From NCBI RefSeq assembly GCF_023055435.1, contig NW_025963891.1:2914001-2978000 (forward strand): a DNA stretch of 64,000 nucleotides, read 5' to 3'. The position numbers were made by a program, and so were the translations under genes. The stretch comes from Haliotis rufescens (lineage: Eukaryota). This document shows positions 1-64,000 of this stretch, one piece after another. The notes under the pieces are model-generated. The model was not told the DNA's origin, ran no database searches, and saw only the letters and a program-made list of their open reading frames with translations. The first letter of the stretch is position 1, and each line of letters begins with the position of its first letter.

Positions 1-109
1 CCATGCAAACGTTATAATACCTTCTTTGTTGAGTCCAAGAATCATAGCTTTAGGTGTGCATATAAACTAGTTATTAAAAGAGCTATCACACAACTCAATG
101 GTAGCTCCC

Positions 110-242
110 ACTATGAAGGTACTTGCACACGGGTGTTACAAGCGTGGCGAACAGGTTCCACACGAGTGCCCAACAGGTCGCACACGGGTTGCGTAACGCG
201 TTGCCCATGCGTGTAAGGGGGATGGACTTCTAGGCAGTAGTG
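110..242. mobile_element. Right end of a CACTA/EnSpm-type element (left end lies outside the window)
   Basis: Ends ...ggacttctaggcagtagtg|TA, nearly identical to 24230-24283; cacacggg subterminal repeats present. Confidence 0.7.
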
Positions 243-244
243 TA

Positions 245-251
245 CATGCAT

Positions 252-286
<35 letters not shown>

Positions 287-300
287 CATACATACATACA
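245..300. repeat. (GCAC)n/(ATAC)n microsatellite
   Basis: Direct inspection. Confidence 0.95.
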
Positions 301-1204
301 CGCCATATGCTATGGGTCAGTTCATTGCGCTGCAGGGATTACAAGTTCCGACTCGGATCACTGTGTTTGCCTAAAGGTGAAGAGGAGAAGACACCCTTGA
401 GGCGATCCCCACATTTCTGAACAACTAGATACTTTTGATCCGACCGAGTCTCAACGATCACATTACATGTTGTTATGTACAGCTTCAAAGAACACGATTT
501 AAGTTGAATAAGTAGGACAAGGTTAAGGCCCATTCATTGGATAACCTGGATAGAATGTTTGGATAAACAGAACCTACGGCAGTAGTTGACGACTTTAACC
601 AATACTATTAAACTGATAAATGACTTCGGCGAATCGGGCCATTGTATTTCATAATGTGTATGTTATATTTATCAATAAATAGCAGTACTTACACGCAGGT
701 GGATGTACTTGAACAGGGGAATTAGCTGGAGAATGCAGATTCACCACAATAATAGGCCGGGACTGTTGACCCGCTGTTTGACGGTGAAAAATGAGGTCAC
801 CCGCTCAAACACACCGTGAGAATCATACGGTTTGGAACAGGGTCACCTCATGTTGGGTTTGGGGTATTCACAGCATTAGCCGTGTAAACAGGCGCGGTGC
901 ACTATCATCTCATGAACATGAAACTCTTGTTTTGTACTTAAATGTTCGTACCTCCTTTTATTTTTTGTAGTTTCCCTGTCAGATGTAAACATATACAATG
1001 TGTGTGAATAGCTGCTAGTTATAAGTGCATTGGTTTTTATTACCCTTGATCACAAACAGGAATAAGCCAAATCTTCACAATAGCAGTAAACTGATAAATA
1101 TAATAATACTTCCCATTGTATATGCAGTAATATTCAATGTACATACATGTACATGTTCATATACACAACTTTGGGTATTTTTATAGAGATTCTTTACATA
1201 CAAT

Positions 1205-1350
1205 GCCCACCTTATCCTGAGCACCTGGTGTCATCACTACTTCATATTAATATAGTCGGAATCGCACATTGGACTCTGCCCGTAGCAGATATTTCTTATT
1301 ATTATGGAAATTGTTTTGTCGCTTTATTCCTAATCGGAGATTCGAAAGTT
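1205..1350 (+). mobile_element. 3' fragment of the Penelope-like family
   Basis: gcacctggtgtcatcacta...agtcggaatcgcaca...ttttgtcgctttat matches 47950-48080. Confidence 0.55.
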
Positions 1351-1429
1351 GCTCTTACACTCGGGTAATAAGAAACAGGCGTCTTTCATGCTGTGTCAAT
1401 TGCCTATGTATAGGTAAAGCAGTTCTTAC

Positions 1430-1565
1430 NNNNNNNNNNNNNNNNNNNNNNNNNNNNNNNNNNNNNNNNNNNNNNNNNNNNNNNNNNNNNNNNNNNNNNN
1501 NNNNNNNNNNNNNNNNNNNNNNNNNNNNNNNNNNNNNNNNNNNNNNNNNNNNNNNNNNNNNNNNN
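1430..1565. other. Assembly gap
   Basis: Run of N. Confidence 1.
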
Positions 1566-1643
1566 CGTGCTCTAGTTAACAGAAGACCGTCTATTTTTAA
1601 TCCTCACTGTATATACTGTCATCATACAATATTCGAGGTTTTT

Positions 1644-3010
1644 CTGTCTGATGTATTCAGTTAAAATGTACATAGTTCGTCTGTCTGGTGTATACAGTGA
1701 CAATGTACATAGTTCCCTGTCTGATATATACAGCTACAATGTTCATAATTCCCTGTCTGATATATACAGCTACAATGTACATAGTTCCCTGTCTGATATA
1801 TACAGTTACAATGTACATAATTCCCTGTCTGATATATACAGCTACAATGTACATAGTTCCCTCTGCCTGATGTACACAGCTACATTGAACATAGTTCCCT
1901 GTCTGATGAACACAGCTACATTGTACAGAGTTCACTGTCTGATGTATACAGCTACAATGTACGTAGTTCCCTCTGTCTGATGTACACAGCTACATAATTC
2001 CCTCTGTCTGATAAACACAGCTACAATGTACATAGATCCCTCTGTCTGATGTACACAGCTACATAGTTCCCCCTGTCTGATGTACACAGATACATTGTAC
2101 ATAGTTCCCTATCTGATGTACACAGCTACATTGTACATAGTTCCCTCTGTCTGATGTTTACAGCTACAATGTACGTAGTTCCCTCTGTCTGATGTACACA
2201 GCTACATTGCACATAGTTCCCTATCTGATGTCTACAGTTAAAATGTACATAGTTTCTCTGTCTGGTGTATACAGTTACAATGTACATAATTCCCTGTCTG
2301 ATATATACAGTTACAATGTACATAGTTCCCTCTGTCTGATGTACACAGCTTCATTGTACATAGTTCCCTGTGGCTGATGTACACAGCTACATTGTACATA
2401 GTTCTCTATCTGATGTACGAAGCAACATTGTACATAGTTCCCTCTGTCTGGTGTATACAGCTACATAGTTCCCTCTGTCTGATGTACACAGCTTCATTGT
2501 ACATAGTTCCCTCTGTCTGATGTACACAGCTTCATTGTACATAGTTCCCTCTGTCTGATGTACACAGCTACAATGTACATAGTTCCCTCTGTCTGATGTA
2601 CACAGCTACAATGTACATAGTTCCCTCTGTCTGATGTACACAGCTACATTGTACATAGTTCCCTGTTTGATGTACACAGCTACATTGTACAGAGTTCACT
2701 GTCTGTTGTATACAGCTACAATGTACGTAGTTCCCTCTGTCTGATGTACACAGCTACATAGTTCCCTCTGTCTGATGTACACAGCTACAATGTACATAGT
2801 TCCCTCTGTCTGATGTACACAGCTACATAGTTCCCTCTGTCTGATGTACACAGCTACATAGTTCCCTCTGTCTGATATATACAGCTACAATGTACATAGT
2901 TCTCTCTGTCTGATGTACACAGCTACAATGTACGTAGTTCCCTCTGTCTGATGTACACATCTACATAGTTCCCTCTGTCTGATGTACACAGCTACAATGT
3001 ACGTAGTTCC
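1644..3010. repeat. Minisatellite 1, left arm (31/36/38-bp variants of ctgatgtacacagctac[aatgtac]atagttccctctgt)
   Basis: Tandem units visible directly; the ORFs here are translations of the repeat. Confidence 0.97.
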
Positions 3011-4675
3011 GTCCGTCAATGTGGCTTCAGGCGAGAACACGGTGTAAACATAGCTACCTACATACTCAAAGAAGTCATATTTTTCTATACGGAAAGGTCT
3101 TCTAACGTATACACTGTGTTTCTTGATAATGAGAAAGCGTTTGATCGCATCTGGCACAATGGACTACTCCTAAAATTATTCATCTTTGGTGTGCAAGGGA
3201 AAGCCTGGCATATCATACGTCAGTCGTATCACGAATCTACTGCATGTGTCAAATATGCCGGTGAGACAAGTCGAACGTTCCCAATCGGACAAGGTGTAGG
3301 ACAAGGACGTGTCTTATCCGCCTGGATGTTCCTTGTGTATATTAACGAGCTTATAATCCGCCTTGACCATTTGAAACAAGGTGTTATGCTTGGACGTGAT
3401 CACTTCCCAGTTGTCCTACTCGCGGACGACACAACTCTCATAAGCTCAACAAGTAGTGGCATATGCATGTCCTTACAGACTGTACATCAATATGCTTGCC
3501 AATGGAGATTGACATATAATGCAAGAAAAAGCTGTGTTCTGGTGTTTAAAGGTGGAAACAAAATCAACCAACCAGGTTCTTTTAGACTAGGTAACCATAT
3601 ACTGGAAATGAAATCGAACACAATATATGCAGGTTCTATTATCAGTACTCATTTAGAATCCGAAAGGACCAGGAGAGCTTGCGCTAAGGCGAGGAAGAAT
3701 TTGAATTCCCTGAGAGATATTGGTCTAAGAGCAGGTGGTCTGAACCCAGTCTGCTGTATGAACATATGGCGTAGAGTAATAATTCCAGGTGCCTTCTACG
3801 CGTGTGAACTGTGGTCAAATATGTCCAAGACAGAACACAATGAAATTGAAAAACTCCAGCGCTACTTTGCACGTAATGTACAAAATTTTCATGTAAGATC
3901 TTCGACCGTTGCAACTATTCAGACGCTGGGATTGTGGACAATGACATCCGTGATTGACAAAATGAAGCTGATGTTCCTTGGGAGGATGTGTAGAAGCAGC
4001 CACAGATATGCCCCGAAAAAGGTGTTCTATTTCAAGTGTGCTCAATATATAACAGGCAGTGACAAAAGTAAGTCTGTAACACATGATCTACTCAATGTGG
4101 CAAAGAAATATGAATTATGGACCATAATAGTTCACTTTATGAAAACTAACCAGTTTCCATCCAAGGATGTGTGGAACAAAACCGTACAGACTAAAATAAC
4201 AGAACATGAAACTGCTCATTGGCACACCAGTCTGCAAGATCACCCTGAATTAAACAGATTTATTAAAATTCACAGTAAGCTTGTACCTCATAGACTGTGG
4301 AATATGTGTATTCTGTACAATATACCAACTAGACCTATGTATGCACTTGTGAAACTAGGAACACTACCAATAACACCTGGACAGTGTTTAATGTGTGATG
4401 AGGAGTGCGATGACATAATAAAGCACCAACTGCTATGTTGTACAGCTTTAGCTGATGCAAGGAACACCCTCTATGAACATCTATTTGACTCTTTAAACCT
4501 CGAACAATACATGCGTATTGAGGACTGTGCAGATGACGAAGTCAAACTTGTGACATTGCTAGGTGGTATAACCCCTATTGTAGAGGATATGAGCCTTGAC
4601 AGATGGGCTGAATTCATATCTTCTGTATCACGAGACATAAGCTCCTGGAACCTGCGATCACTGCTCTATCTATAG
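3011..4675 (+). CDS. LINE ORF2 fragment: reverse transcriptase plus C-terminal Cys/His domain (5'-truncated, uninterrupted)
   Basis: QCGFR, FLDNEKAFDRIWH, GVGQGRVLS, LLADD, CLMC...HQLLCC; the frame is open from the junction at 3011. Confidence 0.9.
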   Translation, partial: VRQCGFRREHGVNIATYILKEVIFFYTERSSNVYTVFLDNEKAFDRIWHNGLLLKLFIFGVQGKAWHIIRQSYHESTACVKYAGETSRTFPIGQGVGQGRVLSAWMFLVYINELIIRLDHLKQGVMLGRDHFPVVLLADDTTLISSTSSGICMSLQTVHQYACQWRLTYNARKSCVLVFKGGNKINQPGSFRLGNHILEMKSNTIYAGSIISTHLESERTRRACAKARKNLNSLRDIGLRAGGLNPVCCMNIWRRVIIPGAFYACELWSNMSKTEHNEIEKLQRYFARNVQNFHVRSSTVATIQTLGLWTMTSVIDKMKLMFLGRMCRSSHRYAPKKVFYFKCAQYITGSDKSKSVTHDLLNVAKKYELWTIIVHFMKTNQFPSKDVWNKTVQTKITEHETAHWHTSLQDHPELNRFIKIHSKLVPHRLWNMCILYNIPTRPMYALVKLGTLPITPGQCLMCDEECDDIIKHQLLCCTALADARNTLYEHLFDSLNLEQYMRIEDCADDEVKLVTLLGGITPIVEDMSLDRWAEFISSVSRDISSWNLRSLLYL

Positions 4676-4850
4676 ACAGTATATCTCATACCAGGACCAG
4701 GACATGTAAATATTCAGTATTGCCAATTTCTCTGCATAATATAATGTTCGTGTAAATATGCTGTGTTAACATGATTCCAAATGTATATCACTATCCGAAA
4801 TTAATGGAGGAAATAAAGATCATTCATTCATTCATTCATTCATTCATTCA
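3011..4850 (+). mobile_element. 5'-truncated non-LTR retrotransposon (LINE) with (TTCA)n tail
   Basis: Open RT frame, 3' UTR, AATAAA, then (ttca)n; probable TSD tagttcc; inserted in minisatellite 1. Confidence 0.92.
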
Positions 4851-7105
4851 TAGTTCCCTCTGTCTGATGTACACAGCTACATAGTTCCCTCTGTCTGATG
4901 TACACAGCTACAATATACGTAGTTCCCTCTGTCTGATGTACACAGCTACATAGTTCCCTCTGTCTGATGTACACAGCTACAATATACGTAGTTCCCTCTG
5001 TCTGATGTACACAGCTACATAGTTCCCTCTGTCTGATGTACACAGCTACATTGTACATAGTTCCCTGTCTGATGTACACAGCTACATTGTACAGAGTTCA
5101 CTGTCTGATGTATACAGCTACAATGTACGTAGTTCCCTCTGTCTGATGTACACAGCTACATAGTTCCCTCTGTCTGATGTATACAGCTACATTGTACATA
5201 GTTCCCTCTGTCTGATGTACACAGCTACATAGTTACCTCTGTCTGATGTACACAACTACATAGTTCCCTCTGTCTGATATATACAGCTACAATGTACATA
5301 GTTCCCTCTGTCTGATGTACACAGCTTCATTGTACATAGTTCCCTGTGGCTGATGTACACAGCTACATTGTACATAGTTCTCTATCTGATGTACGAAGCT
5401 ACATTGTACATAGTTCCCTCTGTCTGGTGTATACAGCTACATAGTTCCCTCTGTCTGATGTACACAGCTTCATTGTACATAGTTCCCTCTGTCTGATGTA
5501 CACAGCTTCATTGTACATAGTTCCCTCTGTCTGATGTACACAGCTACAATGTACACAGTTCCTTCTGTCTGATGTACACAGCTACATAGTTCCCTCTGTC
5601 TGATGTATACAGCTACAATGTACGTAGTTCCCTCTGTCTGATGTACACAACTACATAGTTCCCTCTGTCTGATGTACACAAGTACAATGTACGTAGTTCC
5701 CTCTGTCTGATGTACACATCTACATAGTTCCCTCTGTCTGATGTACACAGCTACAATGTACGTAGTTCCCTCTGTCTGATGTACACAACTACATAGTTCC
5801 CTCTGTCTGATGTACACAGCTACATAGTTCCCTCTGTCTGATGTACACAGCTACAATGTACATAGTTCCCTCGGTCTGATGTACACAGCTACATTGTACA
5901 TAGTTCCCTGTTTGATGTACACAGCTACATTGTACAGAGTTCACTGTCTGATGTATACAGCTACAATGTACGTAGTTCCCTCTGTCTGATGTACACAGCT
6001 ACATAGTTCCCTCTGTCTGATGTACACAGCTACAATGTTCATAGTTCCCTCTGTCTGATGTACACAGCTACATAGTTCCCTCTGTCTGATGTACACAGCT
6101 ACATAGTTCCCTCTGTCTGATATATGCAGCTACAATGTACATAGTTCCCTCTGTCTGATGTACACAGCTACAATGTACGTAGTTCCCTCTGTCTGATGTA
6201 CACATCTACATATTTCCCTCTGCCTGATGTACACAGCTACAATGTACGTAGTTCCGTCTGTCTGATGTACACAACTACATAGTTCCTTCTGTCTGATGTA
6301 CACAGCTACAATGTACATAGTTCCCTCTGTCTGATGTACACAACTACATAGTTCCCTCTGTCTGATGTACACAACTACAATATACGTAGTTCCCTCTGTC
6401 TGATGTACACAGCTACATAGTTCCCTCTGTCTGATGTACACAGCTACAATGTACATAGTTCCCTCTGTCTGATGTACACAGCTACATTGTACATAGTTCA
6501 CTGTCTGATGTACACAGCTACATTGTACAGAGTTCACTGTCTGATGTATACAGCTACAATGTACATAGTCCCTCTGTCTGATGTATACAGCTACATTGTA
6601 CATAGTTCCCTGTCTGATGTATACAGCTACATTGTACATAGTTCCCTCTGTCTGATATATACAGCTACTATGTACATAGTTCCCTATCTGATGTATACAG
6701 CTACATTGTACATAATTCCCTGTCTGATATATACAGCTACATTGTACATAGTTCCCTGTCTGATATATACAGCTACAATGTACATAGTTCCCTCTGTCTG
6801 ATGTTTACAGCTACATTGTACTTAGTTCCCTGTCTGATATAGACAGCTACATTGTACATAGTTCCCTGTCTGATGTATACAGCTACAATGTACGTAGTTC
6901 CCTCTGTCTGATGTATACAGCTACGTTGTACACAGTCCCTCTGTCTGATATATACAGCTACAATGTTCATAGTTCCCTCTGTCTGATATATACAGCTACA
7001 ATGTACATAGTTCCCTGTCTGATATATACAGTTACAATGTACATAATTCTTTGTCTGATATATACACCTACAATGTACATAGTTCCCTGTCTGATGTACA
7101 CAGTT
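4851..7105. repeat. Minisatellite 1, right arm
   Basis: Same units as 1644-3010; a diagnostic variant block at 2345-2425 recurs at about 5322-5400. Confidence 0.97.
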
Positions 7106-7689
7106 GCAATATATGTTGATCATCGGTCTCGAGTGGGAAACGGGTTGATGTGACCTTTAATTATAAGGACGAATGCACTCACAAAGGGCAGGCATCCACA
7201 TATATTGTAGTTGTATACATCGGACAGTGAAACATATTTTAGAAGGATTTACTTACTTTTAAGTGCAAAACACATGCGTTTTCTGGTTCACTAGATGTCA
7301 GTCCACCGCGTCTGTTGAGACAACAAATGTTGTGAATGCCCTCCACCCGAGAGACGCATCACAGCATTAAGTAGTCTACTGTGAACTACTGTGAACTCGT
7401 GGACACGTTCGGGTGCCCTTCATTTTTCAAGTATCGTGTAACCAATCCCGGCCTGTGGCATACCCGCATGTTCTAGTTTCGCTCCCCGTTCAGCTGCATC
7501 CATCTGCTTGTAAATACAGCTATATATTGATACACATAATGTACACATTATGAAATACAGCTGTTTTGTGTATACTGAGTATATAATGTTGTACAGTCAC
7601 CTTACGTAACTGCGATTGTTGTGTTTGAATACCAGCATTGTTTCATCTTTATAGTTTGAGAAATACCATGCTGTCTGATGTGTTTATGT

Positions 7690-8120
7690 CAAAATGTGAT
7701 GAAACCGGGTATTCGCGAGCCTTCCCCACAGGTGGCACCCGCCTCAAACACCTCTGAAGGCAAGTCGGTTGTTCACGTGAAAAGACAAAAATAGGGAATT
7801 GTATCGGACATCATTTTGGTCACTGATGCGTCAAATTTTGAAATGTCCTCCACATGTCCACCATGAAACGTTCTAAAAGCTTTTCTGAGGCCCTGAATGT
7901 TGTAACCTTAATCAAATAGCTTCTGGGCAAGAGCCGCATGGCGCTATTTGAAATCCTGGTAGAAAGAGCATGCTCGATTATACCTAAACATTTGTTAAAT
8001 GTAGACATCAAAGACATCAAGCTAAATGTCTTGGCCAAACGACATGTTGTGGTTTGTACACCTTCAAACGAAAATATAGTTGTTCGTTTCCTTTCAGAAA
8101 TGCGAGATTTCCCAAACGTC
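7690..8120 (-). mobile_element. Penelope-like element, RT C-terminus and 3' region (decayed)
   Basis: Minus frame RYNRACSFYQDFK*RHAALAQKLFD*GYNIQGLRKAF...FDASVTKMMSDTIPYF, homologous to 47659-47862. Confidence 0.7.
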
Positions 8121-8570
8121 TCATATTACCTATTGTCACAAAAAAGCAAAGTTCAGTGATTACCGTAATGAACTGACTAATAGCATATAGCATGACGACA
8201 CAAATATCAATGTTTCATACGAAGTTCACTTTAACGTAAACTTGTTATTTCTCATAAAATATTCCAAGACAACATCAACAAATTACATCTGTAAATGTTT
8301 ACAACGTTCTTTTGAAATTTATTGAATTAAAACAAATCCCCAAATAATAAACATATATTGTTCTCCATTCCAATATTGTGCTATGTCACATGACTGTTCA
8401 AGATTGCATACTGGTACATTGTTCACTAATTATTAATTTTAACATCTACAGTCCTGAATCTGATTTAATTAAGTGTAATGTGGCATCTAGAAACTGGATG
8501 AGCGTCACAGCGCCCATCTCCAGCAGATTTGTTGTGGCGTTGTCGTTGGGCTCCGTGGAGTCTTGAAACA

Positions 8571-9195
8571 GCAGCACGTCGAACCTATGTGTCCTGAACC
8601 AGTTGCACAGGTAGTGGACGACACGCAGCACATCGGACCCATGTGTCCTGAACCAGTTGCACAGGTAGTGGAAGAGACGCAACACGTAGGACCCATGTGT
8701 CCTGAACCTCCTGCACTTGTGGTGGACGAGATGCAGCACTTATGACTCATGTGTTCTGAACCAGTTTCACAGGAAAGGGAAGAGACGTAGCACATCGGAC
8801 CCATGTGTCATGAACCTGCTACACAGGTAGTGGACAGATAGCAGCACATCGGACCCATGTGTCCTGAACCTGCTACACAGGTAGTGGACAGATAGCAGGA
8901 CATCAGACCTGTGTGTCATGAACCAAGTGCACAGGTAGTGGAAGAGACGCAATACGTTGGACCCATGTGTCCTGAACCTGTTGCTAAGGTAGTGGACAGG
9001 ATGCAGGACATCGCCCCAAGTAGGGAGGGAAGAGACGCAGCACGCCGGACCCATGTGTCCAAAACCAGTTGCACAGGTAGTGGAAGAGACGCAGCACGCC
9101 GGACCCATGTGTCCTAAACCAGTTGCACATCTAGTGGACGAGGTGCAGGACGTCGGCCCATGTGTCATGAACCTGTTGCATAGGTAGTGGGAGAG
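8571..9195. repeat. 54-bp (18-codon) tandem repeat, about 11 copies, possibly a coding repeat
   Basis: Unit gcagcacatcggacccatgtgtcctgaaccagttgcacaggtagtggaagagac. Confidence 0.9.
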
Positions 9196-9536
9196 GCAAG
9201 CAAGTCTGACCGCTGTGTTAAGTCCATGGCGCTGTTTGGTCATCTCAAGCCTTTGGACTTTTTTTGCCATATGACATGTGTCGTGTCGAAGAGACATCCA
9301 CGATCAGGTATCAGGAAATGCATTTCCAGCGGAATTCAAGGCTGCATCCTTAATATAATTGTGGATGACCTCAGAATCTAGAGTGAGGCTGGTCGTTGCT
9401 AGCACCGCCTCTAAAACAGATGCCCACAGGTTGTTGATTCGTGTATCCAGGATATTGGTAGTAGTAAAGCAAAACATCATTTTACTTATTCCATCATTCA
9501 TTGAGAGGAAGTTTTGGTTGTCAATATGTTGGCAAG

Positions 9537-9755
9537 TCTACTAAAGTACTGTTGGAAATGCTAGAAAACTGCTTTTCTGGCTTCATTAAATAAATACGAG
9601 TCATAGGACTGTAAAAAGAGCATATATCAAAATAACGCGAATTGCCCTAATCTAGCCTGTCCTAACTGACACCGTGATTACCCTGAAAATGTACTTTTAC
9701 AAGTAAAAGGATGATCAACTTAGAAAATATTCGTGTGTTGTCATGCATGTATGAA
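9537..9755 (-). repeat. Dispersed repeat, inverted copy of 25200-25415 (end of the 59-bp satellite carrier)
   Basis: Reverse-complement match over about 215 bp. Confidence 0.85.
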
Positions 9756-9989
9756 ATGGCCTGAGGTAATTACCTAACATCTGTCCCGAGGTGATGACCT
9801 CACACAGTCCTGTGCATTCTCCCAGGTGCAAATGCCACCGAGTTGGGGGGTCTCAAAATATTGCTGTTATTGTACTTAATTGACATGAGTTGATGAGGTA
9901 GTAATTTAGGATATGTTCTGCATTATATTTGCTTGGAAACATGATGGACTATTTAAGAGCTATGAAACGGGATGAGTATTGGAAGGTTG

Positions 9990-10750
9990 CGGTTTTGGAA
10001 TCCAGAAGTATTTGTTGTTCTACAGATGGTTTCTTGAGGTAGCATTTATCTCCGTTGATGACGTAAATGAATCTGTATGTCTTGCCACGAACCCTGTACA
10101 TTTAGCCAAGATATATACAACAGGGTTGATCTCACAATGTCTGACTGCCGTACGTAAGTCGACGTAACAGTGTTGAGCCGCCAGCACATTTGTCTTGTAC
10201 TTTACTGGTTTCTTATTCATCCGAATGTTCTCCATGAGTTGAACTCTCGTTTCATATGATCTGAAATCGACCAATGTCATATATTCCTGTATGGTCGCCT
10301 TCAGACTACTCATGGTTTGGGCGACAGTATCTGATTCCCGTTATATTAAATGGCGTTATATCCATGACACTCACACTGACGTTGTTTAAAATGGGCAATG
10401 GCTGAAGTTCAACCAGTCTATGAAAATCTCCTTATGAAAATCCCCAGTTTTCTTTTTCGCCTCGAAAACATCCATGAATAAGCCCCATATCATGGGTTGC
10501 AGCGTGCAAAACAATGACACGATTACCTTTACCTGATGGTACCATGGGTGCTTTTTGTCCACCTGCCAATAGCCACATGTAGTCAGTGGAATGATTCACC
10601 AAGGTAAATTATCTGGACGCCCTGACTGTGATAGTTATGAATGGTTCGGAGATAATGTGACCTCATAGACTGGATGGAATATTTCCCCTGAAAAGTGCTC
10701 GGTCGTCGCCATGCGCAGTGTATCGAAATCCCATCTCTTGGAGAGCAATA
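9990..10750 (-). pseudogene. Decayed IS630/Tc1-type DDE transposase
   Basis: KAPMVPSGKGNRVIVLHAA..G, then after a frameshift KYKTNVLAAQHCYVDLRTAVRHCEINPV (cf. GH.VLRLP.YHCELNPIE); stops and frameshifts. Confidence 0.65.
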
Positions 10751-11442
10751 TTGCAGTTGGGAAACATTAATTGTATCTTTAATTCCTCCTAAATTCTACT
10801 ACAAGTCAGGGTTACCTTCTGCTCATAAAGGTTGTACACTATAAGCCTAATCACCCTGCATCAAAGCTGTCTAATATCCTTTTACGCCCCAGTTTTGTTT
10901 TTGAGACCACCCCTATACCTGTATTGTTTTCTTATCAGACCGTAGCCGTGATGGTATGAATTGAAAACACCATAGCTTGGGCAGTTCGGTAATTCACCCT
11001 ATCGTAATTAATAAAGTACAGATTCCATATCGTGTACCTTGGTTATGGCTATGCAAGTGTAATGTAACATGCATCATGGGAGCAGTGTTAACAAAAAAAA
11101 CCGCAGCGCCACTTTGTCATTTTAGGGGATGCACATCTAGAATTTTCTTGGGGAGTAGATGTTTTATGAAGACTACATTATTATCATTGTAACGTAGTCA
11201 CGTGCGCATATTTCTATACTCCGTTTCAGACTGCCATCATTGGACTAAATGTGAACTTCCTGTTTTCGTTCGAATTTGTCTCCTGTAAACTTGTCGATAT
11301 GACTCCTTGTGACTGAAATACTTCAAACCACAGGTAGGGCGATCGGTAGTTATTCGATATTTCAATAACAACAGTCTATGAAAAGTTATATCCTTTTTAA
11401 ACAGGCAAAAAGCAGTTTTCTAGCATTTCCGACAGTACTTTT

Positions 11443-12681
11443 AGCCTTATATTCATATTGTACTCACCAAACTACTATTGTTATTCTTGTACTTCTACCT
11501 AAGCCTTATATTCATGTTTTACTCACCAAACTACTATTGTTATTCTTGTACTTCTACCTAAGCCTTATATTCATATTGTACTCACCAAACTACTGTTGTT
11601 ATTCTTGTACTTCTACCTAAGCCTTATATTCATGTTGTACTCACAAAACTACTATTGTTATTCTTGTACTTCTACCTAAGCCTTATATTCATGTTGTACT
11701 CACCAAACTACTATTGTTATTCTTGTACTTCTACCTAAGCCTTATATTCATGTTGTACTCACCAAACTACTATTGTTATTCTTGTACTTCTACCTAAGCC
11801 TTATATTCATTTGTACTCACCAAACTACTATTGTTATTCTTGTACTTCTACCTAAGCCTTATATTCATGTTGTACTCACCAAACTACTGTTGTTATTCTT
11901 GTACTTCTACCTAAGCCTTATATTCATATTGTACTCACCAAACTACTGTTGTTATTCTTGTACTTCTACCTAAGCCTTATATTCATGTTGTACTCACCAA
12001 ACTACTATTGTTATTCTTGTACTTCTACCTAAGCCTTATATTCATGTTGTACTCACCAAACTACTATTGTTATTCTTGTACTTCTACCTAAGCCTTATAT
12101 TCATGTTGTACTCACCAAACTACTATTGTTATTCTTGTACTTCTACCTAAGCCTTATATTCATGTTGTACTCACCAAACTACTATTGTTATTCTTGTACT
12201 TCTACCTAAGCCTTATATTCATTTGTACTCACCAAACTACTATTGTTATTCTTGTACTTCTACCTAAGCCTTATATTCATGTTGTACTCACCAAACTACT
12301 ATTGTTATTCTTGTACTTCTACCTAAGCCTTATATTCATATTGTACTCACCAAACTACTGTTGTTATTCTTGTACTTCTACCTAAGCCTTATATTCATGT
12401 TGTACTCACCAAACTACTGTTGTTATTCTTGTACTTCTACCTAAGCCTTATATTCATATTGTACTCACCAAACTACTATTGTTATTCTTGTACTTCTACC
12501 TAAGCCTTATATTCATGTTGTACTCACCAAACTACTATTGTTATTCTTGTACTTCTACCTAAGCCTTATATTCATATTGTACTAATCAAACTACTATTGT
12601 TATTCTTGTACTTCTACCTAAGCCTTATATTCATGTTGTACTCACCAAACTACTATTGTTATTCTTGTACTTCTACCTAAA
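11443..12681. repeat. 59-bp satellite array, about 21 units
   Basis: Unit aagccttatattcatgttgtactcaccaaactactattgttattcttgtacttctacct. Confidence 0.98.
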
Positions 12682-12757
12682 TATACAGTCATACTATACA
12701 GACTATCCAACAACTGACATCATCCACCACATGAAGTCAACTGACAGTCTTTCTGCA

Positions 12758-12890
12758 TATAAATAAAAGCGACAAAACCCTTTCATATTCATCAGAAATC
12801 TCTGTAGAGGACATTTCCAAAATAATTTACGTATCGGTGAAAAAAATGATGTCTGATGAAATTTCCCTATTTTGACTTGTACCATTTGTT
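12758..12890. mobile_element. Penelope-like fragment with an inverted 3' end fused to a forward segment
   Basis: 12758-12803 is the reverse complement of about 48040-48082; 12805-12890 matches 47775-47856 forward. Confidence 0.6.
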
Positions 12891-12998
12891 CTCCAGGGTG
12901 TTTTCAGGTGAACAATAGACCGATCCAGTCTGTCAATCCAAATTGGCGCATGCGTCATTTTGAGCCAATCGGATTACTTCCGGGGTCAAACGACACCA

Positions 12999-13193
12999 GA
13001 GAAGCGACATGGGTACGGTTTGTGCTATTTTCACTCGCGATATCCATTACGTATCGCTGGGATTAGATGTTTACCTTTACCCAAACCCACAGGGTCGGGA
13101 GAAAAATGTTTGAAGTTGATCAAAATGTGCGGTAGGCCTCATCATCAGTTAAACGTCGTCAGCATCCTCCATGGGACCCACGTCTGCTCGAAG
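12999..13193 (+). pseudogene. THAP zinc-finger exon of a transposase
   Basis: YGLC..SRYP...LPKP....KC...IKMCGRPHHQLN...HVCSK followed by a gtgagt donor; conserved Cys and Trp positions are degraded. Confidence 0.65.
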
Positions 13194-15342
13194 GTGAGTA
13201 TTTGCACGAATTTCCGCACTTTTGCACATATGCATACTCAAATCGGGTAAATGACAACACGTAGCAAGTTATGATTTTACGCATGTTATAAACAAGGATG
13301 ATGCTTGTAACTACAAAATCATTTTCGAATTATGTATTTTGGCAACATCCGGCATTGAGTTAGCAGGTCATATTGCTGAAATGTGACACGCGAGACGGCC
13401 GTGACACACAGTAAAAAAATATGAAAGTGATCTGATTTCGGTTAGTGCAGAACGAATTCTACAATTATTTACATTGAAGTACGATCTGGTGGAACTTGTA
13501 TTCCTCTCTCTTAGATATGATTTATTTTGTTGCAGATTTTAAGATATGATTTAGTTTCAAAATCACAAAAAAACCCACTATTAGCCTATCTGTTAATATT
13601 GCAAATTACTCGACCATAATATTACAAATTACTCCAGCAGTAATAATTCTTTAAACATAGAAAAATAATCATTGTCAATGGTTTTCGTTCCATAAAATCT
13701 TTCAATTTATTTCATATAAGTTCCCATTAAATCATGCTTTCACTATTTCAACATTTCTATAAAGAGACAGAACCCATGCAGTAATGTGAAATGGAATCAT
13801 CCCTTCAAGGTTAGAAAGGAGAGGAAAATTTCATGAGAAGGAAGTGAATTACTGAAATATTTTGACATAAATATTTTGAAATAAAAAATCCATCTCAGTT
13901 AATATAAGAAAATTATTGGTTTAGAATTGTTTGCAGCACAAGTTATTCACTGGTTGTGGAAGCTTACTGATATACGTTTCAGTGAATCAATATAACTGTT
14001 AAAAACGATTATAAGTGTCAAGTCATTTTAATTTATTTACTGGAAATAATACCAAGATTGTTTATGAACTCAGAGTAACATGGTCAAGTAATGATATAAA
14101 TTATAATCTAATCAAGTAATTAATAATTATTCCATCCAGTTATTTAATTGATGACGTATAAAAGTCAGATTAATATGATGTAATTGCTCTGACTAACAAA
14201 CACTAAATGTTTGATGGTACAACATCCACCTGGTATAAAACTTAGCTTGTTGGCTCTTTGTATAGGACATAATAATTTCTTTTTAAATACTATGTTTAAA
14301 AAAAAGATAGTGTTGAAAGTGATTACCAGTATCATAATACATGATACTTATTTCAAGATACACAGAATTTGTAAAAACAAAGACACTATCTCTTTGTCAC
14401 ACCCTGATCCAGAGTGCCTGATCAATTCTGATACAGAATATATTATATAATTCTTAATACATTTCATATATAACTGTGATGAATATTGAAATGTAATTAA
14501 CCCAAAATGTAATTCTTTACCATGATTTGAGGAGATTGTCAATATTTGAAAATTGAGCAAGAACTAGTGTTTATTAGGGATGATGTTTATTTACATATTG
14601 TTCAAGTTTGGGTTATGATTATGTTGAGAATGAGCTTCATATTTACTTCACAGTGGTTTTGCTGGCCTCAGGATATTTGGGTTTTTATCTTTTGATATGA
14701 ATTTACAATTTCTTTTAATAACTTTAGTACATTATGGGTGACAATCAGTCAGTATCCTAGAAAAGGAACTGGTCTGAATCCCTGTTTGTGTGTATTTTTA
14801 TTATTTAAGGAAAAGTCATAATCACACCAATATTTGTGAGGCATACTTGGGATATATGTTTAAATATCTAATGAACTCCAGGTGTCCAACTACCTGATAT
14901 TTGCATTTAAATGTATGATGCTTCATGCATAAGTAATACTTCTCAATTCACATGTGATTTGTTAAATAAAATATATATTATTTACTGTTATTTCCTAATT
15001 ATTCCTTCTTACTAACTTACAATCATGATGTCAACAGGTAATTTTGTTGATTAAAGCTTTGAACCCATGACATATTTAAGCCTTTGGATGGCATTTAGAA
15101 GAGATACACATAAGGGAGAGAAATTAAAGATGGTGGTGTTGCTCATAATTACAGTTGACATCCATAAATTCTCTTCCTTATGATATATTTGTTGTACTTA
15201 ATTGACATGTTAGTTGTTGTTAACAGTAATAATTCTTGGATTCCTGACAAGTCTTCAGAATAAAAGATCATATATGAATTTTAATTTGTTGTATATTTAA
15301 CAAATTAAATTAAAATTCATATATGATCTTTGTTGTATATTT

Positions 15343-15614
15343 GACCCGTGAAGATTCCGGGGTAGAATAGGTCTTCAGCAACCCATGCTTGCCGTAAAAG
15401 GCGACAATGCTTATCGTAAAAGGCGACTAACTGGATCGGGTGGTCAGGCTCGCTGACTTGGTTAATACATGTCATCGATCCCAATTGCGTAGGTCGATGT
15501 TCATGATGTCAATCACTGGATTGTCTGGTCCAGACTCGATAATTTTACAGACCGCCGTCATATAGTTGGAATATTGCTGAGTGCGGTGTTAAACAACAAA
15601 CAAAACAAACAAAA
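15343..15614 (+). mobile_element. SINE-like family A, full length (non-tRNA head)
   Basis: gacccgtgaag...gaatattgctgagtgcggtgttaaac plus (aaac)n tail; 12-bp TSD tgttgtatattt. Confidence 0.9.
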
Positions 15615-15649
15615 TGTTGTATATTTTATCAATGAAAGTTAATTGACTG

Positions 15650-15797
15650 GAAGAACTGCAGAGCGTGTCTTCAGATACTTTTGCCATCGCAGGTTTCCCT
15701 TTTCTTGAACATGGATGATTGATTTGCCATAACCATGGCAGTTACAGGTGCTCATTTTATCTGGGATCCTCTCAATGTTTTCCACTGTTCTCACATA
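15650..15797 (-). pseudogene. YqaJ-like exonuclease remnant, downstream part
   Basis: T-AM-x-YGKSN motif (frameshifted); continues across the TA target site from 24284-24360. Confidence 0.45.
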
Positions 15798-17650
15798 CAC
15801 TACTGCCTAAAAGTTCATTCCCTTAACACACGTTGAGAACGCGTGTAACACGCATGTGACATGGGTGCTCAACGGGTTGCACACGGGTTGAACACCCGTT
15901 AAACACGCGTGTGCAACGGGTGTGTAGCGCGTGTGCAACCCGTTGAGCACGCGTGGGTCAGTTGAAGTTAATCAAGATAAATCAAAACAGTGAGATGTGA
16001 ATCTTGAGTTAATGAGCGGACATTGACCTGTGTTCACCAGACCATAAACACAAGGTCGGCCCGTCTTAATTAGTGTTTGGTTGCTGGACTTTTATGGCAG
16101 GAACCATTCCACGGAATGGTCTAGCCATGGTGGCTACACGACAGTAGAACAGTAGTGAATTTAGAAGCGAGTTTATTGCTAGGGGAACCTCGAGTTGACA
16201 CGATTGTCGCGGGTTGGTAAATGTTCGCCATTAATGAAGTGATTGTTTGTGGATTGCGGACATATTCGTTTTAAGTTTTGCCCACGTGAGTCATTCCAGG
16301 TGACTGCAAATATAACGTTTTTCGTTCGCCAAATTTATGCTTTAGATAGTACACTTATGATAGAACAGTCACCACTACTTATGTCTTATTTTGTCACGTA
16401 GGAATATATGTCCCATTTGCCGACAACCCACTTTCTGTTTGGTATTTTGTAAGAATTATTAAGAGAAAGTTGTGTGTGGGACTCTAACATTTATCCCTTA
16501 CTCTAAGAGGATATTGGAAATGAATATGAACATGTTGTCTCACTGTTGATAGAATTTGAGATCTTCACAATCACCGGGTGTGACCATGTAGACAGAATCT
16601 CGTTAAGATTTGTGATTTTTACATTTGCCCAATGACCATGGTGAGTATTGTTGGGGATACCAAAGGTTTACTATTAGATGAAATTGGTTGTGAGGGCTTA
16701 TACCATGTGGATAGGATATCTTTAGGATTTTAATCCGTTCTCTCTCTGTGGGTAATCCTTTCACGTTGATGGAAGGAGGTCACTCAACCATGGATATGCG
16801 CAAGGCTTGGGATCGCGAAAAGATCACCAGAGGTGTTGATGGTGGCTGGACATGCAGCATACAGCATTTCCAGTGTAGACTTGCACCTCGTCTTTGTTTC
16901 ACTCGGTATTAAAAACCTTGATATACAAGGATACGGCCACCACGCCATTCACAGGTGCATTTGTCTATTTACAATGAAGTTGTTCAGCTTTCGCAGTATT
17001 TATATACTATCTCACTGATTACTTGTTAACTGGGCATGAATAAATTTTGATATTCATATTATTATAGTTAGTCAAATTGTAAATAAAACTTTAAGAAAAT
17101 TGTGCTACACTTTCTCGAAAAATGTTTTGTCTGTGGGTAAGTTTAAATGTCATGTCACATCAGCATTTCTTCAGTTTTATTGCGGCGAAATAATTGCCAG
17201 CTTTTTAGACTACATGTTACATGGCTGCTTTTACATTTCTTATACAAGTGCTTGACTGCCTCAGTAGTTCATGATCAATTAGATTTTTTATTGTGTAAAC
17301 AAATCAGTCAAGTTTGCAACAATAGATGAATAAGTTGATAAATTTGGACCGCAGTTACCGCATAACAACTTAAGACATAGAGACAGGGAGTCGATATATA
17401 ACAGAAGTTATGGTCCTGTTAAGACGGTTGACAGTTAGAACGTTGGAGTAAAAAATGACCAAAAATTGTAGGGTCAATCGCTTTGGACATGTTGAAACTC
17501 ATTTTAAGGCACACGACAAGTCAAAACTGGCCGCCCTTCTTATGTTTGACAGCAACTATGCTCGTGGATTTCAGAGATAGATGTGATGTTTTACCTTGAT
17601 GTTATTACAATAAGCGAAAATGTCTTTTAAGTTGTAACTTTGTATATTAC

Positions 17651-17730
17651 CACACCCACACCCACACCCACACCCACACCCACACCCACACCCACACCCG
17701 CATCCATACACCCATACACCCACACCCACA
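17651..17730. repeat. (CACACC)n microsatellite
   Basis: Direct inspection. Confidence 0.95.
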
Positions 17731-17780
17731 ACCGCATTAAAATCCCGCTCAAAGCATACAAACAGGTAAGCATACAGGAC

Positions 17781-17995
17781 GCTCACAGCAATCTCATACA
17801 AATTACTCACAGCAATCGCATGCAGAACATTCACAGCAGTCTCATATAAAACACACACAGCAATCTCATACAGAACACTCACAGCAGTCTCATACCGAAC
17901 ACTCACAGCAGTATCATACAGAACACTCACAACAATCTCATACAGAACACTCGCAGCAATCTCATACAAAACACTCACGGCAATCTCATACATGT
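17781..17995. repeat. 24-bp minisatellite (cagcaatctcatacagaacactca)
   Basis: About 9 tandem units. Confidence 0.9.
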
Positions 17996-17999
17996 CATA

Positions 18000-18460
18000 C
18001 ATCTATACACATATGCGTCCATATATACACAACTTAATTCATCAATCGTGTATACTAACCTACATGTATAACCAGCATACATACTAACATACCAACCTAC
18101 ATACATGTACATACCTATATCCATCAAACATAAATCAATCCGTATTATACATACACAGGTCCATCCATACCTATGTCCGTTCAAACACACGTCAATCCAA
18201 ATATACTAACACACATACAACCATACATCCATACATATCTATAGTCATTCAAACACACCTCAATCCAAATATACTAACACACATACAACCATACCTATAT
18301 CCATCCATTCACACATCAATCCATATATACATACACACATACAACCATACCTATATCCATCCATACACACATCAATCCATATATACATATACACATACAA
18401 CCATACCTATATCCATCCATACACACATCAATCCATATATACATACACACATACAACCAT
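18000..18460. repeat. CA-rich degenerate tandem repeat (units about 50 bp)
   Basis: acacatcaatccatatatacatacacacatacaaccatacctatatccatcc recurs. Confidence 0.8.
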
Positions 18461-18599
18461 ACAAGAGTCGTACTGAATACAATATGAACATACATTAAAT
18501 ACAACAGATAATATAAATGAGAGGCACTGTATACTAACGTACATAAACACACCCGCCTACACACCTATGTGCATATATTAGACAATGTATAACATTATG

Positions 18600-19143
18600 G
18601 ATGGGATAAAAAGTAATTAAAATAAAAGCTAACAGTTTATATAAAGTTTACGGCGCCTGTACATTCTGTAGACAAGGGTGGCTAGGGATTTACTTATACA
18701 TGGAGTATTCATTAAATAGCAGGTCTGTTACAGTAGAGAACAGGTCGGGAAGGAGGGCTCCAAGGAGGTAATATAATTCCATAAATCATATCTTAAATCA
18801 GAATAAAAGTTACATTCAGTTAGAAAGTGGATTTCATCTTCGATTGCTTTAGGGTCACACATTTTACATATCCTTTCTTCCAAGGGGACAGTCGGTCGTG
18901 AAAGTCTCCCGGTCTCTATTTCAAGAGGTAAAGTTCCTGTACGTATTTTGGCGAGTGTATTTCGATAAGATCGGTCCATTATAAGTTAAGCATATGGTTC
19001 AGTGTTAAGCGAGCCCTTAAAGAGTCTATATGTTCTAAGTTTGTTACCGTTTATAAGCCCTCGATCGTTCCACAGCTGACGTAGCCAGTCATAGTAATCA
19101 TTTGATATAAGCCAAGTCTTTATGTAGTCCATGTCAGGAGGTG
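18600..19143 (-). mobile_element. LINE ORF2 3' fragment (C-terminal zinc-knuckle region)
   Basis: GNKLRTYRLFK...LEIETGR...ERICKMC...EDEIHFLTEC..YSDLR. Confidence 0.85.
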
Positions 19144-19462
19144 TTAAATTAAATATATCCAAAATAGGTAGTTGCCACGACTTGATAAGTGTAAAATTCT
19201 TATTAGTCCATGATTAACGATAATTACGTGACCATAGATGGACTTTATTAGACAACAAACAGGGCTGTAAGTTTCGCTTTGAACCACCATCCCCACCCTG
19301 TCGGTAGGGATTATGTAATCGGTGCGCACATAACTGTGTCCAGTTTACCGCGGGTGTTGATGCAGTGTCAGTGTCGAATGGTTTTGTGATAGTTGTGCAA
19401 ATATTCGTTGTATATCGTATATTTCTGTTACTAACTATCTCTATTTGCCCTTTTACTATTTA

Positions 19463-19805
19463 TTCATTCATTTATGGATACCAAAGAATGAATTTATATC
19501 ACAAATTTGATTTGATTTTAATCATGAAATGTTTATTAATATAACAAATCGGTTCTTAGATATCAATAACTGAATTTATTATCCAAAAATTACTATTTAT
19601 TCATTATGTGATATCAATAATTCATTTATGGATACCGAAGAATGAATTTATATCACAAATTTAGAAAATCGGTTTTTCTATATCAATAACTGAATTTATT
19701 ATCAAATAATTACTATTTATTCATTATGTGATATCAATAATTCATTTATGGATACCAAAGAATGAATTTATATCACAAATTTAGAAAATCGGCTTTTAGA
19801 TATCA
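19463..19805. repeat. AT-rich tandem repeat of about 121 bp, left part
   Basis: attcatttatggataccaaagaatgaatttatatcacaaattt three times; resumes at 22797. Confidence 0.9.
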
Positions 19806-21941
19806 TTGAAAGACTATGTGATACAGAACAAGGGGAGTTTTGGAAGAAGATAGGGAAGATCGGTGTCGGTAACAACAAGAATAGGAGAATTCCTTTTGAA
19901 GTCCAGTTAGAAGATTGAACAATATCCAGTGACCGAAGAACAGTTTTAGAAGCTTGGAAGAATGCATATTCCAGCCTGTTAAACTGTAACAATAGTACAA
20001 CAGAACCCTGTGACACAGATGAAGACGGACTTAGTGAGACTGCTCTGGACACTGTGATATCAAGACATGAGGTACAACAGGCTATTATGCAGGCGAAAAA
20101 TGGAAAATCACCGGGAAGTGACGATATACCAGCTGAAGTTTTAAAAAATGAATTTTTAAAAAATTTCTTATTTAATCTGTTTAACTTATGTTTCCGTGCT
20201 GGTCAAGTACCCTCACTATGGGCAAAGGGGATAATCAATCCTATTCGGAAGAGTTCTACAGCAGACCCAAGAGATCCACTCGCCTACAGAGGTATCACTC
20301 TAGCAAATTCAACATACAAGATTTATTGTGGACTCCTGAATAATCGACTTTCTAAGCATGCTGAACTTAAAGATTTATTGTCTGATAATCAAAATGGATT
20401 TAGAAAAGGTCGATCAACGGTGGAACATGTGTCAACATTAACATCTATAATTGAAACGAGGAAAAGTCTCAAGAAATCAACTTTTGTCAGTTTTATTGAC
20501 TTTACGAAGGCTTATGATTGCATAGACAGAAGTATTCTCTGGAATAAATTACGTTATATGGGCATTCAGGGACGATTTTTAAATGCTTTCGTGTCGCTGT
20601 ATAGAGACGTTAAATGCTGTGTACGACTAAATGGACAATACCCTCCATGGTTCGAAGTGAAATGTGGCCTCAAACAAGGTTGTCTTTTATCACCGCTTTT
20701 ATTTAACCTCTATGTGAACGATCTGATTGACAAGGTAAATGCTTTGTCTCTAGGCGTTGAAGTCGACGGCGAAAACATCAGTATCCTCGCCTATGCAAAT
20801 GACATCATACTCATTACAAAAAATGAGGAGAATATGAATCTGTTGTTGGACGTTTTCCATAAGTGGTGCGTTGAAAATAAAATGAACATAAATGCAGGAA
20901 AGTCCAAAGTAATCCACTTCAGGAATCCATCGGTATGTCAAACTACACAGCGTTTCGAGTGTGGGACGAATGTTATTGAAATTGTCGACAGTTATAATTA
21001 TCTGGGCTTACTCCTCTCTGAACACTTGGACTTTAGGAGAATGGGACAAGATATAGCAAGTTCGGCTAACAGAGCGTTAGGGCTGCTGATATCAAAATTC
21101 AAGGTTCTCGGAGGGATGCAGTACAATACATACACTAAACTCTATGACTCCATGATGTGGGCGACAATGCAGTATGGATCAGCTATCTGGGGAACATACA
21201 ATTTCAGCTGTATCAACGCAGTCCAGAACAAGGCTATGCGATTTTTCATGGGATTGAGAAAGTTTGCTCCGAATAATGCTGTATCTGGAGACATGGGGTG
21301 GATTCCCCCAATAGTAAGACAATGGGAAACTATCTCAAAGTTCTACAAACGTTGCAGTTCCCTTCTACAACAAAGATTAACAAGAAAAGTATTTGTGTGG
21401 GCCAATAAACACGCACTAAACAACAAGAGGAACTGGAACTTCAGAGTACACACGAAGTATAAACAATTAGGTCTATCTGTTTTTACCTCCACAAATAACA
21501 CGTATCACTATCGTCAAATTGGAGGTAAAGTGAGAGATACTGTATTTCAACGCTTCAAGGAGGAATGGAAAGTTTCAGTGAGTCAAGTGAACAGTCAAAG
21601 CGGTAACGGAGGCAACAAGCTACGACTATATAATCAGCTGAAAAACGAATTTAATGTTGCTTATTTAAAATACATTCCTATGTCAAAGCCTAACAGACGC
21701 TCTCTAGCTGTATTCAGATGTGGTGTAGCCCCACTACGAGTCGAGACTGGGCGATATACAAACCTACTTATCAACGAGAGAGTGTGCTTTTATTGTGATA
21801 CGTGTGTGGAAGACGAAGTCCATGTTCTATTGCACTGCCCAACTTATAATGACGTTCGACAGGTTTTATTAGATAAATGTATTGAAGTGTGGTGTGGTTT
21901 TAAAGATGAATGTGATATTGTGAAAGTTTGTACAGAATTTT
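19806..21941 (+). mobile_element. LINE ORF2 fragment (RT plus C-terminal CCHC), truncated at both ends and inactive
   Basis: ORF 20054-21949: GKSPGSDDI, YRGITL, QNGFRKGRST, FIDFTKAYD, GLKQGCLLSP, catalytic motif mutated to YAND, ETGRY..RVCFYC; stop near 19918. Confidence 0.92.
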
Positions 21942-22787
21942 GGGAGTAGTGCGCTTTACCGGGCGCACTTTTTCAGATCCAATTAGCGCTAGGGGGGCCC
22001 GAACGCGCTTCGCCGGCTCACCGGCTTGGACCACAGGCGCTATCACATGTATTCAGTGCTCGTTTAACGGGTCATTAACACCCCATTAACGTAATTCAGA
22101 AAACAAAGAATTGCGCATGCGTGTGACGTCACCGTCCGCTCTCCCATTAATCTTTTCTTGAAACCACACCCGCCATTGTTTATGTCAACATGACCGACCA
22201 ATCGGATAAATGGATTAACGCTTGAAAAGGTAAGAATTTATGGCTAACCCTTGCCCAAAGCAAGCTAACCCTAAGACCGAAAAGGGGTGTTGGATCGTAA
22301 AGACGTGTAAGTTTCCCTAAGACCGAAAACGGGTGTTGGATTGTAAAGACGTGTAAGTTTCCCTAGACCGAAAACGGGTGTTGGATCGTAAAGATGTGTA
22401 AGTTTCCCCGAGACCGAAAACGGGTGTTGGATCGTAAAGACGTGTAAGTTTCCCTAAGACCGAAAACGGGTGTTGGATCGTAAAGACGTGTAAGTTTCCC
22501 TAAGACCGAAAACGGGTGTTGGATTGTAAAGACGTGTCAGTTTCCCTAGACCGTAAACGGGTGTTGGATCGTAAAGATGTGTAAGTTTCCCTAAGACCGA
22601 AAACGGGTGTTGGATCGTAAAGACGTGTAAGTTTCCCTAAGACCGAAAACGGGTGTTGGATCGTGAAGCGAGAATCACCGGAGCGTGAGGCACGGTAACG
22701 GTATAGCGAGACAGCGGTAGCACTATAGCGCGGTAATTGACTGAATGGAAGAGCTCGGGCTGCGCCCGGTAAACTGCATTGTTGCCC
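21942..22787. mobile_element. MITE/HINE-like element with imperfect terminal inverted repeats and an internal tandem array
   Basis: gggagtagtgcgctttaccgggcgca ... tgcgcccggtaaactgcattgttgccc; T-rich left flank; ctaaccct motifs. Confidence 0.65.
22271..22665. repeat. 46-bp tandem array, about 8.5 units
   Basis: Unit ctaagaccgaaaacgggtgttggatcgtaaagacgtgtaagtttcc. Confidence 0.97.
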
Positions 22788-22796
22788 AATAGGGAG

Positions 22797-22998
22797 AATT
22801 CATTTATGGATACCAAAGAATGAATTAATATCACAAATTTGATTTGATTTTTATCATGAAATGTTTATTAATATAGCAAATCGGTTTTTAGATATCAATA
22901 ACTGAATTTATTATCAAATAATTACTATTTATTTATTATTGGATATCAACAATTCATTTATGGATGCCAAAGAATGAATTTATATCACAAATTTGATT
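22797..22998. repeat. AT-rich repeat, right part
   Basis: Matches 19463-19660. Confidence 0.9.
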
Positions 22999-24283
22999 TA
23001 AATAAGGTTCACGGAGACGAAGGCTATAGATACAATACCATATTAGATTTTGTAGATGATTAAGATTTTTTAATAATTCGTGAAGATAAGTACAGTATCG
23101 TAACATTTACATATATAGTCACATTCAGATGATGTCTCTACATATAAGTAAGGGCAAGTTTCTTCCCTTTGTTTATTCGTTTTTCCTCCTGGCTCTGAAG
23201 GTGGAACACAGGCTTTAGGGTTACATATGTATCATTGTATTTTAATGCGATTTGAATATTATTCTTTACTATCGTACTTACTTCATGTTTTAAATGAGAC
23301 TTCATGTTTTAATTTGACATGTCACCACAAATTACAATTATTGCTTCTTAGCTCAACATAATTGACAAATACTCTAAAAGATATGACTAGTAAACCATTA
23401 ATGTACGTTGAAAAAATATATATTGTAAATCGTAAGTAGAAGATATATTGACAGTAGCGCTGGGATTTTATTCAACAAGCCCGTCAAAACAACACTCAAT
23501 GTTCACCTCTCCTGGCGGCCATTATGCAACGGCCATCTTATACACAACCCCACGCTCACGTCTACAGGTCTCTTCCTGTGGTACGGTAATTAGTAGAACC
23601 CTCTCCCCAAAGTGTATCCTCCATGATATAACCTACTCTCATTAATTAAATGCTGCCCTTTCCCAGCGTCATGGCTATGGAGCTGAGACAAAGAGACCAA
23701 ACCATCATAAAGTAATCTTAACACCATCGCAAAACATCATGTAGAAGCAACAACAGTAATCATATCACATCTTAAAATGAGACATCAGCAAGTACATATA
23801 ATAAAATGTGTATTAACATTTTTCGTCAGGAAATAAAAAAAAATATCTCCTTGTTACCACCTCCAAGTTCAGCTAAACTCAGGTCCTCCTTTGGTCAAAA
23901 GTTTGTTCCCCCTGTAATGAGTGTGTCACGCGTTGCACACGAGTGGCGAACGGGGTGCACACCCGTGTTCAGCGCGTTGCACACAGGTATCACACGCGTG
24001 GCGGACGGGTTCCACACGAGTGACCAACGGGGTGCACACGGGTATCACACGCGAGTCGGACGGGTTCCACACGAGTGACGAACAGGGTGCACACCCGTGT
24101 TCAGCGCGTTGCACACGGGTATCACACGCGTGGCGGACGGGTTCCACACGATTGACCAACGGGGTGCACACGGGTATCACACGCGAGTCGGACGGGTTCC
24201 ACACGAGTGACCAACGGGGTGCACACGGATTGCGTAACGCGTTGCCCATGCTTGTAAGGGGAATGAACTTCTAGGCAGTAGTG

Positions 24284-25182
24284 TACATGTACCTAATTAC
24301 TCGCTGTTCGTTAAGTCCAATATTCTGGAAGTTTGACCAGGCATTTTTATCTAACTTTAGAATTCCAAACTGATTGCCATATGCAAACAGATTGGGATAA
24401 CTAATAGTTATAATTCCTTACATTCTGCATTATTTTAGGATGGCATAGATATGTTAAAACGTTTAATGAGGGACAGTTTACTGACATCTGCTGCAGATTT
24501 GGGGCTGAATATCAGCCTCTGAGCAGGTCTAGATTTATCCCTGGTGACATGCCCAACCCTATGTTCCAGATGCCCAAATAAAATATATTCATTTATTACA
24601 TAATAAAACCAATGTAGCAGTGGGGGGAAATAATGTACTGCTTTAATTTTATCAACTATTCTTTTATGTTTATTCATTAAAAGGGCCCACTAACTCTATG
24701 CCTTTCAGGTTATATTGGTTTTGCTTAGAGCACCAGACACAAAACGTGGGCAATGCAACTGGTGACAATCTATTTATAGATATCCACATGATTTGTAACT
24801 TTTGCTTGTTTCCAGTACTTTCCATACACTTAAATTACGATGGAAAGTAAAAACAAAATTTAGTTAATCCACTCTTGGATGAATAATATATTATTGACAT
24901 GCTGTAAATTGACAATATAGTATGCTCTGCCTGACATGAGTGCTTCGAAGTAGTGCACGCTTCTAACTTTCAGCCATGGTGACTTCCTCATTGACCGATA
25001 CACCATTACATCGGACTTATGACTCATTCTCACTCCCGATATGTAACTTGACAACTTAAATAGAACCCCAAAACAGATCATGTATAATTCTCTTTAGATA
25101 TTTTTGACACACGACTGGTAAGAAAGCATCCTGAGCCAAATTCATCGCCCGCGCATTCAAGTTTCACCGGCTGTGACGCCAT
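24284..25182 (-). pseudogene. SWIM/YqaJ-type gene remnant, upstream part
   Basis: ATG at 25182 (MASQPV..); G.LF..SSYISGV...VYRSMRK; GQ..PEYW..RTASN*VHVC, with the HVC codons spanning the CACTA junction. Confidence 0.45.
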
Positions 25183-25410
25183 AGCGAACAGCCAGTGGTT
25201 ATACATGCATGACAACACACGAATATTTTCTAAGTTTATCATCATTTTACCTGTAAAAGTACATTTTAAGGGTAATCACGGTATCAGTTAGGACAGGCTA
25301 GATCCAGGCAATTCGTGTTATTTTTATATATGTTCTTTTTATAGTCCTATGACTCGTATTTATTAAATGAAGCCACAAAAGCAGTTTTCTAGCATTCCCG
25401 ACAGTACTTT

Positions 25411-26790
25411 AGGTAGATGTACACGAATAAAAGTAGTGATCAGGTAGGAACAACATGAACATAAGGCTTAGGTAGATGTACAAGAATAAAAATAGTGGTC
25501 AGGTAGGAACAACATGAACATAAGGCTTATGAAGATGTACAAGAATAAAAATAGTGGTCAGGTAGGAACAACATGAACATAAGGCTTTGGTAGATGTACA
25601 AGAATAAAAATAGTGGTCAGGTAGGAACAACATGAACATAAGGCTTAGGAAGATACACAAGAATAAAAATAGTGGTCAGGTAGGAACAACAAGAATAACA
25701 ATTGTAGTTTTTTGAGTACAATTTGAATTTTAGGCTTACGTAGAAGTACAAGAATAACATAGTAGACCGGAAGGAACAATATGGATGGATATATTGCTTA
25801 GGTAGAAGTACAAGAAAAACAATAGTAGTCAGGTAAGAACGGTGAGGTCTACTAATGCCTACAGTGACAAATGCCTACAGTGACTAATGCCTACAAAAGT
25901 TGTTGTTTTAGTGTACACACTGTTTCACGCACCCCTGCACTCAAATGGTCTACTCTACTTAGTGTTCACTTATGCCTACACTGTAAACACAGACTAATTA
26001 ATGCCTTAGAAATGTTACTTGGATTGTGAAAATATTTGAGAGCCCATCCGAACATTTTTGCCTTCATCAAAGTGATCCAGAGACTAGAGAAGACGGACAG
26101 AAACAAGCTTGCTCAGTATCTCCGTCCACCACCCCGCAAGAGAATCTACCTAGAGATCAACCAGAGACTAGAAAGGCTACAGGAGCAGCTTCGACTGGGT
26201 ATCAAGTCTCCCCCAGTTCCTTGATGCAGCTGGATGTGTTGTAAAACTGGGCTAACAAAGCAACTAGTTTGTTCAACTCTGTGACACATGAAATAGGATA
26301 AATGAAAATGAATGATACATATGGATGATGTATGAGATGATATATGATGAATGTTAGTCTGATATTTATATAATGTACATGCAGTATGATAAATGAAACT
26401 GAATGAAATGTATATATAGATAATAAAAGATGTGTGATAAAATGGGAGTGTGAATGTGATGTTTGAATCATAATGTACATGAAATATGATAAATAAAACT
26501 ATGGATGATGTATGATGTATGACAAATCAGAAGAAATGTATGAATAAAGAAAGAACACAAAATATCATTTGCTAGTGTTTGTCATTTGTCACTGTAGGCA
26601 ATAGTACATTAAAATGGGCCAGTTCAACTCTGCAGGGAGGTAGCAGGGTATCACATGTAAAACCACTGAAGCATATAATGTTTGTTTTAGACTGTAGGCA
26701 TTTGTCACAGTAGGCATTAGAGGACTCCCCCGTAAGAACAATATGAATATAAGACTTACGTAGAAGTACAAGAATAACAAGAACAGTTTG
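25411..26790 (-). repeat. Diverged 59-bp satellite in the opposite orientation to 11443-12681, interrupted by a MULE
   Basis: aggtagatgtacaagaataaaaatagtggtcaggtaggaacaacatgaacataaggctt is a reverse-complement variant of the unit; resumes at 26732. Confidence 0.85.
25841..26731 (+). mobile_element. Non-autonomous Mutator-like (MULE) element
   Basis: TIRs with ctaatgcctac.gtgacaaatgcctacagt; TSD gtaagaac; transposase C-terminus remnant HPNIFAFIKVIQ...RKRIY...NQRLERL (26036-26224). Confidence 0.8.
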
Positions 26791-27946
26791 GCTTGAATAT
26801 AAGTCTTTGTATAGGTACACAAGGTATAGGTATAGGTACACTATAACAACGTTAGTTGTGAGGTCGGAACATAAGCCCCAGGCAGCTACAGCACAACAAT
26901 AGCAGTTATATACCAGGTATTTAATACTATTTGTAACGAGTGATTGAAATGCTTCATATATGGCCTCCACATAAGAAGTAAGCTGTGTGCATAGCTAAGG
27001 AGTTGACAGCGACAGTGAGTTAGTTGGATTAAATGCAGCTTGGAACAAAACTTCAGTAATCTCACGATTTGTAAGTTTAATTTGGGGGAAATGTGGAGCA
27101 CGTCTTAGACATTTGATAATCTACAGTGAGACTATCCCACATTTCAAAAGACAGTCGGTGTATCTCAATTCCCTGAGCGCTTTGGAGACGGTGTTCATTC
27201 GTACTGGCGAATAGGCCAGATATGTTAATCGTAAAGGGGCCAGATTTGAGACAAACATTACAGATATTATTCAAATTCAAGAACGAATTGATAGAATAAC
27301 CCTCCATAGATACCTAATCTGTTGTCTACATCTGAATACTGTCGTTTTCAGCTGAAGAAGAGTGGCACTGTACGACACGAAGGAGACTTGTGTGGCCGTG
27401 ACACAGTAGTTGGTTTGTGTTAATTGTGAGTGTTTTGAAATCTATTTCGGCAGATAATCGACACTGATGGCGTTGACGTTTTTTATATGCTATTCTTTGT
27501 AGAACCTCGTAGAGGTCAGTAGCTACTGATTCGATCACCCAGGAGGAAGTAAATATGATCATGACATGTTGATAAACTAAACATAAAAAACCATCACATA
27601 TTTGTATTTTGTGGTAATATTGTTTCAATTATACTACCTCTTTTATAATGATTGTTTCTGCGATTTATGGACTTCCACGTGAAAAGTATCTATATACTAT
27701 GTACCATGTGTAGGGAGCAGTATATTAGTGTGAGGAGAATCCACGTGTACGTTTTCAGGTTTAGTGGTATTAGAGTGCGGAGCTTGCACAACTCCGTATT
27801 CTGTATTGAGCACGAGGTATTGCTAGGATGATCTTGTAGCTGGCATGGCAATGTTGACCAAATGAGATGCAATCTCAGATGGAAACATTTCCAGCTTCAA
27901 CCAGAAGTGTGCACGTGTACTACGCCAAGACATCGTGTACGTCATC

Positions 27947-28109
27947 ATGGCCGTGAACATTCCCGGACTCATCTCCGTCATCGTGTTCTACATCCTCATC
28001 CTCGTCATCGGCATTATCGCAGCCAGGAAAAGCAGAAGTACCAGTGCCGAAAACTCGTTCGTGGCCAATAGAAGCATAGGATTATGGCTGTCGTTCTTTA
28101 CCATTACGG
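27947..28109 (+). CDS. SLC5A7: SLC5A7-like exon 1
   Basis: [19 protein letters not shown]...FFTIT; gtaag donor. Confidence 0.93.
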
Positions 28110-31100
28110 GTAAGGACCAAAGCTATCTATAGTTAGGCATGTACGAATTGAGAGTCGGTACAAAGGTGTCCATGATGATCCCTTCCAAGTACAACCATTA
28201 ACCTTACAGTTACAAGTAGGTTCTGCAATGGACAGGACAGCCTCTTGTAGGTATTACTGTTATCCTGACAGTCACGTGCAGGGACTACTATTACGAGTAC
28301 CTTGACAGTCACGCGCAGAAACTACTATTACCTTGACAGTCAAGTGCAGAAACTACCATTACCCTGACAGTTACGTGCAGGAACCACTATTACCTTGACA
28401 GTTCCGTGCAGGAGCTACCATTACCCTGACAGTTACGTGCAGGAGCTACTATTACCCTGACATTCACCTGCAGGAGCTACCATTACCCTGACAGTCACGT
28501 GCAGGAACTACTATTACCTTAACAGTCACGTGCAGGGACTACTATTACCTTGACAGTCACCTGCAGAAACTACCATTACCCTGACAGTTACGTGCAGGAA
28601 CCACTATTACCTTGACAGTTACGTGCAGGAGCTACCATTACCCTGACAGTTACGTGCAGGAGCTACTATTACCCTGACATTCACCTGCAGGAGCTACCAT
28701 TACCCTGACAGTCACGTGCAGGAACTACTATTACCCTGACAGATATGCTTGACGATGATGATATGCTTTCTTTCTTTCTCGGTGCAGATGTCCATGAATT
28801 GACAAACGAACTTGATTACGATACTTGGCAAAGCATCATACTGTCTTTCTGCCACTTCATATGGAATTTAAAGAAATACCTTATGTATATCTACTAGATA
28901 CCTTACTGCTCTCAAAATGTACATTGTAAATTGTTTATTCATAGCAGTGTATAACATGATTTCTTTGTATATAGTCAAGTAATTTCATTGATGTATTGTA
29001 AATAATGTACTTGCCCATGTAAAATCTTCGGCTTCAACTCTGGAGGAAATAAAGAAATTCATTCATTCATTCATTCATTCGTGCAGGAGCTACTATTACC
29101 CTGACATTCACCTGCAGGAGCTATCATTACCCTGACAGTCACGCGCAGAAACTACTATTACCTTGACAGTCACGTGCAGAAACTACTATTACCTTGACAG
29201 TCACGTGCAGGGACTACTATTACCTTGACAGTCACGTGCAGAAACTACCATTACTCTGACAGTTACGTGCAGAAACCACTATTACCTTGACAGTTACGTG
29301 CAGGAGCTACCATTACCCTGACAGTCACGTGCAGGAGCTACCATTACCCTGACAGTTACGTGCAGGAGCTACTATTACCCTGACATTCACCTGCAGGAGC
29401 TACCATTACCCTGACAGTCACGTGCAGGAACTACTATTACCTTAACAGTCACGTGCAGGAACTACTATAACCCTGACAGTAACGTGCAGGAACTACTATT
29501 ACCCTGACTGTCAACTGCAGGAACTACTATTACGCAGACAGTCACCTGCAGGGACTACCATTACCCTGACAGTCATTTGCAGGAACCACTATTACCTTGA
29601 CAGTTACGTGCAGGAGCTACCATTACCCTGACAGTTACGTGCAGGAACTACTATAACTCTGACAGTAACGTGCAGGAACTACCATTACCCTGACTGTCAA
29701 CTGTAGGAACTACTATTACGCAGACAGTCACCTGCAGGGACTACCATTATCCTGACAGTCACGTGCAGGAACCACTATTACCTTGACAGTTACGTGCAGG
29801 AGCTCCCATTACCCTGACAGTTACGTGCAGGAGCTACTATTACCCTGAAATTCACCCGCAGGAGCTACCATTACCCTGACAGTCACGTGCAGGAACTACT
29901 ATTACCTCAACAGTCACGTGCAGGAACTACTATTACTCTGACAGACACGTGCAGGAACTACTGTTACCCTGACTGTCAACTGCAGGAACTACTATTACCC
30001 AGACAGTCACCTGCAGGCACAACTGTTACCCTGACATTCACCTGCAGGAACTACCATTACCCTGACAGTCACGTGCAGGAACTACTTTTACCCTGACAGT
30101 CACCTGCAGGAACTACTATTACCCTGACAGTCACGTGCAGGAACTACTTTCTTTTACCCTGACAGTCACGTGCAAAGTACTAATTGATCGTTATCTAAAA
30201 GGGTACATGCATACACCAGCTAGCACAAAGTTCAAACATAAACATAAATTGTGATATGAGATTCTGGTAGCTGGGGTTTGATTAAAAAAAGAAGTTACTT
30301 TTCCCGGACATAACTCTTCTTATTGTCTCAGGTTGTACATAAGCAACCAGTTGTGCGCTGTGCATTTTGGATGTCCTGGCAAAAATCTATGTTGTGCAGA
30401 AAGAAATCGTAGGGGTCATCATTTCAGAAAAAGATTGTAGGTTTTGTGCAAATGTTTTCACATGCAACCTTACTTTTCTCAGATTGCTCTTGAAAACAAA
30501 GTAGTTCGCTCATCTGCATTACTGGACGGTCAACATTAAGTTACGCTAAATACGATTATTTTACTATATTACATGATTATACATGAATCATGGTGATGAA
30601 TGTTCACACTTCTACAGCCACCAACATTGGGGGAGGCTACATTAATGGTACAGCGGAAGCCATGGCATTTAGCGGCCTCATCTGGACCAATGCTCCCATT
30701 CTGTATTCCATTTCCATTGGCGTTGGTAAGGGGATTTCAATTAACAAAACACAGTGAAAATATACCGAAATGTAATTATTTGATGAACGAATGAATGTTA
30801 ACAGTTGCATTTGTCGTGGATCTTGTACTTTCATTTTGGCCCTGGACTAATATCATTTATTATGTGTAATTATTGAATGTGACAAACATGTTTAATGAAC
30901 GGAGCAAACATAAAGGGTTTTTTTTAGAAAAAAGAATAGATTTTTAAACATGCATGTTGATTAAATTTCAACATTTAAATTGTTCAGGAGAGTTTATTTA
31001 AACTGTCTCACAACTGTATACATACATATTATTTTTCAGCTGGAGTGTTTTACGCGCCTAAGATGAGAAGAGGAGGATATGTAACCATGTTCGACCCCAT

Positions 31101-33858
31101 CCAGGCCAAGTTGGGAGATCGTGCCGGAAGTCTTCTCTTCTTCCCGCAGCTGATGGGAGATGTCTTCTGGTCAGCCGCCATCTTGTCAGCCTTAGGTATA
31201 TCTATGACAATTTAATTAAAAAAAAAATCCCACCAGCTTAGTGAGTGGTTTGGTTGTCTACCACAGCTGTTTAGACGCATTTTGTAAGGATATATTGAAC
31301 ATTGCCGGGTGTCATGACTTATTTTCAGTGATCCATCCACATAATTGTCAATGTTATTTTGCCATGGATTCTGTTCCGATGGATAATTGTGACTGTTTAT
31401 TCTCTGACGTGAACGTTTTATTTTACTACTTTGGTTAAACTCTCGAGCTCGAGACCTTACTGACCTTAACCTGTGTGCTTCATCACAGGGTCCACCATGT
31501 CCCTTATCCTGGATCTGGACCCCGTCTTGTCCATCATCGTGTCCACTTGTGTGGCCGTGTGCTACACCTTCATCGGGGGACTATACTCTGTGGCCTACAC
31601 TGATGTCATCCAGCTCATTTGTCTTTGCGTGGGACTGGTAAGGATATTACATGAAGACATTACATCATCAATCTGATATCGCCAAGAAACATTTGACTTT
31701 GCCTCATGATGAGATGTAGGGCTGTTCAGTCAACAGCATAGTGTAGGGCACAGTGGTTCAACGTTACGAATAATTACAGGCTACGTGGGTTGTATACGCT
31801 TTGTTTTTGGGACTGGTAGAGAATGATGGTTTGTGATGGACGTCATAAGAAAATCAAGCAGGTGTTGACAGTTAATATATTTCATCAATAAGCTCAACAA
31901 ACCCCCCAAATCCACCCCACTTGCCTCATTACCTTCATATCCCCTCAGAGTTTACAATGTCGATACACTGTTGTAAGTAATTACAATGTGGCACAAGAGA
32001 GCTTTCACTTCAATCTGTAAACACACTTTGTCGGTAACTTGGTTATAAATTCATTTTAAAGTATTACTGTCATTCATTTAATGTAAATTTATTGTCCAAG
32101 GGTGGAGTTTTGTGAGTAGCATATGATGTATCAAGCTAAAACAATAACCAGCTGCCAACAACATACATTTTTACATAGTTTCACTCACTTTCTGTCACTT
32201 GGATCTGATCCTCACGTTAACCGTAGAAAACGATAGATTCTCAACTCGCTTATTTGAGGGTGTTGTATATATTTCAGATCGTGGCATGTCCCTTTTCCTT
32301 CTTCCACCCATCTGTCGACCTCTCACGAGTCCAGGACACGTGGCTGGGAGAGCTGCCCACAAACATGATTGGTATATATGCAGACCTCTGTTGTCAGCTC
32401 ATCTTTGGAGGTCTAGCTTGGCAGGTATTTATCTTGCTTGCTTTGTTCTAAGACTGTTGCATCCACCTATATGAATACGATCTGTATATCTGACCTTTTC
32501 ACTTTGATAAAAGGCTATACATAACATGATATGATATGGGATAATCATTATGATGAGGATACCAAGGGCATATCTATATTTTGTATCTGCTTGTGTTAAT
32601 GTGGACTTTTAATCCTTTATGCAGGTTTTTTACCAGAGGGTGTTGGCTTGCAAGACGGCCAGTGTTGCTCGTACAAGTTCCATTGTATCATCGTTTTGTA
32701 GCCTACTTTTCGCCATACCGCCAGCAGCTATCGGAGTAGTCGGGGCAGCAGCAGGTTAGGATGTCAATAATAATTTGACAGTTACCACAAATCTATCTAT
32801 GAATTATATATATATGACTCACATCAAATTGAATAAATGTTGTTAATTGTTATCAGTTTTATCAGATACGTTTATGTTTTATGATTTCCCCCAGACTGGA
32901 ATGCCACATCCTACACAGGCGATGTACCAATACCTACTGAATACCACAGTTTTATCCTTCCCATGGTGCTCAATTACTTGTGTCCACTTCCGGTGGCAGT
33001 GTTGGGACTTGGTGTGGTGGCTGCTGCTGTCATGTCATCTGCCGACTCCTCTGTCCTTGCAAGTGGAACCGTCTTTGCTAAGAATATCTACAAAGATGTC
33101 CTACGTCCACAGGTGGGTTAGAAAATGCGTCTCTACAAAAATAAAATCGCACGTATTGTAAGAAACAAGAAACGGTGGAGAGGTTGTTATTACTGAATCA
33201 GGTCAATGAAACATCCTGAGAATGTCATTAATGCATTTGAAAAATATCTATATATTTATTATTGCTTTCTAATAGTCAATATGGATATCATTCTTAGGCC
33301 AGCGACCGAGAAGTGATGTGGGTCTTGAGAGTTGGCATAGTGGTGACTGGTACGTTGTCGTGCGTCCTTGCCATCCTGGTGAAGTCAGTTTATGGACTGT
33401 TCTACTTGTGTTCTGACCTAGTGTACGTCATCCTCTTCCCCCCATTCACCTGCGTTCTCTGGATCGGGTTCACCAACACCTACGGCGCGCTCACCGGCTA
33501 CGCCCTCAGCCTCTTTCTGAGAGTGGCCGCTGGGGACGCCCTGCTTGGAATCCCAGCTTTTATTCATTTCCCCTTTTACACAGAAGCTGATGGCCAATTG
33601 TTTCCTTTCAAGACCCTGGCGATGATAGTCAACTTTGTGGCCATCATATCTGTGTCAGCGTTCACAAGGCTTGTGTTCCGGCGAGGGTGGTTGTCAACCA
33701 GATGGGATGTGTTTAATGTGATGAAGAGAGAAGAGGACGCCAAGAGGGCCGAAGAGCGAGGAGAAAGTCTGATGATGAAGGAACGACAAGATGGAAACAG
33801 AGACCTGGATTACGCAGAGAATGAAAAGATGAAACTTGGGGATAACTATATGCAGTAA
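27947..33858 (+). CDS. SLC5A7: High-affinity choline transporter 1-like (SLC5A7/CHT1 family, SSF), 8 coding exons, 543 aa
   Basis: Exons 27947-28109, 30618-30725, 31040-31195, 31489-31637, 32278-32424, 32625-32754, 32895-33112, 33298-33858 join in frame (1632 nt), all GT-AG; motifs [67 protein letters not shown]. Confidence 0.95.
28250..30175. repeat. Minisatellite 2, 31-bp unit, in SLC5A7 intron 1
   Basis: Unit cctgacagtcacgtgcaggaactactattac; interrupted at 28743-29080. Confidence 0.97.
28743..29080 (+). mobile_element. Short 5'-truncated LINE with (TTCA)n tail
   Basis: [13 protein letters not shown]...DTWQSII...WNLKKYL* is homologous to the C-terminus of the 3011-4675 ORF; tggaggaaataaaga then (ttca)n. 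Confidence 0.85.
30618..30725 (+). CDS. SLC5A7: SLC5A7-like exon 2
   Basis: [16 protein letters not shown]...SIGV. Confidence 0.93.
31040..31195 (+). CDS. SLC5A7: SLC5A7-like exon 3
   Basis: [19 protein letters not shown]...[12 protein letters not shown]. Confidence 0.93.
31489..31637 (+). CDS. SLC5A7: SLC5A7-like exon 4
   Basis: GSTMSLILD...[21 protein letters not shown]. Confidence 0.93.
32278..32424 (+). CDS. SLC5A7: SLC5A7-like exon 5
   Basis: [11 protein letters not shown]...IFGGLAWQ. Confidence 0.92.
32625..32754 (+). CDS. SLC5A7: SLC5A7-like exon 6
   Basis: [11 protein letters not shown]...[14 protein letters not shown]. Confidence 0.92.
32895..33112 (+). CDS. SLC5A7: SLC5A7-like exon 7
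   Basis: DWNATSY...[11 protein letters not shown]...[12 protein letters not shown]...[10 protein letters not shown]. Confidence 0.93.
33298..33858 (+). CDS. SLC5A7: SLC5A7-like exon 8 (last coding exon)
   Basis: [11 protein letters not shown]...[14 protein letters not shown]...TAA. Confidence 0.93.
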   Translation, partial: ASDREVMWVLRVGIVVTGTLSCVLAILVKSVYGLFYLCSDLVYVILFPPFTCVLWIGFTNTYGALTGYALSLFLRVAAGDALLGIPAFIHFPFYTEADGQLFPFKTLAMIVNFVAIISVSAFTRLVFRRGWLSTRWDVFNVMKREEDAKRAEERGESLMMKERQDGNRDLDYAENEKMKLGDNYMQ

Positions 33859-34335
33859 TTAAAATCGATTACATTTTTGGTGTACACCAACATAATGTGA
33901 TTTATTATCCACAAACTAGTGTTAACTTACTCACTCACTCGCTGTTATTCATAATTACATGTAACCCTTAAGAACCCACTGACAGTTTCGGAGAGCTGTT
34001 TTCCAATCTGTATTTAACTTGATGCTGACCTCTGTACTTTGAATCTACTTGTCCCCTGATGTTTCTCTGTGTGTAGTGCGCCTCGGAGGGGGTTCTCCGA
34101 ATGCCGGCTTCTATTGCTTAAGATATGGAAGCAGTGGATTGTTATAATCTCTAAAACATAACCTTATGGGTTTGTTATATTCTTTTAAGTCCTTAACCAA
34201 AAACACCAATTCCTTTCATATACACATCAATATACATTTTTCTGCAGCAATGTAATTAGACCAATAATCTGAGAGATGCAGTCGGTATACTGAAGCTGAC
34301 TCAGATCTGAGTATTACATAGAAATGTTCTATATG

Positions 34336-34341
34336 AATAAA
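34336..34341 (+). promoter_or_regulatory. Candidate polyadenylation signal of the SLC5A7-like gene
   Basis: AATAAA about 480 bp after the stop, followed by GT-rich sequence. Confidence 0.4.
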
Positions 34342-34424
34342 CTTATTTCGTGTGGAATGGAAGAATTTGTATCTCCACGTTTATGACATTTAACCTCATA
34401 CAATACAATATATATTTTCTTGTA

Positions 34425-36069
34425 TACTACTCAAAAGAAGATATGGAACACTGATATGTTTGCACTTAAAATAAAAAACGAACAGAAGATGAAGACATGT
34501 GTAGTAAATTCAATAATGACCGAGTATACAGTAAGAAAGAATCATGAACAATCCACTACATTTCATAACGTGATCAAGTGTTGATGTCAATAATGTCACT
34601 GGGGTCAAAATTGGAAATCCAGGCCATGAGAGAAAAGTCAGAAACGAGTGTGTCCGCCCCTAGCAGCCACACGTGCAACACAACGACGCCTCATGGATGT
34701 CACTAATGTCTGTAGTGTGTTCTGTGGGAAAGCATGCCACTCCAAACTCAGCCATTGAGCAAGCTGGCGCATATCTTGAGGTGGACGGTGGTTCTCCCTA
34801 ACACGTCTCGTTAACAGATCCCATACGTGTTCAATGGGTGCCATATGAGGAGAATATGCTGGCCATTCCATGCGAGTAACATTGTTTTGTCCCAGAAAGT
34901 CAGTGACTATGCGTGCACGATGAGGTCTAGCCTTGTCATCCTGGGAAAACCGCCTGTGGGCCTATTCGATGAAGACAAGGAATCACCATTGGTCTCAGAA
35001 TCACATCCTTGTAGCGAACAGCATTCAAATTCCCGTTGATGACGTACAGATTGGTTCTGTGATGAAATGAGAAGGCGGCCCACACCATGACACTACCACC
35101 ACCAAAGCGGTTGTGCTCACGGACGTTGACGTCAGCAAAACGTTCCCCACGCCGTATGTAGACAAGAACACGACCGTCATTATGCTGCAGTGAGAACCGA
35201 GATTCGTCAGAAAAAAGAACTGCTGACCACTGTTGTCTTTTCCACTGTCGGTGTTGCCGTGCCCATGCGTCTCTGGCTGCTCTGTGACGCGGAAGAAGAA
35301 GCGGTCTAACGACTTGACGTCGGGGCCTGATGTTTCTTTCCCTCATATGGTTTCTTATGGTTTGGTCACTGACATTTGTTCCTGTAACAGCCCTCAGTTG
35401 CCTTCGAAGATGGTTTGCTGTGACTGTTCTCCTCCTCAATGCTTCAACAACGACGCACCGGTCTTCTCTTCCTGTTGTCACACGAGGGCGTCCTGACCTT
35501 GGTCTATCACGTACTGTCTGTGTTTGTTGGAATCGCTGACGTATTCTGCAAATGACGAATGGACTAACATTTAACCTTCGAGCAGCTTCCCGCTGTGAAA
35601 CATTCTCATTTAGCCACCCAATAGCTCTGGCTCGTTCTTCAATCGTGAGGTGTCGACGTTGTGGCATGTTGAACACAGTGATGCAGTTTCATAGCGACCT
35701 GCCTTTATCAACCCAAAATTCGCACAAAAATTCCTTGTGGCTCGTGCTGTGGCTCTCATAACAGATTTTCTATTTCTTATGTGGGCATAACTGAGAATAA
35801 GTGAGCAAATGCACGATCTCCATTTTTACGGCAGCTGTGAGGAGGAGATTACAACAAAAATTTCCATGAAAATCAGTGCTGGTCAAAATGAACGTTGACG
35901 AGTCCATTATGACTCAAATTCTTTGTTCTGGTCATGAAGTCACTTGAGTAAGGGTAGTCTTCAATATCAGTACGTTAGCCGCCGATCAGGAGGCCCTTTA
36001 CCAAATTTAAAAGGAATCGAATGAACAGTGCTACAAAATATCCGTGTTCCCTAATTATTTTGACGAGCA
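34425..36069 (-). mobile_element. Tc1-family DNA transposon, full length
   Basis: TA flanks; imperfect TIRs tactactcaaaa..ggaacac / gtgttcc..ttttgacgagca; transposase inside. Confidence 0.9.
34638..35667 (-). pseudogene. Tc1 DDE transposase with one frameshift
   Basis: HTH, GRPRVTT, VLFSDESRF, (F)QDDKARPH, WPAYSPHMAPIEHVW; one extra C near 34943. Confidence 0.9.
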
Positions 36070-37457
36070 TATATATTTTCATAACACACCTGATAACTCT
36101 TCCTTGTAAATAGCACAAACTGGTCTTGAATCTTAGAATTTCATCTTCATGTTGGCTAAGAACTCGTCAGCTTTTATCTGATTCCCATCCATACGATGGT
36201 TATCATTGTCCCTGTAGCCGGAGATGGTGTTGTCGGTGGTGTTGATGTTCGCTGGACATCCAGTGTTGCTGCATCGCTGATGAGTTGTGCAATTGTTCCT
36301 GCTCTAAACCCTAAACGTACACCCAGAATATACCAGATTCTGACGACCCAATCTAACGATGGTTAATCTGTGCATTTGACATTTTTGCAAAGGTGTGATC
36401 ATTTGTGAGCCTTCATTTTATACTACTCAATCTAGAAAGTATCGTTAAGTAGTGATATATGTTCACCCTTGACTCGTTACAATATCCCTAATAGTTAATG
36501 AATTATGTTCACATATCTTAAAAAACAACTGATGCAAATATACATTCGGTGACAACTGTCAATCTGAATCAGATTAAAATAAAAGCATCAAATCCCTTCA
36601 AGAAATCCCCGCGAAAAACGGTTAATTTGTCGATTAATTTGTTCTTTCATCGTTTTGGGGGGTTAAATGCTACCAACTAAAGCAAAAATTGAACGAACAA
36701 AATAATCGACTTTTGAAGATTTTGTCACTTGTAATTACTGTGGCACTCATAACAGATTTTCTATTTCTTATGTGGGCATAACTGATGAACACTAAGTGGT
36801 TGTTATGGCAATTGAGAATGTAAGCAGTTCTGAAAACCTTATGATTTCTAGATGTTACTGATTCATGGGCTTTGGCTGATGTTAATTCAGATATAAATAC
36901 ACCGTTTACACATGATGAGGTTAAAGGGGCAAGTTCTACAGCTAACATATCCAGGAGCAGATAACTTGTGTTGTGAGATGTTTAAAAATTATTCGCGTTA
37001 TTCGCGATCTTTTGAATATGTACTGGGATTCTCGTTTTATTCGTAAGGCTAAGAGATATGTCAAAATTATACCTACCAAACCCAGGACCCCCCAACACCC
37101 CCCCCCCCCCCACCCCTCCCCACTTCCAGCACAGTACACAGCGGTTTCCCTTAAGTGTTGTGGATGTAAAATTATGCAAAGAATAATCACCAACCCTTTG
37201 AAACTATCAGCTCTTATCCAGTACTCATTCTGGGTTTTGAAAAGGTCGCTCGTGCACCGATAAGCATATAAGACTTCAGACAGCAGAATCTCAGAAAATA
37301 GTTTGCAATCAGAATTACATGCTGTAAGTATTCATTGAAATAGAAAAAGGGTAGGCCTTTCAAATTGCAAACAATTGGTATAACAGATAACAGGGTGATT
37401 CATGTGGGTATTGAGACAGAACTTACTGGCTTGCACATCATAGATAATGGAAGTCCA

Positions 37458-38000
37458 CAAGACAAGACAAGATTTATTCAGTAATTAGGCCTCAAGCCCA
37501 TAATACAAAAATATATACATGTTATAGAACCTGCATGCATGCAGGTATGCTATGTATGTAGCCATGATTATGACACATGTAATGTGTATAAATAAATAGT
37601 CAAATACTTATGCTTAAACAACCAAAGGTTCTTCTCTTATACACCTAATTTTCAGCAAACATTTTCCAATAGATATTATAATATTTTTATCTGTTGATGA
37701 CATTAATGATAAGAATGTTAGATAATTTGAGCATATCTTGGGCATATAATGAGAACATGATATTCATTTTCAATTAAGGATTTATGAAGGGAATTGAAGA
37801 AGATACAGAACATTGATATGTCTACCTGTTTCAACTGTAATGATTCTAAAATGATTGCATCTGAAATTTGTAAATAGTTTTATTAAGTGGATCGGTAAGT
37901 CATAAGAGAGATATAATTCAGGGGTAAATAAGGACTTATACTCTTTGTAATGTTTACATGTTGGTGGTAGTCTACAAGGAAGTGTTATTAGCCAAGTTTG
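37458..38000 (-). mobile_element. LINE 3' end with (TCTTG)n tail
   Basis: YKEYKSLFTPELYL...FRC...VETGRH; minus-strand AATAAA followed by tcttg repeats. Confidence 0.75.
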
Positions 38001-39238
38001 GTTTAATGTCTTGATCAACGTGTTTGTCACTAATCTTCCTTTTAATGTTGACGCTGCATAATCTGCACATCAAGCAATCAAGTTTATTGATGTAGACGTC
38101 TGGCTTATAACCAAAAAAATAAAATAAAAAATATATGTCCACGAAACACGTGCTGCTGGCAGCAGGTAACAGCAGGTTACTCTTTAAGGTGTGCTTCATA
38201 CACGCTGCACACTTCAAGTATTTTACAGTCTCATCACACATTTACAATAAAAAAGACATTCTATAGTTGAATGCAATGTGGACATACACGGCAAGTTTAT
38301 ACATGAAATAATTATTTTCAGAAGCCATCAACAGGCTCAAGTTTTGTAGATTAGGATATGGCCAATATTTGAAAGGAAAGTACTTCTGATAGAAAACAAT
38401 CTGATACATACAACCAGAAAGTGAAATTCATCACTTTCAAATTAATGTAACATTCTCATACAAAAATCAGTTTCCCCAAATGTCCCACAATATTTCAAAT
38501 TTCAGGAACCAACGATTTCATTTTCCTATACGAAAACGTTTCATCCAGGTTGTTCAATTATTAGAACGTACTGCAGAACGTTGACTTGGCAGCTGACAAT
38601 GTAAGTTCCTCTACTTATGGCTGCCAAGGCTCATCATTTTGCTACCAACTTGAAGATAAAATAATCACAGGTGGCTTCTCTATTGTTGACAACCCAACCT
38701 TCGTCAATTATTCAAATAGGGACCAAAATATTGCGTGCAGCCTCCAACCAAATGGGACAACAATTGTTTTATTATTATGGAAGCTGTCGAAGCATATGCC
38801 AAACAAATGGCCCAAAAGAGAAGAGGAACCTGTTGATTTTCTTTCAGAGTGGGTTTAAGTCAGTGCGTGGTGTTGTCATTGGTAGAATGCACAAACTGAA
38901 AAAGGGGAAACCTTCTGGCTGTTCAACATGAAAAGTTTGTAGTTGTTCCTACTGACAAGACCTCTTATACTATCACTTCATTAATTGTTTGATAAAAAAA
39001 ACTTGGTATAAGTGATAGATCAAATAATGCCACATATAAAGTTAGTATGTTAACTGAGGAAGAAATCTGCCCAAACATCAGTGCCATCAACTTTTGGCTT
39101 GACTCCAAAGCAACTCCAAGCAACTGTACCACCAAATCCCTGTCTCAACGATTAACCATTATCCTTAATACCTTCAAGGAAGGACTTTCTTAATAGTCAC
39201 AGAAAGTATTTGAGACAGGTCGAATTAATACCATATGA

Positions 39239-39508
39239 TTTGGTTGGTTGATTTGTTGTTTTACGCCGCACTCAGCAATATTCCAGCTTTATGACGGCGG
39301 TCTGTAAATAATCGAGTCTGGACTAGACAATCCAGTGATTAATATCATGAGCATCGATCCACGCAATTGGGATCGATGACATGCATCAACCAAGTCCGCG
39401 AGCCTGACCACCCGATACCGTAAGTCGCCTTTTACGACAAGCATAGTCACCTTTTACGACAAGCATGGGTTGCTGAAGACCTGTTCTACCCCGGAATCTT
39501 CACGGGTC
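39239..39508 (-). mobile_element. SINE-like family A, full length
   Basis: Reverse complement of 15343-15614; TSD aataccatatga/aataacatatga. Confidence 0.9.
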
Positions 39509-40017
39509 AATAACATATGAATACTAAAAAACTCAACAGAGTTTTGCTTGTCCGTGTCCTGCAATCTATGCTGGTTGAAAAACGTTATTCGATTGGTTTG
39601 TATCCCGAAATGAACAATTTTCTTGATAAGTATGTAATTTTTCTCAATTCCAAAATTTAAAACGTGCCATTTCGTGCGAAATGGTTATCACTTTAATTCA
39701 TGTATCAGAACAACTTCGATTTCATTGTATTTTTTCTCATTCTGCCAACCAAGAGGGTTCGACTACCACTCGAGTTCCAATTGGTAAAGTTTGCATGTTA
39801 CTGTGTGGATACACAATAAGTGTTTTCAGATTTTCGGATGTTATTGAGTAAACCCGACGGATTCTAATGAAATATCTGCGCATTGAATACACAATAACAC
39901 CCGCAAGTCTGAAAGCACAAAATATGTTTTCAGAATTGATTTTATTCCATGTTCAAAGTTCATGTTTTGGGCTTGGAAGTCTTGTATACGTTTGAAGTAG
40001 ACAGTGAACCAGATTTA

Positions 40018-41563
40018 TGTACGTTACAGCCAGATTGTGAAACCAGTCATTTTGTGAAACGTTTAAGACTTTCAGTCTACACTCACGAAGCGTCAACATG
40101 AGTACTATCTTCTGTCCAAGTAAGAAGTACTCCAGTGTGCTAATGTTGAGAAGTTAATCAAGAAGCACCAATCACCAAATGAACCTAAACTCTACTTCGT
40201 CACAATAGAAGATACCTTCGACATTATTAAAATCGTGAACATTGACACTGCACATGGTGGTCGCAACAGAATGATACATGATCTGCAAAGCAAATATGCC
40301 AACATCTTGAGACACTGTAGAACTGTTCAAATCTTTATTGAACAGCTCCAAAGCATGCGAAAACGACCCATGACGTAGTGAAGCCTATCTTGACTAGTGA
40401 GTTCATTTCTCGGGGACAAGTCAATCTCATGTCCATGCAGTCCATCTTCAGACAGAACAGACCTCCAGTGAGTTTTGGCCCATAATGAGGTGAGGTGAAA
40501 TGGGGTTTAACGTCGCGTCCAAGATTATTGCACTTATATAGCGACGTGCATGCGCGCGCGTGTGTGTGTGTGTGTGTGTGTTTGGCTGCTTGTACTAGTC
40601 CGGACTGATGCCGATTTATAGTGCTAGCTCACTGAGATACCATGCCGCAGTTTAACATGAATACCCCACTCATACACAGTATACTGACTCCGAGCCGACC
40701 AGTCCTTGTTTTAGCCCCTTAATGCCGAGCGCCAGACAGGGTAACAACAAGTACCATCGTTTAACGTCTTTTGGTATGACGCAGCCGGGGATCGAACCCC
40801 GGACCTTCCGCTCTCCGGGCGGACGCTCTACCACTAGACCACGGAGGCGGTCGGCCCATAAGGAAACACCAGAGCAAGCACCTTCATCTGAAACAACTGA
40901 TTCATTTGTTTCTGTGACAACTGAGCTTGACCAGAGACAAAAAGTGTGTGCTCCGGTGCCAGAGCTTCTAAGGTGTTGCAAGCAGAACGCATAGTGATGA
41001 GAAGTCGCATTATATAATTGCAGGTGAAACAGGGGACAGTGTTGCTGTACATATACAAGATGTCGATCGTGGCAGAGGGTAACCTAGAAATACCCTTGGT
41101 GTTAGGAAAGTAAATGATCAGTACACTGTTGCAACAAAAAGCGGTATCCTGAATGGCACCTACTCAAGAAATCAATTTGACATTTGTCCTCAGAAGCTCC
41201 TCACTGACACTGACATCAACAGAACAACACTTGTCTCACTCGGAGAAGCAGTGCGACATATACATCCATTTGTGGTGGAGAAGGCTTTGTCGAGTGTGTG
41301 ACTGCAGTTGGCCCGAGAAGTGTCGAACAAGCCAATGCAAGTGTTAGAAAGCAAACCTTAAATGCAACAGCCGCTGTCACCATAACTCATTGATAACTCA
41401 TTGCTTGAATTGCTCCAATAAAAGATGTGGAACTTACTTATCTTCGTATTTTTTCACATATAAGATCTAGATAACAGTTTAGTTATTTCGTCAAATGTCT
41501 GCCTTTAATTTTCAGTCATTTCATGAAACGACTGAAAGCTTCACAATCTGGCTGAAACGTACA
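40018..41563 (+). mobile_element. Ginger-type DNA transposon (KRBA2-like integrase), internally deleted
   Basis: TIR tgtacgttacagccagattgtgaa / ttcacaatctggctgaaacgtaca; remnants HGGRNRM, KPILTSEFISRGQV, DVDRGR, YSRNQF, C..C.C.K...CNSRCH. Confidence 0.8.
40486..40852 (-). mobile_element. tRNA-derived SINE, family D
   Basis: A box ggtctagtggtag, B box ggttcgatccc; 9-bp TSD ggcccataa. Confidence 0.9.
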
Positions 41564-41794
41564 TAGATAATATATTTTATGAATGCTTCACTTGTTATCA
41601 TGATTGTGGACAGAACGGGGAAGGAAGCAAGGAAAGCAGGAGGGAAGCAGTTAGTTGCTTCCATTTCAATTGATCCTGTTGTTTTTGTTTGTAACATTTT
41701 GTAACAACTGATCTATACTCTTCAAATAAAAGAAACGCATATATTTGACTATAAAAACAAAATTAGCGGACCAAGAGGTGCAAAATGAAGAGGT

Positions 41795-42730
41795 TTAATG
41801 TGTTGTAGTGTCAGTGACACATTGTCCGGATCATGCAAACCATTAGTCGGGAATCACGAGTGTTCCTGGGACAGTCAGGCTGGTAAGGCTCATCCTCAGC
41901 TCAGGGCCCTTCACCCCTCTACACGCAGCCCATACAGCGAATGGGACTTCTCCCAGGAAGAGCTGCCTAGTCAAACCCACCCAGAACTTTTCGGAGAAAG
42001 TGAAGACTCCTCAACACTGCAGCCTTCTGTATTACCCAGATTGTCAGAAGGGCAGTATTCCCGGCAGCAAACCCGGGTACTCCCCCGATGTCAGTCAACA
42101 GATTTGGAGGTACCAAACCTAAGGCACCGAGAACAATGGGGAGTCGGACAGCTTGGTACCTGGGATGCAAGCGTGACATTCTGAAAGCGAGGTCTGCATA
42201 TTTGCCATGTTTTTCCTCAATCTTGTCAATCACACAACTCCCAAAATTGACAGAAAATTCAATGATATAAATGATTTCATTGGATTTATCAAAAAGGACA
42301 AGATCAGATTCGTTGGCCTGGATATGTCTGAGGCTGTATACGGGCCTATTCCAAAGGATTTTGTATTTATCATTTTCCATGACGCCCTCTACATATTCCG
42401 GGTCGAACTATGGGTGGACCTCTGTGTCAAAACCACAAGCATGACGAAGACGGTAATAAAATGATCGAGCTACACCATCATATCGTTTAAGATACTGTGT
42501 TTGTGCCAAAGCTGGGCATCCACTGACAATGTGTTGGACAGTCTTATTCAATCATTACATAATCTATATTTCATATTTACATTTTATGCAAAATCACACA
42601 CTGACGGTTTCGAGTGGGAAGTGACTGGTCCTGAGCAGCAAACAGAAAGCCTTCAGTTTCACTTTTCAGGCCAGACGACTTCATCCAAGCGAAGGACTCT
42701 GCAGGATTGCTGATCTTCTCAACGCACTGC
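41795..42730 (-). mobile_element. R4/Dong-clade non-LTR retrotransposon 3' fragment (CCHC plus restriction-like endonuclease, 3' UTR)
   Basis: LKSETEGFLFAAQDQSLPTRN, TVQHIVSGCPAL..YLKRYD, KILWN...DLVLFDK...IIEFSV...EEKHGKYADL, IQKAAVL. Confidence 0.85.
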
Positions 42731-43399
42731 ACATAAACTGAATATAATGATAAAGTTCCCACATTTACAGCATCTGTGGCCGCTTTGTTGGCTACTGGGT
42801 TCAGATGGCTATAACAAGCTGTGATATTGTGAATGGATATTTTATTAGATACAGCGATCGCAATGGCAAATATAGAAATCACCATGAAATACGTTATTAA
42901 AATTTATTGAATAAATATCGTAATTGTTTTTAAGAACGATATTCACAGAACACTGTCTAAGATTAATCATAATGTCTTAAAATGATAATTCTGCAATGAA
43001 GAAAGTCATTGATTGACGGAAAAGACTAAATGAAGTGCCTGAAAATACCTCCTCTTTCGTGTAAAAAAATGTTCTCGACTGACTTAAATACCTGTGAATC
43101 AAGTATAGAGTTCTAAAATATTAAGCTTGAATCAACATCACTATTCGCTCTTTACTCCAGTAAATAATGCGATTTTAGTGTTAAAGAACGCATGACTTTT
43201 GTCAGCATGTTCATTATTCGTTTCGTTGCATGGAAATCATGTAGCAATGTTCCACTTCCGGAATTCCTTGAACTAAATAACCTAAGGAGCCCGGCAAAGT
43301 AAAGTATAGACTGAAAACAACCCGACAAGAAATGGTTATTGGATGGTGATGTTGTTTGTTTGTTGTTTAAGGCCGCACTCAGCAATATTCCAGCTATAG

Positions 43400-43750
43400 T
43401 ATGTGTTTTGGACCTCGAGTTTGAAGTTAGTTCAGCCAGGAAACGTTTTGATAACGTTTGTGATACTTTGGTTTGATTCAAAGTTTCAAGTGTATACTTT
43501 CATATGCCCGACAGAACATAGGGGCTTGTAACGCACTTATTAACAGCTACAAGATGTGTGGTCACTACCTGTGTCATAGTCGTTCTTTTATGCTGTATGG
43601 TGACACTTGTAGTGTTAATACATCTGATGGTCCTTTGCTTGTATTAAGTCGTCTGGTCTGAAGAGTGAAACAGAAGGCGTTCTGTGTGCTGCTCAGGACC
43701 AGTCCCTTTACACTCGAAACCGTCAATGTGTGATTTTGCATCAGGATCAC
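43400..43750 (+). mobile_element. Second R4-clade fragment in the opposite orientation
   Basis: KSSGLKSETEGVLCAAQDQSLYTRNRQCVILH on +. Confidence 0.75.
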
Positions 43751-43786
43751 TCTGTGCTGCATTTTTATAAATTTAAATCTGTATAT

Positions 43787-43997
43787 ACTACTACTACTAC
43801 TACTACTACTGGGGCGGTCGGGTAGCCTAGTTGTTAAAGCGTTCGGTCGTCACGCCGAAGACCCGGGTTCGAGTCCCGACATGGGTACAATGTGTGAAGC
43901 CCATTTCTGGTGTCCCCCGCCGTGATATTGCTGGAATATTGCTAAAAGCGGCGTAAAACCATACTCACTCACTACTACTACTACTACTACTACTACT
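43787..43997. repeat. (TAC)n microsatellite split by a SINE
   Basis: tac repeats on both sides of 43811-43972. Confidence 0.9.
43811..43972 (+). mobile_element. tRNA(Asp-like)-derived SINE, family B
   Basis: tagcctagttgttaa A box, ggttcgagtccc B box, tail gaatattgctaaaagcggcgtaaaacc..ctcactca. Confidence 0.9.
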
Positions 43998-45213
43998 GAG
44001 CATGTGTTTATGAATCACTATAATACAAATACTCATCAATTAGAATTAGAGTAAGGGGAAGGGAGTAATTGTGTTTCTTCCTTTTGATTTTGTACATGTA
44101 CAGTAAAGTGCTGGAAAAAAATCCATAAACTATGTAATTAAAACTTCTGATGATCAATATTCAAGTAAGTCTATCTCTTCCATTAAATTCTGCGCATTGC
44201 TCTAAACTCCAATTACATAAGAAGAGCAGCAGATTAAGTTCATTTTGTTATGATATGTCGACAGGTAGGTAAATCAATAGTTAACGCACATACACATAAA
44301 TCATCAAAATACATTTGCTAATGTCAGAAACAGAAAACGCCCCCGTGTTAACAGGCAGAACACTCTTCTTCAGAAAGCATAAAGCACTTCTGGATACATT
44401 TGTTGGTCTGTCGGGAACATGGATTACCTCCTGTTGAAGTAGTTGAACAGGGGCATCTCATTGAGTAAGAGTGCATCACCCTCAAGAAGGGAAACGCTTA
44501 ATGAGAGACACTTCCAGTGTGTAAATAGGTACTGCCATGCATACACTTCAGAATGGTCAGATATTAAAAGTAATAATAACCGTGAATACTGAACAAATTA
44601 TAAAAACAAACATGAAACCTGACGAAAGGAAATGCATCCAGCTGTGTCAATATTATATATAGCAGCACCTGCAGCCTACGTAACTGAACGTCAACTCATC
44701 CTCTGAACCCGGAACGTGATACCTGACAAGACAGTGGGAACAGTACATGAAAACTCCAAAGTCGTTCAAAGTAGGTAACTACAATTACTCCTGAATGATA
44801 TACATGTTGCGATATTTCATGCTCATCTATATTTCATAACCTAAGACGATAAGATTCTAGTGTAGACAATAGGTATAACTGTATCTATATCATAGTATTA
44901 TACTTTCACGTAACTATCAACATAAAATAATAAACTCTATTATTTATACTATAAGGCAATCAGTCTTAGAATAGGTACCCAGCACACCATCGTCATGCGA
45001 AGAGGAGGCTGAATGGGATCGAATGGACGAGCTCTGTGCCTCTTCCGACTGCCTGTCCTCATGCCCCATTGTCATGATGCTCTGTCACTTGTTTGAATAG
45101 GCCAAATCCGATAATTCGTGAACGGGATATTGCTGGAATAGTACTGACGTTACACAACATGCCCTCATGCACACTCCACTACACATCATATGACCTTAAC
45201 AGTAAAGTAGTGA

Positions 45214-45476
45214 GTGAGTGAGTGAGTGAGTTGGGTTTAACGCCGCTTTTAACAGTATTCCAGTTACATCACGGCGTGTCAGCTTAATGTGTGAGGTCTC
45301 AGACGTTTACCATTTCGGTGAAACCCACGAGCACGGGTATGGTGCTGACAGACCTAGAAACATAATCGGGGCGAACCGGGATTCGAACACACAATCATAG
45401 GTTTCTGGCGTGCCTAAGGGACGCAACTCTGCACAGCGAATCGCGGCGCCTTAGACGACTGGGCCACCCGTGCCCC
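45214..45476 (-). mobile_element. tRNA-derived SINE, family C
   Basis: TSD cagtaaagtagtga; empty site in copies 2 and 3 (about 53365 and 62911). Confidence 0.9.
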
Positions 45477-46684
45477 CAGTAAAGTAGTGAAATATCAATG
45501 ATACATTCACCAGAAGTGAACATAGAGAAGCAAATGAATCTAAACATCAATGTCAGGCCTTGATCTATGCATGGAAAACCAAGCAAGTGGACCAAAGGGA
45601 TAAGGATTTATGGCAATACGAGATGACCGTTTCTTTCAACTCTTTGTTTTCATCATAACGTCCAAGATGATTGTGCATTACATTATCGAGGTACTTGAGA
45701 ACAAGTTCGTCTTGTGCTGACGTAAGCAAACGTCACTTGGTACTGGTAAGAAAGTATGTGATCAAGACTGCAGCATTATGAGACTAATAAAAAGGTTCCA
45801 TTTTTATATGGTGAACACTTTAAGGCAATTGCAATCTGTATTATGAAAAATGTGATGGTGTGCGTCATAACCTACTTCGACCACTGGAAGAAGCATTCTC
45901 TTTTGAAATATATTAGCATTGCTCGTCTTGGGGACATTCTAAGGAATATTATAGGAACATGTGGGGTTATCTACTTTTCAAGCTCAGGTTGCACTCATTC
46001 GTACCTGAATGATTCCAAAGGAAGTTGGTCGTTCTCAGCACTGCCACCTGACAGTTTACACGTATTGAAATTGCCGCCATCGTGATATCAGTTGAGATAA
46101 TATAATCTTTTCTAATCCATGGGTGAAATGGATCGTGGCCTTTACCTTCACTCACGTTAGGTTCTATCGGTAGGGCAAGGCGTTCTAACCTGTTTTGCGA
46201 TCACCCAGTGTTTGGACGATGCTTCGCGAGTATAGGTTCTTGCAATGGGGCCTTAGGAATGTCCTTCGTTAAGTAATGAGTGTTGGTACACATGTATAAT
46301 TTAATGCACAATTTAAGACAAGATCCAATTCGAAGAACGTTATGTAAGATGTGAAAAACGGTAGAATAAACTGTCTTAATCAGCTGAGGTTTTTCTCTTA
46401 TATCATAATGTGTTTAGTTAACAGACCTATTAGATAGAGGTATCTCCCCATTTGTAAAGTAAAGTGTACTTTTCCTCTCCGAAGGCGACTTTTTTTTTAG
46501 ATTCTTGAGCCTCACGTGTAATATCCAGACTGCGAATGCTTTTTCAGCCAAGTGCACATGAAACCGCCAGAGATGGCACACAGTTATTATGCTTCCAGTG
46601 TTTTCTCGAATTGTCACATTTAAATGGACAAAACGTAAGAATGAACATTTATTGAACATTATAAGTTTTATGTATATATGTTAG

Positions 46685-46917
46685 TGTGACTGAGTTGGGT
46701 TTGACGCCGCTTTGAACATTATTCTAGTTTTATGACGGCGTGTCAGGTTAATTGGGAGTAAAGCCCGAAGTGGTGCATGTGTCAGACATCTACCACTTTG
46801 GTGAACCCCTTAAGGACGTGTATGATGCACATAAACGTAGAAACATAATCTGGGCGAACCGGGATTCGAATCCACAATCATAGCGTTCAGGCGTGTCCAA
46901 GGTGACGCAACTCTGCA
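46685..46917 (-). mobile_element. SINE family C, 5'-truncated
   Basis: Similar to 50888-51168. Confidence 0.8.
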
Positions 46918-46920
46918 GCT

Positions 46921-46933
46921 GTGTGTATTTGTG

Positions 46934-46977
<44 letters not shown>

Positions 46978-46995
46978 TGTGTGTGTGTGTGTATG
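46921..46995. repeat. (GT)n/(GCGT)n microsatellite
   Basis: Direct inspection. Confidence 0.95.
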
Positions 46996-47619
46996 TGCAT
47001 GTGGGCGTATGTGTGCAATAAAGTTATTCTCAACATGGCTGAAAGTGGGTTAATAACATTCATACAATGCACATACAAATCACGTCTTATACATGACAGC
47101 ATTTTTTACATAATTTAGACACGGGGTAATTTTGGTCATCGGTTTCTGTATATTTTAGAGTAAATAATTTTTCTCGAAACATTTCCTGGCGTCTCCCTAC
47201 CCTCCACCCATAATTCCAAACTTTCGACCCCTTATTGACACCACACTATATTATTGTTGTTGAACTCATGATCGAAAAGAATAAAACATTTCTATAAAAT
47301 GTTAAAAAAAAAAATCAAAATCAAACATAACAACGTTAGAACTACATCGGGCCTTCATCAGCATCTTTGGTTTCCTGCGAGATTTCAAGACAAAAATAAC
47401 TTTGGTGTCAGTTGGTTTCCATGCGTGAAACCAGACAACTTGTTTCGTGTAGGTTTAGGGATACATATGGTCTAATTGGTTTCTGGTGTAACTGAGACAT
47501 GAATGACATATGGAAGCTTCCATCACTGAATACAGACAGGAAGTCTATATAATAAAATTACCAATAGGTTTCTGACAAGCTAGGAACCAATTCTTATCAT
47601 CTGTGGAACATTTTTGTGA

Positions 47620-48085
47620 CAGCCTTTGGTGTTTACATTTCACAACTTTTGAGATACATTGAGCATGCTCTTTCTACCAAGATTTCAAAGAGCGCTATAC
47701 GAGAAGTTGTTTGATCAAGGTTACAACATTCAAGGTCTCAGAAAAGCTTTCAAAAGGTTTTATGGCAGATATGTGGAGGGCATTTCACAATTTGACGCAT
47801 CAGTGACAAACATGATGTCCGATGCAATTCCCTATTTTGACTTGTACCATATGTTTACGTGAACAATTGATTTTAGAACAATTGACTTGCCTTTGCATGT
47901 GGTTGTAACGGTTGCCATCGGTAGGGAAGGATACGCGCACCTTTTCGCGAACACCTGGTATCATCACTATTTGATAGGGATTCATATAACACATGCTCAT
48001 GATACAGTCGGAATCGCACAATCGACTTTGCTTTTATGCGGAGATTACTATTGGATATGGAAAGGGTTTTGTCGCTTTATATACA
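47620..48085 (+). mobile_element. Penelope-like element 3' fragment
   Basis: FGVYISQLLRY.RAC...KLFDQGYNIQGLRKAFKRFYGRY..; ORF stops at 47862; absent from copy 2. Confidence 0.75.
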
Positions 48086-49861
48086 GCATTGAAAACATTC
48101 CAACGCATTCCCATCATCATGAATGCGACTCTGAACAAATAATTTCAAGAATAAGTACTTTTCCAGCACTATTTTCAATGTGTATAAAACCAATATCATT
48201 TGTCATTTGTTTAAAATATCTGAAATAATGCTTAGTTGAAGACACACTGATATACCTACAATGATTTAGAGATTTCCCACTTTACAAACGAACAAACACT
48301 CACACACGTTATCTATGATGTGTTTGTACAGCCGCCGAAGAAGCTTCATGTTAATCTAGCTATCTTGACAGCCAATAACTTTTTATCCGCACGTTTTATC
48401 CAAAAGTTGTGTTGACATGGATAACTGTAATCGTATGCAGACTGTTAATGCCTTTAAAAACCATCATCATGGATACACGTCATCCACCGTGTAGGGTTAA
48501 AATAATGTAATAACGCCACAGAGATGCTCTATCATTTTAGTCAAAGATGTTTCATAACGTATTTTGTGTGTGCATGTTTGCAGCATGAATAAGATAGCGC
48601 TTCATCAATGTCCAGTTAAAACTGAAAGGTTTGGCATCACTGTTAAGACATTCATTTAATAGCATGGTAGGAGGCTCATTCGCCTTTATGAACGTCGTAA
48701 TTTAAACCATTTCTACTCGGAAATACGCGTAATGTTCGTGCAAGTTAGTGCCGCATTCCGCACCTAATTTACGTACGCACACAAAAAATACATTACTCCA
48801 ACGTTATCGTTGCCAATCGTTATAGTAATATTTTGGCCACTTTTAGTAGCCGATTCAATCAGTTATGGACGTATGCCTTCAACCTTTATCTCTGCAAGAG
48901 AAGGCATTGGGCATTAGACAAAAACGATAATGTCGAAAATAGTACATTTAGGTATTAATTTGAAGATATGTTTGATACATATGCCAACAATGCAATTGAA
49001 TTATGTGTAATTGTCTTTGCGGGGAGTACCTGTCACAAATAACAATGAAAAATCACAATAGTTTTCATCACCATTAACCATTGTGATATAGTATGTTTAC
49101 ATATTGCTCTTGTGTACTGACTATTTAGAATTACAGGAATGACTGCTTTTTGTTATGAGTTACTGATCACGACAGCTGGTCCTCTCTGACATGCACTTCG
49201 GATAACGAGTTTCAGCCAAGAATGACAATTCCATTTCTAAAACATTTATTTGCTTTCCTAGGAATATGAACACCTACGTAAATAATATTATAATTTCAAG
49301 CACCAAGATTAACAGCCACATTACGCAATCTCTGTGTGTAATGTACTGAAAAGCATTTGTCAGTTTGTTTTTGTGTATTCGAAACGTATGTATCTTTATT
49401 TATCTTATTTTAGATTGAATAATACACCTCTAATCAAAATGTCGTGTTGAAAAACTTGAAAGTGAGATATCTTTTCCTCAGTAATTACAACCAAAAAGTG
49501 ATGGCTTCTTTGTTTTTAAAAGAACCAACACATTCTGTGTGGGTTAATGTACAACGTGACTTGTGTGGGCGCGAGTAAGCCCGCGAAGCCATATATCATA
49601 GAATAAACATGGTTTAGAAGAGGAAGAGAGAGGTGCTTTGATATGTTACACAGTGACAATCTGACCCAGATTGGTGTTCATTGTAGCCACACTGTTCATG
49701 TCATGAACATATCAGAGGGGGGTGTGCTTATTCAAAAATAGAAATCTGAACGGAACGAAAGGGGGAGGATTTCACGTCATAGGCATACACGTGTAGATTG
49801 AACATAACATCTAAAAATGTTTAATTCCTAAACCTGTAAAACTTTGAGATACATATGTAAT

Positions 49862-50135
49862 AAATCAAAGCGGCAAAACCCTTTCCATTATTGATAAGAA
49901 ATCTCTGCCAAAAACAGAATATTGTACGATTGTCTTTTGTAAGATTGTATGATTGTAAGATTGCATGCATTTGTGACAGATGCCACCTGTGGGACAGGAT
50001 ATGTTCAACGTTTTGCGAAGACCTGGTGTAATCACAGTTTGATAGTTATTCCAAAACACATGCTCATGACATAGTCGGAATCGTACAATCGACTCTGCTC
50101 TTATGAATAAAGACAGGGTTTTATCGCCCTTTTTT
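49862..50135. mobile_element. Penelope-like insertion with an inverted 3' end at its 5' side
   Basis: 49862-49932 is the reverse complement of the family 3' end; 49965-50135 is the forward 3' region. Confidence 0.65.
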
Positions 50136-50369
50136 CATTAGAATATAGCATGATCTGAAGACGTTAACATTTTGGGAAAAGAAGGTGTTTAGGTTTGTGT
50201 TATTTACAATGTGCTACTGTAATTGTATCTTGACATATTTGGTCGCGTTGGGAAACAGATAATATGTTGGCGTATAGGTTTGAAAGTGCGAGAAGTTGAT
50301 TGTTGTGATCTTTGAAAGTTTTGTAACAAACGACATTCTCGTTTTCAATCTGGAATGACCTCGCCCTAC

Positions 50370-50520
50370 TCCAGACATATGGCGTCGATCTGCAAATAAT
50401 CGAATGTGGACCAGACAATTCAGTGACATTATGAGCATCAAGCTACGCAACCAAGTCAGCGAACCTGACCACCCGATCCTGTTGGTCGCCTCTTACAAGC
50501 ATGGGTTGGTGAAAACCAAT
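50370..50520 (-). mobile_element. SINE family A, decayed (same position as 56558-56765 in copy 2)
   Basis: cctgaccacccgatcc..gtcgcctcttacaagcatgggtt. Confidence 0.75.
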
Positions 50521-50887
50521 GTCTCAGCCTTTGTCACAAAACACTGGCCTACGTGTATTCTTTGATGACAATAGCATGTTCTGTCTGTATATCTGATTTC
50601 GACTGGACAAGTTTACTTTCATCCTTTGATTAGAATAACAGGTTTTGGTGTTTTTACGCATTCTTTGATTCCTGTAACAGGTGTCGCAGTGATGTCTATG
50701 TTGGGCTAAATAACACAATGCATCTGTGTAGACTGATTGCAACAAAATACTTTATGCTTAACCATAATGGGATTAGTATGGATATCCAAGAAGATGAAAA
50801 TAGCCGGCATTGATATGACTTTGTTATCATACGACTATGCAATTAATATTACAAAAGGAAGACGTTAATACAACGTTCATTATTTGA

Positions 50888-51168
50888 GTGAGTGAGTGAG
50901 TTGGGTTTAACGCCGCTTTTAACAGTATTCCAGTTATATCGCGGAGTGTCAGCTTAATGTGGGAGGAAAGCCCGAAGTGATGCAGGTCTCAGACGTTTAC
51001 CACTTCGGTGAAACCCACGAGCACGGGTATGGTGCTGACAAACCTAGAAACATAATCGGGGCGAACCGGGATTCGAACCCACAATCATAGGTTTGTGGCG
51101 TGCCCAAGGGACGCAACTCTGCACAGCGAATTGCGGCGCCTTAGACGACTGGGCCACCCGTGCCCCCC
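50888..51168 (-). mobile_element. SINE family C, full length
   Basis: TSD tcattatttga; A and B boxes; (ctca)n tail. Confidence 0.92.
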
Positions 51169-51554
51169 TCATTATTTGAATGCACCTAAGCCATATCATA
51201 CATATACTACACAATGACTTGCAGGTGCCATGGAGAAATGGATCTGTGTTGGAAACTTACAGGTGTCGTTTAATTAAATGTTATGTAACCTTTCATTACT
51301 ATAACCACCAGGCTACCCGACCGCCCCTTGTCATACCATGAACATGTGGCTGAAATGTATAGGCTCCCGGATTATATGCATTGTATAGATTCTGCGGAAC
51401 ATAAGAAAGATTGGGAAGAATCCATTCCATTGAACAAGGGACAATGGTGGAGTGTAGATACTGCAAATTCATTATTTAATAACCTCATCTCTAATTCCTT
51501 GATCTAAACCTTCTAGATACGCCTGGTTTATGTACAAGATTTAGCGAAATTAGT

Positions 51555-51722
51555 TACCCAATGCTTGTTGTAAGAGGCGACGCATGGGATCGGGTGGTCA
51601 GGCTTTCCGACGCGGTTGATGCATCGAAGTTCATGATGTCAATCACAGAATTGTGTGGTCAATACTCGATTGTGCCGTCAAATAGCTAGACTCTTGCTGG
51701 GTGCGGCGTTAAACAACAAACA
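51555..51722 (+). mobile_element. SINE family A, partial
   Basis: atgcttgttgtaagaggcgac..gggatcgggtggtcagg..gtgcggcgttaaacaacaaac. Confidence 0.8.
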
Positions 51723-54700
51723 AGCATAATGAACAGATTCTCATCGTCATTCGCAATTCAAAAACAAAACGTATGATATGCTATCCGAACTGCGGTTGAT
51801 AACTGTTTAACACTATGTTCAACAAACAATCACGTGTTTAAGTCTTTAATCAGAGGATAAGAAAAACTACAATGAATTCTCAATTTTGTTTGAGGTTGAA
51901 ATGAATAAGACACCTACATTTCATTTAAATAAAACAACACATCACATTTTAAACTCTATCACATAACTAATGCAAACTTGGACAAGCATGAGAAGCATGA
52001 AGCAAATTTTAAGGTTTTGCGAATTCAAAGAAACAAAACGTAAATTGACTCTTCCCGTAATGACATTTTGAATTAACAAAATGTGTTACATTTAGAAGAG
52101 ATCACGATCAATAAACTCAAAACTATATGTGTGCACCATTGAATGTGATAATTTTAGGTTCTCGGTGTTTTTTCGTTTAAAAAAATACCTCTCGAAAGAA
52201 AAATGGCGTCTTCAAAACGCGAAGAACAATGTATGCGACACTAACCCTGGGAGGAACACCTCCGTGGTAATGCAAATTGTTTTCGTTGCCAGGCCTCTGC
52301 TGTTCTACAATGAACATAACCAAGGCACCAAGTCCTTTGCTTGCCGCAGACCAACACAACATCTACCCTCCCCGGACGGGACACAACCCCCAAAAGCACG
52401 AACATTTGTGCTCTACTAAGAAAGTGTTTTCCAAATATAACATGAGTCATAATCATACTTAGTCCTTGAGAACAACATTTTTTTGTCTTTTAATTTTGCT
52501 TGTGTCGAATTAACTTATAAAAAATCGTCAATTAGATTAATAGGGGAAGAGTTTATTAGTGTTTCTAAAATTTCCTTTTGATTTTGTATAGTAACGTTTT
52601 GGACGAAAAACCCTTAAACCATGTATTTAAAAAGTTCTAACGTTCAATATTTAAGCGAGTGTATCTCTTCCTCTAAATTCTGTGCACTGCTCTAAACTCC
52701 ACTTAAGATAACACTTAAGTTCATTTTGCTATGGTATGTCGACAGGTAGGTGAATGGTTGGTTAACGCACACACATAAAACATAAAATATATTTTCCTAA
52801 TGACAGAAACGGAATACGTCTCCATGTTACCAGTCTGATAACTCTTCTTCAGAAAGGATAAAAACTTCTGGATACATTTGTTGCTCTGTCGGGAACATGG
52901 ATTACCTCCCCTTCACGTAGTTGAACAGCGGCATCTTGTTATGATAATTGAATAAGATCGTATCACCCTTGAGGTACAGGCAGGGAGACACTTAACCATA
53001 ACTTCGAAAGTGAAAATAAATACTGCCATGAATACATGTCATGTCGGTCAAATATTAATTTTGATGCTTATTAATCCGTGTTTATTGAACAAATAATAAC
53101 AAATATGGAAGGAAATGCATCTAGCTGTGTAAATATTATATATATTAGCACCTACAGACTTCGTTATTGAATATCAACTCGGGAAAAAACACACGGGAAC
53201 ATATTGTCACTTTGGAACATAATTAACACAGTACTCTCTCACTGGTTTTCCTGGTCGTGATTCGATTATTTACAAAGGTGATATTGCTTGAATATTACTG
53301 ACGTTAAACAACATTACTCATGCACACGCTGCTAAATATCACATATCGACATAGATGACGTTAACAGTAAAGCAGCGAAATATCAATGATACATTTACCA
53401 GAAGTGGACATAAAGACACAAATGAACGCCGTCAATGTCAGACCTTGATCTATGCATGGAAAAAGAAGAAAGTGAACAATGGGGATAAAGATTTATGAGA
53501 ATACAAGATGACTGTCTCTTTCAATTAGTTTTTTTCATCTTGACGTCAAGCATACTCTGTGTCCTAGCATTTATTGTGCATTAAATTATCGAGGTACTTG
53601 AGAACAAATTCGGTTAATGCTGACGAAAGGAAACGTCGCATGGTGCTGGTTAGATCAGTAGTTTATCAATACTTCAACATTGTTGGACTAAAGGTTCCAA
53701 ATCTTTTATGGTGAACACTTTAAGACAATTGCAATCTGCACATTCAACTATGAAAAATGTGATGGTGTGCGTCATAACCTGCTTCTACCTTTCGAAGAAG
53801 CAGCTCTTTCAAATAGAGTGACATTAAAGGAATATTTATAGAAACATGTGGGTTTATCTACAATTAAGTCCTATGCTCATTCTACCTAAAGCATTCCTAA
53901 GTAAGTTGGTGGTTCTGAGCACAGACACCTTACAGTTTACACTTACTGACATTGCCGCCATCGTGATATCAATTGAGATAATATAATCTTTGGGTGAAGT
54001 GTATCGTGGCCTTTACCTTCGCTCACGTCAGGTGCTATCAGTAGGGGAAGGCACTCTAACCAGTTTCGCGATCACCCAGTGTTTTTGACAACACTTTGTG
54101 AGCGTACGTTCTTGCAATGGGACTTTAGGAATGCCCCCACTTAAGAATGATTGTTAGTATACATATGTAAAATAGTAGGCCTGCAGAGCAAATCAATTTT
54201 TTCGAATCATTTTCCGGCATCTCTCAATCCCGTCACACAGAATTTTCAAACCTTCAGCCTCTTGAAAGTAACACCACAGTATATATTGTTGTTGATGACA
54301 TGAGGATACTAAGAGTCTCTCATTACTGTGCTAGGTTTTTCTGCTGAAGAGACTGTTTCTTCTCTCGAACTATCGCCCGCTCGGCACCCGTTTCGTAAAA
54401 TCAGTTTGAGACGCACACTGCAATAGGTTAGTTTTGATTTCTTCATGAGGTTCTTTCTGATGGGTGAAGTCAGTGTTAAAAATACAACGTCGGGAAGGAT
54501 AAAATGAAACTATAAAATGTTCAAAAAGTGATCAAAATAAAACATAACAACGTTAGAACTACATCAAATCTTAATCAGCTTCTTTGGTTCCCTGCAAGAT
54601 TTCACGAAAGACAAAATGTTGGTTTCAGTTGGTTTCCATGCTTGACACAAGACTAGTAGTTTCGTGTAAGTTTAGGGATACATACTGTATAATCTTTACC

Positions 54701-55205
54701 ATCAAATTGCCTTTAGGTTTCAGACAAAGTGGGAACCAATCCTTTTCCTCTGTGGATCATGCACCTTGCTGTGAGATACAAGAATACCAACATCCCGACA
54801 CATTCAACATTATCAATTGGATCTAAACAAATAATTGCATAAACACGAGCTTTTCAAGTAATAATTAATTGTTTATAAAACCAATACAATTTGTCATTTT
54901 CTTGAATACACGCTGGTATACCCACATTGACTTCAAGATTCCCACTTTTCAATCGTACAAACACTCGCACACATCTTGCAAATGTTATCCACAATGTGTT
55001 TGCACAGCAGTTGGAAAGGCTTCATTTTAAGTTAGCTATCTTGACAGGCAATAACTTAATCGCACGTTTTATCAAAAAGTTTTGTTGACTTTGGTAGCTG
55101 TATTCGTATGCAAACCGTTGATGTCTGCAAAAACCCTGATAATGCATGATCGTCATCCACGGTGTAGGGTTAAAATAACGCCACAGAGATGTTCCATTAT
55201 TTTAT

Positions 55206-55206
<1 letters not shown>

Positions 55207-55274
<68 letters not shown>
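55207..55274. repeat. (GT)n microsatellite
   Basis: Direct inspection; only a short gt run at the matching site in copy 1 (about 48566). Confidence 0.97.
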
Positions 55275-55276
<2 letters not shown>

Positions 55277-56557
55277 CATGATAAATATAGCGTTTATCAA
55301 TACCCAGTTAAAACTGTAAGGTTTGGCATCGCTGTTAAGACATTAATTTTATAACATGGTAGGAGTCTCAGTCGTAATGTCGTAATCCAAACCATTTCGT
55401 ACTCGGAAATCTGCGTAATTTTCGTGCAAATTAGTGCCGCATTTAGCACCTAATTTACGTACGCACACAAATAATACATTAATCAAACGTTATCGTTGCC
55501 AATTATTGTAATCATACTTGGGCTACTTTTAGTAGACCGATTCAATCAGTAAATTTGGACGTATGCCTTCAATGTTTATCTCTACAAGAGAAGGCATTGG
55601 GTATTATACAAAAACGATAATGTCGAAATTTGTGCATTTTGTTATTAACGTATGCCAACTATGTAACTCAATTATGTGTGATTTTCTTTCCGTTGAGTAC
55701 CTGTCACAAAGAATAAATGAATATCAGTCTCACATTGACACCAAGCACAATAGTTTCGTATCATATATTTTCATCATCATTACTCTTTCAAATGATGCAG
55801 AGATATACTATATTTACATATTGTTGTTGTATACTGACTACTTAGAATTACCGGAATTTTGTTGTGAGCTACTGATCAGGACAGCCCGTCTTCGCTGATA
55901 TAAATATCGTTTTATCAATTTCCACCAAGAATGACTTTCCAATGCCCTTGCAAAATACATTTATTGCTTTCCAAAGAATATAAACACCTACGTAAATAAC
56001 ATTATAATTCCAAGCACTTCGGTCAGCAGCCAATGTACACATTCTGTATTCTGTAATGTACGAGATGATATTTGCCAGTCTTCCAATAAGATTTAAATAG
56101 TGACAATACGACCTAGATTGGTGTTCCTTGTAGAATGGACACACTCGTCTTGTCAAGAACATATCAGAGAGGATATGAAGTCAACTATAGAAATATTAGT
56201 CTGATTTGAAGAAGTATGTAATGGTATAAAAGATATTCAAGACATGTTTGGCCTTGCCTAAATACTAAACGGAACAAAACTTTAGCGTGGGGCTATGACA
56301 TCACTTCATAACCATCTCCAAAATGTGTTGATTCTTAACATGTTTCGATTATGAATACCTTTAGAATAGAAGGTGTTTAGGTTTGTGTTTTGTACAGTAT
56401 GCTATTACTTTGTAATTGTATCTTGACACGTTTAATCCTGTCAGTAGACAGAATGATATGTTGTCGTATAAATTTGCTGGTGCGAGAAGTTAATTATTGT
56501 GTTTTGTGAAAGGTTTGAAATATAGACTTGACATTCTCGTTTTCAATCTGGAATGAT

Positions 56558-56765
56558 TTTGTTTGTTGTTTAACGCTGCACTCAGCGAAAATTCAGCAAT
56601 ATGACGACGGTTTGTTAATAATCGAATCTGAATAAGACAATTCAGTGACATCATGAGCATCGACCTACGCAATCAAGTCAGTTAGTCTCACCACTTGATC
56701 CCGCTTGTCGCCTCTTACGACAAACATTGGTTGCTGAAGACAAATGTTAATCCTGATCTTCACGT
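56558..56765 (-). mobile_element. SINE family A, diverged
   Basis: Similar to 39239-39508. Confidence 0.8.
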
Positions 56766-57190
56766 GGTACTTGGAATGGTGCCGTGATTGCAGAAACAAT
56801 ATTGTGTGAACTTGAGGCGGAGACAAAATATTTTTTAATAATTCAATTTTGTTTATACTGATTGCAACAAAATACGTTATATTTAACCACACCAGAATTA
56901 GTCTGCATACCCATAAAGACACACATCATCAGCAATGATATGACTTTGTCATCATAAGTGAGGCATAAAAACATATGAGAGTCGAGTCTCTCGTCATACC
57001 CGCAATACCACCAAAATGATCTAACTCTAAACACGTTTAGTTCTTTAACTTCAATTGGCCCTCTTTTATATGGTCTTTATATTGTCAATATATGCGTGTT
57101 TGGATCAGAGATTAGTGGAAAATATGTTTGTGTGCATACAATGTCTAGTGTCTAGGATTTGATGTATACCGTGTAGTTATAATACTATGA

Positions 57191-57357
57191 GTGAGTGAGT
57201 GAGTGAGTTTGGTTTTACGCCGCTTTTAGCAATATTCCAGCAATATCACGGGGGACACCAGAAATTGGCTTCACACATTGTACCCATGTCGGGATTCGAA
57301 CCCGGGTCTTCGGCGTGACGAGCGAACGCTTTAACCACTAGGCTACCCGACCGCCCC
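57191..57357 (-). mobile_element. SINE family B, full length
   Basis: Reverse complement of 43811-43972; TSD tataatactatga/tataatgctatga. Confidence 0.92.
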
Positions 57358-59178
57358 TATAATGCTATGAACATATGGCTGCAGTGTATAGGCTCCCGGA
57401 TTTCATGCACTATGCAGATGCCTCAGAACATAAGATTGGACAAACCGTTGTATGACAGTAGTATAACAGAAGAATCCATTCCCTTGAAAAGGGGACAACG
57501 GTGGAGTGTTACATCATTGCTGCTCCACGTGTATTGAACAACGTGGATCCACCGATGAAGATCCACGGTTGTATTTGTTCTGGTCGTCAAGTTTCTTTTG
57601 TTTTTTTAGCAGTAGATTAGGGATATTCATACCCGTATCTCTGTTACGTATATGGAATTAGCTATACATTCACAGCAACTCAATTATAAACTATTTTCAA
57701 CAAACAATAACATGTTCAGTCTTTAATCAAAGAATAAGAAAAGCTACAATGAATGTTTTCAATGATGTCAATCACCTGCTTGTTTGGCCTAGCTTCGATT
57801 ATTTACAGACCGTCGCCAAATAGCCAGACTATTGCTGAGTGTGATGTTTAACAACAAACAAACCAACACAAACAAACAATATCTTCATGTTGGTGTTGTT
57901 GTAAGTTGACAGTGTTGAAAAGAACACATTCTAATCCTTATGCATATGGACATGTATGAATACTTACGTAATGATTTCTTATATTGTGCACAATAAAATG
58001 ATTCATGATCATACTTACAACATTTTTTATCTTTTGTTTACTTGTGTCGTATGTAACTTAATTCCGTTGTAAAACATTTATGATCTAGAGTAACAGGGGA
58101 AGGGAGTTATTGGTGTTTCTAAAATTTCCTTTTGGCTTATTACAGTAATTTTTTGGAAGAAAAATCCATAAAGTATGTATTTAAAAAGTTCTAACGTTAA
58201 ATATTTTGAGTCTATACTTTGCAGATCAAAATCGGTCTTGATCATACTTCGTCCTTTGGAATAACTTGTTTTGTCTTTTAATTTTGCTTGTGTCGAATGT
58301 AACTTAATTCCGTTGTAAATAGATTAATAGGGGAAGGGAGTTTAATGGTGTTTCTAATATGTCCTTTTGATTTTTACAGTTTCTTTTTAGAAGAAAATCC
58401 ATAAACTATGTAATTAAGAAGTTCTAACTTTCAATGATCACATGAGTGTATTTCTTTCTCTCAATTCTGCGCACTGCTCTAAACTCCACTTACACTAGAG
58501 ACAACACTTGAGTTCATTTTGTGTGGTATGTCGACATGTAGGTAAATCAATGGTTAACGCACATACACATAAAACGTAAAATACATTTGCTAATGACAGA
58601 AACGGAAAACGCATCAATGTTACCACGTAGAACACTCTTCTTCAGAAAGGATAAAAAACATCTGGATAAATTTGTTGCTCTGTCGGGAACATGGATTACC
58701 TCCTCTACAAGTAGTTGAACAGCGGCATCTTGTTATGATAATTGAATAAGATTGTATCACCCTTAAGGTACAAGCAGGGAGACACTTAACCATAACTTCG
58801 AAAGTGAAAATAAATACTGGCATGAATTCATGTCATGTCGGTCAATTATTTATTATGAAGCTTTTTTACCCGTGTTTACTGAACAAATAATGAGAAATAT
58901 GAGAGGAAATGCATCCAGCCTTGTAAATGTTATATATAGTAGCAGACTACGTAACTGAATATATACTCCACAATGGAACCAGGAACGTGATACCTGACAA
59001 GACACTGGGAACATGACATAAAGTTACGAACATACCTTCAAGTCGTTCAAAGTAGGAAACTACAATTACTCCTGAATGACACACAGATCGTTATGTTGCG
59101 GTGTTTCACATACACATATAGTTGATAACTGAGATGATAGAAAGAATGTGTTGATAATAGGTATCACTATATTTATAT

Positions 59179-62100
59179 AGAAAATCACAAGAAACTCACT
59201 CGTTGATATATTTGACAGAAACACTCGGCAAGCCTCGGAGTTTTTCCACTGGTTTCCACAACTCGTGTTCATATATTTGATATCAAAAGACACTCGGGTG
59301 AGATTTTATGTATCATTCTTCCAAACTTTTCAGTTTGTAGACAGAAATAAGCAGTGTCTGAAGTGTAAAACGTACAGCTAACAGCTTCAGTAGCAGAGCC
59401 ATTAGTGATGTCATTTCATTGTGACGTCATGTCTTTTGATATCAAATATATCAACACGAGTTGATAAAAGTGGAAACATTCCGAGGCTTGCCGAGGATTT
59501 TTGCCACTTTTATCAACGAGTGTTGATATATTTGATATCAAAAGACACTCGGGTGAGATTTTATTTATCATCCAACATCATTTTTCCAACTTTTTCAAGT
59601 TGTAGACAGTAATTAGCAGTGTCTTCAGTGTAAAAAGTACTGCTAACAGCTTCAGTAGCAGAGCCATTAGTGATGTCATTTCATTGTGACGTCATGGTAA
59701 CCAGTGACGTCACAATGGTCTGCAAAGCATTGTGATGTAATTTCATTGCAGCGATATCTACAGTGTAGATATCGCTTGATCTAATCCAAGCGATATCTCC
59801 GGTTGGAGCCAGTTTTGGATGATAAATAGAGAATACTACACGAGTCTCGTTAGATACGTTTTGAAACAACTCGTTGTAAGATCAATGGTATCTGACAGGC
59901 ACGAGTGCAGTAATCTGTTTCTTACACACCCTAAAATCGCACCTTTTTAGCATCGAATCAATGCGTTTTGTCTATTCTGATGATCGCAGTAGCGCATTAA
60001 TACATAACACCACTCTCATAAGTGACGTCATCCTATGTACTGCTTACTACTTATAAATAATATGACCCTACACAAAAAGGTTTCCGCCATATCTGAGGAT
60101 TATCACGGCGATGATGATAATGGAAACTAGACGAAAAGAAAGAACACGCTGAATGCCGAGTTAAAAGTTTACACCTCAAAGAAATAACCATATATGTACA
60201 ACAATGTTTGCTTCCGTATGACATCACTACCGGTGACCGACGTTTACGAAATGTCGTGTTCAATGACAACAGTACGCGGGATTTCCAGATGAGGATTTTC
60301 GTTACTTGAGGGATCGTATATACATAAATGTGTCACGTAAGTAATCAGAAACATTCTGACAATCTGCGTACTGTTATTAAATTTTGTTTACCATGTTTTC
60401 CAATGTAACAAAGAGAATTAGTCAGAAATACAGATAACTACCGTCGTCGTTGTGCGTGATTTAGCGTCAGTCATGGCGTCACACAGGACGGAAACTTTTA
60501 CGGTTTCTGTTGAATTAACCACATCATTGTAATGTGTATATTTGAAATTCCATAATTAGTGCAACGATACTCTTCTCAGGAATATTTTCAAACGCGTGAT
60601 CGATCCAGTGTATGCAACAATTAGACGAAAGTACCTCTAAAATGTTACACAGTGTAAAATCTGAATTTTGCTTTGTTTACATTTCAGCAAGTACAGTTTT
60701 CCGAGCAAAGTGTTCGTTTCCTCACCCAAATTATTTCGCATGATTTCATCTAGATAATTTGCATTAATGACAAAGACATGTATAGCATGTATAGCAGCTG
60801 AGTTTGAAATATACCTGATCGAATAGGCGTCTCATAACCGGCATTTTTTAAACATAATCCAATATGGCGGAACGTACACTTCGGCGTATGTATGCGTATT
60901 TTCCAAAACATTCCAAAAGGATTCTAGGCTTATCAGCGACGTTTCAGAATTATCATTAGTGATTTGATACCCGTGATCACTAATATGCATTTTTTTAATA
61001 CTTTAATTATTCAAGTAAATATCCGGTATTTAGATTTCAAAACACACAGTTAATAACGCCGTGAATTGTGATTTGGCGAGATTTACGATGTACCTAATTC
61101 TCAGAAGTCATTTTCATTAATTTTGCGTTGCCTAAAATGCCAGTAAATGATAGACAGAAGGGGGGATTTAAAACTGTGATGTGTATTAGTTTGTGTGATG
61201 TATGTTGAATTTTATTCGATTTCGAAGTGAGGGTTAAAGTGGAGGGACATATGTGTCGTTGTGGCATTCAGGGGGTTCATACTATAAAAACCCCGTTAAA
61301 GTTGACATATTAACAGATTGCGTAACTGAATAATAATAACGAACAAACTCACAGAAGAGGAGGAGTTTGTTTATTATTATTAATAATAATTACACGGTCC
61401 TGTGGTTCAACACAGACGTAGGTGAACATTCGACTGAAGAACAAGCAACTTATCAATCAGAAAGGTAGTCCGTCATCATCTGACCTCAGGTCATCACCAT
61501 GGAGTAGCCAATCACTGGCCTAGAATTCGATCTCACACATATGTTTGATACCAGTTATATCAAATGGGTTTCTCACCCACAAAATCGCTTTCCATCTCTC
61601 ACAAGCATTACCGAAACATTGCAAGTTTTTCTGGATTACGCACATTAATATTTATTAATGAAGTCACAGAGTAAGTGAAGTGTCAGTCGGACAGTGGCCA
61701 ATATAGTTCCAACTGAAATCTGTTTCTTATACAGTGGCGAAGCAACATATACGCAAAACAACAATTGCTTTTACTTGCCACCCGCGGCAATCCATCGGTC
61801 TGTCCTTTGTCAAAGAGAAGCAACTCTAACCCGAGTCTATGAGACGATGTTGACAGTCGGCCTGTCCTGTCATAACGTTACGAAGTGCAGTCATATGTTC
61901 ACACAGCGACAACACGAAACAAGGTAACAATTCAAACATATTTCGGCCAAATACAACTATTTTAATTTGTGGAAAAGGTTCCAAGCCGCAGAGGCCCACA
62001 AGCACAGATGTGGCTACTGATCCCGCTTGGCTAGGACTAGTGCCCCCTCAAAACTGTTTCGCAATTTATGTCTCCAAAGTTGCCCAAACTTGTAAAATGC

Positions 62101-62383
62101 CTTAGTTACATCACAGTCAGACACTGGTTTTCAGTATTATATTCTTTCAGACTATTCTGTTAATAAAGATATCAATTATCCCAGTAGTTTCTCCAGACTC
62201 CCGATGGTTAATTCTGACTCGATCGCCGAATGACAAGGGCGACGCCATGTTTGTTTGTAAACAGTGAAAGAGGTCCCTACTTGACCTTTGATATTTGCAT
62301 CTCTATCCGCATATGACCCCAACGGATATCGTTTTCATCCGTTGGCTTTATCCTGCAGAGAAACCTACCTATTATATGATAAA
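59179..62383. mobile_element. 3.2-kb composite insertion of palindrome-headed (Crypton-like) non-autonomous elements
   Basis: Absent from copy 1 at about 44890; palindrome 59430-59547 around ccgaggcttgccgagg; direct duplication 59265-59430 / 59520-59695; imperfect palindrome 59830-59916. Confidence 0.55.
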
Positions 62384-62639
62384 TCATAATATTATTCTTT
62401 AACGGTATCGTCAACATATAAACATATACTCTATTATTAATACTATAAGGCAATCAATCTTAGAAGAGGTCCAATCTTAGAATAGCGCACAATTAGGAGG
62501 CTGATAGGGTGGAATGGACAAGCTCTGTGCCCTTTCCCACTGCCTGTCATTGTCAGGAGTTGTTGGCAAGGCTCTGTCACTGGTTTACCTGGTCCAGATT
62601 CGATTATTGTTTGGATTGGTTTTCAATAAATACGAGCGA

Positions 62640-62830
62640 CATAACCATTTCCATATTCATGAGAAATATTTGCCAATAACAGAGTGGAGTGTACGATTCC
62701 GAGTATACAATGAGCATGCGCTTATGAATCTTGATCAAATAGTGGTCATAACAGATGTTCGCGAAAAGGTGAGCGTATCCTGCCACACCTGTGGTACGCA
62801 TCACAAACACATGCAGTCAAGTGTTAATCT
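62640..62830 (-). mobile_element. Penelope-like family 3' fragment
   Basis: Reverse complement caggatacgctcaccttttcgcgaaca..cactatttgat..catgctc matches 47925-48000. Confidence 0.7.
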
Positions 62831-63041
62831 GAAAATTAACAACACGGGAATATATGTCACGTATGGAACATATGGAACGCATTACTAAATGTCACATATT
62901 GTCATAGTTAACAGTAAAGCAGAGAAATATCAATGATACATTCACCAGAACACAAAGAAGCCAATGATTCTTGCTCATCAAATTCAGACCTTGATCTATT
63001 CATGGAAAAAGAAGAAAGTAGGGACAAAGATTCAGGACAAT

Positions 63042-63895
63042 TAGGAGATAAACATACTGTGTTTTCAATGTAGAGCTAGGTTACCTGAAGATTTAACCCC
63101 GCTAAATTGAATTTTGAACCGAACGCGCAGCGTGAGGTTTTCAAATGTTAAATTTAGCGCGGGTAACCTAGCTCTACATTGAAAACACAGTATGTTTATC
63201 TCCATTCTACCATGACTATATAAAACGCGAACTCTTTGGTGTTAGCAAATATACTGAGTGAAGCGGCATGGGTTGAGTGCAGTGTTTTGAGTGGGTTATC
63301 GATCTGAATTACGGAATCACCGAACAAAATATGGTGCTGTATATACTCAAGCAGTTTGTTTACACCGTAATACTTCACTCGAACATATGACAGGCATTGA
63401 AAGCATATAAGCACGGCAACTTGGTAAGCTAACATGAGGTGGGCATCCCTAAAGTAAACAGAGCAAGCTTTGCAAGGCTTTCGCTCTACCTCGCGCGTCA
63501 CCATTATGACGTCATAACGCTCATTGTGACGCAAAAGATATGACGTCACAGTCGTATATAGAAAAGCGCCAAAATTTCAAGCTCTCTGTTGTCTCCAAAA
63601 CGTAAATACATTCCCTTTGTTGATTTCTGTCGTGTTTTTCTGCACGAAATGTATTGCCACACATCCTTTGAATATTGTAGTAACCGCATCTGTACATTTT
63701 GTAACCTGTAATTGTAGATATAGTTATTTAAATATGCCTACCGACAATGACTGAAAATAGTACTATTCTATGAATATTATCTTCCGCGGTGATGCGGCCG
63801 TCAAACCAGCTGTTTCAATCAGAGCGGGTTTATTGTGATTTAATAGCCTCTGATTGACCAATCAGAATCGAGTAAATTCCAAATTCATGGTAGAA
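63042..63895. mobile_element. Palindrome-headed (Crypton-like) non-autonomous element
   Basis: Perfect 42-bp inverted arms 63044-63085 / 63162-63203; attctaccatg / catggtagaat inverted pair; empty site caatacgagatgac in copy 1. Confidence 0.65.
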
Positions 63896-64000
63896 TACGA
63901 GATGACAGTCTCTTTCAATTAGTTATTTTCATCTTTACGTCAAGCATACCCTGTGTCTTTGCATTAGTTGTGCATTAAATTATCGAGGTACTTGAGAACA

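What the first reader, a model, noticed from the sequence alone, without database searches (positions are those of the whole stretch)
3011..29080. Two related (TTCA)n-tailed LINEs, each inserted inside a different minisatellite: possible minisatellite-homing retrotransposon lineage
Seen: insertions 3011-4850 and 28743-29080 both end tggaggaaataaaga plus (ttca)n. Their ORF2 C-termini are homologous but clearly diverged (DDEVKLVTLLGG..DRW..WNL vs [17 protein letters not shown]). Each sits inside an unrelated 31-38-bp minisatellite. Both 3' junctions fall at or next to an AC|GT-like position of the repeat unit (tacgtagttcc; t[c/t]acgtgcagg). The first copy has an uninterrupted frame of about 555 codons, so it looks young. 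Known: some non-LTR clades target simple repeats or rDNA. Inference: this lineage may prefer minisatellites or a short shared motif, using arrays as safe havens. Two of two copies is suggestive only.
Basis: partly seen in the sequence, partly recalled or inferred. Interest (0 to 1): 0.7.

Follow-up and report, generated by a model that had tools for sequence, protein, structure and literature searches.

The report
LINE family favouring TACAT-rich minisatellites
One young family of jumping genes in this animal genome sits inside many unrelated tandem repeats about four times more often than chance, likely because its enzyme prefers DNA crowded with a short TACAT-like signal, while its close relatives show a weak preference or none.

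Summary
Both insertions are real 5'-truncated LINEs inside minisatellites, but they belong to two families (A and B; ORF2 38-39% identical). The genome-wide test splits the claim. Family A (copy 1) is strongly enriched: its 3' flank is a minisatellite in 37 of 57 independent loci (22 of 27 youngest), against 13-17% at random, 13 of 50 for an unrelated young LINE and 4 of 47 for a sister family. Host arrays are mostly unrelated. Family B (copy 2; 16 of 47) does not differ from the unrelated control, and sister family D scores 0 of 19, so homing is not lineage-wide. The junction is not AC|GT: it is YA|CAT (28 of 34 A sites), with 2-4 bp of tail microhomology. The motif alone predicts 21-33% in arrays; motif plus local motif density or purine-pyrimidine alternation predicts 47-51%. 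The likely mechanism is preference for motif-dense, alternating DNA, which here lies mostly in minisatellites. Enrichment falls with age, which argues against safe-haven survival. It works like Waldo/Mino microsatellite targeters, but in another lineage (Proto2/RTE-like by recall, not tested). Earlier scan notes report single-satellite targeting by other LINEs in other genomes; none retrieved covers this family.

The parts
1643..3016 (+). Left arm of host minisatellite 1 (38/31-bp units rich in TACAT/TGTAC); 3011-3016 is array-like filler at the 5' junction
   Evidence: TRF; sequence; element start at 3017
3017..4675 (+). Family A copy 1: 5'-truncated ORF2 (RT and C-terminal domain with a CxxC...H...C cluster), 552 codons, no internal stop
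   Evidence: (RVT_1 E=5e-17); 99.4% to nearest copy
4676..4820 (+). Family A 3' UTR ending GGAGGAAATAAAGAT
   Evidence: 65 exact genomic matches of the last 25 bases
4821..4852 (+). (TTCA)n tail; its last CAT is shared with the array (pre-insertion site inferred GTA|CAT|AGTTCC)
4853..7110 (+). Right arm of host minisatellite 1
28255..28742 (+). Left arm of host minisatellite 2 (31-bp unit), likely in an intron of a choline-transporter (SLC5A7-like) gene
   Evidence: last exon 33298-33855 matches CHT1, E=1e-36; exon 27947-28108 translated, its identity with the CHT1 N-terminus is recalled, not searched
28743..29057 (+). Family B copy 2: last ~50 codons of ORF2 (in frame) and 3' UTR
   Evidence: (50 exact matches); 99.7% to nearest copy
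29058..29080 (+). (TTCA)n tail; 1-bp overlap (C) with the array (site inferred TTA|C|GTGCAGG)
29081..30174 (+). Right arm of host minisatellite 2

Best explanation
Family A is a young 5.3-kb two-ORF LINE whose copies sit in many unrelated minisatellites about four times more often than chance, likely because its APE endonuclease nicks at YA|YAT and works best where that motif and purine-pyrimidine alternation are dense, DNA that in this genome lies mostly in minisatellites. Inferred steps: ORF2 nicks the bottom strand opposite YA|CAT; the freed 3' end (…ATG-OH) pairs with CAU of the (UUCA)n RNA tail and primes reverse transcription; the 5' end is joined after a second break, often 11-27 bp further on in repeat phase, or with loss of target DNA. 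Shown: the enrichment, the junction motif, the microhomology, the strand bias and the composition of host arrays. The short cut motif appears shared in the lineage (family E, with a (TC)n tail that cannot supply AT, is followed by AT in 20 of 47), while the regional preference is strong only in A, weak or absent in B, and absent in D and E.
For: Array at the 3' flank: A 37/57, young 22/27; random 52/400 points, 16.8% of bases, bootstrap 10.7-24.0%; 30 kb away from 20 young A sites 24%; control C 13/50, young 8/32; E 4/47, young 2/19. Without the 5 related CA-rich arrays A is 32/52, p=3.5e-4. YA left of the tail overlap in 28/34 A sites against 28% null, p=5e-11; consensus T-A-Y-A|C-A-T-R. Overlap of 3 bp or more in 17/35 against 8% null (one of the 17 is an artefact of a duplicated copy). 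YACAT on the element's sense strand 622 against 231. A host arrays have (YR)3 density 0.116 against 0.030 in background arrays; 25/57 A flanks have alternation of 0.65 or more against 9% of background motif sites; non-array A flanks are also more alternating than random non-array DNA, p=1.4e-4. APE and RT domains are present, with the recalled catalytic motifs intact.
Against: Matching on motif plus alternation or motif density predicts 47-51% in arrays, the observed figure is 65%; a gap remains, although control C also runs above random (26% against 13-17%). Motif density and being in an array are confounded, since any unit that holds the motif repeats it, and the motif was inferred only from array-embedded copies. 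13 of 57 A flanks have alternation under 0.55. No targeting domain was found: ORF1 is an unassigned helical domain, a coiled coil and an RRM-like domain, alike in A, B and E. The top background bins rest on 11-14 of 40 regions. No biochemical or de novo insertion data.
Confidence: 0.65

Rival explanations
1. True array homing: family A senses tandem repetition itself (stalled forks, slipped structures, repeat chromatin, or easier 5' joining onto any homologous unit) and the YA|CAT motif only sets the phase.
For: Residual excess over composition-matched expectation (65% against 47-51%); A exceeds background in the low-alternation bins too (4/13 against 10-12%; 6/9 against 35%). 37 host arrays with periods 15-120 bp, only 11 of 666 pairs related, 10 of them among five CA-rich arrays. 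The 5' junction keeps a +11 to +27 phase in 11 of 12 testable A arrays (10 of 12 in a 10-25 window picked after seeing the data, p=0.008), but often not as an exact duplicate.
Against: The residual is about the size of the general excess in control C; A avoids the many alternation-poor arrays (median YAYA density 0.086 against 0.028); non-array A sites are alternation-rich.
Confidence: 0.2
2. Safe haven: insertion is nearly random and copies outside arrays are purged, perhaps because this element often deletes target DNA.
For: Exact target-site duplications are rare in non-array A copies (1 of 20 at 6 bp or more), and 13 A copies have an array only on the 3' side by TRF, which fits deletions.
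Against: Enrichment is highest in the youngest copies (22/27 against 8/20). Young C and E copies survive outside arrays (24/32 and 17/19), and E also mostly lacks duplications (3/31). Reaching 81% from 17% would need about 95% of non-array insertions removed. Passive survival does not give a junction motif or a strand bias.
Confidence: 0.08
3. Counting artefact: a few insertions multiplied by array recombination or by the assembly, or arrays generated by the LINE itself.
For: Such duplicates exist: 8 A rows and 3 B rows were collapsed.
Against: After collapsing, the arrays are different and truncation points differ. Arrays flank both sides in 24 of 57 and their units are 72-94% alike while young copies are 99% alike, so arrays are older. 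A contig of another sample joins a family A 5' end to the same 27-bp repeat that hosts L205.
Confidence: 0.04
4. Lineage-wide minisatellite homing by all GGAGGAAATAAAGA-ending LINEs.
For: B is 16/47, young 10/22, higher than E (p=0.005; young p=0.019).
Against: B equals control C (p=0.51; young p=0.15); D 0/19; E 4/47; B groups with D and E (SH-aLRT 99, quick tree) and not with A.
Confidence: 0.03

Closest known systems
Waldo (WaldoAg1/2, WaldoFs1; ACAY microsatellites) and MinoAg1 (AC microsatellites); PMC3812793, passages read
   Same: APE-type non-LTR elements that insert into alternating purine-pyrimidine repeats; the ACAY unit resembles YA|CAT.
   Different: Those target pure microsatellites in insects (R1 clade, recalled). 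Family A mostly uses 15-120-bp minisatellites of unrelated sequence; only L033 among 57 has a clean (TACA)n flank. The preference is statistical (65%), not strict. No Waldo sequence was compared.
Tx1-clade target-specific LINEs: Kibi (TC)n, Koshi (TTC)n, crocodilian (TTCC)n/(TTTC)n families, Tx1L in Tx1D; PMC4494074, passages read
   Same: Preference for a class of repeated DNA; family A passes that paper's rule of thumb (a target type in over 20% of flanks), although the background here is already 17%.
   Different: One defined target sequence each; family A has no single target family. A lies outside the clade of mammalian L1 rows in the tree; no labelled Tx1 row was included.
RTE-clade Tn-TA signature (Bov-B, Sauria SINE, plant RTEs); PMC13295347, abstract, Results and Discussion read
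   Same: Cut next to a pyrimidine-A step; microsatellite tail proposed to affect priming.
   Different: No T-tract about 10 bases upstream in 34 A sites; RTEs have one ORF and frequent duplications, A has two ORFs and few exact duplications.
ZfL2-2 type integration with 3' microhomology, duplications and truncations; PMC2666801, passages read
   Same: Mixed target-site duplication and truncation, microhomology at both ends.
   Different: No minisatellite preference in the passages read; a different clade (L2).
Proto2 / RTE-X LINEs of molluscs; PMC10294476 and PMC7846101, passages read
   Same: Length 5.3-5.6 kb fits the reported Proto2 mean of 5,675 bp; a Pinctada protein (P0004) is the nearest named relative.
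   Different: No reference sequence was available, so membership is untested; no target preference for Proto2 turned up.

Membership tests
APE-type non-LTR retrotransposon (LINE) | ORF2 with APE endonuclease followed by RT | tested here: met
   Exo_endo_phos E=1e-14 and RVT_1 E=5e-22 in A (L150); same domains in B (L159)
APE-type non-LTR retrotransposon (LINE) | 5'-truncated copies with a fixed 3' end and simple-repeat tail, no LTRs | tested here: met
   Copy lengths 32-5,367 bp in A; natural full-length copies of about 5,336 (A) and 5,583 bp (B)
APE-type non-LTR retrotransposon (LINE) | ORF1 with coiled coil and RRM-type domain | tested here: met
   Model: helix 148-275, RRM-like 391-471, best match nucleolin RRM Z 9.8, rmsd 2.1 over 74 residues; Pfam finds nothing
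Proto2 clade (RTE group) | RT groups with reference Proto2 sequences | not testable with these tools
   No labelled references held; the supplement searched gave names only. A, B, D, E form a clade apart from L1 rows, RNase H-bearing rows and the zinc-knuckle group of control C
Proto2 clade (RTE group) | Length about 5-6 kb with two ORFs | tested here: inconclusive
   5.3-5.6 kb against a mean of 5,675 bp in PMC10294476; CR1-Zenon and RTE-X lengths there are close, so this does not discriminate
RTE clade with Tn-TA signature | TTT about 10 nt upstream of the cut | tested here: not met
   T at -13..-9 is 11, 7, 10, 6, 13 of 34
Waldo/Mino (microsatellite-specific) | Insertion into pure (ACAY)n or (AC)n microsatellites | tested here: not met
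   One of 57 A flanks is a clean (TACA)n; about six more are degenerate CA-rich repeats; the rest of the hosts are minisatellites
Waldo/Mino (microsatellite-specific) | RT in the R1 clade | not tested
   No R1 reference in the tree
Target-preferring LINE (functional class) | Flanks enriched for one DNA class over background and over other young LINEs, with a fixed junction phase | tested here: met
   Family A only. Family B inconclusive; E not met

The most novel reading that the evidence does not exclude
Family A is a minisatellite-homing LINE that recognises tandem repetition or clustered, alternating DNA structure rather than one target sequence, so it can use hundreds of unrelated arrays; it gained this habit apart from sister families that share its cut motif, and arrays later shed or scramble the copies, acting as sinks and not as havens.
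Probability: 0.25. Interest if true: 0.8.

Novelty: new variant of a known kind. Interest (0 to 1): 0.58.

Why it matters
Repeat-targeting LINEs in the papers read each aim at one sequence (a microsatellite, a gene, a transposon). Here one family reaches dozens of unrelated minisatellites through a short motif and its density, in a lineage where no preference turned up in the searches run. Families A, B and E are young in the same genome, share a 3' end and apparently a cut motif, yet land in arrays at 81%, 45% and 11% (youngest copies). That is a natural comparison for finding which part of an APE-type ORF2 or of the RNA tail turns a weak motif into regional targeting. It also suggests that dated LINE insertions can measure minisatellite turnover.

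Tried and rejected
AC|GT motif: rejected. Short motif as the whole cause: regex motifs predict 21-33% and PWMs 22-24% in arrays. Repeat-rich neighbourhoods: 24% at +30 kb (10.7-40.7%), and two of those 20 stretches were wholly array. Host arrays as parts of one transposon family: no shared sequence beyond the 3' end of 19 arrays whose end was in hand. Tn-TA signature: absent. A targeting domain in ORF1: the N-terminal helical domain gave no clear fold match (best Z 6.2); the ESM Atlas gave no answer. Tc1 at 34936-35688 as a TA-target control: no terminal repeats found, dropped. CTTGA-tailed LINEs (14 rows, none in an array) were too few and redundant to use. Expression: no RNA holder on record; 17 antisense short reads in X23 and 0 in X22; two runs guessed to be RNA cover the element: weak, not used. 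The empty allele at copy 1 could not be checked, since only the element body was laid. Two papers recalled as relevant (clade classification by RT; LINE mobility pathways) are not held. Literature searches for a prior report: listings, no matching title or abstract start; 0 papers; nothing relevant; most subscription journals and Repbase/Dfam are not covered, so absence is not shown.
Full report
Observation. Both insertions are as described, with small corrections. Copy 1 interrupts a 38/31-bp array (1643-7110) and copy 2 a 31-bp array (28255-30174). Copy 1 proper starts at 3017; the six bases before resemble an array variant, and three of four other samples show the natural upstream sequence at 3017 among the listed loose ends. 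It encodes 552 uninterrupted codons with an RT domain. Copy 2 is also in frame and 99.7% identical to its nearest copy. It likely lies in an intron of a choline-transporter gene. Earlier scan notes call the genome abalone; I did not test that.

What the elements are. The shared end with tail has 166 matches, some counted twice, in the 1.33-Gb genome and none for the reversed control. Family-specific 25-26-mers give 65 A and 50 B hits, and all 115 were examined. These are exact matches, so lower bounds biased to intact ends. Natural full-length copies are about 5,336 bp (A) and 5,583 bp (B), with ORF1 and an APE-RT ORF2. ORF1 is a helical domain, a coiled coil and an RRM-like domain. A and B ORF2 are 38-39% identical. 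Two more families share the 3' end: D, (TTCA)n-tailed and old, and E, (TC)n-tailed and young. In a quick IQ-TREE run (the careful search did not finish) B groups with D and E, A groups with P0001-P0003 and then the Pinctada protein P0004, and all lie in a clade apart from mammalian L1, RNase H-bearing elements and the group of control C. The label Proto2/RTE-group is recalled from motifs and fits the length in PMC10294476 (passages); it was not tested.

Enrichment test. The criterion was a TRF array of period 7 or more, 2.5 copies or more and 100 bp or more, starting within 60 bp of the tail. Copies duplicated with their flank were collapsed: 8 A rows and 3 B rows; the pair L044/L059 was merged by my judgement. 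Result: A 37 of 57, B 16 of 47. Background: 40 random 10-kb stretches from the 22 largest contigs (lengths taken as lower bounds, small contigs unsampled; one fell in the host array of L053 and was kept) hold 16.8% minisatellite, bootstrap 10.7-24.0%, and 52 of 400 random points pass the criterion. Stretches 30 kb from 20 young A sites hold 24%. Control C, an unrelated young LINE, 50 of 137 hits in listing order with five clustered rows skipped: 13 of 48; the script dropped two non-array rows that are separate loci in a SINE, so 13 of 50. E, 50 of 108 hits with one row skipped and three duplicates: 4 of 47. D, all 21 hits, two duplicates: 0 of 19. A against C p=9e-5; youngest copies (nearest neighbour 98.5% or more, 100 bp or longer; a cut-off chosen after seeing the data) 22/27 against 8/32, p=2e-5; B against C p=0.51, young p=0.15; B against E p=0.005. 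The 37 A host arrays have periods of 15-120 bp, and 11 of 666 pairs are related, 10 among five CA-rich arrays; without these five A is 32/52.

Target site. For array-embedded copies the pre-insertion site was inferred from neighbouring units. Tail and target overlap by 3 bp or more in 17 of 35 A sites (8% null) and 5 of 16 B sites (7% null). Left of the overlap stands YA in 28 of 34 A sites (28% null) and 9 of 16 B sites (22% null); the A consensus is T-A-Y-A|C-A-T-R. Family E, whose tail cannot supply AT, is followed by AT in 20 of 47, which points to an endonuclease preference and not only to tail pairing. YACAT is on the element's sense strand 622 times against 231. No upstream T-tract is seen, unlike the Tn-TA signature of PMC13295347. 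Exact duplications are rare: 1 of 20 non-array A copies and 2 of 29 B copies at 6 bp or more; 3 of 31 E and 5 of 19 C at 8 bp or more (two further E duplications of 15 and 21 bp are visible by eye). In arrays the A 5' junction usually falls 11-27 bp past the 3' junction in repeat phase, B mostly 1-16 bp before it. Mixed duplication and truncation is known for ZfL2-2 (PMC2666801, passages).

Why arrays. The motif alone is not enough: 21-33% expected. But A does not use arrays at random. Its hosts have three times the YAYA density and about four times the (YR)3 density of background arrays; 25 of 57 flanks have 65% or more purine-pyrimidine alternation against 9% of background motif sites; and 61-81% of motif-dense background sites are in arrays. 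Matching on these gives 47-51% against 65% observed. The gap is similar in proportion to the excess of control C over random, so tandem-sensing is not required but not excluded. Motif density and tandem status are confounded in this sample.

Against a safe haven. The array share falls with age in A (22/27 against 8/20) and in B (10/22, 4/10, 1/12), while young C and E copies persist outside arrays. The trend fits array decay or loss of copies by recombination between units, or a recently sharpened preference; these were not separated. Thirteen A copies have an array only on the 3' side by TRF; in four the array does reach the 5' junction on a BLAST check, and in L205 a contig of another sample joins a longer 5' end to the same 27-bp repeat, so some one-sided cases are later rearrangements.

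Comparison and verdict. The closest behaviour in print is Waldo (ACAY) and Mino (AC) (PMC3812793, passages) and the Tx1 microsatellite families (PMC4494074, passages); each aims at one simple sequence. I found no report of a LINE spread over many unrelated minisatellites, which do not cover most subscription journals or Repbase. PMC7846101 and PMC11203168 (passages; one supplement of the former searched) and PMC3747384 (passages) gave no clade test. Earlier scan notes describe single-satellite targeting by other LINEs in other genomes. Verdict: real and strong for family A, unproven for B, absent in E and D; a new variant of target-preferring LINE; interest 0.58.

Noticed in passing
L177, L179, L185 (3' flanks): Control LINE family C (TTGAC tail) has three separate insertions, on two contigs, at the same position of an abundant SINE-like repeat, with a GAC overlap: a possible second target preference.
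   Followed up: no
window 19919-21949: Another LINE fragment (676-codon RT frame with a C-terminal zinc-knuckle-like motif), cut off at both ends, groups with control C in the tree; followed by a GC-rich element with a 46-bp array at 22269-22668.
   Followed up: partly
window 34936-35688 (-): Tc1-like transposase frame of 250 codons; no terminal inverted repeats found in 33900-36800.
   Followed up: partly
window 41967-42407 (-): Frame resembling the restriction-like endonuclease end of an R2/NeSL-type element (recalled motif); no Pfam hit.
   Followed up: no
L056/L057 (G000:C73:179173-181183): One family A insertion with its 64-bp host array duplicated in inverted orientation; the two copies have different 5' lengths (2,725 and 3,338 bp).
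   Followed up: partly
L034-L037, L075-L077, L221, L226: LINE ends amplified together with their host arrays; L077 is a shorter version of L075/L076, showing recombination inside the array.
   Followed up: partly
L159 and L232 (5' end of family B): Full-length B begins with a short (CCGTTG)n repeat.
   Followed up: no
G000:C68:15328121-15476390: Cluster of six family C ends at 15-30 kb spacing between two family E ends: likely a tandem segmental duplication.
   Followed up: no
window 11443-12680: Very homogeneous 59-bp array (97% matches, 21 copies), likely a recent expansion.
   Followed up: no
window 3017-4820, run X23: 17 short reads, all antisense, six starting at 3913: possibly piRNA-like; none in X22.
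   Followed up: partly
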